Origin: Pseudogymnoascus verrucosus
Taxonomy: Eukaryota
Length of the DNA: 64,000 bases
Strand: one strand, 5' to 3'
NCBI GenBank assembly: GCA_001662655.1
Contig: KV460280.1
Shown here: positions 1 to 64,000 of the stretch, one piece after another
Numbering within the stretch: position 1 is the stretch's first letter
Layout: each line of letters starts with the position of its first letter
Position numbers and translations under genes: made by a program
The notes under the pieces: generated by a model
Seen by the model: only the letters and a program-made list of their open reading frames with translations
Told to the model about the DNA's origin: nothing
Databases searched by the model: none

Positions 1-4
1 TACT

Positions 5-52
5 CGCCGAATACTTCAAATTTACGCCGAATACTGCTCATCGCCGAATACT
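5..52. repeat. Three copies of CGCCGAATACT at the window edge, possibly subterminal repeats of a DNA transposon
   Basis: Exact 11-mer at 5-15, 25-35 and 42-52. The left context is outside the window. Confidence 0.45.
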
Positions 53-649
53 ATTCGAAAATCACAAATCCTCATACTATTTTGGGGAACACTGGGAAGA
101 ATTATTTGGTCCAGGTGACGACCGGAAACGGGCTGGGTTTGGTAGTGTTGGTATATGATATGGGATGGAGTTCTGTGGTTGATGGGCGGAGTGGAGTTTA
201 CAATTGGGTATATGTAGAATACCCGCTAGACGAGTTTGACGGCCTTTGGTTTATTTTGCTTGGATATTATTATTATAAAAGCAATGCCTGGTGTTTTCAA
301 ATAGTGCTACATTCATTGTTGGAGAGAGCGAAAAACATATTTGAGGTTCATGGTTCCATTTCCATTTATCCCGAGTCTAATGATATCCATATGCCATGTC
401 CCACATCCAATATAATTCCCTGGACAAATATACATCTCATCATGTGTCGAGGATATATCTGAAAGGGAGGAGACGGACCATTTAGCCAGACCCCGAACCA
501 TGCAACCGCATCATCCAGACGCCATTCCCGCAGTATATACGAGCTATCAGACCCTTAACCTCGCAATAGCAGCATCCAGACGCCATTCCTGCAGTATAAG
601 AAACCCAACCTGCACTGTTCTTGGGGTATCAAAAGCGCAAATCCCATCC

Positions 650-2014
650 TCAGTCACTCTCATCGTCATCGCTGTCACTGCTTTCGCTGCTGCTGCTGCC
701 ATCCGAGCCATCTGAATCCGAGGAGTCTTCAGAACTTGATCCAGACGAGCTGCTTGAGCTGTCAGAATCCGAGTCCGATTTCTTGACATTCTTAGATGGG
801 CCTTCGCCATCACTCTCCTCCTCCGACGTGCTGCTGTCTGAGTCCGAGTCTGAGTCTGAAGATGACGAGCTGTCGCTTTCGTACACCGCCGTTCTCTGCT
901 TCCTCTTCCTCACTGTCTTTTGTGGTTTCTCCGCGTCAAGCTTCACTGGTGCTGCCCTGGTCTCCTCTACTGGCTTCGTGTTGGCCACCGCAGGCGCGTA
1001 GTCAGATGGGTCACCAGGTGTGCTCGCCAGTAAATTCAGAACGTGCTCAGCTCTCATCCTCTTTGTCATCCGCTCCTTCATCGCCGTGTCGTTGAGACCG
1101 AGTAGGATGCCTTCTTCCAGGCCGGTCCTCGATGAAATGGCCGTGGAGGTCATGGTCGCAACGTACTCCTCCATCGCTGTCTCATATTCCTCCTGCTTCT
1201 TCGCCCGTTGGTCGTCTGTCATCTTATCGGTGAAGCCTTTTCCGCCTTCCTCCACGTCTTTGTCTCTGATTTCCAGTGCGCGATCTCTCAGATGCACACG
1301 CGCAACGCCCTTCAATCCGGCGATGTATGCGTAGAGTGGCTCGTTGTATTCGGTGGGGATCAGGTCGGTGTCGAAGGCGTTCTTCAGGACTGCGATCTGA
1401 TTGATCTTATTGAACTTCCAGTTTGACTTGTCACTGTGGAACTGGGTCAAGTAGGTGAGTGCCGGATCGATGGGCTTCGACTTCACCACCTTGGACTTGG
1501 ACTTCTTTGCCTTTGTCTTGTCTTCTGGTTTGGTGGACTTCACTCGCTTCACTCGTCGCTCGGGCTCAGGTAATGTGGTATCGACCTTCTCTTGGACGGT
1601 GGTTGGCTCGGGGGTTTGAAATGATGGCTGGTCGTTCTTGCTGGCAAAGGTAGGGTCGATTTCCTTCTGCTGAGCAACCCAAGAGTTGAATAGCTGTTTT
1701 ATGCTGTCACCGTCCTCGGTTTTCGTCTCTGGCGTGAACGCAACCGACTTGCGCCGGCCTAGCATACCATCGGGCACGGCTGTTGGGGTTGAAGATATAG
1801 TAGACTCGGCCTTTTTGAGCGACTTTTTGGACTTTTTGATAGGTGTAGATTCGGCTTCATCGGATGCGCGCTTTCTCTTTGGCTGTTCCGCAGCCACGTA
1901 TTCTGTGGGCGCTGCTGCAGCGACTGGTGAAGGTGCATCGCCCTCAGATTTGAGCTTGAGCCCCAGGCGTTTCCATGCAGGGATACGCGGGGATGAAGTT
2001 GAGGAGGCGGACAT
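650..2014 (-). CDS. WKF-domain (DUF2373/C7orf50-like) protein
   Basis: Single long ORF from ATG 2014 (MSASSTSSPRIPAWKRLGLKLK), motif SNWKFNKINQ, Lys-rich N-half and Ser/Asp-rich tail. Confidence 0.8.
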   Translation of the reverse strand: MSASSTSSPRIPAWKRLGLKLKSEGDAPSPVAAAAPTEYVAAEQPKRKRASDEAESTPIKKSKKSLKKAESTISSTPTAVPDGMLGRRKSVAFTPETKTEDGDSIKQLFNSWVAQQKEIDPTFASKNDQPSFQTPEPTTVQEKVDTTLPEPERRVKRVKSTKPEDKTKAKKSKSKVVKSKPIDPALTYLTQFHSDKSNWKFNKINQIAVLKNAFDTDLIPTEYNEPLYAYIAGLKGVARVHLRDRALEIRDKDVEEGGKGFTDKMTDDQRAKKQEEYETAMEEYVATMTSTAISSRTGLEEGILLGLNDTAMKERMTKRMRAEHVLNLLASTPGDPSDYAPAVANTKPVEETRAAPVKLDAEKPQKTVRKRKQRTAVYESDSSSSSDSDSDSDSSTSEEESDGEGPSKNVKKSDSDSDSSSSSSGSSSEDSSDSDGSDGSSSSESSDSDDDESD

Positions 2015-2353
2015 TGTCGGTAGTATAATTGCTGGTGTAGTATGCGCAAAGAATTTCAATCGTTCATAACCCAATCAGTCAGCCTATGTTGGGCTTTGAA
2101 AAAATATACGACGAGGCAACTCAGATGAATTTCGTCAACTTTTTTCGTTATCGGGCTGCAGCCTCGCTTCGCGCGGCCGCGAGCTTTGGCGCTAACAAGT
2201 CGTCAGTGCTTCCAGGCACCGCGTGTTGACGTCTCACCCCAGCTATCAACCTTGAATGCCACTCTTCAACCATCCACGAGTGAATTCAAGCTTAACAATC
2301 TCGAAGAACGTATAATCACCATACAGCTATTCAACCCAGTTTAAGACGTCAAG

Positions 2354-3410
2354 ATGTCCAGTATGTTGAGCCAACGCGGAGCTCCAGATAGCCTTGGATT
2401 GGCACGGCTGACCACTTCAATGAACAGACAGCGCCGCCTATGACAGGCACATCACCATCTTTTCTGACCAAGGACGGCTGTATCAAGTTGGTAAGCTACA
2501 TCTGTTTATTATCATCAGAAGGAGCGCTTCGAAGCCGACCACAATCGACCGAAAGAAGCTCCGTGGTTCCAGAGAGTATAGCTAATCAGCTTCACCAAAC
2601 AGAATATGCCTTCAAAGCTGTCACCGCGGCAAATATCATGTCGATCGGCATCAGGGGGAAGGACTGCGCCGTAGTATTATCACAAAAGAAAGTTCCCGTA
2701 CGTTCATCACTCCCGATCACTCGATACTCAGCTTACACAATGTGCAGGACAAGCTCATCGATCCCTCTTCCGTCTCCCATATCTTCAAGCTCTCCCCATC
2801 CGTAGGATGTGTCATGACCGGTTCGATCGCAGATTCGAGGGCGTGGGTGACGAGAGCTCGTGGTGAAGCTGCTGAGTTCAGATACAAGTATGGATACGAG
2901 ATGCCGTGCGACGTATTGGCCAAGAGGTTGGCGAACATATCCCAGGTGTATACTCAGCGCGTAAGTTACAATATCTCCGAATCGCCGGTTCAGCATGCTA
3001 CGCCGGATACTTACAATTCGTAGGCCTACATGCGTCCATATGGTGTCTCAACCACCCTCGTATCCCTTGACTTCGAAAACGGCCCTCAGCTCTACAAGTG
3101 CGACCCCGCTGGTTATTACACCGGTTACAAGGCCACGGCATCGGGCCCAAAGCAGCAGGAGGCTTTCAACCACTTGGAGAAGAAGCTCAAGAACAAGGAT
3201 AGCGCAGAGGGTACCTGGGAGGAGGTTGTCGAGCTGGCTATAACTACCCTCAGCACGGTCCTCAGCGTGGACTTTAAGAAGGGAGAGTTGGAGATCGGCA
3301 TTGCTGGCGGACCGCGTGCGGACGGAAAGGAAGGGCCCGACCCGGGTTTCAGAGCGTTGACGGAGGAAGAGATTGATGAGCGTCTGCAAGCCATTGCGGA
3401 GAAGGATTGA
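2354..3410 (+). CDS. SCL1: 20S proteasome subunit alpha-1 (alpha type-6), spliced
   Basis: Spliced N-terminus [23 protein letters not shown], then [40 protein letters not shown]. Canonical introns, stop at 3408-3410. Confidence 0.95.
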
Positions 3411-5318
3411 GGTAATTGGGACGAGCATGTGGAGTGAGGGCGTTAAGCCTTGTTGCCCAGTTTGCATTAGCGCCACGATTACAGCTATTCAAGCATCACG
3501 GTTACCCTTCAGCCAATCGTTGGTTGCTCTTGCCAGATTGGGAGGGCATGTAATATCAGAATAAGATTCGAAATCAATGAAGGCGTTGCAGGCCGTTTGC
3601 TATTGCTTCCATTTCTTTCCACTTCCAATATTAGATCCATGAACACACCCCCCCTTTTTGCATTTGAGCGCCCCCATAGAGGTGATTGGCTGCTTTGGCT
3701 TGAGACCCGACGCAAAAGGAAGGAGATCGGACTTCTCATCTGTGAAATGCTAACCCTGCTATATGATCTCCCGTTTATAGGCCCTTAGGCTCGCGAGACG
3801 TCAATACTTTGCTGCCGCGTTACACCACCCACCCAGAACACAGGCGATAGACGCGGATCTGCGCAACTTCACTGTCTCGCAGCTCTTGCTGGCCTATACC
3901 TGTCCTCCAATAAAGCCACCATCAACAAGTCATCTCCACTGACACCTGAGAAAAATTCGCCGCCACCGTTCCGCTTTTTCCGGACTGGAGGGGATTCGAG
4001 GAGGGAGACTTGAGGAGAGCCTTACACTATGGGTCGCACGCGGTCATAATCCACCTCCAAACTCCAGTCCACATCGCGCACGATCCACGCTCCCTCTCTG
4101 TCGACGACTGTCGACTAAGAAGCCAGAGATGCCATATGGACTCACAGGGCGACGGGCGCTATTGCCACTTGAGCAAAGACCAGCCTCCGAGTTCCCCACA
4201 AGGCTATGGATGGACTGTGGCTAAAATCCCCCTATCTCCGTTTTTCAGCTGTCTGGGACACATTGGCCCCAGCGCCCAAGATTCCCATTGGGCACAGGGC
4301 ACGTCTGATCATACCGCTGAGTTAAGATCGTTTCACAGGGCGATGTGCGATGTACGCCGTGCTCCGTACTGCGATGTGCTCTGTGGTAGTGGTAGCCCCT
4401 GCATCACCGCCGCAACACATGGATCATCGAAGACGAGGGGCAAACTTTGCTCTCGTGCAGGAGAATCATTGGTTGTTGTGGCGCACCATCGTGAGGCTTA
4501 GCTCTCCGACGCATGCTCCTTGACGCCACAAAGCTCGCACTTGACCCGTAACGAGAAAGTGTCGCGCGGATTAGTGACGGTTCCCCATCCACCGGCCCCT
4601 CTCTGTACGCTTCCAGCCCTTGGAAAATCTGTCTAAACCCGTCTAAACCTCCTTACGGCCTCTGAGCCCTGTGAACCCCTGGGTGTTTCTGCGGTATCAA
4701 AACTATCAAAACCCACTCCATCGGATACTTGCTCCATACCGCTGCATACCGGTGCATACCCGCCAAGTCGGACTCTCAGAATATCTTCCAATACCCAACA
4801 ATGCCCTATGCTATCTATGCGGTGTGGTTGCAGATCTCGCTGATGACAAACTTATGTGGTCCACACTTTACAGCTCGGTAGGGTTCACGGAGAATATGAG
4901 CTCCCTAACGGAACGTCCGCCAACTTTGCCTCTCTGCAACTGCACAAGTGCATCGCCCTATGGATGTTAGTGCTATGCAGAATCGCGATATCATGGAGCC
5001 GTTGACTGTGCATCCGACAGCCAGCCACAGAACACGAATATGGGGATACGGCATGTCGTGGGTAATTTCAATTCCAATCATACCATATCAGGATACGTCG
5101 CCGACGAGGGCCGATGATATATATCCAGCTTGGACCGCGGATCCATTCTTTCCCAATGCTGTCAGGCTATTAACCAGTCGAAAAGTTAATTCTCTTTGTT
5201 GTATTCTTTTGCTCACATTCATTACCTTGCCCAATTAATATTTGACTCTCATACTCACTCACTCTCGTTGTTGCTATTACCGGTATATCCGTTGACGGAT
5301 ATATTTTTTATCGCCCCA

Positions 5319-6118
5319 ATGGCAGACGGATGTGAGTATCCCACAATTTTCTTAAGCTCCCACCCGTTTCCCGCCACCCTTATCGCCTTCTTGTCAACTT
5401 TGACAAGATGCTCATAAATTGCCACCTTGCCACCGCACGGAGCAATCGAGACTGATCCACTTGCCAGTAAATGATGCGCGGGCGACTCGAGTCGCTGACC
5501 TCCTCTCCGACTTCCGCGCCCTCCAGCACAGCATCGCCTCAGTATCCAGCGACCCTCCCCACCCGGATGACTTCTACACCGAAGGCTACGCGGCGCTACG
5601 CCAGTGCGCCGTGGACGGGCAGCATGTCCTGAACGTGGCGGCCGACACGCGCGTGCCGACCGGCAGAGGCGGCCAGGCGGAGCAGGAGAAGGCCGAGTTG
5701 ACGCAGGTGCTGCTGGATAGTTTTTCGCGGCGGCACGAGGCGCAGAAGATATGTATGAGGCAAAGCGCAGCCATGCGCTGGGTCGCATGGCGCGACGGCG
5801 TGTTACTGGGGATGAGGCCTGATCCATCACATGTGCCTGCATTGGTGTCTTGCGACCAAGCTCTGCGAGCTGTGCGTTCCTCCACCTTCCTATACCGCCC
5901 AGCTTTTCTCTTCTCCTCTGGCTTGGCACATGTCGATACAGAGGTACTACGATTGGAACAAGGACATAGCGCTGATAGAGATAATACAGGAACTCGCGAC
6001 AGTCACCGATGAGAACATATACAATTTAATGCGCAACTCGGACTACACCATGGGCCGCTGGACGGACGAGGACCCATCCTTGCGAAACGTGCAGCGCTGG
6101 CTCCGGAGTCGGCGTTGA
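5319..6118 (+). CDS. Fungal hypothetical protein, 3 exons
   Basis: ATG 5319, introns about 5332-5468 and 5872-5989 with canonical sites. Gives MADGLNDARATRVADLLSDFRALQH...WLRSRR. No recognisable domain. Confidence 0.7.
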
Positions 6119-7067
6119 GAACCTGCACGGAGACATTTATTTCACTTCACGATAGAAAACGCCTTGATGGCTTGACGGTTATAGGGATATACGAAGAGCA
6201 CCTTGTCTTCAATGTGCGCAACTTCACGATTTTGTTTACGGCATCGTTGGCTGAGCGCGATAGATAGCATGTGTATTATTGGGTGAAACCAGGGGCGAGG
6301 CCAGGCAATAGACGGGGCTGCTAGAGGGATGAGATATGAGGTTATGGACATGGACATGGATATGGGGTATGAACAAGAGGTGGCGAGGAATGTGGGAATA
6401 CATGGATGGAAACACCAACGAGAAGGCCAAGTGAGGGGACAATGATAGGACGTCCTGGAGACGTGGCTTTTATGCCCAATCCTAGGCTGGTGCCAGACGA
6501 CGCCATAGGCGTTCACGCCGCAAGCACTGTATAATGATAATATTCCCCACATTGAAAGTTTGGAGATTACGTGTGATTCTGTGACGACGGTGGCTGTTGT
6601 AGCAACTGAGGAATGTTTGTGCCAAGTACCTACTATGACTGAAAGAGAAGGAATGCCGCGGAGTTGGTTCGCCAGACATATGCAGCTGACATGACAAGCG
6701 CCTTGTCTCTTAAGTATCTCACATCTTCGCCATGGAACCGATCTATCAGTCTTTGACAGATGAGCTTAACGAACCAAATGGGCTCCGCATTATAGGCCCG
6801 AGCCGTCCGAACACGCTGCGCCGCTCCAAGCGCAAGCCAATATAAAAAAAGGGCGCAATGCGAGACATCAGGCCGCCGCCCCACCGATGTATGCCAAGTC
6901 CGAGACTACATTGTTTAAAAATCACAGGAATGAGCAGAGGTGTGTAAAATTTTACGACTGCATACGACATACGATTGACGCAGCCCCTTTGTATGGAACG
7001 TTGTGATTTCAAATGTATGAAGAGGCATCGTGTGCTAACAGAGACTAGGTTGTCCAGCCCCTGATCC

Positions 7068-7107
7068 AATGCACGATTGAATGCACGATCTAATGCACAA
7101 ATGCAGT
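7068..7107. repeat. Short degenerate tandem repeat (AATGCACGAT unit)
   Basis: aatgcacgattg aatgcacgatct aatgcaca aatgcagt. Confidence 0.6.
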
Positions 7108-7401
7108 GCACTGACTCGTCGATCTAATATTGGGCTGATGCCGAGGTTACTGTCTTCGTAGGTGACGTTACTAGGTTTTATTGACGACAGAAATACACTC
7201 TGGGTGTGGTCTCAGCTCCTCATCATTATGCAGTCATTGTAGTATAGTTATTGAGCTCTAGATAGCGGGGTGAAACCACCGAGTATTCCCTAACCAGCTG
7301 AATGGAAGACATGGTCTCCCCGAGTATTGAATCAGATTGTGCTGTCTCTACACCCAACTCGCCCAATTATCATCCCCTTTCTGTCAAATACCAAAAAGGT
7401 C

Positions 7402-10400
7402 TCATTTGACCCCGCCACCCCAAGGCACGGACAGGCACGACTCTGACCAGGCCCCATCCCAATCATTATCCTTGTAAATCTCATGTAGGGACTTGTTACG
7501 TTCGTTTCTACGGTAGAGACAATAACACCAACTAAAAGAGCCACCGTCAGCAAAATGTCCGTTCTCAATTACCAATCACCAGTGTCAAATTTGAAGTCAT
7601 GACTTACTTCTGATACGCACTGTCCGAACCGTCTCCATGCAGCGACTCAAAGAAAGTCTCGATGCCGGTCGGGGTGGGCGTGTCGTCGCTGTTGGGGTTG
7701 TCCCAGCCCGCCTTGGGGTCGTCGGACGTCTCCGGAATGCATACGGCGATGTTGAATAGGCCGCTGCTCCGGAATGCCTCTTTATAATCCTTGCCCGGCC
7801 CGAATGGGTCCCAGAAGTTCTCGTCCCGGCTGCGGTCTTCCTCGCCCATTCCGTACCGATCCCAGGAATCTATGCTAGAAATCATGATGTCGTGCGTGCT
7901 AAAGGGGTAATCGTCGCTTTCAAGCTCCTATGAGGGAAAGGGGGTCAGCTGGGAGAGAGATGACTTTGTAGTTTGGGAATACTTGGGAGGTGTTGATATG
8001 GACATGATGACAATCAAAGAGATCAAAGAGCACTTACTTTCCATCCGGGAGGATCAAAGTTGCTGGTAGCCTGGTTTAAGAGCGTCTTGTTGGGCAGGGC
8101 CGACTGGAAGTAACAACCGATGCCTCCGTAGTATATCTTTAGCTTGTCCTCGTTGTTCCCGGCTTTGACTTCAGTATTATCGACTACCAAGAAACACAAC
8201 ATATTAGCATCCCTGACTCTTCAGAACAGAGTTTGGGTACGGTGTGGGAAACAAGGTAGGAACTCACAAGTTTCTTGCGACATTGGGTAGCAGGCTAGGT
8301 AAACGACCTGCTGGCGCCAGGCGTAGTTGACGAGGTTGGCAACAGTGAGTTGGAAGAAGGCATTCTCTACATCGGTGACAGACACGCTGCCACTGACAAC
8401 CGGTATCTCTCTATAGTCCACCCAGTCACCGTCTTGGAACAAATCATGCACCTGGCGTGCACCTGGCCAACTTCCATTCCCGGCCACTATAGCAGCGTTG
8501 GCCTTGTCAAAGGTTGTCCGCGCGCCCTGAGATATTACGTCGGTCAATCTACCGGCCTTGTCAGATGTCGAGTTCATAGACCGAGGGTGGAGCATTAATG
8601 GGCGTACGACTTACTGTTGGAACGCAACTACGTGATCGCCATCATCTTGAGAGGTGCCTCCCATCTGGATCTCTGCTATGGCCTCGTATATGGCACCGCC
8701 AGTCAGGGCACCCGCGACAGCTCCCGCTCCGCCCCCAAGCGACAACATGGCCTGTAGACCAGCGGCAAGTCCATTAAGAACCAGTGTGTCGAGCAGAACG
8801 TCACCCTTGGGGACCGGCCAAAACGTCTTAGATAGCCTCCAGTCGTTAGCGGCGAATCGCGTATTTGCATTGCCGACCGCTTCCCATAGACTGTGAAAAT
8901 ACTGGTTCACGTTCACGGCCGAGATGACGGTCATGTACTTCCACGCCGTCCCAGGTTCCTGTTGGTTCTCTAAGTCCTTGCAGTTCGGCCGCGCGCATGG
9001 CGTGTCAATTTTGCATGTGGCATGGCTTTGCCCCAGGCCCAGGGGGTTTGCAAGTGCCTCGAGCCAGCCTTGGGGCGAGTCAAAATTATCCTCATACCAG
9101 TCTTCCGTAGAGGTTAGCAATCATCCGAGGCATCATTTAGGATGCATGAGCTAACTACTTACTATGAAATTCGCCCCCGGAATTCGTTTTTTTCCACATG
9201 TCTCTATTGAGCCTCGTGCCTGGTAGTTGCAAAGCAAGTTAGCAGGGAACGGGAACGGGCGATACGCAGCTACACCCGACTAAACCGGCGAGTCTCTCTT
9301 ACCTTGCGAGTCTGTTACACCTTTGATATCCCAGCATGAGGCGTCTGGTATAAGGGGTCCTTGGGTCCGGTCGACTTCTTTAATCCCGAGTCCCTCTTGC
9401 AATTGGAAGTAGGCACATCCGGCCTGGCAATTGTCGACCCCGCACCAACTGCTCCCAAACCCACAGTATCCGGAGTTAGAACAGCATGGACCACTTTCGA
9501 ATAAGTCGCACTCAAGGCCGTTGTTACCAACGCCACAAGTGCCGTCCGTTGTTGGTCCTCCTTGCTTTACGGCGCGCAGAAGTTAGTATATGATGGGCTT
9601 GAACGTGAGGTAAAGGGGACTAGGAGGATCTGTCTCACAGTGCAGGTTCCGCTTTCGCTCTGACATCCTGAGCCGCAGTGGGCGTCACTATCGCCACACC
9701 AACCCCCGCTCGAACAGCAGTTCCCAAATCCATTGCCGCACATCGTATAATCATGGTCCTTGCCACAGGTTCCATCCGTCGTAGTCGGGGGGGTGTTTCC
9801 ATTACCAGGCCCCGAGTTGAAATCGACGCTCCAAGCCATAGTCCCGCCAAAGCAATAGTCGTCGGCCCACGCTTTCTTCATGGCGAAGGTCTCGTCGTCG
9901 TCGTACCCAATCCATTGGTCGGCCCATTGAATGGACTTCATCATCTGCGGGCCGAGCAGCGTGGGTGTAATCCCCTCGGTCTGTATCGTTTGCTGAATCT
10001 CAGTGAGCGACAAGACACCCTTCTGCTTGGTGCATTTTCCCGGGTTGCTTGGCCCCGTGAAAGTGCAGCCTAGTTCCTTGCATGTAGTTGGGTTTGCCAA
10101 CGTGTATCCTCGGCCATAGTATGCTAGGCCGAAGTTGATCTTGCTAAAATCCAGCTTGTCAAAGTACAGTGGTGCAGTGTTATTCTGGATCTCGTCTATG
10201 CCGGCTTGGCCTCGAATTGTCGTGCCAATGTTTGCATTTGTGCCATCCCAAAATCCGTGCAAATCATATGTCATGAACCCGAAAAAATCGACAAATTGTT
10301 GCATCGAGAACAGATCAAACCAGCGGAGATACCAGTAGTCGGGAGCAATAGCCATACTGATCCCGTACTTTGTGCCAAACCTCTCTCTCATTTCCTTCAC

Positions 10401-11653
10401 AAGAAGGACAAAGTTGGCAGTGTCAGTCTTCTTGCCACCGCGAGTTTCATCGACAGGGTATTCCCAGTCCAAGTCGGCACCGGAAAACCCCCAGAAATCC
10501 ATGAAATCCATCAGTGAAGTAATAAATGTCTTTCTATTAGCCGCCGAGGAAACCAAATCGCTCCAGGTCGTATGCGTGGGCGCATCGGGTTCACTGAAAT
10601 CAAATCCACCAACAGCAATCCAGGTTTTAAGCGTTTTGTTCAGGGCCGTAAACTCAGGAATGATCTCCTTGTCCTTGTCCGTTACGGCAATTTCGAACGT
10701 TTCCGGATTGATCGACGCGAAGGCATAGTACAAATGCGTAAACTTTGTTGTGTCGATGTTGCGAGGCTTGATGCTGTTGCAGATCCGCCCATACGAGCCG
10801 ACAGCCTGATAGTAGGCGATGGTGCGCTTGTTGGTCGTGCCCGAACCCACGCCGCATTTTTGGGGGGCGGCGATGGCACAGGGGCCGTGGTCGGATTGGC
10901 AGGGAGCATCTGGGGTTCCGATGCAGTGGGACTCAGTTGTCTATACCCCACACGAATTTATTAGTATAAGTATCTTGCTGAGCAAACACCACTGGCTAAA
11001 CATGACGTCTAGTGGGACTTGGAGGGCAAGAGGAGGAGATAAATAATTGGAAGAAGAAAAAGATAGAAGGGATAGAAGTGGTGAGGGGAAGGCGGAAAGA
11101 GGGTAGATAGAGGAGGTGGGAGAGAAGGAGGAAAGAGAAAGATAGGATAGGGGATAGAGTAGAGGAGACAAGAGAGATGAGAGAGAGAGAAAGAACCTAC
11201 GCCACACCATCCATAGGCACTACAGCAGAGGCCCATCCCGCATTCACCATTGTTCACTGTGAGATCGCCATAAACACCACACATAGCCACGGCTTCACAG
11301 CTGCTAGTGCAGTTCCCCTCACCGCAGTAGGTGGGGCCATAACCGCATATGCCGCATTCACTACAACAGCTGGGAGTAAAAAAAAATGTTAGAAATTGTG
11401 TCTATTCTATTCGTGCCAAGGTGGCATACCTTCCGTCCGCGCATTTGGTATCTTTATCACACAGTCTTGCGCCTGGGCCAGGTGTTGGGCAGACCCTCTG
11501 ACGACTGCCAAGAGATCTATCGTTTAGCCCAAAGGCATAGTCGGGCACTGGGTTTGGAAACGCATCCTTGACTAGTCCACTATCACCGGATATGTCTGCT
11601 GAGGCGAGGTGCAAAAGGAAGGAGAGAAAGAAAAAAAGAGCTGAGCGGCCCAT
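7402..11653 (-). CDS. Secreted GH18 chitinase (subgroup C-like) with N- and C-terminal hevein/CBM18 modules and a long C-terminal domain, multi-exon
   Basis: Signal peptide [19 protein letters not shown]. Cys-rich CCSxxGxCG modules before and after the catalytic domain. GH18 motifs [26 protein letters not shown] and MAWSVD. The downstream ORFs join through GT-AG introns, in frame at the junctions checked, ending in TGA at 7402-7404. Confidence 0.85.
11021..11195. repeat. Polypurine/polypyrimidine low-complexity tract inside a chitinase intron
   Basis: About 175 bp almost entirely A/G on the + strand, within the intron at about 10941-11199. Confidence 0.8.
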
Positions 11654-11771
11654 GGTGAGTTCCATTTCAGGAATCCGATGTCTCCTAACGCCTAACGAAA
11701 TTGACTGGAGAGAACTTACTTATACCATTCTCCAGGTATGGCAGCAAAACTCACAATCCTGTAAGGCTGAC

Positions 11772-12294
11772 GAGAGAAATAGATCCGCCTCTATTTCCGT
11801 CTCACGGCCAGAGCGTTCATCTCGAGGTGAAGGAGTGCTCGAAGTCCGCTTCCCCCCAAAATCAATTACATGCCCAGTGAAGATTATCGACAATACCACC
11901 TTCCGACATGCTTAGTTTGGCCGTGCCAAGTCCCCGTGGGCTGTCTACCATAGTGCATCCGCTTTGCGCTGTCTAACGCGAATAAGCTTCCCATATGCGC
12001 CAGCAGCTACTGTTTCTGCAAGTATGATCTTGGCAGATCCATAGGAAATACTAAATCTTGCCATTGAAATGTTTGACGGCCACGTGGAAGATTGTTGCGT
12101 TCTTCCAGGCGACAATTGCCTGTCGGAAGCTGGAACTCTCTGGGCTGGGTTAAGAGCCTATTCTGGCGCGCTGGGCTCTACGCGCCCGTTCTACGCGTCG
12201 TATTAGGTAAGCTCAGAGAGCCGACGGCATACTTCGCCCCCACGACTACCATCAGCACAGTCATCCCCAGTGCATTTGTTAGCAAGTAGCATCC
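11772..12294 (+). repeat. Left copy of a diverged direct repeat (blocks 11772-11904 and 12235-12294)
   Basis: Aligns by hand to 61156-61289 (109/134 identical, first 24 bp exact) and to 61332-61394. Confidence 0.9.
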
Positions 12295-12620
12295 GCTTTG
12301 GTAATATAGCCAGGCTTACTTAGCTAGCGTTGTCATTTCTAATGCAGTCATTTTCATTATTGTCAGATTTTAGTTCTGTCAGATTTAGGATTTTCCCAAA
12401 TATTATTTGCTTTTTCGAGGTTAATATAATGGCACAAGCTAAAGTATTGTGCGAGAAGTCTCCGCGACGGACGAGTGGAGGCCTTACGGTAAATCACCGT
12501 TGGTCATCACAGTATTGGGTTTCATGCCCAAGACTCGACTAGGTTGGGATTGCGATGATGACCTTGGCTATTTCAAGGGGGTTTGTATATTGCTGACTTA
12601 ACGAACATGCCAAATGGCAA

Positions 12621-13856
12621 TTAGTCCACTCGAAAGATTATTTTTGATGCCTTCATTTGATCAAATAAGTTATATCCTTCCACAACTTCATTTAAAGGCA
12701 TAACATTTTCTGTCATGAAGCTACTATGGTGTTAGCAATGCGCTAGCTTGTTCGTAGAAAGTGACTAACTCAAGTAAATGCTGGGATTCTAATAAACTCT
12801 GTAAAGCTTGCGGGAAGATGCCTTCACGAATGTATGTTAGAAAACGATGACACGATACCGCAGTAGCAATAGACACTCACTTCTGACAGGGCACCTGCCC
12901 ATTTGCATTCTCAAATTTTTCCCATATGCTTCATTTCCTGTCCACGGAATCTCTCCGTTGTGGACTCCAACACTAGATATGCTTCCCCAAGGTCGTAGCA
13001 GGTCGAACCCCATTCGTAACGCAGAACTCAGACCCACAACTTCTATAACAATGTCTGCCCCTCTACCGTTTGTTAACTCTTTTATGCGGCTGCTCAACCC
13101 TTCACGATTAGTCAAATAATTCCAACTCTCTGCCCCAAGTCTGTTTGCGAGCCCAAGCCTGTCTTCCACTCCATCAACAGCGAGTAAGTTCTTTGGCTTG
13201 TACTTCAAGGCGTTGACAAGGGCACAGAGTCCGACGGGTCCGCAGCCAATGACTACAACTGTGCTTTGCTGAATTGCCGCCTCACTCAATCCAGTGAAGG
13301 CATTGGTTGCCGCGAAGTAACCAGTTGGAAAAATATCAGCCATGAGGCAAAGCTTCAATTCATCGATTCCTGGCGGGGCCTTCACAACAGTACTGTCTGC
13401 TAAGGGCACTCTGACATATTCGGCCTGAGCGCCGTCAAGAGCGGGGCAGCCAAATAACATGCTCCTTTCACAACGAGAAGAGTATCCCTCGATGCAGTAG
13501 AAGCATTTCCCGCACGATACAGTGAAGGGAGCGACGATCAAATCGCCTTTCCTGAAGTTGCGAACGTCCGAGCCTAGCTGATCAACTACGCCGGTGAATT
13601 CGTGACCCATAATGAAGCCTGGCACAGTCGCTTGATGGCCCCGAAACACGTGAAGTTCGCTATTTAATAGTTAGTAACAGGCAGTGTAAACTACCAGCAA
13701 CAGTAGGAAGTTCAGTGCTTACCTGCCACATAACGCAGTATACTTAACCTTTACTATAATGTCTGTTGAGTTTTGGATCTGTGGTATAGGCCGAGTTTCG
13801 AGAGCAATAAGCTTTGGGCCCTTGAAAATTACTGCCTGCATAGTATCGTTTGCCAT
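12621..13856 (-). CDS. Zn-dependent medium-chain alcohol dehydrogenase (formaldehyde-dehydrogenase-like branch)
   Basis: MANDTMQAVIFKGP start, ALCG, GHEFTG, CGKCFYC..C structural Zn site, ADIFPTG, GCGPVG Rossmann motif. Confidence 0.92.
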
Positions 13857-14615
13857 AGTCTACTATTTGTTTTTTGACTGTTAAATTTTGCGTTTCTAAC
13901 GTTAAGGAATCACAAAGCAGAGGATGACAATTCTTAAACATCGCAAGAAACCCTAGTCATAACATTAGTTCATACCCCATTATGCGGAGTCCATGATTGG
14001 ACTAGTGTACAGAATTGTTCTAAGTGGTGAGACGGAATCTGTGTGGGAGAGAATTCGCCCTGAGATACTAGGGGCATGTTTAACGGCGCGCGGCGCAGCG
14101 ACACGTGTACGTGGATGATGCGGCACGTTGCTTGCTGTTCGGTTATGCTAAACCATCGGGGTTCGTGGCTGAAGTTCGCAGACACTAGGGACCCTAAATC
14201 CGTGAATCCGGGGAAGAGCCTGACCCATGGAAATCTTTGGCGGGGTTGGGACACTATGGCGAATATGTGCGGAGTTGTCTTAACGTCTTGCGCAACGCCT
14301 GATTTCCTGTGGAAGGGGAGAAAGTAGCGAGTAGACGGAATATCTGTCCCGCAAATGGGCCCGCGACCTAGTGGAGTCAACTGGGACGCCCACACACTCA
14401 GTGTACCCTGACGTGTGCACAACCTTGTGTAGTTGACGCTGCTCATGGAGAACGAAAGCAATGGGGCTTGAAGTTTTGTTGTGCTATTTTCTTTGCGAGC
14501 TTGCTCCGCGTAACTTGCCTCATCCCTAGCCTGCCTCTTGTATTTGTAACTCTGATACGGCAACATTGTAGTTCCTGTCTGTATCACACCCAGCATCTGA
14601 TATTTTACCGCACAA

Positions 14616-16440
14616 ATGCCTACGAAGTCTACGTATGTGATACCGAAATGACCTATCTTCACAGGTGAAAGAGCATGCTAACAAGATTGGAGAACAACAG
14701 ATTTGAAGATGTTAACATTCCCTTGGTGGACGTCTGGACGTTCTTGTTTGAGAAACCAAGAGACTTTCCCCAAGATAAGGGTGAGTTCCAACTTGACACA
14801 TTCCTGAGTTTTGCTGACGTACAGTCATCTACACTGACCCGGTGGTTCCAAGATCGTATAGCTATAGCGACGTGAAGACCGCCACGGCTGGCTTTGGAAA
14901 AGGTTTAAAGGAAGCATGGAACTGGAACAAAAACGATGTTCTTCTGCTATACACACCAAATAGTATCGACATTCCCATTATTACGTGGGGTACTCACTGG
15001 GCTGGCGGAGTTGTCTCACCTGCCAATCCAAATTACACGACAAACGAACTGGCCATTCAGTTAAGAGACTGTGGAGCGAAAGCCATAGTTACTCAGCGGG
15101 CATATTTAAAGAATGCACGTGCTGCGGCTCAGATTGCTGGCATTCAAGAAGATCATATTATTCTCATCGGTGAGAAAAATGATAGCAATTCGGTAATCAG
15201 ACACGTCACCGACATATGCGAGTTGGGGGTGTCCCAGGGTTCCTACCATCAACGAACTATACCAGAAAACCCGGAAGCAGACCTTGCATTTCTTGTGTAT
15301 AGTAGTGGGACAACAGGCCACCCAAAAGGTGTTATGTTATCCCATGTGAACATTGTTTCAAATATCTTGATGTTGAAGGCTGGAGAGGGAGTGAATCTCA
15401 GCTGGGTTGGCGGTCATGATAATAAGGGCGACCGGATTCTCGGCTTCCTGCCTTTCTATCATATCTACGGTAAGTGTTGATATTAGATCCATGGTTTCAA
15501 GGCTAAACTGTTATAAGGACTCACTTCGCTCGTTCATCAGGCAATCTACAACGGCTTGGAACTGATTGTCATGACCAAATATGATCTGGAAAAGTTTTGT
15601 TCCAATATCCAGGAATATAAGATCACCTTGGCCTACGTTGTCCCACCCGTCCTCCTCCAGCTTGCAAAGGATCCCAGTATCGATCGTTTTAACCTGAGTT
15701 CTTTGCGGATGATGAGCTCTGGTGCAGCTCCATTAACAAAAGAGCTAGTTGAGGCGGTTTACCAGAGGCTCAACGTTCCGATTAAGCAAGGCTACGGGCT
15801 CTCCGAGACATCTCCAACCACCCACTCACAGCCTTGGGACACCTGGCGCACGTTTGTTGGCTCCGCTGGTATACTTCTCGCCAATCAAAGCATTAAATAC
15901 ATGTCGGAGGATGGGGATGAGCTGCCAGCTGGCGAGACAGGAGAGCTTTGGATTAAAGGTCCAAATGTTTTTAGAGGCTATCTAAACAACCTAGAAGCTA
16001 CGCAAAACGCCTTGACAAGTGATGGCTACTTCAAAACTGGCGACGTGGGGCATGAGGACAAGCATGGAAACTTATTCATTACAGACCGCGTCAAAGAACT
16101 AATTAAGTATAAAGGTTTTCAAGTTCCACCAGCAGAGCTCGAAGGAAAATTGCTCGGCCACCCGGAGATTGAAGATGCTGCGGTCGTTGGCGTTTACAGA
16201 CCCGAACAAGCTACAGAGGTACCAATGGCGTATATTGTGCTATCAAAGGGTAGTCTCGGTGATGCAGCAAAAGAAAGACAAATCATGGAATGGCTAAGTG
16301 CGAGAGTGGCGAACCATAAGCGTCTGAGAGGTGGCATTGAATGGATCGATGAAGTGCCGAAAAGCTCCAGCGGGAAGATTCTGAGAAGAGTTTTGAGAGT
16401 TCGCGCCCAGAAGAAGAAGCTACCATCAGCAAAGTTGTGA
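14616..16440 (+). CDS. 4-coumarate/phenylacetate-CoA ligase-like adenylate-forming enzyme, PTS1 (-AKL)
   Basis: YSSGTTGHPKG, QGYGLSET, FKTGD, DRVKELIKYKGFQVPPAELE, PKSSSGKILRR. Ends SAKL*. Confidence 0.93.
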
Positions 16441-16688
16441 AACTTCCTTATAGAAAGCAATAGCAAAATGGGACTTGGCTATGCATATCTATGCTAAGCA
16501 TGTATCTATATATATCCTCAGCATGCTGTTCAGATGCCTACTTGTAGATATATGTATCTGTGCCAAACACCGATTTTTAGAATTCATTGCTATTAGCTTA
16601 CTAAAGTGCATAAATACATAGCTTGGAGGCTTTTGGAGCCGTTAATAGGTAAAATATTTCCCCGTCTATGCTCTGAGGTTCGTCGCGT

Positions 16689-18376
16689 CTACTTAACTAA
16701 TTCTTCTTGTAAATATTCAATGAAATCGACGTACTCTCTGTCTACATCGGATCCAGAACTAGACTGAGTTTTGATATCTATAACCTCGTCGAAGTCTGGC
16801 GTGGAAATATCCGTAATAGATTCAGGTGTTGATGTTGTAGTGGTAGTTGGATGTTCTCGTCGCGGGAACTGCCATTCATCGAGTGAAGAACAGAAAATAG
16901 GTTGCGATACCATTGTGAGTCGTGTGTCCCTTGACGAAAAGCTCGACGCAGGATGGTCGTTACTATGCCAGCAAAGCAGAAGCCTCTCTACGCATAGTAC
17001 GGCATCGGTCCTCATTCTGACAGCGCTAATGGTCTCGGGGTTTAATACGTTTTCATCCAGGTCAAAGTCCTCTAGGCTTAGCAGGTCAATGCGACAGTCA
17101 TCTATATTGATTATGAAACTTCTGCAAGAGTCGCCACTCAACCCTAAAGCCAAGATGCGGTCTCGGAGGAAGGCTGTCCACCAAATCCTGCGGCGAAGAT
17201 GTTTCTTTCGCAATGGTAGGCTTGATGAGGAGACATCGCAATTTAGTCCTAGACTCTTTGAGAATGATGTGGCGAGACTTAACCAGTGCCGTGCTTCGGT
17301 AGTAGAGGAGCAGAGGGTCATAAGAAGCAGCGATTGGATCACAGATAGTCGGTCGTCGCAGGTGTTGAAAGAATAGAGAAGCTGCCAGGCTTGTTAGAAA
17401 GACAGTCCATAATAAAAATGAAACGTAGCCTACAGGGTTTTTACTTACTGATACTCGGTTGAAGAATATTTTCTGGGCGGAGGAGCGACTTTGAAATCCC
17501 GCTTCCGTCAAAGCTTTTGTGCTCAAATAACCAAGTCCAGCATACAAAACTGCCTGGAACAACAAGAAGCTGATCTGTTTCTTGCCCGAATTTTCGAACG
17601 CAAAACTATCAATTCTCTGTTCGTCCAGCTTGTCGTCCATATATTTCACCATCAACAATAATTCTTCCAAGTCAAGTACAGGCATCTGGTTGTAGACGAA
17701 GTCGGCGTATGCTTTCAGCAGCTCTAGTTGCATGGCTGTACTTGGCAACGTAAAAGCATCATGCGAATGCAAGTATGACAGATCGGAGGAACGTAGGTTA
17801 CACGGAAAGGCAGTAAAAAATCTAGGCAAGGGAGGACTTGAGTAACTTGCATCAGATGCAAAACCCGTCCCTATGGAAAAGTCTGGCTGAATCGAAGAAG
17901 GTGAGGAAAGCTCTTCAATCAAGCCTGTCTGTATTTCGCCATTGCCGCTAACCTTTTCTATATCTTCAATATCTGTAGTTTCTTGCTCTCCTACTGTAGA
18001 ATCAGGTGAACCTGCTTCGCTTTTTGGGGGCGCCGATCTATACGAGAGTCATCAACAGTGTTCATTATGCCATGTACTCAACGCTTCAATGAAGGTCTTC
18101 CTCTTACCTTCGACCTGACGTCTTTTTCTTAAGTTCAATGCATGCCATTCCAAAATGGCTACAATTCGCACAGGGTGCTCCGTGCGGTACAATATTGCAC
18201 CTGACTTTCCTCGCTCGGCAAGCCGTGCATGCCCTGGGTGCCCTCTTCCCTCGTTTATAAAGAGGTAGAGGCAGTGACGATAATCCGCTTCTTTCTCCGT
18301 GAGAGAGGGTGTCAATTAAAGGCGGGCCTTGGTAGAAGTCGGACGTATAGGCATATTCGTTGGTATTGGTGTCCAT
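16689..18376 (-). CDS. Zn2Cys6 transcription factor (CTF1-beta/FarB-like)
   Basis: RAPRACTACRARKVRCNIVPHGAPCANCSHFGMAC binuclear cluster, YLHSHDAFTLP, and RRRIWWTAFLRDR fungal TF domain. Confidence 0.88.
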
Positions 18377-19117
18377 TGTGCTCCTTATTGTTCTGAGTAT
18401 ATTACGATATGAGAGGATGGTAGATGATATTTTTTAAAAGTAGCACAACACCAAAATTTTACAATATGATATGAATAAACAGAAGAGAAAGGAAGATTGG
18501 TGTTTACAATAATACCCCGCGGTCTACCCCTCTAAAAAGCCGGATTACTACGGCAGTATGCGTGCCGGGATTCAAGACTGCTCGGATATTTCCACTGTGC
18601 TGCATGGAGAATATGAGAGTATACCTAGACAGTTAGTGTAAAATGCCAAATTATCACAGGAGCCTAGCTTGATCAGCGACTATAATTTTTGTGGATTTTA
18701 GCACCAGCACTCTTCGAGTGACATGCTTGTCTTAGTGTCATTCATAGCGCGGAATTCATGTTCCGTTGCCATAATCCAACGACGCCCCACAAGATTATAG
18801 CCGGTGTCCTGTGTTCAAATCTCCACTGTTGTTCCGATGGAAAACCACTACGATACCAAAGGGTTTTGCAAGTCTGTACTTTCTAGTGATTTATTACATC
18901 TACAAAAAAACGTAGCATAGAGTTGTATATGAATGCATAGATAAGTTTATCAGACTAGGTATTTTTGCCGCGCTTATGATAAACTGCACCAAATAAGATC
19001 CGTGCTTTAGTTGTGTTTCTGACATGTTCAACATGATGAAAACGATTAGGTTGAGATAGTACAGATTTGCGTCTACTGACTTAATTTATAGCACTATTCT
19101 GATATGTCTCCCACAAC

Positions 19118-19965
19118 TTATTTCCCAATAGAATCCACAACGGTTCCATCAAGCGTACGTTTGACATTAGGATCATTGTACGTCAGTGGCTCAATGACAT
19201 AGTAATTTTCGGGCGCAGCTTCTATAACTTGTCCTTGCATCTTCTCATCAAAGAGCATCAATTCCACGACCTTTACAATCTGTGACAACTCAATCCATTC
19301 ATTGTCAAAAGCATCCCATTCATTCTTCTCGAACAGGTTGGTCCTGACGTTTCCAGGACACAGAGTGTTAACCCTAATGCCATCATTATCATAGAAGTGG
19401 CGAGAGATAGCCCTAGCAAATCCGACGACCCCGTGTTTTGCAGCAGTATATATAGGGCAGAACCGAACAGGGTATATGCCCGCGATGCTAGAGTTCAAAA
19501 TGAGACAGGCTTGTTCTCCCTTAGGGTTCTTACGAAAGTAATGCTGTGCAAGGTAGGCGGAATTGATGACGGATTTAAGATCTATATCGATGATGAAATC
19601 CAGCTCGGTTGGTGGACCTGAGATCGCATCCGTTTTTGCATAGAAGTTCTTTCGCTCTCCGACGCCTGCATTTGCAAAGACGAAGTTCAGACTATTATAT
19701 TTCCTGAACACCTGATCAAACGTGTTTGACAGGGATGCGTAGTTGTTGACATCCGTTTTGAAGAAGGAGCCCGACAGTTCTGCTGCTACCTCCTCGCCCC
19801 TTTGCACGTTCAGATCGGCGATGTTGACCGTCCAGCCTTTCTTTGAAAGAGACGTTGCAACTGCAAGTCCCATTCCAGATGCTGCCAAGGCGTCAGTCAT
19901 GATTAGGTACTACAGTCTTTGATGAGCTGCTTACCTCCCCCAGTAATCAGTGCGACGCCAGCCAT
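19118..19965 (-). CDS. Short-chain dehydrogenase/reductase (15-hydroxyprostaglandin dehydrogenase-like)
   Basis: Spliced ALITGGASGMG, FANAG, NSSIAG, catalytic YTAAK, LCPG. Confidence 0.92.
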
Positions 19966-20187
19966 GTTAGGGTATTGTGGTACGAGGCGGAAATGAATGA
20001 GCAAAAACGGATGTATTCTATAGAATATTTAGAACTTCGAGCAACTAATTTGTATCTAATTTTGACATATTTCAAACATATATGTGATTTATATAAATTC
20101 TATAGAGTACATTTATGTATTGCGTTGCAGTTTACCATGACTTACCCCATGGGGAGCGAAGCTACGCGAGGGGGGCAAATGGCGAAC

Positions 20188-20199
20188 TGAGTCATGCCA
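20188..20199 (-). promoter_or_regulatory. TGGCATGACTCA, candidate bZIP site in the SDR/EthD divergent promoter
   Basis: Matches TGGCnTGACTCA, which recurs in five consecutive promoters. AP-1/Gcn4 core TGACTCA. Confidence 0.7.
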
Positions 20200-20561
20200 A
20201 CCATGACTAATATCGTACTCGTGGCAGGCCCCAAGTTTGTTGCTTCCATCAACTAAGAATCTCGAGCCCTAAATTGAGTTAGCCAGGCAGGTCCCTTTAG
20301 GACAAGTGCGTAGCTCCACAGTGTCAACTTTGGATTTTTAGTAAGAGAGTCTACGCGAGGGGAAGTAGATACCCAACGCATGCATAGTATACCAGCTACC
20401 AAATGTTATTGCCCCACAGTCTCAAATGAATGATGTTTATATAACAGACTCATTTGCGTACTCCGCTCTTCTACCCCAAATAAAAAGAACCTCTTCCAGC
20501 TTTAGACAATTAGTATTTTTCAACGCATCTCCAACTTCAGCTCCGCAATCAAGCCGCAAAT

Positions 20562-21135
20562 ATGCCTTGGCAGAAGATTGACCACCAGTTTGCCAATGTT
20601 AAGCTCAGCTATGACTCTGAGCCGAATTTCCAGCCATGCATCAAAGTATCCGTATTTTTCAAAAAGATTGATTCCATCGACTATGATGCCTTCTTCGGCC
20701 ATTGGCAGACAGTCCATGCTGATCTAGCCATTGCGACACAAGCATTCAAAAATCACATTGTTCGATATGCTCAAGTACGTGTCCCCCAATCCTCGTTATT
20801 TAGCTGTGCCTGGCTCTTTCCACAAAATAGCCTTAAAATTCCCAATTCTCCATGACATACTAACGTCTATACAGCATCACCAAACGCCAGAAATGAAAGC
20901 GCGAGCTGCAAGTCTTGGAGAAAATGTTCTTGAATATGATGGCTGTGCGCAACTATGGGTCCGCACATGGGACGATTGGCTCGCGTTTTACAACAGCAAA
21001 GAGTATGCCGCGGCGCTGAGTGCAGATTGTGACAGATTCATGGCCTTGCCTATGACCTATATGGTTGGTTATGAGAACCTAATTGTTGGCGATGCGTCAA
21101 AGATCATGGGTGGTAAAGATGGCTTTGTTAGGTAG
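20562..21135 (+). CDS. EthD-domain (dimeric alpha/beta barrel) protein, 2 exons
   Basis: FFKK..DAFFGHWQTVHADL..VRYAQ|HHQT..YDGCAQLWV..EYAAALSADCDRFM, a typical EthD pattern. Confidence 0.85.
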
Positions 21136-21609
21136 ATAAGTGAAAAGATGAATTAAAACTACTAGCATCATGTTAGATAGTCATTGAGACAAGACGAGAA
21201 TTGCAAATCATATACACTGTCAAGGGGAATTCTTAATGTGACCATATTGCGCAAAATTAGGATTACATAGAGGCACGCAACAATGGCATTCTACCGTATC
21301 TGTGTGTAGATACCCAAATGAAGGATATATATACAACTTGTAGATTGTTAGAAGTACTTAGTATGTTTACTGTCAAAGATTGGACACACCTGCGGTTCAT
21401 TTATCATTGGCTTGATTTCAAAGAAATACGCAAGTTACAATTCTAAGAAGAGTGAGAGCAAAGAACCCATGAAAACGGCGGAGTTGAAGGTAATAGGTAG
21501 TATGGAATATTTTTCCTTCATAAAAAGCTAACATGCTTCAAATTACTTATGCCAAAACAGACAAAAAACCACTCTCGATCTCTTGTATATAATTTAGTCT
21601 TTCAAAACA

Positions 21610-23569
21610 CTATACTTTCTCAACCACTGTGACGGTCACCTTCTCCGTGAGATCATGGCTAGTGAGGTTCCCACTGGTAGGATCTCTGTTCTGACTGCCG
21701 ATTTTAGTAAAGATAAAGTCAATTTCTTCTAAAGTTTTGCCAGATGTCTACAAGAGGAAAGTTTGTTAGCAGGTTTTCAGAGTAAAATATATTATTAATA
21801 TTTTGACATACCTCGGGACATAAGAACCATACAAATGGAACGGCAGCAGCACATGATAAGGCCATCCAAAGCCAAATCTTCCAACCGACATTTTCAAGCG
21901 CAATACCGCCAGCAAATACGGTGATAAAAGAGAAGAGCCATTCCCCAAATGCACCAGCTGCAGCACCAGCATGGCGTAGTTTAAGTGGTGCAATCTAATA
22001 TGTAATGTTAGCATAGTATCTCTAAAAGACTCAGGTAAAATAAAAGCCTCACTTCAGGACCATAAAGCCAGCAAACACCAATCCAGCCATATCCAAAGAC
22101 GATATTGTAGACAAATATCGCAGCAACAGCTATCCACTGTGTACTAGCTGAGGGATTAGGCAGACTAATCATGGCCACAAAGATAGACATGCAGATGGTG
22201 AGCACAATGGCGGAATATAACATGACGTTTCTCCTCCCAACTTTCTCAATAGTGTAGACGAGAGGTATAGTCCCAGCAGCAAACAGGGTGTTCATAATTG
22301 CTGCTAATAGCTTCGTAAGAAAAGGTGATAAGCCGACTTGTGCAAAAATCACAGTACTATAGTACACAGACAGATTGATGCCTAGAGGGTCACGATTAGC
22401 AATTAATTCTTACTATAATGCTTATGAGGATGCGCTTACCCATCATCTGCTGGAGCGCAAGAATCATAAAAGAGATACGAATGCGTCGACCAGCACGAAG
22501 ATAGCTTCGGTCCCAGATCAAGTCGAGAATATTAAAGTCGCTATTATTATCCTCTTCTAACTTGATGCTAGAAATGATATCTTGCTTTGTGCTTTGGACA
22601 GCTGGGTCGTCTATGTCAGCATCGAAAAGACGACAAAGCACATCATCCCCTTTACTAATATATCCCTTGGCGTAATACCATCGAGGAGTGTCGGGCAGGA
22701 TGAACATGCCAACACTACCGATGATAGCAAAAATGATCTGAAATCCAATTGGTAGTCTCTATAATCCAAGTTAGTAATCAATGTTTACTTTACCTAGAGA
22801 GGTCCGCTTTACCCACGAGGCTTGATTGGTCATACTAGTAAAACCAAAATCAACCCAATATGCAAGTGCTGCACCCGCAACGAGGAAAACGCAGGTCACA
22901 GCGACTTGTGGCCCGCGCTCTTTAATCTCAGTGCTCATTTCGGCCTGATACGTCGGAACTGAACAAGAGATGAACTAATGACGAGAGTCAATATCGTGTT
23001 CTGTAGAGTGAGAAGAATATGAACGATCATACCCCAATGCCAAAGCCCTGAAATTCAATTAGCAAGCTTCATAGTAATACAGCACGCAAAACAACTTACG
23101 CATATTATGCGTGCAACAATGATCTGAGCAACTGACCACGATGACGCTTGAAGGCTAGCTCCGATAATGACGAGTAGGTTGCCCAGGAGGATACAGTTGC
23201 GGCGACCAAGGGGCATACCAACCATAGTAACCATCAAGGAGCAGACAGCAGCAGCAAGTGTGTAAGAAGATGCAATCATGGGAATGACATATGTCCCAGT
23301 TGGATACTAGAAATAAGCATTAGCAGACCAACGCAATGCTTTTAGAGTAAGCACCTACTCCCATTGCTCTATGAAATGGCTCAGTAGTCTGAACCCCTCC
23401 AAGGACACCTGCGTCGTAGCCATACATGCAGAAAGACTATAAGCAATTAGTGGCTAGATTCTCCCTCTTATGGGCAATTTGAAGATGCTTGCGCGAGGAG
23501 ACTTACAGTAGCACAGCAAGTTGCCATTATTCTTTTGAGGGTTTTACCTCTAATTTTTGATTCGAACAT
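21610..23569 (-). CDS. MFS sugar-porter family transporter, multi-exon
   Basis: GYDAGV, LGRRN, PDTPRW, ALQQMMGIN, VGRRN, WLYGPE, PETSGKTLEEID. Confidence 0.9.
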
Positions 23570-23831
23570 GATAGCAAAAAGGGGATAAATTCCAGGTGTT
23601 GTGCAAAACGAAGTTCTCACTCGTACAAATTTATGGAGGTGTCATTAAGAGCCTTTTTATATAGCAATAAGAAGTCTAGTACTGTTTCTTTTAATTTTAG
23701 CTTCTCATACCCCAGGTTTCCCCACGATGTTGTGAAGTTAGTGCAGTAGTTTAGAAACCCAGGATGTCGGCTACCGAATTTAAGCATCTGCAATGGCAAC
23801 TAATTTCAGGTATAGGCAACTGCGTCTATCA

Positions 23832-23843
23832 TGAGTCAGGCCA
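23832..23843 (-). promoter_or_regulatory. TGGCCTGACTCA, candidate bZIP site between the two sugar porters
   Basis: Matches TGGCnTGACTCA. Confidence 0.65.
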
Positions 23844-24303
23844 TACATAGTGGCGTCTCTAGATCTTGGCTGACCTTAGCACTATACTTTGTGTGGAGGC
23901 TAGCAAGTAAGTACCCCAGATTTTAGAATGTGGGGCATTCTCACGTCGGAATTACAGTCCCGAGCTGTCACTTGGCACAGCAAATATTTTCCATTAGTGT
24001 AGACATGACTAATGGCTAATTAGTAACGTCTAACCCCATTATATCCTAGAGTAAACTAGGTTACGATTAGCCCTACTGTTAAATTAGACCATAGCGTCAG
24101 TGCTCAAATGCCTAGCTATCGAATTTCGAGCTTGGCCGTCGCCATAAATAGCGTTTAGTAGTAGTGGAGATTAGTTGTGTGGGGTAATTTGTGACACTTA
24201 TAATGTTTTGGCTCCTTAGTTTAAAGAGCGGCTAAACATTACAATATCCCGCTTCTCACAACATTCTCGTTGCTTTTTTATTGTTAAGCATAAACAGAAA
24301 CCG

Positions 24304-26124
24304 ATGCATTTTCATTTACGCGGACGGCCTTTGGTGGTTGCAATTACCATTTCTTCAGGGAGTTGCTATCTGCTCTTTGGCTATGATCAGGGCGTTCTTG
24401 GTGGGCTAGTAACGCAGCCTAGCTTTTTGAATGCTATTGGCAATCCTAATGAAGGATATTTAGGCGCCATTGTGGCCCTGTATAACATTGGTTGTTTAGT
24501 AGGATGTGTCCTTTCTGCCTTGTATGGTAGTCGCTTTGGACGAAAAAGATCCATTATAGGGGGAAGTCTCATCATGGTCGTTGGTGCCATTTTGCAAGCG
24601 TCCACTTATGGCGCTGTTCAGCTCATCATTGGAAGGATAATTTCAGGTGTTGGTAATGGTACTGTTAGAATTCTTCCTCGCGCTGTTGTTGGTACATTTC
24701 TGATCTCGTTTAGGGATCAATACCTCTACTATCCCAATATATGTTTCAGAGATGGCAAAGAGTAACCGACGAGGAAGAATGATAGCAATACAGCTGTCGG
24801 TGGTTATTGTAGGTTGCAAAGTATCTGAGTACTTATTTTTGCTTATACTTGTCTAGTTTGGGACTGTGGTAGCTTATTGGCTTGACTATGGAACAGTCAA
24901 ACACATGACTGGAGAGGCAAGATCTCCCATTATTCTCCAGTTACTAAGAAGAGTTCTAACTTAAGCGGCGACAGATCGTATGGCGACTTCCCATTGCATT
25001 TCAGATTGTCTTTGCGCTCATCACATTGGCTACTATGCCATTTTTGCCCGAGACTCCAAGGTGGCTTTATAGCCAGGGCAAAGAAGCTGAGGCAATTCAA
25101 GTCCTTGCGAGATTAATGTCTTGTAGAGAAGACGATCCAAGAGTGCGAATGATCAAGGGTGAAATGAAGGCAGCCCTGGAAATCGAAACGATAGAAGAGC
25201 CTTTCCGGTGGCAGAACATTTTCTACGACCGTACAGATTTAAAGAACTACCGGCGGCTCGTTCTCTGTTTCTTGATTCAAATGATGCAACAATTCACTGG
25301 CATTAATGTCATTGCATTCTATGGTGCGTATATTTTTCCTTTTAAAGGAGCTCTCTTTAACTGTGCAAAGTGACAATCGTTCTCGAGGTTAATGTTGGCT
25401 TTGATCGTGAAACAGCCAGTCTTGTTGCCGGTTTTATCCAGATCGCTTTCTGGGCTGGTACATTCCCTCCTATGTGGTTGATTGATAGATATGGGCGACG
25501 ACCTATGTTACTCTGTGGTTCAATCGCTCTTACCACGACAATGGTAGTCTTTACCATAAGCATTGCTCTAGACACTCCAGCCACTAGCAAGCTTGCACTT
25601 GCCATGCTCCTATGCTATGAAATCTCGTTTGGGATGAGTTGGAACTCGATTCCATGGTTGCTTGCGCCCGAAATCACACCACTGCATTTGCGGCATATTG
25701 GTAGTGCTATTGGACCTTTCTCGGAGTGGATGTGGACATTTGTGAGTCTTCTGCGAGCTCAGTCTGACATCTTGCTAACTACCAAAGGTCATAGTGCTGA
25801 TTACACCCACTGCGATCCGCAACGCGGGGTGGAAGTTCTACATTCTCTTTTGTATTATGAACATGCTTTGCATCCCATTTATCTGGATCTGTCTACCTGA
25901 GGTATAGAGCCTCCAATATCTTTAATTAGGCCGTTGCTAATGCGATGTTATAGACAAATGGCAAGACTTTAGAGGAGATAGACTACGTATTCGCAAATGC
26001 TGAAGCTAAGGAGCGGATCAAATCACGTTTCGATGACGTTGTCGCAAATGCAAATAAGGGTGGTAGTAGGAGAAGTTCAGATTCTAACAAGATGACTACA
26101 CTTGAGGTCGAGAAGATAGTTTGA
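24304..26124 (+). CDS. MFS sugar-porter family transporter, multi-exon with one GC-AG intron
   Basis: FGYDQGV, FGRKR, GRIISG, PETPRW, QQFTGIN, YGRR, PETNGKTLEEID. Confidence 0.92.
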
Positions 26125-26614
26125 TTGTATCTACGGGCCTGCCATCATCGCCCTGGCTAGCTTGTCAACTCAAACAAGACTGTGTACTTCCTGTTTTCTC
26201 TGCTATATAATAGCATAGATTCAACACGTATGTCTAGTGTTATACATTTTTTTTGGTATAGATAGGCAACGAAAATATGAGAACTAAAATATTAAGGCAA
26301 AAAGTTTAATACAACAGTATCTAACTCCTCGAGTAATGCAGTTTAGTTTGCTATGAAGGTGTGCTTGGCTGAAGTTGGGCACTTAGTGACTGTGCTTCAG
26401 CAATCTGCTGACCGATTCGATCTCACTTATGACGTAATGGCTGCTGTCCAAGGAGATTTAAATCTGATCCGTATATCTTGACTAGTAAAGGGAGACTTCT
26501 TAAGAGGATTTGTTGCTGTGGAGAAAGCTGGCGTACCAATCGGTCATGCCATGGCTTGTTTATCTCCGCACCATTGTAATGGTGTGGGGCGTGACATCTG
26601 CGCCAATTGTGCCC

Positions 26615-26626
26615 TGAGTCAAGCCA
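26615..26626 (-). promoter_or_regulatory. TGGCTTGACTCA, candidate bZIP site upstream of the second ADH
   Basis: Matches TGGCnTGACTCA. 14/15 identical to ATGGCATGACTCAGG. Confidence 0.68.
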
Positions 26627-26942
26627 TAATTACATCGACTTGAAGCTTTAGAGTAAAATAAGATTGGCTAAGTTTTTATGGTATTACGGTAAAGCTGGTG
26701 GTAATATGTACGGAACCCTTGTTAACACTTACCTGACTCAAATTTATTTGATTGACATATTTCTATCCCGCCCTTCTTTCTTTAACTCTCCATATGAGCC
26801 ATAGGCCCCGAAATCTACTTTCTCTTAGGCTTTATTTATACCTGACACTTTCTTGTTGTTTCATATAGTTTAATTTCTTTAACACCATAAAGTTGAAGCA
26901 CCACAAAAAGTTGAACGATTGCCCCGATAGACCAAATCCAAA

Positions 26943-28373
26943 ATGCCTCACGAAGTTGGACATAACGGCATCATGAGGGCGGCTCAGTTCAACACTGTAA
27001 GAGCCATATTTTAGAGTTCTAGCGAAAAGAATATATATACTAATAACCATGTTTTGGGCACAACAGGTCACAAAGAAAATCACCGTTAATAGGATCCCAA
27101 TCCCATCATGCAAGCCCCATGAAATTCTGATCAAAAACAAATGTGCATCACTGTGCCATTCAGATCTGGTGAGTTGATTCACTTCCATAGAACAAAGCGA
27201 TGGGGCTTACTTAAGTCTAATTATAGATGCTCTTTTGGGATAGCACTGCTGAGCCTGCGACAACCGAAGATGTCACGATTGGCCACGAGAATACTGGCGT
27301 CGTAGTGGAAGTGGGCAGCAAGACAACGGGCTTCAGCGTCGGGGACAAAGTTGGTTGCCTTGGCTGCAGCTACGCGTGTTGTAGGTGACTCTATGTATAA
27401 GTGCACACGATAGTTACTCGAACTGACGACTGCTATAGACAAATGTGAAGCATGCAAGATCCACAATCTATTGTGTCAAGAGGGAACTGGTCTTATGCAC
27501 GGCTTCAGCACTGCTGGCCATTTTGCGGACTACTCGGTCTCGGATTACCGAAATGCCATGGTCCTGCCTGATGGTATTGATATGGTTTCTGCCGCACCAC
27601 TCTTCTGCGCTGGTGTTACAGGTGATAACTACCCGAAAATATAGTTTACCACGTTTAGGACTGATTAGGTGGATAGCATACCATGCAGTCGACCAGTGTG
27701 ACCTAGAGAAGGGCCAGTGGGTTGCAGTGATCGGATGTGGAGGCCTTGGGCATCTTGGTATGTTTTCTCCACGAGTGCTTTCTAGCAAGACCACAAAAAC
27801 TGATACTCATCCGTGACAGGTATTCAGTATGCGAAGGCAATGGGCTATAGAGTGGTTGCTATTGATATCTCTGATGCTCAACTATCAAACGCACGATCTC
27901 TAGGCGCTGATCTTATTTACAACTCAATGGTTGATAGTACATACCTGGAGAAAATCAAGGAGAAGACCCAAGGAGGCTGTCACGCTGCCATCGTTTTTAG
28001 TGCTGCTTTAGCAGCATATGAGCAAGCCCCAAAATGTTTACGGTAAGCCTCCCTCTAGAGTCCAGTCCACTATACGACAATTTCTCTCGGTATCTAATGC
28101 TTCTTCTGCAGCGTCAACGGCCTCATGATGATTGTAGGCATCCCACCCAAAAACCTGTCAATTAGCGCTTTAGATATCCTCCTTGGAAGATACAGGATCA
28201 AAGGCGCGAGCAGCGGAACACCAGATAGGATGAGCGCAGCAATTTATTTCAGCCACGATAACAAAATAAACCCACATATGACGACTTTCAAAGATTTGGA
28301 CGATATCCACGAGATCGTCGATTTGATGTCGAAAGGTCAAAATGCGGGACGCTTCGCAATAGTCTGGGAATAA
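26943..28373 (+). CDS. Zn-dependent alcohol dehydrogenase (Adh1/AdhP-like), multi-exon
   Basis: Spliced LCHSD, GHENTG, CYKCEAC..C, APLFCAGVT, GCGGLG, QYAKAMG. Confidence 0.9.
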
Positions 28374-28657
28374 GTCGTCGAATTTACAGCGTGGGAATAG
28401 TTCGGTGGCTACATGGCGTATATTTGGGATGGGACCGACGCCACGCCGCGTATAGATGTAGATGCAGATACTCAAAATAAATCTACCAGACCCGTTCTTC
28501 TAGACCCATTATTCCACGCTCGCGATGCTCCTAGTAGATGAGTCCAGTAGGAGTAGGGCGCTGAGAACAAGTAAGGCTGTACATCTGTAGTTCCTGCGAT
28601 AAGTAATTGAATTTGGCCCACAGAATCCCGTGAGTGGATGCAGTCTTGGCAGAGTTA

Positions 28658-28669
28658 TGGCATGACTCA
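28658..28669 (+). promoter_or_regulatory. TGGCATGACTCA, candidate bZIP site upstream of the second SDR
   Basis: The 15-mer ATGGCATGACTCAGG is identical to the copy at 30343. Confidence 0.7.
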
Positions 28670-28838
28670 GGTCCTCCAAACCCTCGAAACCCTCGACTGC
28701 AAATACTTAGCTTCTTAACTTACGGAGCCAACGGCATTGCTAATCCCGCCCCAGAGCACATAAACTCTAGCAGGGACTGTTTGACATCTGTTTTGGCAAG
28801 AAACAATTATCGAGGGAGATGCTATTATCGAAGTAGAC

Positions 28839-29909
28839 ATGGCTCAACGTTCCTCGTCTCGTGTCTGGCTTGTGACGGGCTGCTCGTCAGGCTTTGGGAG
28901 TCTTTTGGTTCCAGCCATAATCGCGCGTGGAGATAGAGTAATTGCTACCGCCCGGAGACCCTCTGCCTTGGCAGAACTTGACCTTCACAAGAACCTAACT
29001 ACGATGGAGCTGGATATTACATCGCCGCAACCTGTACTCGACAATATTGTGCGTAGTATCATTAGCAAGTTCGGACAAATCGACGTGCTGGTCAACAATG
29101 CGGGGTATGTTGCGCCAGGAGTCTGGGAAGAGATATCGTAAGTTCCTTCGCTGATTGATTTAACGTGCCAGTTACTGTGTCGTTGAATCAAGCGCATCCT
29201 ATCAGTTTTCCATGGAATAATAAGGTCACAGCTAACCGTTGAGGCTTGAACAGCCACGAAGAAACTACCGCACAGTTTAACACAAACGTTTTCGGGGCGC
29301 TGAATCTCACTCGAGCTGTGCTACCTACGATGCGAGAGCAAAAATCGGGCACTCTTGTGTTTATGAGCAGTATTGCGGCATGGCACGGCGTAGGCGCGGG
29401 GGGGCCGTATTCCAGCTCCAAATTTGCGTTAGAAGGTGCGTAAACTCTTCCTTCGCTGACAACATAATTATTACTAACTCGTAACTATAGGTGCCGTGGA
29501 GTGTTTAGAAAAGGAGACCGTCCATCTCGGCATCGAGACATTTCTGATGGTTCTTGGGCAGTTCAGAACTGACATATTGAATGCCGCACGGAAGCAAAAT
29601 AAAAAAGACAATCCAATAGAAGACTATGAGCGAATTTCAGAAGAACTGAGACACCGCCATCAGGAGACAAGTGGTAAGCAGCCGGGCGACCCAGAGCTGG
29701 CTGTCGAGCGGATACTAGACGTTGTCAGGCGCGAAGGCCCGCTAAAGAATTTCCCGAGATTGCCATTGCGCATTCCTCTTGGTTCGGATGCAGTTCAGGT
29801 GATGCAAGCAAAGTGTGAAGAGACATTAGGCATCCTTAAGTCGCTAGGAGACATAGCAAGGAGTACTGATTACCCAGATGCTGATGACATACCTACCTAC
29901 TTAAGATAA
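28839..29909 (+). CDS. Short-chain dehydrogenase/reductase (17beta-HSD-like), 3 exons
   Basis: [19 protein letters not shown], catalytic YSSSK, QPGDP. Confidence 0.92.
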
Positions 29910-30343
29910 TATACTTTTTAAGCAAGGAGATCCGTCGTTTGTAGCTTAATTTTCTAGAAGGGCAAAGCGGTTGCTTTTTTACATGTAACAAACCTAAGCG
30001 CCTTGAGAATTACTAGATAAAAAAATACAGAGCATGATCTCATTTGACTTTAGTGTTCGAGTTGTCTGATACTACCACAACGAAACACCAAGTAGTTACT
30101 TTTGTGTGCTTGTGCGCGTGAAGAAATCCTTTTAGAACTTCCCTGGGCCTACCCGAAAGATCGTCAAACTAAACACCCTGGAACTACTTGCTTCCATGCA
30201 CGGGAATTGGATTAATAGTGCTGACAAATAGGTGAGCAGAGTAATCTTTGACGATGCTACATGTGCATAAAATGCAACAGGGGTTTATTTGACCACCTGC
30301 TCAATTAGAGTGATTTGCGCTTTAGCTAATAAGAGTAAGCAAA

Positions 30344-30355
30344 TGGCATGACTCA
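30344..30355 (+). promoter_or_regulatory. TGGCATGACTCA, candidate bZIP site upstream of ALDH
   Basis: The 15-mer is identical to the copy at 28657. Confidence 0.7.
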
Positions 30356-30493
30356 GGCTACTAAAGCTAGGAATTTTAGAAGCAAGTCTATGATTTAAAA
30401 GAACTAAATACTAGGCCATATGCTGTAGAATCTTAATTACAATAACCCATTTTAATCGTTCTTACTACATTTCAAATTAGTAAATTTGTTACG

Positions 30494-32268
30494 ATGCTAT
30501 TAACAGTGCCCCAAGACAAACAGAAAATTATCACCCAGTTGTTTATTAACAACGAATATGTTAACTGCCAAAATCCACAAAAGTAAGTTTTGATTAAAAT
30601 GACAGTTCTGATACACTGCTCACCTTTTTACAGAATATCGGTTTATAATCCCATCACTGAAGAGCTTGTCAGCGATCAGATTCCCGTGGCTGGAGAGCAT
30701 GATGTGGATGCTGCTGTCGCAGCGGGAAATGCTGCATTTGTAAAATGGCGGGCTTGGCGGGGGACGGCGCGACGACAACTGTTGCTGAAGTTTGCCGACC
30801 TGCTCGAACGCGATCAGGAAGAATTGGGCTTTCTGACCAGACTCACTCTCGGAGCCCCATACTTGGCATTTGGCCAAGGGGAGATACAAACTGCTGTTGA
30901 AAACTTCAGATGTAAGTCATGGCAGATCCGCTTGGAGAATGGCGTCGCTGACTGTAATTTACAAGACTTTGCTGGTTGGATTGATAAATTCGCTGGTGAA
31001 TCTTTCCCTCAAGATGATGGGTTCTACAAGGTTGTGCGCAATGAGCCGCTGGGAGTTGTGGCAGGGTGAGAATTGTTTGCCTCGGCTCCAAACAGCAGTG
31101 AACTAATTAGGGGCCTAGAATTATTCCCTGGAATGGTCCACTTGCGTCAGTTGGACTGAAAGCTGCACCAGCACTAGCCACTGGCAATGTTTTTATCCTG
31201 AAGCCTAGCGAGAAGACTCCGTTAATGGCAGCAGCCCTAGGAAAGTTAATCATCGAAGCAGGATTTCCACCTGGAGTGTTTCAAGTTCTCAGTGGTGATG
31301 GAAGTACAGGAGCACTTCTTGCCAGTCACATGAATGTGGCTAAAGTCAGCTTTACGGGAAGTGTCCAGACAGGCAAGACTGTTCAGATCCTGGCAGCACA
31401 AAGTAATCTGAAGAGAGTTACTCTAGAGCTGGGTGGGAAGAGTCCGGCTGTCATATTTGATGATGCTAACTTGGAAAATGCGACTGAATGGTGGGTACTT
31501 TGTCTTTGTTTTGGCTTCTTCAAGAGATTTTTCAAGAACCTTCGTAATTAGCTTCGATGGTCGTGGTCTAACACCCGAACAGGTGCGTCAACACCATGAC
31601 TGTCAACTCGGGACAAATCTGCTTTGCTCCGTCACGAGTTTACTGTCAGGCCGGAATTTATGACCGTTTTTTGGAGCTCTATGGAAAAAAATTTACTGCC
31701 AAGAAGATGGGTGATCCGGAGGACAAGGACACAAGCCTCGGTCCTGTGATCGACAAGGCTCAATATGATCGCATAGTATCCATGATTACCACAGCAGAAA
31801 GTGAAAAACAGGGCACACTGCTGCAAGGTGGTCGAGGCACCACAGGCAAGGTACATAACTTCAATGTGTCCTGTCATGACAGCGAGTGTTGCTAACAAGG
31901 ACAAGGGATTTTTCATCCAGCCTGCTATATTCGTGGACACGAAGGAAAATGCCACCATCTACAAAGATGAAATATTTGGACCAGTCGTGGTCATCAACCG
32001 CTTCGAAACAGAAGAAGAGGTTGTCGCCAAGTCGAACAACAGCAAATACGGATTAATGGCTGGTGTCTTTACTCAAGACATCAATCGGGCCCTCCGAGTG
32101 AGTTCTGCATTTGACTCAGGCGTCGTTGGCATAAACTGTATCAGCACCATTAACATCTCTTGCCCGTTTGGTGGAACCAAGGAGAGTGGAATAGGCCGCG
32201 AACAAGGCTCAGCTGCCCTGCGCTGTTACACTGAGCCTAAAACGGTTTTAATCAACTTGGCGTATTAA
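30494..32268 (+). CDS. NAD-dependent aldehyde dehydrogenase, multi-exon
   Basis: LFINNEY, IPWN, KPSEKTP, FTGS, LELGGKSP, GQIC (catalytic Cys), EIFGPV, PFGGTKESG. Confidence 0.94.
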
Positions 32269-32608
32269 AATAGATACCTCCAACTCATCACATAATGTCT
32301 GGGATATTTTAGATTCGTCTCATTTTTTCTGTATTAGCTTAGCATTATGGTAGCATTGGAAATAAGTTACTACCTTACATGTAACCTGCTCGTGCTAAAA
32401 TGGTTTGGCACGCCGCGCTAGAGTGTGTACAAATAGGCAGTTTGGGAGGTCTCCTCAAATCCCAATTGCCTCATTATGCAAGTTTGCTGCGACTTTCCAT
32501 CAGCATGTCCTTACGTACCCTGGAAATCCTAGATAGTGTTAGTGTCGTTAGTGCATGGGTTATGAAGGCGAGTGATGAAGGTTTCCTCTTTTTCTGTCTG
32601 TACATTGC

Positions 32609-32622
32609 CATTACTCATGCCT
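32609..32622 (-). promoter_or_regulatory. AGGCATGAGTAATG, Yap-type variant site upstream of the DUF1446 gene
   Basis: Identical 14-mer at 38102-38115. Contains the Yap1-type core TTACTCA. Confidence 0.62.
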
Positions 32623-33120
32623 AGTTTCCAAGCCAGGCGCACGGCCCACGTGGTCTATGCAACCCCTATGCCGATCTCCGCTTCACCAATTAATGCCATT
32701 AGGCACCTCAAAAAATCTGCCTCAACAATATGCCGAAGGCCGTTTGTCCACGCAGAGTGCATGGTCCAGCTTAAAACCTAATGCCAGGAGCACCAATCCC
32801 GTTGCCTTCCCACCATGGAAATTTAATCCCTACCGCCCTTCTAGGCATCATCATATGCGACTTGAGCGGCCTGGACCTGCACTTCCGCGGGGTATGGAAG
32901 ACTGGCGCCCTGGCACAACTGATTCAATACATACCAGTGCTAGAAAGCATGACCGCCACTCTCAAGGTTGGAGAAGCGGGATTGCAGTATGGAGGAAATG
33001 TGTTTGGAACGGCACCGGTCGGATTTTGCCCATCATATAATGCTCATTCCCCCCATATATTTGTCTCAATCCTGTAAATCGCACCCGACTTTCATAATAG
33101 TCCCATAAGTCTTCTACATT

Positions 33121-35150
33121 ATGCCTGCTATAAATCGAGAAGTTCTTCGCATTGCCTCTGCTTCTGGTTCTGTGACGGACCGCAGAGGCGGATTTGCCGA
33201 TCTTGCCCGCCACGAAGATGTCGACTTCATTGTCGGCGATTGGATGTCCGAGTATAACATGACCACGCGAGGGGGCTCAAAAGTCAACAATAACTCCTTA
33301 AGCTCTGAATTCGAGGAGTGCTTTCTCGAATCCATCGAACCAGCCCTTGCTGCATTGGTTGCTAACAAGATCAAGGTTGCGGTCAATGCTGGAGCTAGTG
33401 ATACTGAGAAGCTATACCATGCGCTGTCAGAAATGGTCAAGAATAAAGGCTTGGATCTAAAGATTGCGTGGGTGGGTGGTGATGAAGTGATAGATGTTGT
33501 GCAGGAGGCCATAAAATCGGGAGAGTCATTTCGAAGCCTTACTACTGGTGAGTATTGTTCCTCACCGGATCGACAACGCGCGACTAATTTCTTCTACAAG
33601 GCAAGAATATTTCTGAATGGGGACACGAACCGATGTACGCTCAATGCTACTTAGGATGTTGGGGTATAGTAGAGGCTTTCAATGCAGGAGCCGATATCGT
33701 ACTGTGCGGCCGAGTTGCAGATGCTTCTCCAAGTATTGCCTGCGCTGCCTATACCTATAAGTGGCAGAGGGAGGACCTCAGCCAGCTTGCACATGTGTTT
33801 GTAGCAGGCCACTTCTTAGAGTGTTCAACCTACGTCACCGGAGGCAACTTTTCTGGGTTTAAGAGCCTGCCGGGCAAGTCATTAAGTCTCAGCTTCCCCA
33901 TACTCGAGATCGAGTCTGATGGAACCTTCATCGTTACTAAGCAGTCAGGTCGTGACGGCATGGTTACTATCGATACCTGCAAAGCACAGCTCTTATACGA
34001 AATACAAGGACCTTATTACTACAATTCAGACGTAGTTGCAGATCTAACGAACATAAAAATCGAATCTGTGGGTCAGGATAGAGTGTGAGTCGAGTACAAG
34101 CTCCAAAATATGAATATCTATGTCTAATACCTTGTATAGGAAGGTGAGCAACGTTGGCTTCACAAAGCCACCTCCGACGACCAAGGTTGGTATCACGGCG
34201 AAAGGGGGCTTTCAAGCCGAAGTGCATTACTTTGCCTGTGGACTTGATATCGAGGAGAAAGCAGCACTCCTTGAGCGACAGGTTCGAAGTACCTTGGATG
34301 TTTCCCGCTATCACACTCTTAAATTCCGCATAAACGGTTCATGCCCGTCTAATCCGTCGAACCAAGACGCCGCAACCGTCGACTTCAGGATTTTCGCGCA
34401 GGCGAAAGAAGAAAGCGCACTCTCAGTGTCAAACTTTCTCCGCCCCTGTACAGACGTGATCATGCAGAGCTATCCAGGGGCGACCTTTGCTGTCGACGCC
34501 CGTCAAGCTTTGCCAAAGCCATACTATGAATACTGGGTTGCCTTGCTTCCACAGAGTAGCGTGAAGCATGAGGTGCATCTCCCCTTCACCGAAAAGACGA
34601 TCGCGGTAGCGCCACCCACCGACACCGCAGAGTTTCTATACGCGCAACCGACGTATGAAACGCCGAACCCGGTAGCTATGGGCTCGTGGGGACCAACTAC
34701 TGTTGCACCGATAGGCTACGTCGTGCACGCAAGGTCGGGTGACAAAGGTTCAGATGCTAATGTGGGCTTCTTCGTTCGGAACACCGACGAGTGGGACTGG
34801 TTACGTTCGATACTCACCATCCAACAAGTGCAGAAGATGTTGGACGACGACTTCGAAGGAAGTCCCATTATGCGGTTTGAGCTTCCTAACATTCAAGGTT
34901 CGTGGTGCTGCCTCACCCAAACTCCTAGCCATGACTGACTTTGGTCATTCTTAATTACGTATGTCTTTTATACGAACGGTCCTGCTAACTCTTGTATGCT
35001 GTAGCCGTGCATTTCCTACTCAAGGACCACTTGGACCGCGGAGTGTCCTCGAGCTCCACATACGACGTGCTAGGCAAGAACGTGGCAGAGTATTTGCGCT
35101 GCAAGCATGTCGAGATCCCGAATAAATTCTTAGAGAGAGGGCGTATTTGA
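33121..35150 (+). CDS. DUF1446 / acyclic terpene utilisation AtuA-family protein
   Basis: LRIASASGSVTDR, GDWMSE, CGRVADAS, GHFLECSTYVTGGNF, AQLLYEIQGP, ARSGDKGSDANVG. Ends GRI*. Confidence 0.9.
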
Positions 35151-35866
35151 TAACTGGCATTTAGAGGAAGCGTGGGTAGGGCGGGCTGTTGAACTAAGAC
35201 GGCCGAAGAGTGGCTGTCTGTGTGTGATGTGCCGTTATGTAGAACGATGAGAATGTATCACAATGAAGCATTTTTGTTGTTTTTGTGTCCTTCTTAGGGG
35301 AAGGGAGGAGAGTCATGTTGCCACCGAGAATGTATCGCAATGATAGTGAGGCACTTAATGGTCAACCCGCTAGATAAATTATCGATAATTGCGAGATTTG
35401 ATATCCTAGCGTATATCAAAGCGTACGGGGAATACCAATGTTACAAGTGCAAAATATGATAGGATACGCCTATAATTGCGCATCTTCAGTGGTTAATCAT
35501 CCGATCCGACGATTGCCAAGACAGCTACATGAACCCCGCACTAACCCCGCACACTAGTGCCTCTCGATTCCTTGTCCTGTCCCTTCCCTAGATTGAAGAT
35601 CAACATAGCTTTGAAATGCTGCAGTGTGTAGACCTCGAAGGTGCGACCTGATGGTATACAATACAATACAACCCTCCATGATCGTCTGCTGTTTCCGAAA
35701 CAGCCACGAAAACAGAACACGGCTTTGATAACCGTCATTCACCACTCGTCGGCGCTGTATTTCTCTACTGCCCAAGTTCATTAGCAAGGGCCGAGGTCGT
35801 TCCATGACCTGTGGGCGCTCATCGTACGAAACACATAGATCACATATCTCATACAAATAACAGCAC

Positions 35867-37847
35867 ATGGATCCTAATATGCACAGTGGCAATGGCCATC
35901 GTTCTGATCCTTCCCCTTCCACATCTGTTTCTCTTGCTACTACGTCCAAGCGGCGCGTCAGGACTGTCTCTAGCCTCACACAGGAGCAGGTTCGCAAGAA
36001 GCGCGACAATGACCGCGAGGCTCAGCGCGCATTCCGAGAGCGCACCAAGATGCGCATCCACGTGCTAGAAGACGAACTTGCGGCGCTTAAGGCAGAGCGT
36101 CGAGAGCTCGAGGGGTCCAAGGCGAGCGAGCTCCAAGTCTTGATTGACGACAACAGGGCTCTCAGGAGTCAGATGCAGAGGCTCACGCAACTTGCTCGCC
36201 CTCTGATGTTGTTGCTGGCTTCCAAGCCTGACGACGCCGCGGATGGGGTGGATCATGTCTTGCAACCCTCTCCAGCTGGCGACAATCCGACGGGAAATTC
36301 TAGCGCCACCCATGCCGTGACCGATGGTCTCGTCGATGCGACCAAAGCCTGGCCATCACCTAGTACGCAATCAAATATGCAGTGCGCAGCAAAAGAAATC
36401 GAAGGCACACGGCCACATCCTTCCCAATGTTCATCGCAATATAACGCAATAATGACACCGACGTCAAATGTCGTTCGAGAACATCAACAGCAAGGATGGT
36501 TTCGAGTTAGAAACAATGATCATGAACGACACGCTATGGGGAACATTGCCCAGGATGTAGATATGGGCGTTGAGAATCAAGCCGCTGCCCAAACTTGCGC
36601 ATATACGGAATCAATGCCACAAAGTGCTGGGTTTTCACCATCCGGCAATGATTACGTAGCTCAAGACGACCGATCATTCACGTCAACGACACGCCAGCCA
36701 CAAGAGGACACACGCTACGGTATTGCGACGACAGATGGATCTCATGACCCTCATATCACTTACTATAATGGGTTCAATAGTAGGCAGCCTATAGCAAACC
36801 GAGATGCGGACTGTACGTCAAGCAACACAAGTCTAGTTCATGCTTTAAGTTCCCAACACTCAATCTCCCCTGGATATCGAGATGCTGAGAGCGGTAACTA
36901 TCCACTGTACCTATTCAAGTAGATATAACATTAACGACTTCTATTTAGTTGCAGATGATTATCTCGATGGAGTGATGACAAATATGTCCTCGTCAAAAAA
37001 CCATGCTGCTCCTCAAGGTCCAACGGTGTCTAGTAACTCAACAATCCCGCCGTTCACTTGGGCGCATCCTGAACCAAACAAAAATATTACAATGTCTACT
37101 ATACTTCCGAAGCATATGGAGGCTACGTGTCCACTTGATCAGATTCTCCTGGATTTTCTAACTTCCCGGAGGCTTCTTGCAGCCCAAGGAACACCAGCAT
37201 CTGTATTAGTTGGACCTCTAAACCCGTCGATAACGGGCCTAGTAAACCCAAGTTTCAAGGGCTCGGCTCACGCTGCAATTCGAGTGATGGCAGACGTTGT
37301 CTCTACATTCAAGGATACCAAGCTTCAGGAGCAGTTAGGATTCTTTTATATCATGTACTCTACTATGCGGGTGAGTCCAGGCCCCTTCCTTCCATTCTTG
37401 GATGAAGTATCTCATATGGCTCTTGCGTAGTGGCAAATCGCCCCTACAGATGAAACATTCGAAAGCCTCCCATTATGGCTACGCCCAACTATTTTCCAGG
37501 TCATAGTTCCACATGCAGCCTGGATAGACAATATACCTTGGTAACTACGCTCAGCAGGATCGTTAAGCCGTGTCTCATTATTTTTTAGGCCCCGGATTCG
37601 AGATCTTCTGATACAAAATCCAACAAAGTACACCTTCCGCGATTTCTCGGAACTATATGCCAGCAACGTAAACCTGAACTGGCCATTTGATGCAGCAGAC
37701 GCAGTAATGCCAAAGACAGACAGTAGTGGCGAACTCATGATGAATCCATTATTTGAAAAACACATACGAAAACTAGAGTGCTGGTCCGTCAGCGAGCCGT
37801 TCAAAGAGCGGTTTCCTGAATTTGCTGCAGCCATCGAGGATAAGTAG
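35867..37847 (+). CDS. bZIP transcription factor with C-terminal DUF3425-like domain
   Basis: Basic region RKKRDNDREAQRAFRERTK plus Leu heptads. C-terminal TCPLDQIL, LPLWLRPT..Q..VPHAAWIDNIPWP. Confidence 0.87.
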
Positions 37848-38101
37848 GATCTCACAATTAGCTTGTGGAGGCACGACCCCAAATACAGCGCAAACCGTTG
37901 GTCCCGAGTCCTTACATGATGTAGTTTTAGACACTGCTAGCTTAGTTTTCAAACACAGTATAACACCTGGATTAAATCGAGGTTGGGATTTGGCCGACAG
38001 CCCTTTCTTTACATGGCACTTATCAAGTTAGATCGCACACGATTAGCCTGAAATTCATTCTCACAGCGAATAAATCGGGTTTACGACCTTGTCGAATATT
38101 G

Positions 38102-38115
38102 AGGCATGAGTAATG
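38102..38115 (+). promoter_or_regulatory. AGGCATGAGTAATG, Yap-type variant site upstream of OYE
   Basis: Identical to 32609-32622 on the reverse strand. A second CATGAGTAATG lies near 38366. Confidence 0.62.
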
Positions 38116-38534
38116 ACATTCCACCGTGCCGCCATCCACAGTGCGGGGTAGGCTAGGATTAAATCGGGCAGTAGCCGGCCAGTGACGTATGTGTAAAAGA
38201 TAAGCTTTTAAGAGTGCTCAGCTTTCAATGAGAGACGGTGTACAAATATTAGCCCCTAACGAAATGTCAGGGGAAACGGCTCGGTTGATAATCGTCGTGA
38301 CCAACTTTTCGCTTCGCGAGCCGGTCAGGACGATTATCCTTTGCTTACAAATTCAATCCACACGCCATGAGTAATGATAAAAGAAAAGAATTAGGGTAGT
38401 TGATAATGATTATTAATGAACATTGAAGTAATCTCAAGCCCCCTTCGATAAAGAGATGTCGACGAGTACGAGCACTTACCTTCTTTAAAAAGGACGTCCT
38501 GGCAAAAGGGTTATCGACATTCCACATCGCCGCC

Positions 38535-39635
38535 ATGTCACCACCACTCTCCTCGCCCATGCGAATCGGCAATTCGGAGCTGAAGCACCGTGTTGTCATG
38601 GCACCCTTGACCCGATACCGTGCCGATGAGAACCACGTCCCTCTGGAAATGGTCGTGGAGTACTACGCACAACGGGCTTCAGTTCCTGGAACTTTAATCA
38701 TCACCGAAGCCACATTCATAGCACCAGAAGCGGGCGGCTTCTCCTGTGCGCCAGGTATATATAACGATGCTCAAGTGCAGGCGTGGCAGAAGGTCACACA
38801 AGCCGTCCATGCACAGGGCAGCTTTATCTATTGTCAGCTTTGGGCTCTTGGTCGCGCAGCAAAGGCTGATATTCTCAACGCCGAAGGATACAAGGTTGTG
38901 TCTAGCAGCAACATCGCGATGGCCAAGGACGCAGCAGTTCCCGAGCCACTAGACGAGGACAGCATCCAGGCTTTTATTGGCTACTACGCCAGCGCTGCCA
39001 GACGGGCCATCGAAGCTGGCTTCGACGGCGTTGAAATCCACGGCGCTAATGGGTACCTGGTCGACCAATTCTTGCAGGACAAGTGTAACAACCGCACTGA
39101 TGGGTGGGGCGGCAGCATCGAAAAGCGCGCGCGCTTCGGCATCGAAGTAGCTGCTGCGGTGTCCGCAGCCATAGGATCGCAACGAGTGGGCTACAGAGTA
39201 AGCCCCTATAGCCCCTTTCAGGGCATGAAGATGGACGACCCAGTGCCGCAATTCTCGTATCTGGCTACGGCGCTAAAGAAACTCGACATTGCTTACCTGC
39301 ATGTTGTGGAATCGCGCATCTCAGGCGCGGGCGACATCGAGGGTACCGAACAGGTGGACTGGCTGATTGACCTCTGGGGAAGCGGCAATGCCATCATCCT
39401 CGCGGGTGGCTTCACCTCGGAGTCAGCAAATGAGGCCATTAGCAAACACATTGACAAGAAGATCGCGATTGCCTTTGGTCGCAATTTCCTCGCCAACCCT
39501 GATCTGCCGTTTCGGATTGCGGAGAAGCTGAAGCTGAATAGCTACAACCGGGCCACGTTCTACGTAGAGCAGTCCCCTATAGGATATACCGACTACCCTT
39601 TTAGTCCGGAGTTCAAGAGTGCCGGTGCGGCATAG
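38535..39635 (+). CDS. Old yellow enzyme (NADH:flavin oxidoreductase / ene-reductase), intronless
   Basis: MAPLTRYRA, YYAQRA, QLWALGR, EIHGANGYL, FGRNFLANPDL, GYTDYP. Confidence 0.95.
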   Translation: MSPPLSSPMRIGNSELKHRVVMAPLTRYRADENHVPLEMVVEYYAQRASVPGTLIITEATFIAPEAGGFSCAPGIYNDAQVQAWQKVTQAVHAQGSFIYCQLWALGRAAKADILNAEGYKVVSSSNIAMAKDAAVPEPLDEDSIQAFIGYYASAARRAIEAGFDGVEIHGANGYLVDQFLQDKCNNRTDGWGGSIEKRARFGIEVAAAVSAAIGSQRVGYRVSPYSPFQGMKMDDPVPQFSYLATALKKLDIAYLHVVESRISGAGDIEGTEQVDWLIDLWGSGNAIILAGGFTSESANEAISKHIDKKIAIAFGRNFLANPDLPFRIAEKLKLNSYNRATFYVEQSPIGYTDYPFSPEFKSAGAA

Positions 39636-40498
39636 AATGAATAGTTTTGGGAAAGCCACATATTAAGTTTCTGTGAAGGTATGAGAACTTGTAGACACCC
39701 TTAGAAAACGAAATACCTCTGCCTTCTTGTTATAGGGATCTTATATACGAGTGGTCCAATGCCAGATTGTTTATAAATTCATTATCAAACACACGTGTTC
39801 GTACACTCGAAGGCCATCTTACTCGGCCCATAAAACCGATAGTGGATGAGCCCTTCTTGGCTCCACGTGGTATATAAAGTATCATCTGGTCTATCCTGTC
39901 TCGCTTGGTCGCCTAGAAATATGTAGTAAACTTAGGACTCCCTCCACCCTCTTTTTTTGCTCGAACTAACGTCAAAATTCGGCATCGTTCAGGTTTTATG
40001 ATATGCGTCGAGATGACAGTACTCCCACAAGAATATTTTTTGGCTTCGTGCTCATCCTGAATCTGGTAATATAGTAACGCGCTGTCCTCGAGGTCGTCTG
40101 CTCCGCAAGTCGTTGGCCTATGTTAGATCCCTATTGTAAAGCTACTCATCCGTGGCCTCGAATCAACGTATTTTTCACCTATCACACGTCTCGACTAAAT
40201 ATGTCCTATCCGCTCGCGAAATAGCGACATCAGGAGCGCAAACAAATGCAATAGACCAATGTAGTTAGACTCTAGTCCAATTTCGAATCCATTAGCCTAA
40301 CCCTCTTATTTCCTTTTACTCTAATATTAGTCTACATCAAAAAAGTATTTCTTTCCCAGCTTCCACTCCTGATTTCACAAGATCGTGCCAATCGAGAATA
40401 TAGCAGCATGTTGCATTAGGTGGAGGCATATATGACCTAATATATAGTATATTATTTTTTTCGGACCCATGTCGCATATGACGTCCGCGTTTCTTAGA

Positions 40499-41341
40499 TT
40501 ACAGTTTGCTTGCCACCCATTTAGGCTTTCTCTTCTCTACAAATGCTCTCACACCCTCCTTCATGTTCTCTCCCTGGTTCATTCTTGAAAACCATTCTTT
40601 TTCGAGTATGCGGGTGCCCTCTTCGGCGCTCACACCTTCCCATCCCATCTTGATCCCTTCGCGAGTCACAATGACGCTGTCGGGGCTATTGTCTGCAATC
40701 ATGTTGGCCAAGCGAATTGCTTCAGCAACCACCTCACTGCTAGCTCCTTCTCCTCCACTGCCTACAACCCTATTCACAAGACCCCATTCAGCCGCCTCTT
40801 GGGCGCTCACTGTCCGCCCTGTAAGTGCCATCTCCATGGCGCGTGGACGGCCGATAATCCTCGTTAACCTTGGCAGGGCTCCGGCCGTAGCAACGACGCC
40901 ACGCTTCACCTCGGGCAGACCAAAAACCGCCTTTTCGCTTGCAATGGTCATATCACAGTTTATGATCATCTCGCAACCGCCCCCAAAGCAAAGGCCATTT
41001 ACAGCAGCTATCACAGGCTTCTTCCCTCTCCGCTGTGAAAGCCCACAGAATCCCTCGGGGGGGGTTTTTTTGACCTGCCCCTTTGCATTGAGTTCATTCC
41101 ACTCCTTAAGGTCACCACCAGCACAGAATGCACGCCCAGCGCCCGTGATAACTGCGCAACGGAGGGATGGCTCAGAATCCAGCCAACTAAAAAGAGCCGT
41201 CAACTCCTGATCTCCTCTCGTGCCAATGCAATTAAGGACCTGTGGGCGGTTTATAACGACGAGAAGGATATAAGGATTCGGGAACGACACTAGAGCATCG
41301 GCAACCCTTGGAGGAGGAGTTGCAAAATGTGGCTGCAACAT
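40499..41341 (-). CDS. Enoyl-CoA hydratase/isomerase (crotonase) family, PTS1 (-SKL), intronless
   Basis: AFCAGGDL, AAVNGLCFGGGCE, FGLPEVKRG (both catalytic Glu). Ends ASKL*. Start is uncertain (41341, 41383 or 41677). Confidence 0.92.
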   Translation of the reverse strand: MLQPHFATPPPRVADALVSFPNPYILLVVINRPQVLNCIGTRGDQELTALFSWLDSEPSLRCAVITGAGRAFCAGGDLKEWNELNAKGQVKKTPPEGFCGLSQRRGKKPVIAAVNGLCFGGGCEMIINCDMTIASEKAVFGLPEVKRGVVATAGALPRLTRIIGRPRAMEMALTGRTVSAQEAAEWGLVNRVVGSGGEGASSEVVAEAIRLANMIADNSPDSVIVTREGIKMGWEGVSAEEGTRILEKEWFSRMNQGENMKEGVRAFVEKRKPKWVASKL

Positions 41342-42067
41342 TATACTGTTCCTTGTTGAAGGTAATGAATGCCCCTCACTCATAAGGGTGGTTAGGGTGC
41401 TGGTGCTGAGACAAGAATTGTTATGGCGTGCACGGGCTGAACGAGTGCTAGTTTCTCCAAGTAACCAGGGGATATGAGAAGATGAGTCAACTTTTATCTG
41501 CGTGAGCTTCGAAGTATATAGCGAGTATTCGATAATAATTTCTGGAGTGTTTGCAGTGGGGTTCTCGTAGGGCGCTAGTAACCTCGGCCGCTGGCAATAC
41601 TTCACTGATGACAACGCTAAATCAAGGCTTAGTAGGTGCCAATTAGCGCGCGATTGGTTTCGGAATTCAAATTCCATTTAGTATAGCCCCCAACTCTATG
41701 CTCCTACCCCGCTATCCCCCCACTTTAACGTGTTGCATCGCGGAGAAAGTTCCGTGTCATGCGGAATACAAGGGACATTTGTCCAGCTTAACTGAAGATC
41801 ACATTTCGGGATTTAGTCGGCGATGGTAAAATGCAGCCTTAATCCAAAGTAGAAAGTAAAGAAGCCGACGAAAGTGAACTTTATGCCCTTTTCTTCCTGC
41901 AGTCTTTACTAACATGTATTCATAGCCAAGGGAATACATTGAAAAGTTATACCTGGCCCGACTAGATCAAGAGACTTAAGCTGGCACATTCCCACCAGAA
42001 TCAGAAGATAGATCTCCTGTCAACTTACCAGATGTCTGAACTTGCAACTCTAAATTATACGAACAGA

Positions 42068-43436
42068 ATGTCCTTAATCACCACTCCAGCCACTCGGATG
42101 CTTGGCATCACGCAACCCATCCTCCTCGCTGGTATGGGATACACGTCCGGCGCTGAGCTCGCCGCTGCTGTTTCCAATGCGGGGGGGTTGGGTGTCGTTG
42201 GTGGCTTAGGCTATACCCCAGATGCGCTGCGAGAGATTCTTACAGACCTTAAAAGCAAACTTCGGGACCCGTCGCTGCCATTTGGTGTTGACCTACTAAT
42301 CCCACAAGTTGGTGGCAAGGCGCGGAAAACTAACGTTGACTACACCAGAGGACAATTAATGGAGTTAATTGATATCATTGTCGAAGAAGGAGCAAAGCTT
42401 TTTGTGTCGGCCGTGGGCATACCCCCGAAGGCCGTTGTTGATAAGCTACACGCAGCTGGCGTATTGTACATGGTAAGTAATTTTCATCCTGTGTTCGGCG
42501 ATCACACAACTGACATTCTGCGTATGTAGAACATGGTCGGACATCCAAAGGTATAATGTAAATCGAGCAATTCATATCACCTGTTTTCTAATAAATTTAT
42601 TAGCATGTCCACAAAGCATGTGAAGTTGGCGCAGATCTGGTTTGTGCTCAAGGCGGAGAAGCAGGGGGTCATACTGGGGAGATCCCAACCAGGTACGTCC
42701 CTGGCCACGCTCTAGGTTCCTTTTTATGTTCCTTAAACTAACTGTTATAACCAGTGTTCTAATTCCAGCTTGCGCTGATGCTTGCAAGGGGTACGTGTCA
42801 CCGCTCACCGGAGAGCCAGTACAACTCGTCGCCGCTGGAGGTATGTTTGATGGTCGGAGTATTGCTGCGGCCCTTATGTATGGTGCTGGAGCCGTTTGGG
42901 TCGGAACTCGGTTCGTCACCGCAAGAGAATCAAACGCTCCTGAAGGTGGCAAGCAGGCGTGAGTAACATATTCAACCTATCATCGCGTTTATATTGTAGA
43001 CTAACAACTTTTTCCTTCTCTCAGAATTATCGATGCCGGATTTGACTCGTTTGTCAGAACAACATTATGGAGCGGCCGCCCGATTCGAGCAATGGCAACA
43101 CCCTATCTCATCGACTGGGAGACGAATCGCAGGGCTGAAATCAATGAGCTTCAGAGTAAAGGCATCATTGTGTTAGATTACGAGTTAGAGAGGTTAGAGA
43201 AGGAGGGAAAGCTAACTGATGAGATCATTGACCAGACAACACAAAGGTAAAACATCATCATGCTCTTTTTAAGGGCTTAATGCTAACGTATCTGAATTAG
43301 ACCTATGGGATATGGAGCATCGATGGTAAACAAAAAGAACCAGACTGCTGCAGAGATAGTGCTGGAAATGACTGTTGAGGCATACACGATCCTAAAAGGA
43401 GCAGATCGGTATATTAGCTCTGTATCAAAGTTATAG
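42068..43436 (+). CDS. Nitronate monooxygenase / FabK-like FMN oxidoreductase, PTS1 (-SKL), multi-exon
   Basis: PILLAGM, AAAVSNAGGLG, AQGGEAGGHTG, AAGGMFDGR, VWVGTRF. Last exon ends SSVSKL*. Confidence 0.9.
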
Positions 43437-43713
43437 AGCTTCGAAAGGCTAGGATACACCAACGATTGTCAGAATACATCATTATTGGCTTCACTCAACT
43501 ATTATGAATGAACATAAATTGTCGTATTATCTATGCATGCCAGTTCCGAATTTTGCACTCCGACAAGTGTGCTGTTAGACACCAAGCAGTCTGTTACGAG
43601 GCATTTTAGCCAAGGTACCCCACGCTTCAGTGTACAACATGGGGTACAAGTAGTTCCTGTGTTCCTACTTAGTGCCAAGCTTTGAAAGGGGTAGCGGTGC
43701 TTCGAGGCACGGG

Positions 43714-43868
43714 TGGTAGCTTCGCGGCACTCCCCTGTCAGACAGCCGCAAAACCCAATTATCTGAATGAGCGGTTCCTCTCGTACTGAACTCAATTACC
43801 ATTGCGATGACGGTCATCAGTAGGGTAAAACTTATCTGTCTCACGACGGTCTAAACCCACCTCACGTT
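43714..43868 (-). pseudogene. Degenerate 28S (LSU) rRNA fragment including the sarcin-ricin loop
   Basis: Minus strand reads AACGTGAGgTGGGTTTAGACCGTCGTGAGACAG..TTTTACCCTACTGATGA..AGTACGAGAGGAAC..CATTCAGATAATTGG..GCCGCGAAGCTACCA, matching the conserved 3' part of LSU rRNA with substitutions. Confidence 0.92.
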
Positions 43869-44255
43869 ACTATTCCTTAATACCGACCTTAGCTGAGGCA
43901 TTTCCTCGACAGCTTGCGGCCCGGAGGCTCGCGGTCTCTTGATTTGGGGTGTGCATCACCTTTTTCCCAAACGCAGGTTCAATCATGGCTATAGTTACTA
44001 GTCTAGGCATAGTTTTAGCATGCTCATGGTAGATATAAATTATGTATGTAGCATACCGTTTTCCTTTTAATATGTATAAAACTTCCAGGTTAGCAAGTAT
44101 CCAGCAGACTTAATGTGCCAATAACAGAACAACGTAAATAAACGGCGAGTGAACAATGTAAAATCAGGGTCAAGATATATTTTGATTATTTGACTATATT
44201 TGTCTTGCTAAATGTAACTCAGTGGGTTTCTTGCTACCTTACGCGTTCTTCCCCC

Positions 44256-46076
44256 TTAAAGAATATATCTAAAAAGGGGGCTGCGATCTCCCATTTCCTT
44301 TAGTTCCTGCTCGGTATACTTGCTATGAATCTCCTCTAAGGACATAGCGTCGCGCTCTTTGTTGATCTTGTTCAGTTTCCATCGGAGGAAGATGGCAGCA
44401 AAGAAAGCCATGGTAATCACCGCAAGCGAGACCCCATAACCTGTCCAATAATGGGGTGCTTCCTTTGAGAGATAGATGTTGGATCCGACCGCTCCTCCCA
44501 TGCCGCCGATGGATATTTGCAATGCCATGCCGATCGAGCGCTTCCACGATCCGGCGAGGTTGTTTGCTAGGACCTCATGAGTTACGGCACATATATCAAT
44601 CAAGGGAGATTAAGACCCACCGTTCCAAGAGATTACTCCGCAAATTAGGGGATACAGACCGCCTGCCACAACAAATAACATCCCGTATGTTGCGCCTGGC
44701 ATTCCAGGGTGTGGCAATGATAGAAGTCCGATATAGCCTATTGCAGCGACGATGCATGGATAGATGATAAAGTTAGAGCGAGACTCGTAGCGATCGGATA
44801 AGAAAGCCGCTAGTATAGTAACGCTCAGGGCAAAAACATAAACGGGGATGGTCAGTAGTTGGGCATTGGCCGCACTATAGCCTAGTTCCGTAATGACGGA
44901 AGGTAGGGTGTAGATAAATCTATTACTTCTATCAGTATCTGCTCATTAGGAGGCTAGGAGGGAACAAGGAGCTAGAGGCTATAAATATATCATACCCGTA
45001 AGTAGAAATTGCATTTCCCCAGTAGATCAGAACAGAAATGTAGATCTTCCAGTCTGTCAACGCATCTTTCATGTACTTCCACTGAAAAGGCTCATTGGTG
45101 TCAACCTTGCCGGATGCACCACCGTTGTCGCTCTTGAGTCTCTCGATCAGAAACGTTCTCTCATCAGGCGTTAGGAACGTTGCCGTTGCAGGGCCGTTGG
45201 GCAGAAAGAAAAAGCACGCAAATCCGACGAGAACAGTAACGAGCCCTTCAAGCATGAGAATCCTTGCGTATGTCAGCACGTATATCACCACTTTCGCAAA
45301 ATAAGAGCCACTCTTCGCCTTACCATTGCCACCCAGCTAAGTGAGCGATACCATGCATATAGTTGATCCCATAGGCGAGGAGCCCTGAGAACGCCCCAGC
45401 CATAGACCCAGCTGAGAAGAAGACGGACAATCTCCCCTGCAACTCAGCGCGTCGGTACCAGCAAGTTAAAAGGTATGTAGCCGCGGGGAAAAATCCGGCC
45501 TGGAAAAGGAATCATACATTAGCAGAGCAAAATTCTATGTGGAGAAGGAGACCACACGGACCTCAGCGAATCCGAGGAAGAAGCGTGCTGCTAGCAAGCC
45601 TTTGTAGTTGCTGACCAATGACATTAATGTCATGCAAGTGCCCCAGCAGACGACGAGGATCGACACCCAGAGGTTTGCAGGCAAAAGCTTGAGCACCACA
45701 TTGCTAGGAATCTCAAAGGCGCAATATGGGAAGAAAAAAATAGTGAGACAGATGTTCCACTGGGGGCCTGATAATCCCAGGTCTTTCTGCATGCCCAGAG
45801 TGCGAGCGTTTCCCACTGTTTGTATGATTAGGTAAAGTACAAGCGATGGTAATTGGAATAGCATGTCTTACTGTTTCCTCTGTCTAGAAAAGACAGGAGA
45901 TACAAAAGTGTTAGACACGGTAGAAGCCGCATATCAACCTTGCGAAGGATTCGCTTAGATTCCACTTCATCGTAAACAATGGTAGCCTGCTCATTCATCG
46001 AAGAGGCCTTCTCACTATCTGTAGCCCCCTTGCACTCGACCTGGTCGACGTGAGTCGACTCTTCTCCTTTACTCAT
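44256..46076 (-). CDS. MFS anion:cation symporter (Dal5/Tna1-like carboxylate permease), multi-exon
   Basis: LRKVDMRLLP, SFLDRGNIGNA-type motif, EIPSN, RFFLGFAE, GDRSPLFRY C-terminus. Confidence 0.92.
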
Positions 46077-46304
46077 AATCGCAAAGACACGTATTAGAGT
46101 AATGAGTTGTAATTAATAGACGGATCTCAAGGTAGAACTAGTCGGCACAGAACGAAGATAGGATTCTTATGTTTAAAATCTAAATCGAGGGTTCGCGGAA
46201 GTTGCTTTAGTATATACGTTCTCGTACGATATGCTCTAATCTTCGCGATATATTGAATCTATTGGATGATGCATCTTGAATAACTTTTCCATAACTGGTA
46301 CATA

Positions 46305-46385
46305 GTGGGGCCTATAGAGTGTGGGGTAAAATCCGGGGTTGGCACCATGATTGGCGGGACTGTAATCCCGAAGTGATTTGCGGGG
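46305..46385. promoter_or_regulatory. Four SYGGRG (CreA/Mig1-type) boxes upstream of the carboxylate permease
   Basis: GTGGGG 46305, GTGGGG 46321, CCGGGG 46333, GCGGGG 46380. Confidence 0.5.
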
Positions 46386-46924
46386 ATCGATGGCATGGTC
46401 AAAGTGCAAGTAATACTCCTGACAAACTTGATCGGAATGCCGTAAACGCCAGCAAAAGCAAAATATTATGGAGTATCCAACTTACCTGAAGTGACGTCGC
46501 TGTCAATTCCAATATTGACCCGCCTAAACGAAATATAAGGATCCCGGTATTCGATGATTGGGACTCGGCGCAACAGTTCCATATGGGCATGATGCAAGTT
46601 TGTGTCGCTAGACAGCGTAAGATCCGCCAATCTCCGAGCCTTCTTATTGCAATGAATATCAAATCGTTGCAACATGGCATACTTCTCCGACCTTCCGAAA
46701 TTGTTATCGTTCGTTGCTTTGACGCGACAGCCATACACTAGTCAAGGTTGGATTGAATCCTGCGTACGCAGATCATAACTGCTTATTTAATCCGGAGAAA
46801 AGTCTAATACAATAGTATCAAGCGAATCACACATAAAAAATCCAGTTAAACAGAATATGCAAGGTTTTGATGCAATTGAGTTATTGTGACTATATACAGA
46901 GAGATAATCGTTACCGCACTGTAG

Positions 46925-48866
46925 TTACAATTTTGTAATTTTCGCAAAGCTGAATAGATTCCTCCCCTTCACATCAACACACTGCCGGATAAAGCCGCTT
47001 CTTCCAATCTGCTCTTGGGTTGTATTTGACAACTCTTGAAGTGTTGCAGAGTCTGCATGGTTTGCAATGATTCGATGGCCATTGCTTTTCAAGCGACATA
47101 CAACATAGCCCTTGATGGGCTTACCATTCCGATCGTGCTCAGCTGTGTACGTCTAAAAGTTGTTAATGCTCTGCATTTAGGTATCCCTGTATTATGGACA
47201 AGAGGCACCTACTTCAATAGTCACTGGACCTTCAGCCTGTTCGTCGAATGGTGGACATGGCAGTTCAGCTGGAGTTTCAAGAAGAGCATTGTCTTGCGGA
47301 TATGGTAACCCGTCTTGTCTTGGCCTATTCGAGAGGCAAACTGTGTTCTCGTAACTCAATACTCCGCCATTTGCTAAAATGAGACCGTTGCGTCTAATGT
47401 GCGCTGATCTTAGTTGCTGCACCATTTCGGCAACAGCCTGTGTACACATTAGATGCGACCTCGACAATACGACAGAAATAACTTACGTGCATTGAATAGT
47501 TTGCTCCCGCTCCGCCAAATGAGGTCAACCCTCCCAGCAGCGTAATAGGCTTCACCCAATTCGTCTGAGGAATCCCAAGGTGCTCGCAGGCTAGCTTTGG
47601 AACAATTGGGAAACATCTGCTGTTCAGTTAGGTGACCCAAACCTCAAGGAAAACAAGGGAGAAACGGACGAATAAAAATCAAACATATCGATAGCCTCCT
47701 TTGTCAGCCCAGAGTTTTCCAGACCTGAGTCTAGGGCCTGTGATATAGCAGGGCTAGAGTAGTAATTTGGCCTGTTATAGACTGAAGTGATGAGCGTGAT
47801 TAGCAAGACTTCATGCCGACCAAATGGAAACCATACAATCCTCACTATCCCTCGCCCAGGCTCCTCCTAGTGGATAAACCCACTTTGACTTTGGGATGCC
47901 TAGCTTTTCAGCATGCTCGGTTGATGTGACAATACATGCCGCTGCGAGATCGACGAATGGCATCGCATTCATTAGGAGAGGGTCCGGAATTAAGGTCAGC
48001 TTATTATCAGGCTTCGTTAGGGATTCTTTCCTTACAGGGCGAGTAGATAATTCGGTTCCTTTCAGATATTGTGCCAATTGTTTCTTCCGTCTCCGTCTTC
48101 TCGCCATAGCTCCAGGCCCTGGGATGCTTTTCGGCAACTTTAGCAAATTCGCCATACAAGGCTGCTGACTCTTTAATGTTCTCCGTATATGACTGGTGGT
48201 GATGCGCGCGAAACCCAGCCTCAAATAGAGGGTACACCTGAATTGGAGTTCCAATCGTATGGATCCTGCTCGTACCTGTATCGCTCATTAGTCAAGTAAA
48301 GTTTAGAAGTGAGCACCACTTGCCGTCAAGGAGATCAACGGCGTTTGGAGAGTACAAGGTATTTATATCTTGCTTTGGTTTAGTCCATCTAGGCGGAGGA
48401 AACTTTTTAGCCTTTTCAAGCTTTCTCACTATGTATCCAAAATATTAGCAAGGGAAATGGTCTGGGTGGGACAGATCAGATCTTTGGCCGACGTACGTGA
48501 AGCTAGAGTTTCGCCCCCAGTCATCAATGCCACTTTACTCTCGCCTGTGACAATGCGCCGTGCCATGTCATTGAGCAACTTCACCGGCTGGTTGCCCATG
48601 GTGGGGGTGTAATGCTTGTGTTTAGCATCAACACCAAGTCTCTCTGACACTAGGCCAGGCAGATCATGATATGGCCATGTTGAACATGCAACGACGTCAA
48701 TGCTGTCAATATCCGACTGGAGTCTTTGCGAGTTTATAGGCGATAGATTGCAGTCAATTAATGACAGCTTAATTGCCTCGAGCATCAGGTCTACAGGCTC
48801 AACGGAATCTTGTGCGGCCTTATTCCTGACATCCCCAACTCCAATGATTATAGGTGTGAAACCCAT
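46925..48866 (-). CDS. Thiolase-like protein (TLP1-type), PTS1-like end (-TKL), multi-exon
   Basis: TPIIIGVG, MGNQP, GGE, YPLFE, VDLAAACIV, DFYSCFP, GGLTSFGGAGANYSMH, LANGG. Ends ITKL*. Confidence 0.85.
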
Positions 48867-49491
48867 TTCACTTGATAAACGTACTATACGGTTCAAAACG
48901 TCGCAATTCTAGTATATCAAATTATACATTTGTAAATAGTAAAAGTTCGAATATAAGTCGCGGAATTTCAACATCACCGAAAGAATTTGGCGAGGGAATA
49001 TAACACGCTAGATGTAGCGATGGTCGGTCGGGTAATAATGCGGGGGAAGATGATGGGGAATACTATGCCGGCTATCTAAATCGTACATGAAAAATACAAA
49101 TTTATCGCCCTGGTATGTCCTCGATGTGAGAGTTCATGGAAGTTGACTTCCGTGGACCGAATAGGAGGCGACCTGCACGATGTCGGGGATCCTCTACAGG
49201 GTACCCCTCTTCACAAAACCCTAAGTTCTCCAATTAGTCTTAGCTTTTGCATGGATTATGTGGATCATGAACCCCGCAGGATGGACCCACCGCATGAACC
49301 ATGCGGGATAAATCCGTTTGAAAAAGTATAGTAATACTGGTACATGCATTGGGCGAAGTGAAAGCTAGAAGAAGGGAAATGGGGAATGGCCGTTGCCCGT
49401 ATTATAAGGTACTAAGCTGCCGTCGGTCTGTTCAGTAGCCATCTGCGAGTAGATTTTTTCACGGTGCTACCATCATTTATTTGCTCCCAAT

Positions 49492-51320
49492 ATGGCATAT
49501 TTACCCTGGAGAGATATTGAGTTGCCTGAGATAGACTTGGTCAGTCTGGCCTTTGGTAAGTCAATGGGAAAAGACAGCACGATCATACAAGATTTCGAGG
49601 AATATGGACTTACTGAATACCGGCAGATTCACCTTATTCATGGGCCAACGATGCGACCATCCTCCACGTTGATGCTGCGGACGAAACCAACTACATTAAC
49701 AAATCCCAAGCGAGGACTATTATTAAACGCCTGGCATATGTGTTACGCCATCGATTTAACGTTGGGAGCGGTGCATTATATCAAGATGTAGTAACTTGCT
49801 TCGCATCCAACCAGATTCTTCTTCCTACAGTGTTCTTTGGGATAATTGCAGCCGGCGGCGTCTATTCCGCGGCATCTTCGTCCTTGACTCCCTTTGAGTT
49901 GTCGAGGCAGCTCAAGACGAGTAAAAGCAATTTAATCATTGCCAGCAAAGATTCTTTAGAAGTGGCGCTTAAATCTGCGAAAGAATGCGGCATTCCACTA
50001 GATAGTGTCCTGGTTCTCGACAGCGCAAGACACCAGAGGAGTCTGAGAGATACGGTTCAGCCAGAACGAAATTACCTACAAGCTACAAACGAACTAAATT
50101 GGGCTAGGCCCACCGACTTGGATACATTGGAGAAGAAGCCAATATGCCTTATGTTCTCCAGCGGGACGACGGGCCCGCCGAAGGGTGTAATGCTGTCGCA
50201 CAAGAACATTGTGGCCCAGAGCCTCACTTGGCAAGCAACGTTGCGTGATTCCCTAAACACCGCGAAGGTTGCTAAAACTGGCAAAGACCCGAAGAACTTT
50301 AAGTATGGGATCGTTGCTCACCTCCCAGCCGCCCATGTTGCGGGATCGCAGGGTTATTTTATGAACGGGATGATGGCGGGCGGTGCTACGTTCTGGATGA
50401 CCAAGTTCGTTCTTGCCGACTTCCTCCACTACACCAAAAAGTATCGACCTACCCACATGTTGAGTGTGCCGTCGATTTATCTACAGATTATCAACAGTCC
50501 AGATGTCACTGATCATTTCCACTCACTTGTACATGCGCAAGTGGGTGCGGCGCCTATGGGACCGGGGTTACAGAAACTCGGACAGGAGAAGATAGGGTGC
50601 TACCTCAACCAATCTTATGGACTTACGGAGACGAGTGCATCATTGACAATGACGCCATGGTACCATAATGATACTACGGGAGGAGTTGGAGCGCTGCTCC
50701 CCAATAGCAGACTCAGAATTGTGAATGACAATCTTGAAGACGTGGTGGAAGGACAAGAAGGTGAATTTCTCATCAAGGGCCCAATCGTTACTCAAGGGTA
50801 CTACAATAACCCCGAAGCAACTGCGGCGACATTTACCTTAGACGGATGGCTTCGCACAGGCGACATTGGCCTGCGGAGGGATGGATTGTTCTATATCGTT
50901 GATAGAAAAAAGGTGAGACATAGACCAGCACAATAATCCCAAAAGCGTAAAGCTAACATATCTTAGGAACTTATAAAGTACAAGGGGCTGCAAATCGCTC
51001 CTGCTGAGCTAGAGGCATACCTACTCAGTCATGAAAGTATCCTAGACGCAGCAGTCATCGGCGTAGAAGATCCCAAGGTCGAAAGAAACGAGGTACCAAG
51101 AGCTTACATCGTACGGAAAGGGGATAAGAAATCGCGCTTGATTACAGAACAGGAAGTGAAGGACTATGTTAAGAAGAATCTGGCAGCGCATAAGCAGCTA
51201 CGGGGTGGCGTAGTTTTTGTGGATAATATTCCAAAGAGTTCATCGGGCAAGATTTTGAGGAGGGAGTTGAGGGACCATGCGAAGAATGAAAAGCCACAGG
51301 TGAGGCTGTCGAAGTTATAG
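49492..51320 (+). CDS. Second 4CL-like acyl-CoA ligase, PTS1 (-SKL)
   Basis: FSSGTTGPPKG, QSYGLTET, LRTGD, DRKK|ELIKYKG, PKSSSGKILRR. Ends LSKL*. Confidence 0.93.
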
Positions 51321-52108
51321 ATGTAGATATATCTTATAAATAAAACTACATGTTTGGATCAAATTGCCACTTGTTCCCTATAATACGGCCTGATAACAAG
51401 GTAATTGAAATTTATTTCAGATGAAGTCTACGAAATAGTCATGAATGAACGATATGATGAAGCCGCGACGGAGAGATCAAAGACAACTCAACCACATGCA
51501 ATATAGTTTGTATTTGTTGCCTTCATTCATAATCTAGTTGCCGAGGTATTCTTCATCCCATGCTTGCTAGAGTTGGAGAACTGCCATCACAAATGGTGTT
51601 TGAAATATGCTTAGGTGACTGGAATTGAATCCTTGCATAGCCTAGGCAATTCCAATGATCCTTTTCCGCTTTTGGGTTCATCACGGCAATCAAAATCGTT
51701 CGCTTTTCGAATCTTAGCATCCGGAGGTGATGTGACAATGCGCATGAACCTTGCAAATCCAGGGAACTTTATCCCGTTGGAATTACAGTGCCGATATCCG
51801 CCACTAGTAGACGATCACCCTTTCCACCATTCCCTAATCGGTTGTTGCGTTCCAGGTCTATTTCAATCTCATTTCTATGGAGCAAATGCTAGGATAGATC
51901 GAGACGCGTTTCTTTCCCTTGTCGTTGTTCGCACTACTGATCTTGTCTCCTTCAAGTACTCATACTTTTGCAACTTGAGCCCCCATTCTTCACCGAATCT
52001 TCTGCTCTATCTCGCAAGTCGCGTAATCTGTTCTTGTTATTTTTCAAGATTTCATATATACAATCTACCAGCAACCGACATATTTTGATCAGAAACATTT
52101 AAACAGCT

Positions 52109-54102
52109 ATGGAAGTGGTTATAATAGGCGCTGGACCGAGCGGAATCGCGATAGCGCATTCGCTGAAGCATAAACTTGGATTCAATAAGTTCACAGTCAG
52201 ACTTTTGAGCTTATTTTCATCAGAATTTCCCTAACCTTGATATTCAGATATATGAGAAGCTTGACGGTCCTGGAGGCACATGGAGAACGAACACATACCC
52301 TGGATGGTTTGTAAACCAATCCATTAGAACATTGCGCATGGCTAACTACTCAACTAGTGGTTGCGACATTCCAAGCCACCTATACTCGTTCAGCTTTAAT
52401 CTCAACCCCGATTGGAGCAAAGAGCTTTGCGACCAACCGGAAATTCTTGAGTGTTTGTGGCTCCATCATGGTCTAGTGACGAAATATTGACGATATCAGA
52501 CATGGAAGCGACGGTGGACAAATTCAATTTACGGCCCCATATGCGATTTGTGACTAAATGTCTTGGGGCACAATGGATCTCGAAAACTAAGAAGTGGGAG
52601 ATTGAACTCCAAGACATGATAGGCAGGAAATTCACAAAAGTAGCCGACATTTTCATCAGTGCCGTAGGGGGTATATCAGAACCCCGAGATGTCAAATTTC
52701 CTGGCATGGAGAAGTTCCAAGGTCCTATCTTTCACACTGCACGATGGGATCATTCGTACGACTACGAAGGAAAACGAATGGCAGTGATTGGAAATGGCTG
52801 CAGCGCGGCTCAGGTTGTTCCAAATGTGGTTCACAAAGTCCAGTATCTCAAACAGTAGGCATAACGTTTTGCCCTGCGCAAGTACTCATACTGACACCGC
52901 GATTTTAGATTTGCGCGGAGCCCTCAATGGTACCACGAGCGCCCCAATCGAGAATTCTCCAAGCTAGAGAAATTCTGCTTCCGCTATATTCCTCTCTGGC
53001 AAAGATACCATCGTCTATCCCTCTTCACGGGGAATGATGCTCTTGTCGAGACTTATGGGGCAGGAGAAAAGGCCCAGCGAGTGCGCACAGCTACCGAGTA
53101 TGCTGCAAGGAATTACATATATGAGAATGCACCAGAGAAATATCACCATTTCATCGTCCCTGAGTTCCCCCTCGGTAAGATGCCTTCTCATATCAAGCAT
53201 AGCATGGCACTAATTACACAATGTAGGATGTAAACGCCGTATTTTCGACCCTGACTATCTTTCGGCCTTGCACGAGGAGAGTATGAGCTTGGTTGATGAA
53301 GGGATTAGAGAGATTAACGAAGCGGGCATTACTAGCGAACGAGGAACATACGAGGAGTTCGATGTCATAGTTCTTGCGACTGTAAGAAAAAAACTCTATT
53401 ACATGGTCAGAAGCTAATGCCAGGCAGGGTTTCAAGGTCTCAGAGTTCCTGACCCCGATGAAGATCGTGGGGCGGCAAGGCAAAGAGCTCTCAGAGCAGT
53501 GGAAAGAATCCGACGGTGCTCAAGCATACTATGGAACTTACGTGCACAATTTCCCTAATTTTGCAATTCTGTAAGTTTTTTAAATGCTCTGTACAGGAAA
53601 TGTTTTAACACAGTGAAGCTTTGGTCCGAACTCGTTCCCGGCCCACAACTCTGTTATTTTCGCAACGGAGGTTCAAGCGGCATTCATAGTCAAAAGTCTT
53701 TTTACACCTATCATGAACAATCGTGCATCGATCATAGAGGTCAAACAAGAAGCAGAAGATAGTTTCACTGCAGGCGTGCAATCACTTCTTAGTGGTACTG
53801 TCTTTAGTGCAAATTGTTCCAACTGGTATATCAACTCCAAGGGAAAGAACTCCGCTTCATGGCCCGGGTATGCGTCTACATTCTGGCGCGAGACATTTTT
53901 CCCTCGCTTCAAAGATTTCAAGCTTGAAGGTGGCTCCACACTCTGGTGGCCGAAGTGTATTGTGCGATGGTTGTTTACGGGACTATTTAACACGTTGCTC
54001 TCTCAGCACACCATGACATTTCTACTGGCCTTTGGAATTATCAAAAGGGAGCGAATTCTGCAAGATATCGCCAAGCTTGTGCAACGGGCACAGGCGCGAT
54101 GA
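52109..54102 (+). CDS. Type I Baeyer-Villiger monooxygenase, multi-exon
   Basis: IIGAGPSG, GGTWRTNTYPG, BVMO fingerprint FQGPIFHTARWD, VIGNGCSA, ATGF. Confidence 0.92.
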
Positions 54103-54828
54103 GAGATAACTCAACAAGAGAATTCGAGTAGATATGTTGGGCATTCGGTCATTTGTTGAGTCCAAGGAGATTACCTAGTGTACAAAGGGCATTCCATTCT
54201 CGCTGGGTTTTCGCTGGCATAGATTAGAGAAATAGAAGACTTCGCTATTTCGCGACCAAGGCTGATCGAACTGAAAGTGGCGTTTGTGAATATCGTCAAA
54301 CATTAGAACTGATTTCTTGTTCGTGCAAGCACTTCTCAACCTCTCTTCTGGACAGCGGTTCGGTTCCGCTGTGTGAAGTACCAGCGACTTAAAAACCACC
54401 CTGATATCTACGGAACTCGATTTCCGAGATTATATTTGGTTTACCTACCACATGCTGACCCACAGTTTGTTTGCGCTACCTGAGGTATCCCACCTACGTG
54501 ATTTCGCGGGGCAAAATTCTTATTATGAGCGCGGTTTAGCTCTGGCCGTCAACAACCCCGCGATTTATTCTGATATGACTCGCAGGTCACGTTGGCTAAT
54601 TCTATTATGTTGCATTCTGATTTACGACCGAGAATGCAAGGGGAAGTGGGGCGGGGCCTGCCTGGAGAGGACGATAAGAAAGGCAATGGGAAGGTTGACA
54701 ACTCCGCTATGATTGATCGCACTTTCACGGTGAAATATTACCCACTGAAACTCTCATAAACACCGAATAGTCACCAAACTTCGCAAAGGCACGGACAGTT
54801 GCACAGCTCCACCTCCTACCTCAGGGCC

Positions 54829-56125
54829 ATGGTCTACATTCCTAAGTCGACCTTTGTGGTAGATGTCCGATTGATCAACACAACGACAGATGTCACCGTA
54901 AAATCAGGTGACCTACTGCAGCCAGAACTGAAAGGACAAGACACCCTCTATCTCCCCACTTTTGCCTTCTTGATCCGTCACCGGGCCTCTGGCCGTTCTG
55001 TTCTATTCGACTGCGGATCCCGCAAGGACTGGAAGAACTTGCCTCCAGCTATCGTCCCCTCTGTAGCAACTTCCGGGGTCCACATAGAAAAGAGCGTTGA
55101 CGAGATCCTCCTAGAAGGAGGCCAAGACTTAAATGAGCTCAGCTCGATTATCTGGAGGTAGTTACCGAATTCTTGAGCTATGATCAAACCATCACTGATA
55201 CGTTAATTTGGCAGCCACTGGCACTGGGATCACATTGGTGATGCAAGCCGTTTTCCTAAAACCACTGAGCTCGTGGTAGGACCAAACTTCAAAGAGAATT
55301 TCATGCCGGGATACCCTACAAAAGAGGATGCACTGTTGCTAGACTCTGATTTCGAGTAAGCCTCCATCGAGCACTGCCTGCCTGGGACTGACGAGCTGAC
55401 ACAATTTATAGAGGGCGCAATGTACGGGAAATAAAATTCTCCGACGATCTCCAAATTGGAGGCTTCCCAGCCCATGACTTCTTTGGGGATGGAAGTCTGT
55501 ATCTGCTCGATGCCCCGGGTGTAAGTCAATTTGGTGCTTCCCACTCTCTCGTTTCCGCTGACAGATTTATGTTTAGCACGCGGTTGGTCACATCGCCAGC
55601 CTCGCTCGCACCACGTTCAATACATTCGTCTTGTTAGGCGGCGACTCATGTCACTTCCCTGGTGTATTCAGACCTTCGGCACATCTTACGCTCCCCTCGA
55701 CAATTCCATCTACTGTTCGGATGGACGCTCGGTTCCCACGCCCCTGCCCTAGCTCCTGCTTTACCAGCATTCATCCAGTGCAAGACCAGGCCTCCTCCAC
55801 GCCCTTCTACAATTTGCCACAGGCCAAGGGGGGGTGGTATGCCGATCCGCCCCGCGCACAGGAGAGCGTCACGAGCCTCTCGGAGTTAGACGGGGACGAT
55901 AATATATTAGTCTTGATAGCACACGATATGGCGATGTTAGAAATTAAGGAGCTGTTCCCGAGGCATAATATCAATGCCTGGAAAGAGAAGGGCTGGAAGG
56001 AGAGATTTGCATGGAGTTTTTTGAATGAATTGCCCAATGACGCTGGGAAGGCGAGGAGGGAGTTTGAAGATGCGGAAAGGTTGGATATCAAGAGTCCAGA
56101 TAACGAGGATTGGAGATCGAGGTAG
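54829..56125 (+). CDS. Metallo-beta-lactamase-fold hydrolase (lactonase/lactamase-like), 4 exons
   Basis: FDCGSRKDW, SHWHWDHIG (HxHxDH), PGHAVGH, GGDSCH, AHD. Confidence 0.9.
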
Positions 56126-56456
56126 TGCATGACAATTTAATTTTGTATATTAAGTGAAGGACGAAGGGACTATCGAAGGCAAACCACAAATCGAAATTAA
56201 ATGAAGGTATTGTGCCAAAGAGAATGGTAGTCGCTCATAGTCAGCGAAGTGTCGACTTCCTCCATTCGCTTCTTGTGGAGGATGTGGTGCCTGCATGCCT
56301 GCGGGGTAGCGCTAGTAGAAGTGCTTGCCGTCCCCGCATTCCGGAAAGATCCATTACCAACCACCATACTCCGCACATCAATAATTTACACTATGCCTCT
56401 TGTTGTTTCCTGTTCGTATACTTAATGCTATTCATTCCAATAACACAGCGGACATC

Positions 56457-59226
56457 ATGCAAAAAGAAAGTGCTCCGAAGAAGCACATTTCCTCGGCCTG
56501 CTCGTTTTGTCGGCACCGGAAGGTGAAGGTGAGACACCCTTGCTTCAGCGCAGGGTTCGCGACAATCAACATGCTCATCGATATCGTTATATAGCAAGAC
56601 TGACATATTTATGCCCAATAGTGCGATGGGAAGACACCGACATGCTCTAACTGCACACTATACAACCATGCCTGCGAATATTCTCGCAACGACAAGAGAA
56701 AGTTCGTGATAGCTCGCAGAATCCTGGGGATCCAGAGACTTGCTGACAGCGACGGCACCCGATAGGCTTTCCCATAAGAGAACTATACAATCACTTAACA
56801 ACCGCGTGGTATTTCTTGAAAATCTCCTGAGGAGTCATGGTATTGAGGTGCCACCGGACACGTCGGTGGAAGCCGGGAATCTCTCAGCTCCTCCAGTCTC
56901 CCACGAATACGAGCGAAACCAAGACGACGGTGGAGTCAACTACGCCGCTTTGCCAAACTTCAATGAACATACTTTTATGGCTGAATTGAACCCAGAATTA
57001 ACAAATGCAATACAATTCGAAAAATCGGTAGAGGGTCTATTTGGAATGAACGAAATGGGGGATTTTCATGCAGATTATACCGATGTTACAAATATCTTTC
57101 AGTCGCCCCAAAATTCCGGCCATCCCTTCTATCGTTTCAATCAAGCAGGCAATAGAACCCATGGACATGAACAGCAACTAGCGACCGGAGAATATGATGA
57201 CATCTTAGATGAACCAGATACGGTAGCAGATCAGGGCGCTCCCATATTAATGCCGCAATCTATGTTGCAATCTACGAATGATCTGGAGCACGGAAATACG
57301 ACAACGGGCGGGCAAATTGACGGTTCCCAGGCGATCTTACTCTCTCCATCTAATAACTCTTCTGCAGACCATGATGAGCAGAGTGACGACGATGAGGTTG
57401 TAGATCAATTATCGGCTCGGATTGGTACATTCCAGATTACTGAGGATGGTCAGCTGCGGTACTACGGAGCTACCTCTAATCTTCACATCTTGCAGAATGG
57501 ATTATCTTCTCTGCCACGGGCAGTCCATCGATCAATACGCCTCGAGGGAGAGGAGGCATTAACTCGTGCGGAACTCAACCAGGGAATAGATCCTGATCTC
57601 GAGAAGCACTTGGAGGATCTTTACTTTAGATGGGAAGACCCAGCCATTCATGTCGTGGATGAAGAAATGTATTTTCTCGCAAAGAGTGCGTACTACTCAG
57701 GAGAAGATGGAAACCCGTTTTATTCGGAAACATTGAAAAATACAATGTAGGTTTAACATAGATAACTTAGACAAAATTTAGAAAGGAATCTATCTCTGAC
57801 ACCCATTTCAGATGCGCTATAGGCTCTCAGATGTCATCAGATGATAGGCTACCTGATTCTGGCGCCGAGTTCTTCAATGCCCGAGCGAAGCTTCTCCTGC
57901 AGATCGAAATGGACAGCCCCTCTGTCGCTACTATACAAGCCCTTGTGATTATGAGTGCAATAGAAGCAGCTTCTACTAGAGATTCAAGGGGGTGGCTTTA
58001 CAGCGGTGAGCGCCTCTTGGATTTCAATGAAAATTCAAGCTAATTGATATTTTTTTTAGGAATGGCTATGAGACTGAGTGCAGACCTTGGCCTACATCGT
58101 GATCCGAGCAAGGTGGTGCAGGATGGTAGTCTTTCAGAACGCGAACTTGACGTGCGCCGTACTACATTCTGGGGCGTTTTTGTGCATGATAGGTAAGTCT
58201 TATGCACTTGGGCGGCGAGCAGGAGCTTATTGAAAATCACAGTATGTGGAGCTTGTATGTCGGGCGGCCTTCGAGCATCAACATTCAAGATATCTCAATA
58301 TCTCGACCATCACAAGAACATGATAGGCTAAGATCGAAAAAGTGGAGTCCCTTGCGGGACTCGGATGAAGGCAAGCCAGGAACAGATCAGGAACATGAGG
58401 GGTGGTTTGATCCAATTGAAGCTTGCGCCGATGCGAATGTATCGCTTTGCTTCATGATGAGGCAACTTAGCCAGACTATGTACACCTCATGAGATCTTGT
58501 GCATAATAATTCTTGCTGATTCATGCACAGATATTCCGATAAAACATTCTCCGATGACGGTATCCGGGAATTAGCTGCAAGCATGCGCGTCGAGTTTGCC
58601 ACATGGCAAAACGCCCTTCCCGAAGAATTGAGAGTTGATATGTCTGATGAGAATCGGTTCTATCTCCCTCACATTCTGCAGTTACAGTAGGTTCACTCCC
58701 TAGCTTGGCGTCGTTTTGTTTGACATTATACAGCATGCAATTCTACACGATTTCGATACTGCTCCACCGACCTTTCTTCTCACGTACCCTCAAAGAGCCT
58801 AAATTTTCCGATGATCAACTCTCCAATCACCCGCGCAATATATGCATCGATGCAGCACAATCCATCGTAAAGCTCCTGCGTATCTACCGTAAGCAGCATA
58901 CCCTTCGCCGGCCTAATGTTCATATCGTCCACCTCGTCTTCACAGCATCTTTGATTTGTATATACAACGCATATAGCAGCAAAGGGGCGACTGTTACGAA
59001 ATGCCTCAATGATCTTCAATTCTGCTGTCAAGCCCTTGGGGAGATGGGAGAGGCTTGGGGAAATTCGACAAGAGCGCTAGAGGTGATCATTTGCATCAAA
59101 CGGGACTGGTTCAGCAAGACCCGAAATTTGCCACAGACGAAGAGGCGAAGCCCAGCTGGTGATGACCGTGGATTAGGTGATGACAGACGGAAGAGACGAC
59201 TCACTCATGGTCAAGAAGAGCTCTAA
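56457..59226 (+). CDS. Zn2Cys6 transcription factor with fungal-specific TF domain (NirA-like architecture)
   Basis: Spliced ACSFCRHRKVK|CDGKTPTCSNCTLYNHAC, GQLRYYGATSN, RGWLYSG|MAMRL, WSLYVGRP, LLHRPF. Confidence 0.9.
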
Positions 59227-59358
59227 CGAAGAGGTTCGGACATCGTTAATAGTCTATAAGCACAAACTGTACCCTAATGTCGAAGGAGATCATGATATCA
59301 ATTGAGATGAAGTACCTATTTAATCATGACATGCTGTATGATAACCTTTTAGTCCTAA

Positions 59359-60954
59359 TTAATCCTGAGTATTCCCAATCGTCACGGTTTTCAAGTTCTG
59401 GTACTCCGCCAACCCATACCGACTCCCCTCTCTTCCTATGCCACTCTCTTTTATGCCTCCAAATGGTGCTTCCGCCGCGCTAATCAATCCCGTATTCACT
59501 CCAACCATGCCGACTTGCAGCTTCCCCGCTACTCTCATCACAGTCCCGATATCCTTGCTAAAGAAGTAACCTGCAAGGCCCAGCTCAGTATCATTAGCGA
59601 GCGCGAGAGCTTCGGCTTCGGTAGTGAAGGGGAAGATTGCCGCCAAAGGGCCGAAAGTCTCGTCGGTAGCCACGGCCATGCCTGGATGGCAGTTTGTGAT
59701 GACAGTAGGCTCGTAGAAGTACCCTTTGAGGTTTTCTGGCGCCTTGCCGCCGGTTCGGAGAATACCGCCTTTACTAATTGCGTCCTTGACATGAGTATCT
59801 ACCTTCTTGACCGCGCTAGCGTTGACGAGCGGACCTTGGCTGGTGTCTTCTGCGAGGCCAGAACCGAGCTTGAGTGCTTCAACTTTAGCCACAAGCTTTG
59901 TTGTGAATTCCTCGACGACGGAGGTGTGGATGAGGAGACGGTTTGCGCACTATCGAAAGTCAACTTGTTAATTCGTGGCAAGCTGCAGATACTCAAGAAC
60001 TCAAGTGAAAACTTACCACACAAGTCTGCCCTGAGGACCGAAATTTCGACACCATCGCACCCGCGACCGCTAATTCCAAATTCGCATCCTTAAACACAAT
60101 AAATGGCGCGTTACCTCCTAACTCCATGCTGACTCTTTTCATGGTCTCTGTTGCCATTCGTGCCAGCATCTTGCCCACGCCTGTGCTGCCCGTGAAACTG
60201 AGCTTCTTAACTTTAGGATGGGTTGCCAGCTGTAACGAGGCTTCTCTATCCTTAGTGGGAACGACGTGTAGACATGATCCAGGAATCCCCGCCTGCAATG
60301 CGAGCCTAGCAAGGGCTATGCAACTAAACGGCGTCTCACTAGGTGGCTTGATCACTACTGAGCACCCTGCCGCGATTGCAGGTGCGATCTTGCGGGTGAT
60401 CATAGCGGCGGGAAAGTTCCATGGGGTGATAATGCCACATACACCTACGGGCTCTTTAAATGTTAGGACGGTTGTGTCATGATAGGAAGAGGGTATTGTG
60501 TCGCCGTAGTTGCGAGTGGCTTCCTCAGCGAACCAGGCGATGAACGAGGTGGCATAAGTGATTTCGCCGCGAGCCTCAGCTATGGTCTTGCCATTTTCTA
60601 GGGATAGAATGGTTGCCACTGTCGTCGAATCAGTCTCATTGCCCGAACAGTGGTGCGTAGTATCTTACAATCTTCCAAGTTTGCAAGGATTAAATCGTTC
60701 CATTTACGTAGAATTACTCCTCGCTCTTTGGCAGTAGTTTTGGAATAAAACTCTTGATAGCCGTCGTGAGCTGACTCAATGGCATCAATAAAGTCTTGCT
60801 TGGTAAAGTCCGCACATTCACGAAGGACATCTCCTGTTGAGGGTTCGATTACGGGGAATGTCTTGCCTAAGGGGGCGAACTTCCAGCTTCCGCCGATGAG
60901 ACCTTGGGAATTGAAGAGCGACGGGTCGCGGAGATTGTAATTGTTAGACTCCAT
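59359..60954 (-). CDS. Succinate/glutarate-semialdehyde dehydrogenase (GabD/Uga2-like ALDH)
   Basis: ITPWNFPAAMITRK, FTGST, MELGGNAP, SKFRSSGQTCV|CANR, ETFGP, PFGGIKESG. Confidence 0.93.
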
Positions 60955-61155
60955 GGTGTGCTTTAGCTAGAGATATAGCTTTAATTAACAAGCAGGAGTT
61001 TAGGAACTTTGAGAGATAGAATGATGGACAATTTACAAGAGCAAATGAAATTTATTAATGACCATTTCATAGTATTGTCGCCGATACGATGGTCATAACG
61101 GAGAAGGCATGGGGAGTGTGGTGGGGCGAAGACGCTTCGGGAAACGATACCCCCG

Positions 61156-61394
61156 GAGAGAAATAGATCCGCCTCTATTCTCGTCTCTTGGCCAAAGCAT
61201 TGATTTCGAGCGCGAAGAAGGTTTCCGAGCCCCCTTCGCCCCAAAATCAATCATATGCCTAGTGAAGACTATCGAGAGTACCACCTTCCATACAGCGCGG
61301 CTGCTTAGAAGGGGTGGGCGACCCCACACGCCGCCTCCATCAATACCATTAGCACAGTCATCATCGGTGCATTTGTTATTAGCAAGCACCATCC
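61156..61394 (+). repeat. Right copy of the diverged direct repeat
   Basis: 61156-61289 aligns to 11772-11904 and 61332-61394 aligns to 12235-12294, in the same orientation. Confidence 0.9.
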
Positions 61395-61650
61395 TCTACT
61401 AGACCATACTGGATCGGACCGGATCGCATTGCTAGTCTCATATGCTATATAATTCCAGCTACGGCCAAATATACATGCGGTCGGCTTGTCTTCTTAGCGC
61501 AGAAAGTCCATCTTCACATCCACAGACAGGATACAGATTCCCGCTAACAAGGCAGATTCCTGCCACATACCCGTAATCACAGAATTTATATTCCACTCCC
61601 TGGCGGTAGAGGCAGAAGACCAGAGTCGGACCCCAAGGTGATCCATGTCA

Positions 61651-61680
61651 TGGTCTGGTCTTCGGTCGAAGACCAGACCA
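61651..61680. repeat. Perfect 14-bp inverted repeat with 2-nt spacer
   Basis: TGGTCTGGTCTTCG-GT-CGAAGACCAGACCA. Confidence 0.9.
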
Positions 61681-62251
61681 GGATACCGTTGCAAACTCGG
61701 GTTTGATCTTGATCGACGAGTATGAGCTTCGGCCCCTGGTGTCGAGGACCAAGATTTACTAAAGCCCCTGCCAAGGATGGGAGAGCAATGTACGACCCGG
61801 CCCGCATCTGCAGCTGCTACAAGATGGTTAAATCCGTCCGGTCAATTTTAATCCTTCAGCGTTGTCAACAGACGTACATTTTATGGAGAGCACGCATGCC
61901 TTTTTTACTGGAACTCTGAGTTTTATTCTTCGTCGTCTAAAATCTGAGGGTGTCCCCCCATTGCGCATCTTCTTGTCTTTCCGCCTGTGGTGTTTCTGCT
62001 TATCTTCGTCCCTGGTGGTGGTCGTACAGATATGAATCAAAGCGAGGCGGCATTCTTAAATGGGGATTTTTTCAGCTTGACTTATGTTTCTCTTGAAGCT
62101 CCCCTATCCTAATTAAGTTAAGATTTTCTCGGTTTCAGCCTTAAATCCGCTCAAATAAGAGCTGAAATGTCGGCACTATCTAAGTGTCACCATCGGCAGT
62201 GCTATCACGATCAATTTTGTGTTGTGCTACACATCCAGCTTCGTGCATCAC

Positions 62252-62346
62252 AGTTGACGGTGCCATGGTCATGCATCGCAGTACTTTACTGGTAGTGGAG
62301 AGCGGGCAGTAAAGTACTGCGATGCATGACCATGGCACCGTCAACT
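62252..62346. repeat. Perfect 40-bp inverted repeat with 15-nt loop (MITE-like or hairpin)
   Basis: AGTTGACGGTGCCATGGTCATGCATCGCAGTACTTTACTG (62252-62291) and its exact reverse complement (62307-62346). Confidence 0.95.
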
Positions 62347-62649
62347 AATTGCCCTCTTAAGTATGCTCTTTCATACTTCAAGCTGATCGACGATCAGCGC
62401 CTTATATTACTATTTCGTGCAACAGAGTTTCACGCACAATGGATTTACGCACACGTGAGCAGCGACTGTACGTTATGGTGGCTTCAAACTGGCGAGAATT
62501 TAGCAATGTGCACGACTCTTTTTCCTGTGTACCATAAATATATAATTGCTATGACCCATCTAGAGCAAGAAGTCGTAGAATTACCCAACAGACCTCTGAC
62601 AAAAAGCGACTCTCTGTCTATCAACCCCCTTCACACCATTATTTTAGCT

Positions 62650-64000
62650 ATGTCGGCTGGAAACTTGCTCGATCTCCTGGTTCGGGCTGCCCAAAATGGC
62701 CCAGAAAGGGGCATTATGGTATATGACACCGCCGAAAACGAACATAACCCGTCGTTCATGACCTACGAGGCTCTCTTATCCCTGGCCAAACAGATGTCGA
62801 TGAACCTAAGGCAGCTGGCCGACGTGGAGGGTAAAGTGGTGTTGATGTACTTCTCGGACCATCTGGACAATATTAAATGGTTTTGGGCCATTATCGCTGC
62901 TGGGGCTGTGCCATGTATCTGTCCTCCTCTTTCTAACGATTCGGTAATTCGATTGGATAGCGTTACGCATTTGAGAAAGCTCTTAAATGAGCCACTTATT
63001 ATCACGTCCAAGGCTCTGGCTGCAGAGTTTAAGGGCCTGCATTGCCCTTTGGTATTGTCAACGAGTAAGTCCTATATTCTTCTAAAGGATATATGGTCGA
63101 CCAATAAGTCTCTACCTTCTGTTCATTGGTTAACGTGTTATTTTCTTCAGGCGATATTGAATATACGGAATTCGTATTCCAATATAAAGAGGCGACTATA
63201 AAGAATCCGGACCTGGCTGTTCTCATGTTGACATCTGGGAGCACCGGCAGCTCCAAAGCAGTCTGTTTAAAATATGGGCAGATCCTAGCGTCGGTGAGAG
63301 CGAAAAGCGTACAGCATGACACTAGTCGGAGGGATATCTTTCTTAACTGGGTTGGGATTGACCACGTTGCGAACCTCACTGACAACCATCTTCATGCCGT
63401 CAGCTTGGCTGCGCAGCAGTTCCACGTCAATGGGCCGGCGCTTCTTGCCCACCCATTACGCTTTCTTGAATGTATCAGTAATAACAAGATCACAATTACC
63501 TTTGCGCCCAACTTCTTCCTCGCGCTCTTGGTTCGCAACTTTGAAGCTGCCAATCAGTTGACGAACGGGCATCGAACCGAGAAGTCGACTCCGGATTTTG
63601 ATCTTTCCTCTCTACGTGCAGTGCTTTCCGGTGGCGAGTCCAACGTTGTCGATACATGCGATAAACTGACCCGGCTTTTATCGCAATACGGTGCTCCCAT
63701 AAATCTCATCAGGCCCGGCTTCGGAATGACAGAGACTTGTGCAGGCTGCATTCATAACGTCGTCGATTGTCCGCAGTACGACATCGAACATGGTGTCGAG
63801 TTTTGTGCGCTTGGTGAGGCGAACCAAGCAACCAATATGAGAATCACCCTTCAGGACGGAACCAATGCGAGCGTAAACGAGATCGGATCACTCGAGGTGT
63901 CCGGTCCGTCTATATTCAGTGGTTATTACAACGATGTGAAGGCCACAAAGGAAGCATTCACACCTGATGGGTGGTTTAAGACTGGAGATTTAGGATTGCT
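62650..64000 (+). CDS. NRPS-like enzyme, adenylation domain (alpha-keto-acid-dimerising A-T-TE type likely), truncated by the window end
   Basis: MSAGNLLDLL start, LTSGSTGSSKAV, NWVGIDHVANL, FAPNFFL, SGGE, PGFGMTETCAG, WFKTGDLG. Confidence 0.85.

Follow-up and report, generated by a model that had tools for sequence, protein, structure and literature searches.

Polymorphic metabolic clusters of Aspergillus fumigatus, as described by Lind et al. (2017, PMC5711037), differ by gene gain and loss and by alternative alleles at one locus. Starships, as presented in PMC10104507, have edge repeats that are short target matches, e.g. TTAC, plus a terminal inverted repeat. Drosophila inversion breakpoints carry unique-sequence duplications (median 321 bp, up to ~1.9 kb, ~88% identity), which have been ascribed to staggered breaks (Ranz et al., 2007, PMC1885836).

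We analysed a 64,000-nucleotide stretch of the Pseudogymnoascus verrucosus genome (hereafter the window), in which a 49-kb catabolic block is bracketed by a direct repeat. Like the A. fumigatus clusters, it has one conserved locus, variable inner content, divergent alleles and an adjacent unrelated NRPS-like gene; unlike those clusters as described there, it is catabolic rather than biosynthetic, no border transposable elements were found, and a long unique duplication brackets it (PMC5711037). As in Drosophila, hundreds of non-repetitive bases lie at both ends of a rearranged block and have decayed to 80-90% identity, but the Drosophila copies are inverted and flank inversions whereas those here are direct, an arrangement that insertion into such a break would give (PMC1885836). 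With the Starships HEPHAESTUS and PEGASUS the locus shares tens of kb of metabolic cargo, a filamentous ascomycete host and direct edge repeats; unlike them, the window has neither captain nor terminal inverted repeat, the repeat is hundreds of bases long rather than a few, and neither an empty site nor horizontal transfer was seen in the genomes compared here (PMC10104507). The mainly open literature, supplements aside, yielded no earlier account of this locus or of a unique repeat of this length on both sides of a fungal cluster.

Results

A catabolic cluster lies between a chitinase and an NRPS-like gene

The left neighbour of the cluster is a secreted GH18 chitinase with CBM18 chitin-binding modules (7490..11665, minus strand, 3' end approximate). 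The left end of the cluster (12770..18433) holds a Zn alcohol dehydrogenase (minus), an acyl-CoA ligase (plus) and a Zn2Cys6 regulator (minus), followed by an internal 19.6-kb segment of nine genes (18834..38401: SDR, EthD, two sugar-type transporters, Zn-ADH, SDR, ALDH, AtuA and bZIP-DUF3425). The right part (38535..60954) begins with an old yellow enzyme, an enoyl-CoA hydratase, a nitronate-monooxygenase family protein, an MFS transporter and a PRK08257-like thiolase, continues with an acyl-CoA ligase, a flavin (Baeyer-Villiger-type) monooxygenase and a metallo-beta-lactamase-fold lactonase-like protein (weak match), and ends with a fungal transcription factor and an SSADH-like aldehyde dehydrogenase, the last cluster gene. 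An NRPS-like A-T-TE gene (62650..64000, plus strand) is the right neighbour and extends past the window end. We counted 22 genes between the repeat copies, one fewer than the 23 originally predicted. An rDNA fragment also lies inside the cluster.

From its enzyme families, the cluster may break down cyclic or terpenoid ketones and alcohols through ring-opening and beta-oxidation. Monoterpene rings are opened in the carveol route of Rhodococcus erythropolis DCL14 (PMC4097962), and Grosmannia clavigera uses limonene with Baeyer-Villiger monooxygenases (PMC8120277). The classes in common with these routes as described are alcohol dehydrogenase, ene-reductase, Baeyer-Villiger-type monooxygenase, lactonase-like hydrolase, aldehyde dehydrogenase, CoA ligase, hydratase, thiolase and AtuA-family protein, a likeness at the level of families, orthology and substrate aside.

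The repeat copies are direct, non-coding and flank-like in composition

Self-BLASTN of the window gave exactly two off-diagonal matches, in the same order and orientation. The first (block 1) pairs 11772-11904 with 61156-61289, just as predicted (134 columns, 81.3% = 109/134, E 5.9e-29), and the second (block 2) proved slightly longer than predicted, pairing 12222-12297 with 61319-61397 (79 columns, 75.9%, E 8.7e-8). Their local scores were 141 and 63, against a shuffle maximum of 23 (0/200 shuffles each). The left copy (11772..12297, ~526 bp, 52% GC) consists of block 1, ~300 bp unique to this copy (the extra DNA of the original prediction, here ~290-300 bases) and block 2; in the right copy (61156..61397, ~242 bp, 51% GC) the two blocks are almost contiguous. 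Both copies are non-coding, and they immediately flank the outermost genes of the cluster. Each lies upstream of a gene and has the same orientation relative to it: the left copy starts 106 bp from the chitinase start codon, and the right copy lies 201 bp from that of the aldehyde dehydrogenase. Past the block edges no sequence likeness was detected (8 tests including inverted-repeat tests, p 0.22-0.64). The outer end of block 1 carries a short palindrome (11776..11797; arms of 8 bp around a 6-base loop; in the right copy the arms are 6 bp), and block 1 folded better than shuffles in only 1/4 strand/copy combinations. The 24 identical bases said to open the alignment are there, but they have no special status: simulation at 81% identity yields such a run with P ~0.15, and we rejected this run as a recombination core for being within chance expectation.

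The window's cumulative-GC maximum falls at 12273, within block 2, which agrees with the predicted turn towards AT near 12300, although the sharpness of the step at 12300 owes partly to the alcohol dehydrogenase 3' spacer (39% GC). GC content is 51.6% for 1-11771 vs 46.2% for 12300-61155, and both repeat copies are flank-like (51-52%) vs 39-47% in neighbouring DNA. Many cluster exons have a GC3 of 0.38-0.62, vs 0.62-0.73 in four flank exons. No RIP signature was found in the window (composite index at most 0.04 in 64/64 one-kb bins).

Cluster spacers contain five palindromic CGGRA-N6-TNCCG candidate sites of Zn2Cys6 type, at 14336, 18750, 23947, 46355 and 54411 (span 14336..54426). The pattern, which was picked post hoc from the sites themselves, gave 10 strand matches vs 0.59 expected (0/100 shuffles), and neither repeat copy contains one. 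The sites are spread over both cluster halves and thus fit one original cluster. By comparison, the ATGACTCAG motif (3 sites) was not enriched (5/100 shuffles).

The repeat is two-copy and lacks mobile-element hallmarks

We examined 4 of the 23 listed sequencing runs, those other than X2 and X6-X23 (the latter with a share of at most 0.38), mapped on 2001-22000, where the right junction is seen via 30-base loose ends. Exactly two copies were present in all four runs, the extra copy having a depth ratio of 0.94-1.01 and loose ends that in 4/4 runs are those of the window's right copy. A high-copy dispersed family is therefore excluded at the sensitivity used, and the bracketing is not a matter of chance. 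Because copies were counted by a local match of 55 bp at >=80% in unitigs, any older family members would escape the count. JGI metagenome contigs contained no match to a repeat 22-mer, nor to the chitinase on scanning. As a protein the repeat matched nothing in Pfam, in the ESM Atlas or, for one overlapping frame, by phmmer among 1.84 billion proteins, and as an RNA it matched no Rfam family.

These searches bear on whether the copies are pieces left by a small gene, or a pair of upstream ORFs, that has since decayed, or whether their placement is fortuitous. One plus-strand frame does align at 13/16 residues, and one codon position accounts for 13/24 of the block 1 differences (p 0.028, uncorrected for three frames). 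The frame is broken by stops, however, and none of the protein or RNA searches gave a match, while the chance of a second copy landing in the far-end 1.7-kb spacer is ~5e-5 in a 33-Mb genome. We regard this account as extremely improbable.

The original prediction had noted the absence of tyrosine-recombinase and transposase genes, and a Pfam search bore this out: no recombinase, transposase or reverse transcriptase family scored above its curated cut-off, and neither the DUF3435 captain nor a RepHel gene was matched, in the window (176 frames of at least 85 aa plus 142 shorter spacer frames for the families and the captain). A weak integrase-core match at 26835-27206 (E 0.004, below the cut-off) was rejected; it runs antisense to exon 1 of the second alcohol dehydrogenase. 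LTRs are recognised by TG...CA ends, and Helitrons by CTRR (or a T-run) after a 3' hairpin and by a RepHel gene in the family. The repeat copies have neither TG...CA ends nor a short target duplication, and terminal inverted repeats were absent, inner and outer tests remaining at shuffle level (p 0.22 and 0.59). A terminal hairpin is present, but the shared sequence stops 4 bases past it, with no shared CTRR as in a Helitron or Helentron. What the block does have is unique two-copy sequence exactly at both ends, as expected of a breakpoint (long target-site) duplication.

Could the copies instead be what remains of a solo LTR family, or of a family of small non-autonomous elements, that has died out or diverged beyond recognition, with the cluster placed by ectopic recombination or as a composite element? 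The sharp common start with its short palindrome and the 0.25-0.5 kb length would suit an LTR or MITE, and transposable elements often border polymorphic fungal clusters, as described in PMC5711037. Set against this are the two copies per genome in all four runs (at >=80% likeness), the missing ends, inverted repeats, target duplication and CTRR, the lack of a RIP signature in the window and the absence of the 22-mer from the metagenome contigs. We consider such an origin unlikely.

We likewise do not take the block to be a Starship. A degenerate one, its captain lost or lying beyond the window and the long repeat an incidental cargo or by-product, would account for block size, metabolic cargo, the lower GC3 of many cluster exons and accessory genes continuing rightward. 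Yet neither DUF3435 nor any other tyrosine recombinase was matched in the window, dehydrogenases are the first genes inside both repeat copies, the known edge repeats in PMC10104507 are short (TTAC-like) with a terminal inverted repeat, and inheritance here is vertical at one locus; this makes the Starship account very unlikely.

The left junction is filled in all relatives examined, and the block varies internally

Left junctions were filled in 3/3 relatives from the runs, with flank, left copy and cluster start contiguous. The chitinase is listed in 12 other named Pseudogymnoascus genomes, and it shares one contig with the far-end aldehyde dehydrogenase in 4/7 named genomes having both. In VKM F-3557, WSF 3629 and 05NY08 the chitinase is listed and the end aldehyde dehydrogenase is not. 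Runs and named genomes may represent the same strains, so that these counts are not additive. An empty allele joining the chitinase to the NRPS-like region had been proposed as support for an island; none was found among the three relatives (left junction) and the four named genomes with both end genes on one contig, and in every one of these the locus is syntenic. A mobile or recent 49-kb island is not borne out: the block varies internally and not as a unit.

This internal variation is extensive. The number of gene steps between the end genes ranges from 11 to 22 across genomes, and run X3 is without the 19.6-kb internal segment, 18833 being joined to 38402 at a GTT (3-bp) microhomology. In another genome the right half of the cluster is apparently missing, and in VKM F-4519 the old yellow enzyme and the NRPS-like gene, 23 kb apart in the window, are consecutive accessions on an 11-kb contig. 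The NRPS-like gene itself is patchy, with only 2 other named genomes carrying it. The dehydrogenase adjoins the chitinase in P0251, in P0253 and in 4/4 runs. Exact look-ups of guessed single-exon products found 1/10, and those for ECH gave no match in the named genomes. From the sequences, related enzyme families, a common candidate regulatory site and variable content at one locus would together fit a polymorphic metabolic cluster.

Such variation raises the possibility that a local duplication came first, by a tandem event or two successive inversions. Modules would then have accreted in the interval, a rearrangement hotspot, and the 49-kb block would never have moved whole. The variable number of gene steps, the X3 segment and the VKM F-4519 arrangement all speak for this, as do the rDNA fragment within the cluster and the accessory nature of the DNA past the right copy. 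However, the same end genes recur wherever checkable (the dehydrogenase by the chitinase in P0251, P0253 and four runs, and the SSADH-like gene in four named genomes, on the same contig as the chitinase), and the common Zn2Cys6-type site spans both halves. We hold accretion to be possible but rather unlikely.

The ends of the block have probably been inherited with the chitinase

Relative to the F-103 proteins, genomes outside the close group of F-103 showed 90.1-93.3% identity for the chitinase and 91.5-94.3% for the end aldehyde dehydrogenase, the one cluster gene treed. The two trees broadly match, with F-3808 placed differently. Horizontal transfer, or cargo closer than host genes, was not seen: the two proteins are equally diverged within the genus.

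P. australis bears on the age of the arrangement: there the order is the same (dehydrogenase, spacer, block 2, chitinase). Block 2 is recognizable, when translated, within the chimeric gene model P0251, and block 1 with part of the ~300-bp segment in P0248. By a rough simulation the P. australis spacer has diverged by ~25-30%, about as much as the window's two copies from each other (19-24%) or more. Block 2 looks better kept than the adjoining spacer (11/14 vs 23/50 translated positions, p 0.04), and the repeat may therefore persist through promoter function, not as a passive scar.

Discussion

Because the repeat is not high-copy and no recombinase or transposase was found, the old insertion scar of the original prediction stands as the best reading, without its composite or mobile island. 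We give about even credence to the following history: long ago a catabolic core cluster inserted into the region upstream of the chitinase, with a breakpoint duplication of ~0.5 kb, and became fixed, and its interior was remodelled later. That the block arrived as a unit, how the break was repaired and which copy is the original are parts of this reading that we infer.

In the ancestral state, the chitinase upstream region would have been a single stretch of unique, host-like DNA. The core cluster would have been inserted there once, in an ancestor of several Pseudogymnoascus lineages, with host break repair as the likely agent. A staggered break or repair synthesis could have left a ~0.5-kb copy on either side of the insert; alternatively, a single crossover could have brought in a circular fragment bearing the same sequence. 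Both routes would lead to an identical end state. The block would afterwards have been inherited with the chitinase, the copies drifting to ~80% and one of them losing or gaining ~300 bp, and internal modules would have come and gone at short microhomologies, the long repeat not being used.

Several points count against an insertion. An empty site was seen in no genome examined, the Drosophila precedent is inverted and not direct, and the right-hand NRPS-like neighbour is patchy, which leaves no sure ancestral right flank. To these are added the F-3808 tree conflict, the conservation of block 2, which may reflect a promoter role, and the sensitivity of the copy count.

The circular route has a broader form, which we rate as decidedly improbable: clusters could move without a recombinase, whole pathways, in circular form, would integrate (and perhaps excise) by host recombination across promoter homology of a few hundred bases. 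The repeat would then still be recognizable because the duplicated promoter acts on the chitinase as well as on the last cluster gene, and one-copy recombinant empty alleles would be expected in VKM F-3557, WSF 3629 and 05NY08.

The locus should not be taken to reveal a mobile element that is active or new. What it shows is a cluster whose interior is reworked between constant ends. If the insertion reading is true, a whole catabolic cluster came in through host repair and not with a Starship, and the duplication both dates its arrival and marks its limits; the relocation of fungal clusters by this route has rarely been documented.

A two-copy direct repeat brackets the catabolic cluster

The cluster is bracketed by a diverged direct repeat, as first noticed: in a self-BLASTN of the 64-kb window, a first block (11772-11904) matches 61156-61289 at 109/134 positions and a second (12222-12297) matches 61319-61397 at 76% over 79 columns, both scoring above 200/200 shuffles and with no other off-diagonal match. 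No similarity extends beyond the blocks on either side of the copies, and the left copy of the duplicated unit spans ~526 bp, the right one ~242 bp. GC content is ~52% in both copies, as in the left flank, and 39-47% in adjoining DNA; the compositional turn proposed at the left copy was recovered, the window's change point (12273) falling inside it. The 24 identical bases noticed at the start of the repeat do lie within the block 1 match, but chance gives such a run in 15% of alignments of this identity. Both copies lie upstream of minus-strand genes, the left 106 bp from the start of a chitinase and the right 201 bp from that of an SSADH-like aldehyde dehydrogenase (end-ALDH). The repeat matched no protein or RNA family, and the chance of a second copy landing at the cluster's far end is ~5e-5; that the copies are a gene relic, or a product of chance, is hardly credible.

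Contigs of 4 of 23 sequencing runs were compared with window positions 2001-22000 at 80% likeness, with X1, a run that may be the window's own source, as positive control for sensitivity. For 11772-11826, each of the four runs gave exactly one further matching contig, whose depth equals one extra copy (ratio 0.94-1.01) and whose loose ends agree with the right copy in the window. The repeat unit is thus two-copy at the sensitivity used, which answers the concern that a high-copy dispersed family had fallen here by chance.

The arrangement is shared by relatives

No empty site was found at the left junction in runs X3, X4 and X5, nor in named genomes as followed through chitinase/end-ALDH linkage, and the predicted allele joining the chitinase to the NRPS-like region did not appear. 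Flank, left copy and cluster start are all present in the three runs, a single X4 contig covering all 20 kb with 258 differences. Among named genomes, which may overlap with the runs, the chitinase is listed for 12, end-ALDH for 9 and both for 7 (one entry, possibly the assembly from which the window comes, left out; end-ALDH counted from 15 of 22 family members, all named ones included). Both genes are apparently on one contig in 4/7 and on separate small contigs in 3/7. In the 4, the two genes are separated by 18 locus tags in VKM F-103, 16 in 23342-1-I1, 12 in P. australis and 11 in VKM F-4515, a spacing that stands in only roughly for gene number, compared with 22 genes in the window. Public gene models also cross the junction: the chimeric P. 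australis model P0251 runs from a dehydrogenase across the spacer and block 2 as far as the chitinase, with three bases found in the right copy and missing from the window's left copy; P0253 fuses dehydrogenase with chitinase; and P0248 takes in block 1 together with some of the 300-bp segment found only in the left copy. Chitinase and ALDH trees have equal depth and broadly the same groups, VKM F-3808 excepted. Altogether, the linkage, the left junctions in relatives and the matching tree depth indicate that the chitinase/repeat/cluster arrangement is old and vertically inherited.

No mobility genes or element ends were found

Recombinase, transposase and reverse transcriptase families gave no match above cut-off in 318 frames of the window, bearing out the first observation that no captain or transposase was visible; one weak integrase match was rejected. 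No terminal inverted repeats were found, and the window gave no RIP signal. Starships, as described in PMC10104507, require a captain, and their edges carry a terminal inverted repeat and short repeats that match the target. None of these features turned up in the window; the block is very improbably a degenerate Starship. That the two copies are relics of an extinct small element is unlikely.

The interior of the cluster varies

In X3, contig and window part at 18833, and the contig's loose end fits 38402-38431 (26/30, next best 19), so that this run is without 19.6 kb and 9 genes (18834-38401), the junction lying at GTT, a 3-bp microhomology, and making no use of the long repeat. The X3 cluster start (12706-18833) is a markedly more divergent haplotype, with 258 differences (~4%) plus 80 gaps across 6.1 kb, against 61 differences in 5.3 kb (~1%) in its flank, which suggests introgression or allelic variation of long standing. 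VKM F-4519 carries the old yellow enzyme and NRPS-like genes under consecutive accessions on one 11-kb contig, with no end-ALDH among the matches listed, and therefore seems to lack much of the cluster's right half. Close relatives of the NRPS-like gene occur in just 2 other named genomes (next, 66%, in other genera), so that the right flank is accessory too. A local duplication followed by later gene accretion is the leading rival origin, at fairly low probability.

Genes of the cluster and its flanks

The window is fungal, and its chitinase, NRPS-like and ALDH exons have Pseudogymnoascus proteins as closest homologues (93-97%). The left flank holds a WKF-domain gene, a proteasome subunit, an unlabelled gene and the GH18 chitinase. 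Two tandem 51-bp copies (487-598, 84% identity) lie just downstream of the WKF gene. The unlabelled gene (5306-6158) has a second ~90% similar copy in X1 and X5, and none in X3 or X4 among the matches listed. The chitinase (7490-11665) is 90-99% conserved in the genus, the next matches (<=60%) being scattered over several fungal classes; P0248, P0251 and P0253 are erroneous models that join it to cluster genes upstream. On the right, the NRPS-like A-T-TE gene (62650-64000) has as nearest match outside the genus (66%) a protein annotated microperfuranone synthase, and ~300 bp upstream of it lies an inverted repeat (62252-62346) whose 40-bp arms match perfectly across a 15-base spacer, a candidate foldback or MITE-like relic.

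The cluster does lie between the copies, with 22 genes counted rather than the 23 first reported: two Zn alcohol dehydrogenases, two SDRs, two aldehyde dehydrogenases, an old yellow enzyme, a flavin monooxygenase and an NMO-family gene; two acyl-CoA ligases, an enoyl-CoA hydratase and a thiolase-like gene; and EthD, AtuA, lactonase-like (one weak match), three transporter and three regulator genes. These enzyme classes resemble ring-opening plus beta-oxidation of cyclic or terpenoid ketones, as described in PMC4097962 and PMC8120277, and by enzyme class such ketones would be the substrate. CGGRA-N6-TNCCG palindromes, a pattern picked after the fact, occur in spacers of both halves (14336, 18750, 23947, 46355 and 54411; variant at 51778), with none between 24000 and 46300, and are candidate binding sites for a Zn2Cys6 regulator of the cluster. 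A diverged eukaryotic LSU rRNA fragment (43690-43880, minus strand; Rfam RF02543, 59.7 bits over 43710-43796), in the spacer that separates the NMO-family gene from an MFS transporter, is possibly filler DNA taken up when a break within the cluster was repaired.

Origin of the duplication

Most likely, at roughly even confidence, a single insertion placed a core cluster in the region upstream of the chitinase, and host repair duplicated ~0.5 kb. PMC1885836 documents unique duplications of comparable size and decay where Drosophila breaks were repaired; those are inverted, whereas the window copies share one orientation. Block 2 is conserved above the adjacent spacer in a small sample (p 0.04), so that a shared promoter role for the repeat is possible. 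The proposed scar of an old insertion thus stands in part: the cluster is real and so is the ancient two-copy duplication around it, which is non-random, but the block shows no mobile-element signs, its ends staying fixed while its interior varies. The segment 18834-38401, a true presence/absence allele within the cluster, offers a better test case than the long repeat for recent gain or loss.

Follow-up and report, generated by a model that had tools for sequence, protein, structure and literature searches.

A conserved 22-gene cluster in Pseudogymnoascus verrucosus with a predicted role in degrading a branched or ring-shaped plant compound

The window analysed here, 64,000 nucleotides of contig KV460280.1 from Pseudogymnoascus verrucosus, contains an unbroken run of 22 intron-containing genes at positions 12,621–60,954. 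Their sequences suggest, as the most likely function, degradation of a branched or cyclic plant compound by hydration, C-C cleavage and ketone oxidation, and we put the probability that they form a conserved catabolic cluster at about 85%. In our gene models all 21 intergenic gaps measure 132–863 bp. The first-pass annotation had recognised the same unbroken run but counted 23 genes, a number that did not hold. The only further candidate, a 112-aa frame at 46,402–46,737, has no Pfam match, and the stretch is replaced in run X11. The 22 genes are as follows.

g01, 12,621–13,856, −: Zn-dependent alcohol dehydrogenase, 355 aa, 4 exons (Pfam ADH_N/ADH_zinc_N)
g02, 14,616–16,440, +: acyl-CoA ligase, presumably 4CL-like, 554 aa (Pfam AMP-binding); C-terminus AKL, a peroxisomal signal
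g03, 16,689–18,376, −: Zn2Cys6 transcription factor, 516 aa (Pfam Zn_clus and Fungal_trans)
g04, 19,118–19,965, −: short-chain dehydrogenase, 264 aa (Pfam adh_short; YxxxK present)
g05, 20,562–21,135, +: EthD-domain protein, 157 aa (Pfam EthD)
g06, 21,610–23,569, −: sugar-porter MFS transporter, about 498 aa (Pfam Sugar_tr; one exon approximate)
g07, 24,304–26,124, +: sugar-porter MFS transporter, 502 aa (Pfam Sugar_tr), 33% identical to g06
g08, 26,943–28,373, +: Zn-dependent alcohol dehydrogenase, 352 aa (gene model, GHExxG motif)
g09, 28,839–29,909, +: short-chain dehydrogenase, 299 aa (Pfam adh_short)
g10, 30,494–32,268, +: aldehyde dehydrogenase, 489 aa (Pfam Aldedh)
g11, 33,121–35,150, +: AtuA/DUF1446 protein with fused C-terminal domain, 604 aa (Pfam PF07287 and PF23544)
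g12, 35,867–37,847, +: bZIP-DUF3425 transcription factor, 605 aa (Pfam DUF3425, weak bZIP_1)
g13, 38,535–39,635, +: old-yellow-enzyme ene-reductase, 366 aa, single exon (Pfam Oxidored_FMN; HGANGY motif)
g14, 40,499–41,341, −: enoyl-CoA hydratase of SidH (mevalonyl-CoA hydratase) type, 280 aa (PDB search); C-terminus SKL
g15, 42,068–43,436, +: nitronate-monooxygenase/FabK-like flavoprotein, 358 aa (Pfam NMO; NCBIfam FabK below cut-off); C-terminus SKL
g16, 44,256–46,076, −: MFS transporter, anion/carboxylate type, 503 aa (Pfam MFS_1)
g17, 46,925–48,866, −: thiolase-like protein, TLP1 (PF18313)
g18, 49,492–51,320, +: acyl-CoA ligase, 567 aa (Pfam AMP-binding), 34% identical to g02; C-terminus SKL
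g19, 52,109–54,102, +: type I Baeyer-Villiger monooxygenase (BVMO), 547 aa (both fingerprints present)
g20, 54,829–56,125, +: metallo-beta-lactamase (MBL)-fold hydrolase, lactonase-like, 375 aa (HxHxDH motif)
g21, 56,457–59,226, +: Zn2Cys6 transcription factor, 781 aa (gene model)
g22, 59,359–60,954, −: succinate-semialdehyde-dehydrogenase (SSADH)-type aldehyde dehydrogenase, 492 aa (NCBIfam)

The three regulators and three transporters named in the first-pass annotation were recovered with Pfam as two Zn2Cys6 proteins and one bZIP-DUF3425 protein, and as two sugar-porter and one anion-type MFS proteins. According to Pfam and NCBIfam, the oxidoreductases comprise two Zn-dependent alcohol dehydrogenases, two short-chain dehydrogenases, two aldehyde dehydrogenases (g22 being SSADH-type), an NMO/FabK-like protein, an old yellow enzyme and a type I BVMO; the remaining enzymes are two CoA ligases, an enoyl-CoA hydratase, the MBL hydrolase, EthD, AtuA and TLP1. 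PKS, NRPS and terpene-synthase domains are absent from 12,621–60,954, and the earlier description stands for the cluster, its families and its lack of backbone genes, though not for the gene count. Acyl-CoA dehydrogenase, true thiolase and P450 are all missing from the 64,000-nt window, and biotin carboxylase from the cluster. A peroxisomal-type C-terminal tripeptide occurs on five cluster enzymes, four of them among g14–g18, while g11 and g19 have no such signal. The g19 model is identical to database protein P0239, and its top PDB matches are cyclohexanone monooxygenases (E 1e-57); the g13 reading frame was matched letter for letter. PDB matches of g20 are acyl-homoserine lactonases (E 9e-9; the AttM model falls below cut-off), and the SSADH model TIGR01780 is the top NCBIfam match for both g22 exons tested.

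A two-part direct repeat encloses the cluster and is the only repeat found by blastn self-comparison.

11,772–12,297, +: left copy, in two parts (11,772–11,904 and 12,222–12,297)
61,156–61,397, +: right copy (61,156–61,289 and 61,319–61,397)

Identity between the copies is 81% across 134 nt (E 6e-29) and 76% across another 79 nt. CreA-type RCCCCGC motifs, picked post hoc, occur 12 times between the genes, where 1.7 would be expected, a number matched in 0 of 300 shuffles. A 28S rDNA fragment lies at 43,710–43,796; neither it nor the repeat had been mentioned previously.

Orthologues from the left, middle and right parts of the cluster (EthD, alcohol and aldehyde dehydrogenases, AtuA, bZIP, MFS and BVMO) are co-located in four ascomycete classes. 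In locus L004, from an unrelated fungus, 18 kb hold relatives of g01 (an orthologue, 62%), g05 (61%), g09 (36%, adjoining AtuA), g11 (61%), g12 (37%) and g19 (50%), together with an MFS and a different MBL lactonase. AtuA and BVMO lie 3–7 accessions apart in six non-Pseudogymnoascus assemblies (two Leptodontidium, Leptodophora, Cadophora, Eremomyces and Boeremia), and AtuA and EthD lie 4, 16, 6, 4 and 10 accessions apart in the five pairs looked up. EthD is the steadiest partner of AtuA, adjoining it in L002 and L004; in F. oxysporum the genes for EthD, AtuA and an acyl-CoA dehydrogenase follow one another directly, and the last adjoins AtuA in Fusarium and L002. A 68–72% orthologue of g10 adjoins BVMO in Stagonosporopsis and Boeremia. 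Some relatives are annotated as fusions: P0247 of Cadophora (45% to g03) with BVMO, and P0106 of Verticillium (53% to g16) and P0073 of Paramyrothecium (60% to g08; an alcohol dehydrogenase by Pfam) with AtuA. Another Pseudogymnoascus retains the g11–g19 order (tags 2983 to 2975), and in other strains proteins of 763–782 aa that are 86–90% identical to g21 lie two tags from BVMO.

Many of the cluster genes are co-conserved, although linkage is not universal. In Halenospora, BVMO is not on the contig of its listed AtuA; in Dactylonectria, EthD and AtuA likewise lie on different contigs, as do the members of the Pyrenochaeta pair. AtuA and BVMO occupy separate short contigs in two strains of Pseudogymnoascus. 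At L003 (AtuA 70%) the 5 kb downstream hold no partner, and the sequence ends upstream. The earlier division into three modules, each with its own transcription factor, finds no support, since left (g01, g03, g05, g08), middle (g10, g11, g12, g16) and right (g19) genes are mutual neighbours in other fungi. Some modularity may persist, because more strains of Pseudogymnoascus have records of g18–g21 than of g11.

Three enzymes point to the type of substrate. The top PDB match of g14 is SidH (7OEQ, E 1e-93; next match E 1e-44), a hydratase of a 3-hydroxy-3-methyl-acyl-CoA. g17 is likely a candidate C-C lyase of the acyl-CoA retro-aldolase type. Its homologue P0322 matches 4EGV (MsTLP1; E 2e-52), and at the position of the thiolase NEAF/HDxF motif g17 carries YSCF, a sequence shared by 20 of 24 aligned rows; the nucleophilic Cys of thiolases is missing from g17 (residues as compared in PMC3406046). 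In the retro-aldolase Sal, Tyr302 and Cys304 of YDCY at the same position catalyse retro-aldol cleavage, according to PMC12329534. Like g17, Shy-Sal, ChsH1H2-Ltp2 and MsTLP1 show a thiolase fold that lacks the nucleophilic Cys and carries Tyr-x-Cys at the NEAF/HDxF position, together with a hydratase partner; in 2 of 26 long homologues (P0326, P0437) TLP1 is fused to a hydratase resembling g14. However, that partner is crotonase-fold rather than MaoC/DUF35 as in steroid side-chain pairs, TLP1 has its own C-terminal barrel, unlike steroid side-chain aldolases, and MsTLP1 has no known activity, the aldolase role of TLP1 being predicted. In this strain g17 may be defective, as it reads open only with GG replacing the AG acceptor at 47,985–47,984 or with 15 conserved residues lost.

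For g11 we propose, from a structural model, an ATP-using beta-hydroxy-acid lyase. The predicted structure of P0124 (95% identical to g11) matches chain A of 9EVF/9ERQ, CmlA (E 9.8e-22; Z 30.4, 412 aligned, rmsd 3.4; next match Z 10.1), which the PDB designates an AtuA-family protein and which was solved with ATP analogues. The common fold covers model residues 5–455 (Z 30.4–30.5), and both proteins carry GR-x-x-D and LYE motifs, but identity is only 17%, profile comparison gives a weak match (E 0.1) and Cml has two subunits where g11 is a single 604-aa chain. CmlAB converts citramalate directly to pyruvate and acetate, independently of CoA, according to bioRxiv 10.64898/2026.01.16.699985. The g11 substrate is probably not citramalate; unlike the citramalate lyase system, the 22 genes include no glutamate mutase or methylaspartase.

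AtuA had earlier been taken as a marker of terpene use, which is too strong: Verticillium deleted for an AtuA paralogue shows normal growth on citronellol, and the biotin carboxylase that defines the Atu route is absent from the cluster. As described in PMC13399572, that paralogue is a mitochondrial protein whose gene lies outside any cluster and is not needed on citronellol; it may not be the orthologue of g11. In the Pseudomonas Atu route the acetate-releasing step is assigned to LiuE, not AtuA, in PMC4097962. Among 12 bacterial AtuA loci scanned, six have a biotin carboxylase nearby.

From the protein families we infer a carboxylase-free sequence of hydration, cleavage and oxidation, at slightly better than even odds. 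The substrate would be branched at the beta carbon (isoprenoid-type or alicyclic), so that normal beta-oxidation is blocked, and biotin carboxylase would be bypassed. After uptake via g06, g07 or g16, an alcohol would be oxidised to the acid by alcohol or short-chain and aldehyde dehydrogenases (g08, g01, g04, g09, g10), with g13 reducing an enone. Hydration of a 3,3-disubstituted enoate would then yield a tertiary 3-hydroxy acid. This step would take place either on the CoA ester inside the peroxisome (with ligases g18/g02 and hydratase g14) or on the free acid in the cytosol via g05. Some EthD proteins act in a hydratase role, which is the basis for proposing g05 here; this is the weakest assignment in the scheme, and no solved structural relative of g05 was found in the PDB. 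Retro-aldol cleavage would release a C2 unit, as acetyl-CoA via g17 or as acetate via g11, and a ketone, which g19 would convert to a lactone or ester for hydrolysis by g20 and oxidation by alcohol dehydrogenase and g22 to a (di)acid. Alternatively, ring opening could come first, giving a 3-substituted glutarate or adipate that is then hydrated and cleaved, an order into which the acyl-CoA dehydrogenase that neighbours AtuA in Fusarium and L002 would fit. Our tentative choice of true substrate, at rather less than even odds, is a plant terpenoid or apocarotenoid.

Parallels exist in bacteria. The chn cyclohexanol route uses a BVMO, a lactone hydrolase, an alcohol dehydrogenase and a semialdehyde dehydrogenase, types that the cyclohexylacetate route of Arthrobacter and the cluster share; in Arthrobacter a 1-hydroxy-cyclohexylacetyl-CoA lyase supplies the ketone to the BVMO, the same logic as proposed here. 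The analogy is functional, not orthologous; g20 has an MBL fold, and the relationship of g19 to CHMO is distant. The Pseudomonas Atu/Liu route solves the same problem of the beta-branch with AtuA, hydratase, CoA ligase, short-chain, alcohol and aldehyde dehydrogenase types; by comparison, the window lacks geranyl-CoA carboxylase (AtuC/F) and acyl-CoA dehydrogenase, and the cluster adds BVMO, MBL hydrolase, EthD and TLP1.

Our literature search found no description of the 22-gene cluster, in line with the first-pass annotation's view that no characterised fungal cluster has this content, with one caveat. The nearest described system, likened by description only, is the terpene-responsive cluster of about 30 genes in Grosmannia clavigera. 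As described in PMC3680317, PMC8120277 and PMC4368105, it is likewise large and backbone-less, with BVMOs (CMQ_6956 and CMQ_7007 for limonene) and alcohol dehydrogenase; it has beta-oxidation-type genes and is tied to growth on plant terpenes, and its BVMOs are listed as peroxisomal, whereas g19 has no such signal. Grosmannia proteins are not named among the matches listed (120 AtuA, 9 BVMO, 61 EthD).

The gene content could also be a patchwork in which a conserved core (EthD, AtuA, alcohol and aldehyde dehydrogenase, BVMO, bZIP) was joined in Pseudogymnoascus by unrelated catabolic groups, such as the peroxisomal block g14–g18 and g20–g22, with separate substrates and regulators, close to the earlier modular reading. 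Linkage to AtuA outside Pseudogymnoascus is absent among the matches listed for 11 of the 22 genes (g02, g04, g06, g07, g13, g14, g15, g17, g18, g21 and g22), TGACTCA sites occur only in the promoters of g04–g10 and g14/g15, and two C-C lyases appear redundant for a single substrate; the wider record of g18–g21 points the same way. We nevertheless consider a patchwork unlikely: the missing linkage reflects the scope of the matches listed, not a tested absence, left, middle and right genes are intermixed in other fungi, a single direct repeat encloses all 22 genes, and both lyase candidates together with g14 indicate one substrate class.

An aromatic substrate is less probable still. Hydroxycinnamates or lignin-derived aryl ketones would be activated by 4CL-like ligases, hydrated and cleaved to an aldehyde or acetophenone for a HAPMO-type BVMO and hydrolase. 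We take g02 and g18 to be 4CL-like (Pfam gives AMP-binding only), models of phenylacetaldehyde dehydrogenase give the g10 orthologue good scores, though below cut-off, and g16 has a weak HpaX match, also below cut-off; but none of the 22 genes encodes a ring-cleaving dioxygenase, hydroxylase or P450, g14 is far nearer to SidH than to hydroxycinnamoyl-CoA hydratase/lyase (E 3e-26), and SSADH-type g22 suits aliphatic omega-oxo acids. Least probable is a biosynthetic role, with the genes providing tailoring or self-protection for an adenylation-domain (NRPS-like) gene that begins at 62,650, 1.7 kb past g22; runs X2 and X6 show this gene and the cluster to be collinear. SidH-type, EthD and BVMO enzymes are known from biosynthetic clusters too. 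Against this, run X11 spans g16–g22 on one contig, departs from the window at 61,192, inside the right repeat copy, and has zero depth over 62,010–64,000; the repeat separates g22 from the adenylation-domain gene, the 20.7 kb of L004 showed no gene of that type, and the cluster content is oxidative, with importers.

Gene content, conservation in four classes and the C-C lyase assignments agree with the degradation of a branched or alicyclic compound, the part of the earlier interpretation that survives without the three modules and the AtuA terpene marker. The best explanation is one evolutionarily old catabolic cluster, present here in an expanded 22-gene form.

The window is fungal DNA rich in introns whose closest named proteins come from Pseudogymnoascus (94% for AtuA), and the model of gene g19 is identical to P0239, a protein annotated in P. 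verrucosus. Pfam scans of 146 and then 106 frames, combined with splice-aware models, placed 22 genes in 12,621–60,954, separated by intergenic gaps of 132–863 bp. From left to right they encode:

g01–g05: Zn-ADH, CoA ligase, Zn2Cys6 factor, SDR, EthD protein
g06–g10: sugar porter, sugar porter, Zn-ADH, SDR, ALDH
g11–g15: AtuA (DUF1446), bZIP-DUF3425 factor, OYE, ECH, NMO-like protein
g16–g19: MFS transporter, TLP1 (thiolase-like), CoA ligase, BVMO
g20–g22: MBL hydrolase, Zn2Cys6 factor, SSADH-type ALDH

The first-pass annotation had counted 23 genes. A 23rd is ruled out by the Pfam scan, the contigs of sequencing run X11 and the inventory of gene gaps, leaving one fewer; the remainder of that observation holds, and the scans bear out the statement that no PKS, NRPS or terpene synthase lies inside the cluster. 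Also absent from the 22 genes are a P450, a dioxygenase, an acyl-CoA dehydrogenase, a classical thiolase and a biotin carboxylase. Catalytic motifs were intact wherever they were checked in the cluster enzymes. The type I BVMO fingerprints FxGxxxHxxxW(P/D) and GGxWxxNxYPGxxxD and the FAD-binding GxGxxG are all found in g19, and its PDB matches are BVMOs. The C-terminal tripeptide is AKL in g02, TKL in g17 and SKL in g14, g15 and g18; g05 and g11 end without such a signal. A decayed 28S rDNA fragment lies between g15 and g16 at 43,640–43,990 (Rfam match 43,710–43,796, minus strand).

Genes from the left, middle and right of this region form one old cluster that is found in Leotiomycetes, Dothideomycetes, Sordariomycetes and Eurotiomycetes. 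Twelve metagenome loci carrying AtuA were compared, four of which are close (61–70%; 72% in the matched exon of L002). Locus L004 holds relatives of g01 (62%), g05 (61%), g09 (36%), g11 (61%), g12 (37%) and g19 (50%), together with an MFS gene, a second SDR and a non-orthologous MBL lactonase with an apparently interrupted frame. L002 carries AtuA, EthD (81%) and an acyl-CoA dehydrogenase, a gene that adjoins AtuA there and in Fusarium. L001 is a short locus, and L003 has no partner within 5 kb downstream of AtuA, its sequence ending upstream. The distant loci L005–L012 and L013 (AtuA 44–53%), three of them shorter than 5 kb, contained no relatives of g05, g12 or g19. In the L013 contig, which is filed under a bacterial MAG, AtuA is intron-split and a domain of a fungal transcription factor is present, so this bacterial bin probably contains fungal DNA. 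To the right of the related cluster in L004 (17,900–20,753) there are degenerate, transposase-like frames interrupted by many stops.

Database accessions of AtuA and BVMO are 7, 6, 6, 5, 3 and 7 apart in two Leptodontidium, Leptodophora, Cadophora, Eremomyces and Boeremia, respectively (eight of nine BVMO matches were looked up, and four further taxa fall outside this verdict); the two genes are on separate contigs in Halenospora, whose AtuA is distant, and in two fragmented Pseudogymnoascus assemblies. AtuA and EthD accessions are 4, 16, 6, 4 and 10 apart in five of five pairs, all pre-chosen as apparently sharing a contig, and the Pyrenochaeta and Dactylonectria pairs have no apparent common contig. 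Mis-fused annotations reveal further neighbours, joining AtuA to relatives of g08 (60%) and g16 (53%) and BVMO to relatives of g03 (45%) and g10 (68%). The linkage of genes of all three thirds in other fungi, by loci, accession distances and fusions, speaks against the earlier proposal of about three independent modules, each with its own transcription factor. For eleven genes, including g13–g15, g17 and g18, linkage was found within Pseudogymnoascus only. Some Pseudogymnoascus genomes encode a second AtuA of the same clade (P0002, P0127 and P0130; 77% identical to g11). A second related locus may exist in this genus, and it might carry the missing acyl-CoA dehydrogenase.

The left flank consists of a GH18 chitinase and a proteasome subunit, and the right flank of an adenylation-domain gene of FAAL/NRPS-like type, which starts at 62,650 and runs past the window end (64,000); we take it to resemble the A-T-TE class of NRPS-like enzymes. 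The chitinase (8,200–11,260, minus strand), with several chitin-binding domains and more unassigned exons, adjoins the left side of the cluster. A two-part direct repeat (81% over 134 nt and 76% over 79 nt) is located just beyond both cluster ends, and no other repeats were found in the window:

11,772–12,297: left copy of the bracketing repeat
61,156–61,397: right copy of the bracketing repeat

At both ends the repeat is upstream of a minus-strand gene, the chitinase and g22. Among the matches listed, one additional contig matching the repeat was seen in each of the sequencing runs X2 and X6, and loose ends resembling the left copy in X2 and X11. The X2 and X6 contigs are collinear with 44,001–64,000 and cover the adenylation-domain gene. 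In X11, g16–g22 are on one 37.7-kb contig that departs from the window at 61,192, inside the right repeat copy, and depth is zero over 62,010–64,000, including the adenylation-domain gene. With a median GC3 of 0.49, the cluster genes are lower than three genes of the left flank (0.61–0.72).

An ancient insertion between the chitinase and the adenylation-domain gene would account for these border features, and the repeat might be the scar of an insertion or else a regulatory element that was duplicated. We rejected a transposon as the source of the repeat, as there is no inverted repeat and no further copy in the window. Horizontal transfer across classes is not supported: in a quick tree built from g11 and 52 hand-picked homologues (53 rows), g11 falls among Leotiomycete sequences, in a 12-row clade (SH-aLRT 97), which gives no indication of acquisition from another class. 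The Botrytis cinerea AtuA P0007, on a 7.8-kb contig, groups tightly with those of Cadophora/Leptodontidium, a hint of contamination or of a recent exchange. The conserved unit has no secondary-metabolite backbone gene, the flanking adenylation-domain gene being without X11 coverage and without a match in L004.

The Pfam family PF07287 matches g11 in three exons with 126, 263 and 139 bits (cut-off 22.8), covering profile positions 1–437. A phmmer search of AtuA against the PDB gave no match. For fold comparison we used an alignment-based AlphaFold model of P0124, a protein 95% identical to g11 (pLDDT 88.9). It matched CmlA (9EVF/9ERQ; Foldseek E 9.8e-22, Z 30.4, rmsd 3.4), with 412 of 456 residues aligned at 17% identity; the next match had Z 10.1. 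The CmlA chain is labelled in the PDB as an AtuA-family protein, 9EVF being citramalate lyase with ADP/pyruvate and 9ERQ with AMPPNP/citramalate. In a partial alignment GR..D and LYE are identical between g11 and 9ERQ_A, and G179, R180, D183, Y275 and E276 are invariant in 77 fungal rows. In a preprint, Raoultella CmlAB was used to split citramalate directly into pyruvate and acetate (10.64898/2026.01.16.699985). Because of the CmlA fold of the model and this CmlAB reaction, g11 probably works like an ATP-using lyase that takes acetate off a tertiary 3-hydroxy acid. The likeness is one of working only, and g11 is not classed as a citramalate lyase; neither a mutase nor a methylaspartase of the methylaspartate pathway is present among the 22 genes. 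A plasmid search and a family search in four bacterial genomes gave no CmlA-type sequence.

Among bacterial AtuA loci, examined as 96 hand-picked frames, a biotin carboxylase lies near AtuA in 6 of the 12 scanned; the fungal cluster is without one. Such a carboxylase would create a lyase substrate of the tertiary 3-hydroxy-acid type. The closest bacterial AtuA (38–39%) is in the Saccharopolyspora locus L014 (430–9,746), together with two CoA ligases, a luciferase-like monooxygenase, an ECH, a lactonase-like domain and an APH kinase; no carboxylase was seen near it. For the EthD protein g05 no solved relative was found, and the Atlas gave family names only; its function here is one that we assume by analogy. 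As far as the accessible parts of the sources go, a review assigns the acetate-releasing step of the Atu pathway to LiuE (PMC4097962), VdAtuA3 is mitochondrial, unclustered and dispensable on citronellol (PMC13399572), DUF1446 is a single table entry in PMC5371717, and PMC5595782 and PMC4350166 contain nothing further on it.

The second candidate lyase, g17, belongs to the TLP1 family by the fingerprint in the available text of PMC3406046: it has YSCF, GGL and NGG, no CxS cysteine and an extra C-terminal barrel, and it matches PF18313. That structure paper reports no thiolase activity, with Gly replacing the nucleophilic Cys and YSCF replacing NEAF (PMC3406046). In the retro-aldolase Sal, as described in the text available, the catalytic Tyr302 and Cys304 of YDCY are at the same place and acetyl-CoA is released (PMC12329534). 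We aligned YSCF of P0322 to HDAF of 7YVY; YSCF occurs in 20 of 24 aligned TLP1 rows and Y-x-C-F in 21, the other three being gapped or cut. The TLP1 family has a Sal-type Tyr-x-Cys pair at the HDxF-equivalent position. The Sal aldolase has a DUF35 partner domain, while g17 has its own C-terminal barrel. An ECH is fused to 2 of 26 long TLP1 homologues, one ECH part being 46% identical to g14; these homologues are representatives without names or genomic context and inform on fusions, not on synteny. The best solved relative of g14 is SidH (E 1e-93; next match 1e-44), which acts on a 3-hydroxy-3-methyl-acyl-CoA. Of the Sid cluster partners, the 22 genes include no SidA, SidD or SidF, and no ornithine oxygenase, NRPS or acyltransferase. 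Because of the Tyr-x-Cys likeness to Sal, the ECH fusions and the SidH kinship of g14, the sequences of g18, g14 and g17 read as a putative peroxisomal ligase-hydratase-aldolase set for beta-branched acids. The third intron of g17 (52 nt) has the usual donor and branch site and an acceptor GG, not AG, at 47,985–47,984 (minus strand). The exon after it is well conserved, and an alternative in-frame acceptor loses 15 homologue-conserved residues; unless it is a sequencing error, the GG represents a recent lesion or a rare acceptor.

The gene set, the motifs, the folds and the linkage are observations. Both lyases, g11 and g17, would give a ketone, and the ketone arm is complete, with a type I BVMO, a lactonase-like MBL hydrolase, ADH/SDR enzymes and an SSADH-type ALDH. 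The steps could be arranged in two orders. An unsaturated branched acid might be hydrated and cleaved, with the ketone oxidised afterwards; this order requires no acyl-CoA dehydrogenase, which fits the window. Alternatively, the pathway would begin by opening a substituted ring ketone, and the resulting 3-substituted glutarate or adipate would then be dehydrogenated, hydrated and cleaved; this order agrees with the presence of an acyl-CoA dehydrogenase next to AtuA in Fusarium and L002. We infer every reaction of the pathway, and its substrate class. Our tentative proposal, to which we give a probability of about 0.3, is a widespread undescribed fungal pathway in which beta-branched isoprenoid or alicyclic plant acids would be degraded without carboxylation by two C-C lyases so far unassigned in fungi. 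One would be an ATP-driven, CoA-independent AtuA supplied by an EthD hydratase, the other a peroxisomal TLP1 retro-aldolase supplied by a hydratase of SidH type; the ketone from either would enter a single BVMO-lactonase arm controlled by a DUF3425 bZIP factor.

Two promoter motifs were picked after looking at the sequence. CreA-type sites chosen in this way number 12 (1.7 expected), an excess that fits a catabolic regulon. TGACTCA, likewise chosen, occurs 7 times against 1.8 expected (1 of 300 shuffles), in the promoters of g04–g10 and g14/g15; the factor names attached to both motifs are our assumption. The TGACTCA sites may be targets of g12. TGACTCA was rejected as an established g12 site, being a post hoc choice that is not enriched in L004 (4 vs 3.2). 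L002 and L004 have one TGACTCA each just upstream of AtuA. The FarA-type CCTCGG is not enriched (3 vs 3.9 expected).

Backbone-less catabolic clusters are already known, and the bacterial chn cluster combines a CHMO orthologue with an alpha/beta-hydrolase lactonase. In contrast to chn, the hydrolase here has the MBL fold, and g19 matches CHMO at family level only. The Pseudomonas Atu pathway uses a biotin-dependent geranyl-CoA carboxylase and an acyl-CoA dehydrogenase, both absent from the 22 genes. The initial view that no characterised fungal cluster has this content agrees with the literature covered, which excludes most subscription journals and gave no account of an EthD-AtuA-BVMO cluster. 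It needs one caveat: the closest described counterpart, in the available text of the sources, is a cluster of 30 terpene-responsive genes in G. clavigera (PMC3680317, PMC8120277, PMC4368105, PMC12628601). No Grosmannia name appears among the AtuA, BVMO and EthD matches listed, which are representatives only. The cluster is real, conserved and catabolic, with two concrete enzyme hypotheses, and is apparently undescribed.

To our knowledge, little is known of the fungal mineralisation of branched terpenoid and alicyclic plant compounds. According to the accessible part of a 2021 review, no fungal enzymes other than the G. clavigera BVMOs have been characterised in the detoxification of terpenoids (PMC8120277). 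The present cluster is shared by ascomycetes of four classes that live in litter, in roots or as endophytes, and it opens three orphan families to direct enzyme assay: fungal AtuA, TLP1 and this EthD subfamily. Should the cluster be a patchwork, its conserved EthD-AtuA-BVMO core would still be an uncharacterised pathway. If the proposed pathway is true, it would assign reactions to the fungal DUF1446 proteins and to the TLP1 family (function unknown as of 2012), and it would provide a carboxylase-free answer to the beta-branch problem together with two C-C cleaving biocatalysts.

Follow-up and report, generated by a model that had tools for sequence, protein, structure and literature searches.

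Among the described fungal bZIP regulators that resemble the system considered here, A7370 of Curvularia lunata is a bZIP-DUF3425 activator that binds ACGGCTGAC in EMSA with a Kd of 10.6 uM (PMC13113314); the site described there is a single 9-bp word in which GGC directly precedes a TGAC half-site, making the 5' flank GC-rich. The A7370 gene lies outside the cluster it affects and acts through a cluster regulator. XanC is encoded within the xan cluster of A. fumigatus, where the word AGTCAGCA (reverse TGCTGACT) is found in target promoters but not in its own, and where mutation of the site lowers expression (PMC8406171). Yap8 (Arr1) of Saccharomyces cerevisiae, which functions in arsenic sensing, has very few targets and a long pseudo-palindromic site of 13 bp, TGATTAATAATCA; its N-terminal tail adds specificity, and Leu replaces the invariant Asn of its Pap1-like basic region (PMC7261193; PMC3865217). 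Two global factors also bear on the comparison: CpcA recognizes the core TGA(C/G)TCA (PMC3199737), and Yap1/NapA the cores TTACTAA, TGACTAA, TGAGTAA and TGACAAA (PMC7261193).

We have analysed a window of 64 kb (the whole stretch of DNA to which coordinates refer) in which a set of promoters shares an extended AP-1 word and a bZIP-DUF3425 gene lies within the same cluster (Table 1). The candidate regulator has the domain architecture of A7370, and would likewise be an activator, but A7370, compared by description, differs in its gene's position and in having a site that is not a palindrome repeated in many promoters. As with XanC, we find a cluster-encoded bZIP and an extended AP-1-like word present in target promoters and absent from its own; the xan cluster, however, is biosynthetic, its flank is TGC directly before TGAC where TGGC-N is found here, and XanC is at most a possible member of the DUF3425 family ("DUF" is absent from the main text of PMC8406171). 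One base separates GGC and TGAC in all five exact sites, and we therefore rejected their assignment to the A7370 type or the XanC/Maf type, in which GC stands directly 5' of TGAC. Like Yap8, the window's bZIP has a basic region of the Pap1 kind in which the invariant Asn has given way to another residue, in this case Asp; we know of no DUF3425 domain in Yap8.

Results

The pattern TGGCNTGACTCA has exactly five matches in the window, at 20188 (-), 23832 (-), 26615 (-), 28658 (+) and 30344 (+), so that, as the original prediction held, the motif occurs once in each of five consecutive promoters. All five exact TGGCnTGACTCA sites are intergenic, 142-469 bp 5' of start codons, and cover seven genes (SDR1 226 bp, EthD 371, porter 1 266, porter 2 469, ADH 325, SDR2 173 and ALDH 142). 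None of 100 shuffles of the window reached five matches (mean 0.04), and the chance that five uniformly placed matches all fall within 10.2 kb is P=0.0028. The motif was found post hoc; as a control for this, no other pattern of 11 fixed bases has five separate places in the window, and any pattern with five places appeared in 0 of 12 dinucleotide shuffles (gap 0-1) and in 2 of 60 order-3 Markov resamples (31 gap geometries). The TGGC flank is found on five of the nine TGACTCA occurrences in the window. Among the longest repeats listed (20 of at least 60 direct families, 25 of 75 inverted pairs) there are no shared flanks beyond 16-17 bp, and hence the exact sites are not apparent copies of a larger repeat. 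The five exact copies are a genuine element, beyond post hoc chance.

Table 1. Genes and candidate sites of the cluster
Feature	Coordinates	Strand	Remarks
Zn2Cys6 transcription factor beside SDR1, alternative or additional candidate regulator	16689..18375	-	PF00172, PF04082
SDR1, short-chain dehydrogenase, predicted target	19118..19965	-	PF00106; homologues found
Exact site 1, TGGCATGACTCAGTTCG	20183..20199	-	SDR1/EthD divergent promoter
Weak variant, TGACTAA core, C at -2, no G at +2	20199..20215	+	SDR1/EthD promoter; score 8.1
EthD-domain protein, predicted target	20562..21135	+	PF07110
Sugar porter 1, predicted target	21610..23569	-	PF00083; ends read from sequence
Exact site 2, TGGCCTGACTCATGATA	23827..23843	-	porter 1/porter 2 divergent promoter
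Variant site, AGACATGACTAATGGCT	24001..24017	+	porter 1/porter 2 promoter; 16.1 with eight-site matrix, only 6.6 with five-site matrix
Sugar porter 2, predicted target	24304..26125	+	PF00083; end read from sequence
Exact site 3, TGGCTTGACTCAGGGCA	26610..26626	-	ADH promoter
Second TGACTCA core, C at -2, no GGC flank; doubtful member	26729..26745	+	ADH promoter
Zinc-binding alcohol dehydrogenase (ADH), predicted target	26943..28373	+	PF08240, PF00107
Exact site 4, TGGCATGACTCAGGTCC	28658..28674	+	SDR2 promoter
SDR2, short-chain dehydrogenase, predicted target	28839..29909	+	PF00106
Exact site 5, TGGCATGACTCAGGCTA	30344..30360	+	ALDH promoter
Aldehyde dehydrogenase (ALDH), predicted target	30494..32268	+	PF00171
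Variant site, AGGCATGAGTAATGGCA on - strand	32606..32622	-	507 bp 5' of AtuA; matrix rank 6; P=0.018; listed inverted pair I19
AtuA/DUF1446 protein, citramalate-lyase-like predicted fold, probable target	33121..35150	+	PF07287; exons
bZIP-DUF3425 transcription factor, ~605 aa, candidate reader	35867..37847	+	PF11905 above, PF00170 below cut-off
Variant site, AGGCATGAGTAATGACA	38102..38118	+	425 bp 5' of OYE; matrix rank 7; P=0.009; listed inverted pair I19
Variant site, CGCCATGAGTAATGATA	38363..38379	+	164 bp 5' of OYE; matrix rank 9
Old yellow enzyme (OYE), NADH:flavin oxidoreductase, probable target	38535..39635	+	PF00724

The five sites first described are thus real, but the element is larger: TGGCnTGACTCA is half of a 17-bp pseudo-palindrome, TGGCMTGASTMAKGHCA, in which half-sites TGGCMTGA or TGHCATTA flank a central C/G and C at -2 is mirrored by G at +2, and which also occurs in the AtuA and OYE promoters, as variants with a TGAGTAA core upstream of these two neighbours of the bZIP gene. 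A symmetrised matrix trained on the five sites alone ranked 32614, 38110, 32072 and 38371 next (32072 falls within the ALDH coding region), and all nine of its matches scoring at least 10 lie within 19.9-38.6 kb, with none in the remaining 45 kb; with an unsymmetrised matrix two outside places, 5927 and 40879, rank above the AtuA and OYE variants. Against 1000 resamples the promoter scores of AtuA and OYE (Table 1) are high, both promoters having been tested after the variants had been seen, while no site was found in the promoter of the bZIP gene itself (P=0.73) or of the Zn2Cys6 gene (P=0.48). In 4,716 promoter bases we observe 11 TGASTMA cores against 1.2 expected. C at -2 and G at +2 occur together in 8 of these 11, compared with 11 of 180 cores in other loci, and in four of the six promoter cores outside the training set (Fisher 4e-4); the combination is also seen in 3 of 13 cores elsewhere within the window. 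Seven genes have exact sites, as predicted, but given the variants 5' of AtuA and OYE the regulon probably comprises nine.

Pfam backs the gene names in the cluster. A structural model of the AtuA orthologue P0333 matches PDB 9evf_A, a citramalate lyase, with E 1.3e-22 over 485 columns (TM 0.72 by target). The match is one of fold; identity is 16%, with no match at the sequence level.

The bZIP gene is real, and its association with the enzyme genes is kept in several genera. Nine named Leotiomycete genomes show both SDR1 and bZIP orthologues; in seven (Leptodophora, Halenospora, two Leptodontidium and three Pseudogymnoascus, the last three being close kin, one of which may be the very assembly that holds the window) they are 7-9 locus tags or accessions apart, and in two they lie on different contigs. 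AtuA directly adjoins the bZIP gene in two Pseudogymnoascus records, and in Coleophoma ten tags separate the two. Aspergillus pseudoustus (62.5 kb) and two Dactylonectria (>1 Mb, weak) have AtuA and remoter bZIP homologues on equally long contigs. No bZIP match from several genomes with SDR1 orthologues (e.g. Cadophora, Mollisia and Boeremia) is among the 8000 candidates listed. As for XanC, then, the regulator gene lies inside the cluster and is linked to it across species (7/9 genomes), and the word is common to target promoters and rare elsewhere, the background being the rest of the window and the other loci.

The protein has the features of the bZIP-DUF3425 family, namely a C-terminal DUF3425 (PF11905, 47.9 bits against a cut-off of 27.1, in the last exon) and an N-terminal basic region and zipper. 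PF00170 is matched with E 6e-4 (20.3 bits, below the 27.6 cut-off), and the profile of this bZIP family matches the solved bZIPs 7aw7 (E 1e-6) and Pap1 1gd2 (E 2.5e-4). The structural model of the DUF3425 domain is confident, but no clear structural match to it was found. The basic region, KRDNDREAQRAFR, is preceded by a conserved RxRxVSxLT stretch and reads DxxAQxxFR; the Pap1/Yap signature is NxxAQxxFR (PMC7261193), and we accordingly rejected membership of that subfamily. Of 150 relatives, 145 have Asp where Asn is otherwise invariant, and the other five did not match the pattern.

In related-genome alignments, both runs that reach both sides (X7, X10) have 150-152 unaligned letters in place of the 116-118 bp holding the site at 28658; the site at 30344 is covered, with substitutions among 233 rows beyond those listed. 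The metagenome scan yielded no orthologous locus. At eight distant paralogous-cluster loci (SDR at most 49% identical), neither the exact motif nor a bZIP-DUF3425 gene was seen in the DNA examined (partial; 20.8 of 94 kb for L001), and one of 15 promoters of paralogous clusters, that of AtuA in L001, has a near-site (score 12.0).

Discussion

The nearly mirror-symmetric word shared by the nine genes is most likely the docking site of the in-cluster bZIP. We consider it probable that a homodimer of this bZIP-DUF3425 protein recognises the sites as a cis-regulatory element and would thereby switch on a nine-gene catabolic cluster (SDR1, EthD, the two sugar porters, ADH, SDR2, ALDH, AtuA and OYE). 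Assignment of the sites to the cluster bZIP, already part of the original prediction, gains from the conserved linkage, the non-canonical basic region and the weaker sites on both sides of the bZIP gene, but its support is circumstantial and the cores also fit CpcA or Yap1. Each monomer would read one half-site of 8 bp; Gln and Phe, which the basic region retains from the Pap1/Yap signature, may tolerate both TGA and TTA half-cores, and the Asp, together with the RxRxVSxLT stretch, may add outer GGC contacts, as in Yap8 at its 13-bp site. DUF3425 may sense the inducer. More loosely, the pathway might import a sugar-like or polyol/glycoside substrate, which SDR, ADH and ALDH would oxidise to a branched hydroxy acid for cleavage by the citramalate-lyase-like AtuA enzyme.

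It is also conceivable, though in our judgement unlikely, that a global AP-1-type factor (CpcA/Gcn4 at TGACTCA, NapA/Yap1 at TGASTAA) reads the cores, the GGC flank being its local preference or the mark of a neighbouring partner and the cluster bZIP a bystander or target. Genes of the OYE, ALDH and SDR types are characteristic targets in stress detoxification. All five exact sites contain the CpcA core (PMC3199737), and 5 of the 11 promoter cores, all of them variants, belong to the listed Yap1 sites (PMC7261193). In A. nidulans, a gene that shares the DUF1446 domain appears in a table of NapA-dependent genes (PMC5371717), and paralogous loci L001 and L037 conserve the AP-1-like cores TTGACTCG and TGAGTAAGG without the GGC flank. 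The shared 7-bp cores notwithstanding, the CpcA and Yap1/NapA elements as defined in the cited sources carry no GGC or C-2/G+2 extension. They serve genome-wide regulons of factors with the canonical Asn. The symmetric extension is scarce in cores elsewhere, and the exact motif has no copy in 726,576 bases of 80 other loci (partly redundant, with fungal origin verified for some). Gcn4 prefers a purine before and a pyrimidine after the core, and none of the five exact sites has such flanks. Pfam reveals no amino-acid biosynthesis gene among the nine, and a global factor would leave the bZIP linkage across genera unexplained.

Less likely again is composite control, in which the cluster bZIP forms a heterodimer with a second bZIP or acts jointly with the Zn2Cys6 factor, only the TGGCnTGA half being its own. 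This would account for one stronger half per site: in the five exact sites the left half hardly varies and the right half does. Yet the stronger half is a product of how the motif was found, and four of the five right halves retain G at +2. A Zn2Cys6 gene adjoins SDR1 and, in the paralogous clusters L058 and L016, is present in the DNA examined instead of a bZIP-DUF3425 gene, but CGG-type spaced triplets are not uniform among the promoters and are absent from those of ADH and ALDH. The original description of the regulon as self-contained leaves this neighbour out of account, and the cores are also valid CpcA (TGACTCA) or Yap1 (TGACTAA, TGAGTAA) sites. It is very improbable that a bZIP-DUF3425 paralogue elsewhere reads the sites or that the pattern is partly chance, lineage-specific and functionless. 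In favour of these readings, the family is large (442 representative clusters at E<=0.001), the Asp is family-wide, one site lies in the segment replaced in two related genomes, and 2 of the 60 Markov resamples gave a five-fold pattern; against them, the sites are tightly clustered (P=0.003) and strictly upstream, with extra sites beside the bZIP gene itself.

XanC and Yap8 are precedents for the concept of an in-cluster bZIP that has an extended AP-1 site, and the locus would not supply the first DNA motif for the family, the A7370 site having been reported (PMC13113314). A far-reaching and rather doubtful extension of the favoured reading is that bZIP-DUF3425 proteins form a large fungal family of inducer-sensing, cluster-dedicated regulators, in which Asp for Asn rewrites the recognition code for long GC-flanked pseudo-palindromes and DUF3425 binds the pathway metabolite; the locus would then provide the first multi-site natural motif for the family and mark an undescribed, widespread catabolic pathway ending in citramalate-lyase-like C-C cleavage. 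bZIP-DUF3425 proteins are numerous in filamentous fungi yet little studied, and a natural set of 8-11 sites with a basic region lacking the invariant Asn makes a direct test of the family's DNA recognition possible. The element also delimits a conserved catabolic unit, probably of nine genes, within a stretch of metabolic genes 50 kb long. This narrows the search for the substrate of the unit and for what AtuA and EthD proteins do in fungi.

Results

An extended AP-1 element in the cluster promoters

Five copies of TGGCNTGACTCA are present in the window, at exactly the coordinates originally claimed (shuffle mean 0.04), and they account for five of its nine occurrences of TGACTCA. All are intergenic, 142-469 bp upstream of SDR1, EthD, both sugar porters, ADH, SDR2 and ALDH, and the probability of their clustering inside 10.2 kb is P=0.0028. 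To allow for the post hoc discovery of the motif, we counted how often any eleven-fixed-base pattern occurs at five places, which happened in 0 of 12 dinucleotide shuffles and 2 of 60 order-3 Markov resamples (31 gap geometries). The exact motif has no copy in 726,576 bases from 80 other loci, a partly redundant set that serves as a proxy for a genome background. The element is real. An origin of the sites in a repeat or transposon was not supported, long common flanks being absent among the repeats listed.

The element extends further than the word first described. A G lies two bases 3' of TGACTCA in four of the five exact sites, mirroring the C two bases 5' of it, the mirrored position is C in nine of the ten half-sites, and the consensus of the five sites is a 17-bp pseudo-palindrome, TGGCMTGASTCAKGCCA. 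A symmetrised matrix trained on the five exact sites alone ranks four further sites after them (see table); beyond 19.9-38.6 kb, in a remainder of 45 kb, no place scores at least 10, the rate at other loci being 3.0 per 64 kb, and with the unsymmetrised matrix two outside places rank above the AtuA and OYE variants. When each promoter was resampled 1000 times, P was 0.018 for the AtuA site and 0.009 for the best OYE site, these promoters having been tested only after variants had been seen there; the promoters of the bZIP-DUF3425 gene and of the Zn2Cys6 gene that adjoins SDR1 were without a site (1000 resamples of each). TGASTMA cores number 11 in the 4,716 bases of seven promoter regions (1.2 expected), and C-2 plus G+2 accompanies 8 of these 11, as against 11 of 180 cores at other loci and 3 of 13 in the rest of the window; among promoter cores outside the training set the figure is 4 of 6.

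The seven genes originally assigned to the element do have exact sites, but the AtuA and OYE variants would enlarge the set, and since AtuA and OYE flank the bZIP gene, the regulon likely comprises nine genes with the regulator lying among them. A regulon reaching the genes at 40-61 kb was rejected, as the symmetrised matrix gives no site of at least 10 there.

Sites and candidate regulator gene in the window
Feature	Position	Strand	Relation to genes	Remark
Exact site	20188	-	SDR1, EthD	
Exact site	23832	-	both sugar porters	
Exact site	26615	-	ADH	
Exact site	28658	+	SDR2	
Exact site	30344	+	ALDH	
Matrix-ranked site	32614		507 bp upstream of AtuA	next after five exact sites
Matrix-ranked site	38110		425 bp upstream of OYE	after 32614
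Matrix-ranked site TGTCTTTACTCAAGACA	32064-32080 (32072)		within ALDH coding sequence, about 1050 bp upstream of AtuA	near-perfect palindromic variant
Matrix-ranked site	38371		164 bp upstream of OYE	after 32072
TGGCTTCACTCA	43486-43497		outside cluster	sole one-mismatch copy of 12-mer, core broken
bZIP-DUF3425 gene	35867-37847		flanked by AtuA and OYE	product of about 605 aa

The element in related genomes

Related genomes were compared over 28590-30420 in 4 of 15 listed sequencing runs. Single contigs of X10 and of X13 each span SDR2 and the ALDH promoter; X4 covers parts of the SDR2 gene only. In place of the segment around site 28658, X7 and X10 have 150-152 unaligned letters. None of the 40 difference rows listed, out of 273, falls within a site, the other 233 including those around site 30344. 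The ALDH promoter of X13 is unalignable save for a 113-bp block, 81% alike, that contains site 30344, a weak hint only.

Linkage of the candidate regulator and enzymes across species

The window is of fungal origin, and its proteins match Pseudogymnoascus records at 98-100%. Orthologues of SDR1 and the bZIP lie 7-9 locus tags or accessions apart in seven of the nine named genomes showing both (VE01_09323/09330, V499_05325/05318, VE00_09974/09966, ACEPPN_003190/003197, KAH6723469/462, KAH9214484/477 and KAH6682830/821), which represent about three independent lineages, one Pseudogymnoascus record possibly being the window's own assembly; in the two exceptions, V500 and V502, the genes are on separate, short contigs. 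AtuA adjoins the bZIP in V499 and VE00 and is ten tags away in Coleophoma, and bZIP homologues of greater distance are on contigs equal in length to those of AtuA homologues in Aspergillus pseudoustus and two Dactylonectria, which is weak for megabase contigs. Among 8000 candidates scored, a bZIP match was absent from several genomes with SDR1 orthologues.

We note that P0321, a publicly available model of 1156 aa, joins AtuA and the bZIP (window 33121-37847). This fusion is probably an annotation artefact, because there is a stop at 35148 in the window and the two genes are separate in other records. The SDR1 protein shares 85% identity with a Halenospora-cluster homologue, from a different order, and GC is 0.41-0.48 at window 16000-32000 versus about 0.50-0.54 at the left end. 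Horizontal acquisition of the cluster is possible.

Discussion

We regard the bZIP-DUF3425 protein encoded inside the cluster as the most likely reader of the element, a view held with fair but incomplete confidence. Its DUF3425 domain lies over the Pfam cut-off and its bZIP match under it; the basic region is alignable to Pap1 and to the bZIP of PDB 7aw7 and reads DxxAQxxFR, where the Pap1/Yap signature is given as NxxAQxxFR (PMC7261193). Asp occupies that position in 145 of 150 relatives, that is, in all that fit the pattern, and an RxRxVSxLT stretch N-terminal to the basic region is also conserved. The GGC flank would be read by this Asp together with the N-terminal tail. The bZIP alignment gave no matches in prokaryote and viral collections. 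A structure model of DUF3425 from the orthologue P0331 is confident (pLDDT 94) and has no Foldseek match at E<=0.001 (best VIA Z 3.6), an outcome that neither identifies a fold nor indicates a new one.

Known fungal factors offer parallels. XanC is likewise an in-cluster bZIP with an extended word in its target promoters and not in its own (PMC8406171). In Yap8 the Asn is likewise replaced, the site is a long pseudo-palindrome, an N-terminal tail has an ancillary role and there are very few targets (PMC3865217, PMC7261193), which makes it a precedent for the replaced Asn and long pseudo-palindrome seen here. The only defined DUF3425-bZIP site that we found is that of A7370, ACGGCTGAC (PMC13113314), which is a GC-flanked TGAC like our element but lacks the spacer base. 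In a literature search whose scope excluded most subscription papers and motif databases, we found no pathway-specific fungal bZIP of a catabolic gene cluster with a binding motif, and nothing relevant describing this cluster or motif.

It is also conceivable, if unlikely, that a global AP-1 factor such as CpcA/Gcn4 or NapA/Yap1 reads the sites. The CpcA consensus is given as TGACTC (PMC10817288), and the element cores alone conform to the CpcA definition (PMC3199737); a longer CpcA consensus was not found in the literature. The variant cores match listed Yap1 sites. At two loci with distant paralogous clusters, L001 and L037, TTGACTCG and TGAGTAAGG are conserved in the ALDH/ADH promoter without the GGC flank, so that a general AP-1 factor could still be involved. 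Composite control of the sites we consider distinctly improbable, and that another paralogue reads them, or that they have no function, very improbable indeed.

The gene content (two sugar porters, two SDRs, ADH, ALDH, EthD, OYE and AtuA) suggests uptake followed by stepwise oxidation of a substrate that would be sugar-like or a polyol/glycoside. The AtuA structure model matches the citramalate lyase PDB 9evf_A (E 1.3e-22, 16% identity), and on this resemblance the pathway probably ends with a branched hydroxy acid being split at a C-C bond. A sequence search with AtuA against PDB gave no match, and a literature search found nothing joining citramalate lyase with AtuA, or DUF1446 with EthD.

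The nine-gene unit is embedded in a longer metabolic gene run (window 12800-61000), which includes an ADH, three AMP-binding ligases, an enoyl-CoA hydratase, a nitronate monooxygenase-like protein, an MFS transporter, a flavin monooxygenase and a second ALDH. Judged from sequence, the run also has a metallo-beta-lactamase-like gene and a further fungal transcription factor near 56700-59200. The element is absent from the outer genes of this run. At window 8200-11700, a GH18 chitinase with chitin-binding modules lies beside a further cysteine-rich gene.

A metagenome scan with the SDR1 alignment yielded 158 confirmed stretches, and among the 80 taken no SDR1 orthologue was found, only paralogues at most 49% identical. 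At eight loci (L001, L037, L058, L015/L016, L010, L054, L028 and L040) distant SDR and ALDH homologues are again neighbours, in part with ADH, EthD and AtuA homologues; the exact motif and a bZIP-DUF3425 were not found in their partial DNA, and a Zn2Cys6 gene is present at L058 and L016. One of 15 paralogous promoters, that of L001 AtuA, has a near-site (score 12.0), roughly as often as expected by chance, since 2.9% of 870 tiles score at least 11.1. The top common word of these promoters (L001, L058, L016, L010, L054, L028, L040) is ACCCCGC, present in 11 of 15 versus 6.6% of background tiles, a word of the CreA/Mig1 type (carbon catabolite repression); no TGGC-type motif was found among their common words. 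We also note SYGGRG in 8 of 9 window promoters, and TGACTCTGAGAAT shortly upstream of an SDR gene at both L037:9604 and L016:9837, in two distant fungi. According to gene names read from ORF translations, the clusters at L001:1-18400, L037, L058 and L016 combine ALDH, ADH, EthD, SDR and AtuA with MFS transporter, esterase-/lipase-like, acyl-CoA dehydrogenase, flavin monooxygenase, AMP-binding ligase, P450 and NAD-dependent epimerase-like genes. Judged by gene content, this looks like a recurring, modular family of catabolic clusters.

Follow-up and report, generated by a model that had tools for sequence, protein, structure and literature searches.

A predicted peroxisomal acyl-CoA gene cluster in Pseudogymnoascus verrucosus with a thiolase-like protein of the TLP1 family as a candidate retro-aldolase

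Gene organization of the cluster

The window is a 64,000-nucleotide stretch of contig KV460280.1 of P. verrucosus, in which spliced models built from the window coordinates give a module of five open genes (Table 1). The hydratase and NMO-family genes form one divergent pair and the TLP1 and ligase genes another, with an MFS permease gene between them, which bears out the two pairs around a carboxylate permease described in the initial annotation. The C-terminal tails it had read from the letters, -SKL for the hydratase, the NMO-family enzyme and the CoA ligase, -TKL for the thiolase-like protein and -AKL for a ligase at 14616, also hold in the spliced proteins. The last of these genes lies 24 kb from the module with other genes around, and is only a candidate member. 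An adenylation gene of the NRPS-like kind begins near 62.6 kb. The motif used for the FarA-type sites is that given in PMC10512302 and PMC4117967.

Table 1. Features of the module and of the second ligase gene in the window
Feature	Position	Strand	Description
Second 4CL-type CoA ligase	14616..16440	+	C-terminus SAKL
Crotonase-family enoyl-CoA hydratase, SidH/EchA19-like	40499..41341	-	280 aa, one exon, C-terminus ASKL; Pfam ECH_1
Divergent promoter region, hydratase/NMO genes	41342..42031		One CCTCGG (FarA-type) site
NMO/FabK-family FMN oxidoreductase	42032..43436	+	370 aa, 6 exons, GEAGGH motif, C-terminus VSKL; Pfam NMO
MFS permease, anion:cation symporter (carboxylate) type	44256..46076	-	503 aa, 6 exons
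TLP1 thiolase-like protein	46925..48866	-	518 aa, 8 exons, C-terminus ITKL; PF18313 (TLP1_add_C), PDB 4EGV
TLP1 gene intron 3	47984..48035	-	3' end CGG, not AG
Divergent promoter region, TLP1/ligase genes	48867..49491		No CCTCGG site found
Acyl/aryl-CoA ligase, 4CL/luciferase type	49492..51320	+	567 aa, 3 exons, C-terminus LSKL; Pfam AMP-binding

The module enzymes carry three -SKL tails and one variant, the -TKL of TLP1, whose close homologue P0001 ends in SKL. Among homologues of the hydratase, 114/120 have a canonical PTS1 end, and those of TLP1 end in [KR]L in 100/120 cases (canonical PTS1 in 52/120). With such counts the PTS1-type tails go beyond chance, and on the strength of these predicted signals the module enzymes are very probably located in the peroxisome.

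Hydratase, flavoenzyme, ligase and permease

The hydratase has both catalytic Glu motifs; its best PDB match is SidH (7OEQ, E 1e-93; the next match 1e-44), and its best NCBIfam match, below the cut-off, is EchA19. SidI and SidH, which serve siderophore synthesis as peroxisomal mevalonyl-CoA ligase and hydratase, share the hydratase subfamily and PTS1 with the module, whereas the module lies outside the siderophore cluster and has no SidF or SidD neighbours. The hydratase found in the siderophore cluster is instead a different paralogue on contig C10 (52% identical over the main exon), where the surrounding siderophore-type genes were identified from ORFs, so the module gene is not the SidH orthologue of that cluster. 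The match to SidH, the reversibility of every step and the NRPS-like gene would suit a biosynthetic unit of the SidI/SidH kind, making a branched acyl-CoA building block for a secondary metabolite by aldol addition, dehydration and FabK-like reduction. This is improbable, given the separate C10 gene, the lack of any acyltransferase or synthase within the module and the catabolic neighbours of the bacterial homologues of TLP1.

For exon 1 of the NMO-family gene, the top seven PDB rows are FabK-type sequences (E 4e-12), with nitronate monooxygenases at E 1e-7, and its C4 paralogue gives the same order (4e-24 versus 4e-14). When the exons were scanned singly, TIGR03151 (FabK) was the best match, at 54.8 bits and, for the paralogue exon, 104.6 bits, against a cut-off of 453. 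Moreover, at the position of the His-Phe pair in PA4202-type enzymes, the protein reads VSAVG, which resembles the TTGAG of FabK, and the gene is paired with a hydratase gene twice in the genome. The higher FabK-type scores, the motif and the repeated pairing make it very unlikely that the enzyme is a genuine nitronate monooxygenase that detoxifies nitroalkanes, apart from acyl-CoA chemistry, in spite of the Pfam name and the E 1e-7 matches. The enzyme has the FMN TIM-barrel family and the GEAGGH motif in common with FabK and IpdC, but its identity to FabK is low and its exon scores lie under the TIGR03151 cut-off, and its likeness to IpdC is putative. IpdC puts a double bond into a CoA ester ahead of a crotonase (PMC5380842). 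IpdC is a true precedent for the desaturation proposed in the initial annotation, which is a candidate role for this enzyme. That it acts on an acyl-CoA at the C2-C3 bond is somewhat favoured; that the enzyme works as a desaturase is possible, with the balance slightly against it.

The best PDB matches of the ligase are 4-coumarate-CoA ligases (E 2e-34), and exon 2 of the permease, the one exon compared, best matches TIGR00893 and HpaX far below their cut-offs, with galactonate/4-hydroxyphenylacetate-type carriers as the nearest relatives. The hydroxycinnamate beta-oxidation by HcsA, FoxA and KatA in Aspergillus niger shares a 4CL-type ligase, the peroxisome and CCTCGG sites with the module, whereas it employs a hydratase/dehydrogenase together with a classical thiolase, neither of which is present in the module.

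The TLP1 protein and its active-site motifs

Exon 8 of the thiolase-like gene scores 58.5 bits against TLP1_add_C (cut-off 26.1), which places the protein in the TLP1 family, and the match to MsTLP1 of Mycobacterium smegmatis (4EGV) has E 1.6e-83. The fingerprints YSCF, GGL and NGG, as defined in PMC3406046, are present. The classical thiolase motifs CxS, NEAF, GHP and CxG are absent from the protein, which has G91, YSCF, GG and NGG instead, with Gly (G91) in place of the nucleophilic Cys, and no PF00108 match was found at the gene. The TLP1 family has been shown to lack thiolase activity. With MsTLP1 (PF18313; PRK08257) the module protein shares the thiolase fold with a C-terminal barrel, the fingerprints and the Gly-for-Cys replacement; it differs in being fungal, in its PTS1-type tail and in its clustering with a hydratase, an NMO-family enzyme, a ligase and a permease.

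Y-S-C-F is near-invariant in the family and stands at the motif that holds the catalytic Tyr/Cys in Sal; by motif position, Y324-S-C326-F would fit the Tyr-x-Cys pattern of Sal (Tyr302/Cys304). Sal-Shy(DUF35) and Ltp2-ChsH2(DUF35) are retro-aldolases of steroid side chains, the DUF35 partner consisting of a zinc ribbon and an OB fold, and Ltp2 uses Tyr-x-His with a second Tyr. In fold comparison, the predicted model of a TLP1 homologue is placed beside Sal and Ltp2, and its modelled C-terminal barrel resembles their DUF35 partner. By analogy, Tyr324 may act as base and Cys326 as acid, with the barrel as a built-in DUF35 partner, which we regard as fairly probable. TLP1 is likened to Sal and Ltp2 in its putative working and is not a member of their group: its OB domain is fused and without the zinc-ribbon part, the identity is about 18%, MsTLP1 is a monomer, and neither a MaoC-type hydratase partner nor a steroid substrate was found for the module, whose hydratase is a crotonase.

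Integrity of the TLP1 copy

The 518-aa frame requires splicing at intron 3 (48035-47984), whose acceptor reads CGG, a feature overlooked in the initial annotation. Retention of the intron leads to a frameshift, and use of the next AG, 42 bases downstream, would remove 14 conserved codons without shifting the frame (residues 239-252), among them Tyr239, conserved in 129/132. The same intron ends in AG in the paralogue on G000:C37, and the database model P0001 (91.5% identical) lacks exactly these 14 residues. Furthermore, the copy shows relaxed conservation, with a ratio of 0.49 versus 0.00-0.17 for the hydratase when set against its three closest full-length relatives. These features would be expected of a decaying duplicate, in which a once whole cluster is losing TLP1 to pseudogenization and the other four genes use the C37 TLP1 or general beta-oxidation. 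On the other side, the exons have no stop or frameshift, 43/46 family-wide conserved columns are kept (including Y324, C326, Y365 and H368), the 14 codons are still family-like, and conserved sites still carry fewer substitutions (9/177 versus 34/327, p 0.045). Part of the divergence is common to P0120, a protein of Penicillium (support 0.984), so that the conservation mask may treat this subclade unfairly, and the CGG acceptor could also be an assembly error. Decay is accordingly a real but minority possibility, the chance that TLP1 is made intact from this copy is about even, and the C37 paralogue could supply the step. Decay of this copy is compatible with an aldolase function of the family.

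Classical beta-oxidation enzymes and conservation of the cluster

In a genome profile search, none of the 19 matches to Acyl-CoA_dh_1, the 4 to 3HCDH_N or the 20 to Thiolase_N lies on the contig. The absence of classical dehydrogenases and thiolase noted at first therefore stands for the contig, but the same genome encodes all three elsewhere. Intact-looking paralogues of all three module enzymes are also dispersed in the genome. The expected co-conservation of the five genes was not seen in fungi, where the cluster was found at 0/36 other fungal loci. At family level, all 12 long TLP1 representatives are fused to a hydratase, and the fusion partners are exclusively hydratases. In bacteria, NMO-family and ligase genes recurrently adjoin TLP1 genes, along with genes for P450, alcohol and aldehyde dehydrogenases, CoA-transferases and acyl-CoA dehydrogenases. 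At several of these loci the NMO gene has classical acyl-CoA dehydrogenases next to it, so the NMO-like enzyme need not replace them.

The module could be an accessory unit of ordinary peroxisomal beta-oxidation, its ligase and hydratase feeding dehydrogenases and thiolases encoded elsewhere, with the NMO-like protein reducing enoyl-CoA or serving as an NAD(P)H-recycling flavoenzyme and TLP1 binding or carrying CoA esters without cleavage. The classical enzymes present in trans, the FabK reductases as nearest structures, a Massilia TLP1 locus with acyl-CoA dehydrogenases, 3-hydroxyacyl-CoA dehydrogenase and thiolase, and the ferulate breakdown of A. niger by ligase, FoxA and thiolase (PMC10512302) agree with this. 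However, the near-invariant Tyr-x-Cys in the active-site loop of TLP1 and the exclusive fusion to hydratases point to catalysis on the hydratase product, and we consider the accessory role unlikely.

Proposed pathway and implications

We are confident that the hydratase and TLP1 act in sequence. In the proposed peroxisomal route, a carboxylic acid would be imported and converted to its CoA ester, which the hydratase would hydrate, and TLP1 would split the product by a retro-aldol reaction into acetyl-CoA and an aldehyde or ketone; such cleavage makes 3-hydroxyacyl dehydrogenase and thiolase unnecessary. That the cluster is a chain-shortening route of activation, hydration and retro-aldol release of acetyl-CoA is an evenly balanced proposition. 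The import, activation, hydration and C-C cleavage first suggested fit the evidence, the cleavage likely being retro-aldol by TLP1, apart from the missing co-conservation and a TLP1 copy that is perhaps impaired. As a tentative guess, the substrate may be a 3-methyl-branched or bulky acid whose 3-hydroxy ester is unfit for classical beta-oxidation; aryl-propionic or cinnamic acids come next, as a still more doubtful guess.

For the family, an orphan since 2012 that occurs in many filamentous ascomycetes, mycobacteria and proteobacteria, we put forward as a speculative reading that TLP1 proteins act on 3-hydroxyacyl-CoA as retro-aldolases of a single chain, to which a DUF35-like domain is fused. 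With a hydratase of the SidH type and a desaturase resembling FabK/IpdC, they might form an unrecognised, conserved bypass of fungal peroxisomal beta-oxidation, for example from 3-methyl-branched isoprenoid acids to methyl ketones, normally dispersed and here in one cluster. This proposal is independent of the intactness of the present copy, and it offers a specific and cheap test of function for a family that has a solved structure but no assigned reaction. If it is true, many proteins annotated as 'acetyl-CoA acetyltransferase' are misnamed, and fungal peroxisomes would have, for acyl-CoAs that beta-oxidation is unable to complete, a retro-aldol route hitherto described in the bacterial degradation of steroids.

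Gene organization and peroxisomal signals

In the window, which is the initial 64 kb of contig C75 in a genome of 30.2 Mb, gene models built from the coordinates bear out the proposed arrangement of five genes as two divergent pairs flanking the permease (see table), and the separate ligase starting at 14616 does have the described -AKL end, its C-terminus reading SAKL. The nearest named homologues of the window's proteins come from Pseudogymnoascus, and the source is accordingly taken to be a filamentous ascomycete. A canonical PTS1 is present in 114 of 120 hydratase homologues and a [KR]L terminus in 100 of 120 homologues of the thiolase-like protein TLP1. The cluster is a real, coherent CoA module, very probably peroxisomal. 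The genome profile search agreed with the initial annotation that acyl-CoA dehydrogenase, 3-hydroxyacyl-CoA dehydrogenase (3HCDH) and classical thiolase are missing here, giving zero matches on C75; the other contigs carry 19, 4 and 20 matches, respectively.

Features discussed (G000, source genome; L, fetched loci)
Feature	Location	Description	Basis
Hydratase	within 40499-51320	280 aa, C-terminus ASKL	spliced gene model
NMO-family enzyme	within 40499-51320	370 aa, C-terminus VSKL	spliced gene model
MFS permease	within 40499-51320	503 aa	spliced gene model
Thiolase-like protein (TLP1)	within 40499-51320	518 aa, C-terminus ITKL	spliced gene model
CoA ligase	within 40499-51320	567 aa, C-terminus LSKL	spliced gene model
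TLP1 intron 2	48323-48276 (-)	GC-AG type	
Upstream genes	30500-39635 (+)	aldehyde dehydrogenase, AtuA-family gene, bZIP-like factor, old yellow enzyme	
Genes directly 3' of ligase	52105-56125 (+)	flavin monooxygenase (FxGxxxHxxxW), metallo-hydrolase-like gene, transcription-factor-like gene, aldehyde dehydrogenase	
NRPS-like adenylation-domain gene	begins ~62600 (+)		
Second hydratase-NMO tandem	L004:4690-7200 (G000:C4)	both proteins ending SKL	
Second TLP1	L002:4740-6630 (G000:C37)	free-standing, C-terminus AKL	
SidH-like hydratase	L005:580-9900 (G000:C10)	amid genes reading like a siderophore cluster	
Sphingobium TomTYG65 plasmid	L174:9983-13515	TLP1-hydratase fusion and CoA-transferase amid oxidoreductases and monooxygenase	
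Paraburkholderia plasmid	L173:4133-13166	TLP1 with 2-oxoacid ferredoxin oxidoreductase, ETF pair, thioesterase, branched-chain aminotransferase	

The genes 3' of the ligase, among them the flavin monooxygenase with its FxGxxxHxxxW motif of Baeyer-Villiger type, could act on a ketone or aldehyde product; their co-conservation was looked for and not found. The upstream genes are suggestive of terpenoid use (AtuA, acyclic terpene utilisation), but AtuA had zero matches across the TLP1 loci.

Proposed route

By analogy, the cluster most likely functions in the manner of the ligase-dehydrogenase-hydratase-aldolase routes by which bacteria remove steroid side chains, and an aldolase-type route would account for the absence of 3HCDH and thiolase. 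It does not itself belong to these systems, since the hydratase fold differs, an OB domain is fused in TLP1 and there is no steroid link. Searches of the open-access literature turned up no publication that gives TLP1 a reaction. The ligase is 4CL-like. The nearest match of the hydratase is SidH (E 1e-93). The substrate of SidH, mevalonyl-CoA, is a 3-hydroxy-3-methyl ester, and its tertiary alcohol is not oxidisable. An excerpt of PMC3709128 places SidH in peroxisomes. The top NCBIfam model is EchA19, whose product, according to an excerpt of PMC8204306, is not accepted by the pathway dehydrogenase, with aldol cleavage suggested as its fate. The NMO-family enzyme, proposed as a desaturase in the initial annotation, is nearer to FabK than to nitronate monooxygenases, and the excerpted account of IpdC (PMC5380842) provides a family precedent for desaturation of a CoA ester. 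In five bacterial loci, however, acyl-CoA dehydrogenases adjoin the NMO gene, and the enzyme could equally well be a reductase or serve in redox balancing.

TLP1 partners in other genomes

Among 150 representatives listed, all 12 TLP1 proteins longer than 600 aa carry a fused crotonase-type hydratase; that of Cladophialophora, with a hydratase part 46% identical to ours, looks like two neighbouring fungal genes merged. P0332, a protein of 991 aa, joins START/polyketide-cyclase domain, TLP1 and hydratase in a single chain. The 160 loci fetched (best 80 of 576 plus best 80 of 569 matches) were sorted by identity and introns into 124 bacterial and 36 fungal ones. Co-conservation of the five genes in fungi did not hold among these best matches, another cluster gene occurring in 0/36 fungal loci. 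In the 124 bacterial best-match loci, a hydratase was found in 20 (six fused), a similar ligase in five and an NMO-family gene in 12, against 2-4 expected at 1.5-3 per Mb, although p-values exaggerate this excess, the loci being mutually related; CoA-transferases, acyl-CoA dehydrogenases, short-chain/alcohol/aldehyde dehydrogenases and P450s were also frequent. Nine of 11 plasmid matches were inspected, and six came with annotation: a Massilia plasmid has the NMO gene divergent from ligase-TLP1-hydratase-hydratase, a Methylobacterium plasmid has ligase-TLP1-hydratase, two sphingomonad plasmids have a TLP1-hydratase fusion followed by a CoA-transferase, and two have TLP1 with no neighbouring hydratase. 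The TomTYG65-series strains are, we assume, tomato glycoalkaloid degraders, and the Sphingobium locus is a possible substrate lead. The Paraburkholderia gene set hints at branched acyl-CoAs.

State of the TLP1 copy and its paralogues

Intron 3 of the window TLP1 gene terminates in CGG, and the homologous intron of the C37 paralogue has a canonical AG acceptor. Retention would cause a frameshift, and use of the next AG an in-frame loss of residues 239-252, exactly those missing in the database model of a 91.5% identical homologue. The protein deviates at 29 of the 189 columns that are conserved in fungi, where the median is 4, and has a conserved/variable substitution ratio of 0.49, versus 0.00-0.21 in 49 other pairs; compared with the three full-length relatives nearest to it, the hydratase looks normal. 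On the other hand, the TLP1 copy retains 43 of 46 family-wide conserved columns and every motif residue, and it groups with a protein from Penicillium in a subclade that is divergent as a whole. The chances that this copy is made intact appear evenly balanced.

The C4 NMO is about 65% identical to the window enzyme over the main exon. Two CCTCGG sites (a motif from excerpts of PMC10512302 and PMC4117967) lie upstream of the C37 TLP1, and five upstream of this gene and the C4 pair together, versus 0.8 expected from the window background. The neighbours of the C10 hydratase, named from ORF reading, we take to be an acyltransferase ending AKL, ABC and MFS transporters and an NRPS end. The C4 and C37 genes all end in PTS1. 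Given these tails, the upstream CCTCGG sites and the 0/36 result in fungal loci, the hydratase, NMO and TLP1 genes probably form a set that is dispersed in the genome, with a duplicate in the window that has been combined with ligase and carrier. The C37 TLP1 is the better assay candidate. We tentatively suggest, as a possibility with the odds against it, that the TLP1 family are 3-hydroxyacyl-CoA retro-aldolases, which together with a SidH-like hydratase and a FabK/IpdC-like desaturase may constitute a conserved, dispersed peroxisomal bypass in fungi.
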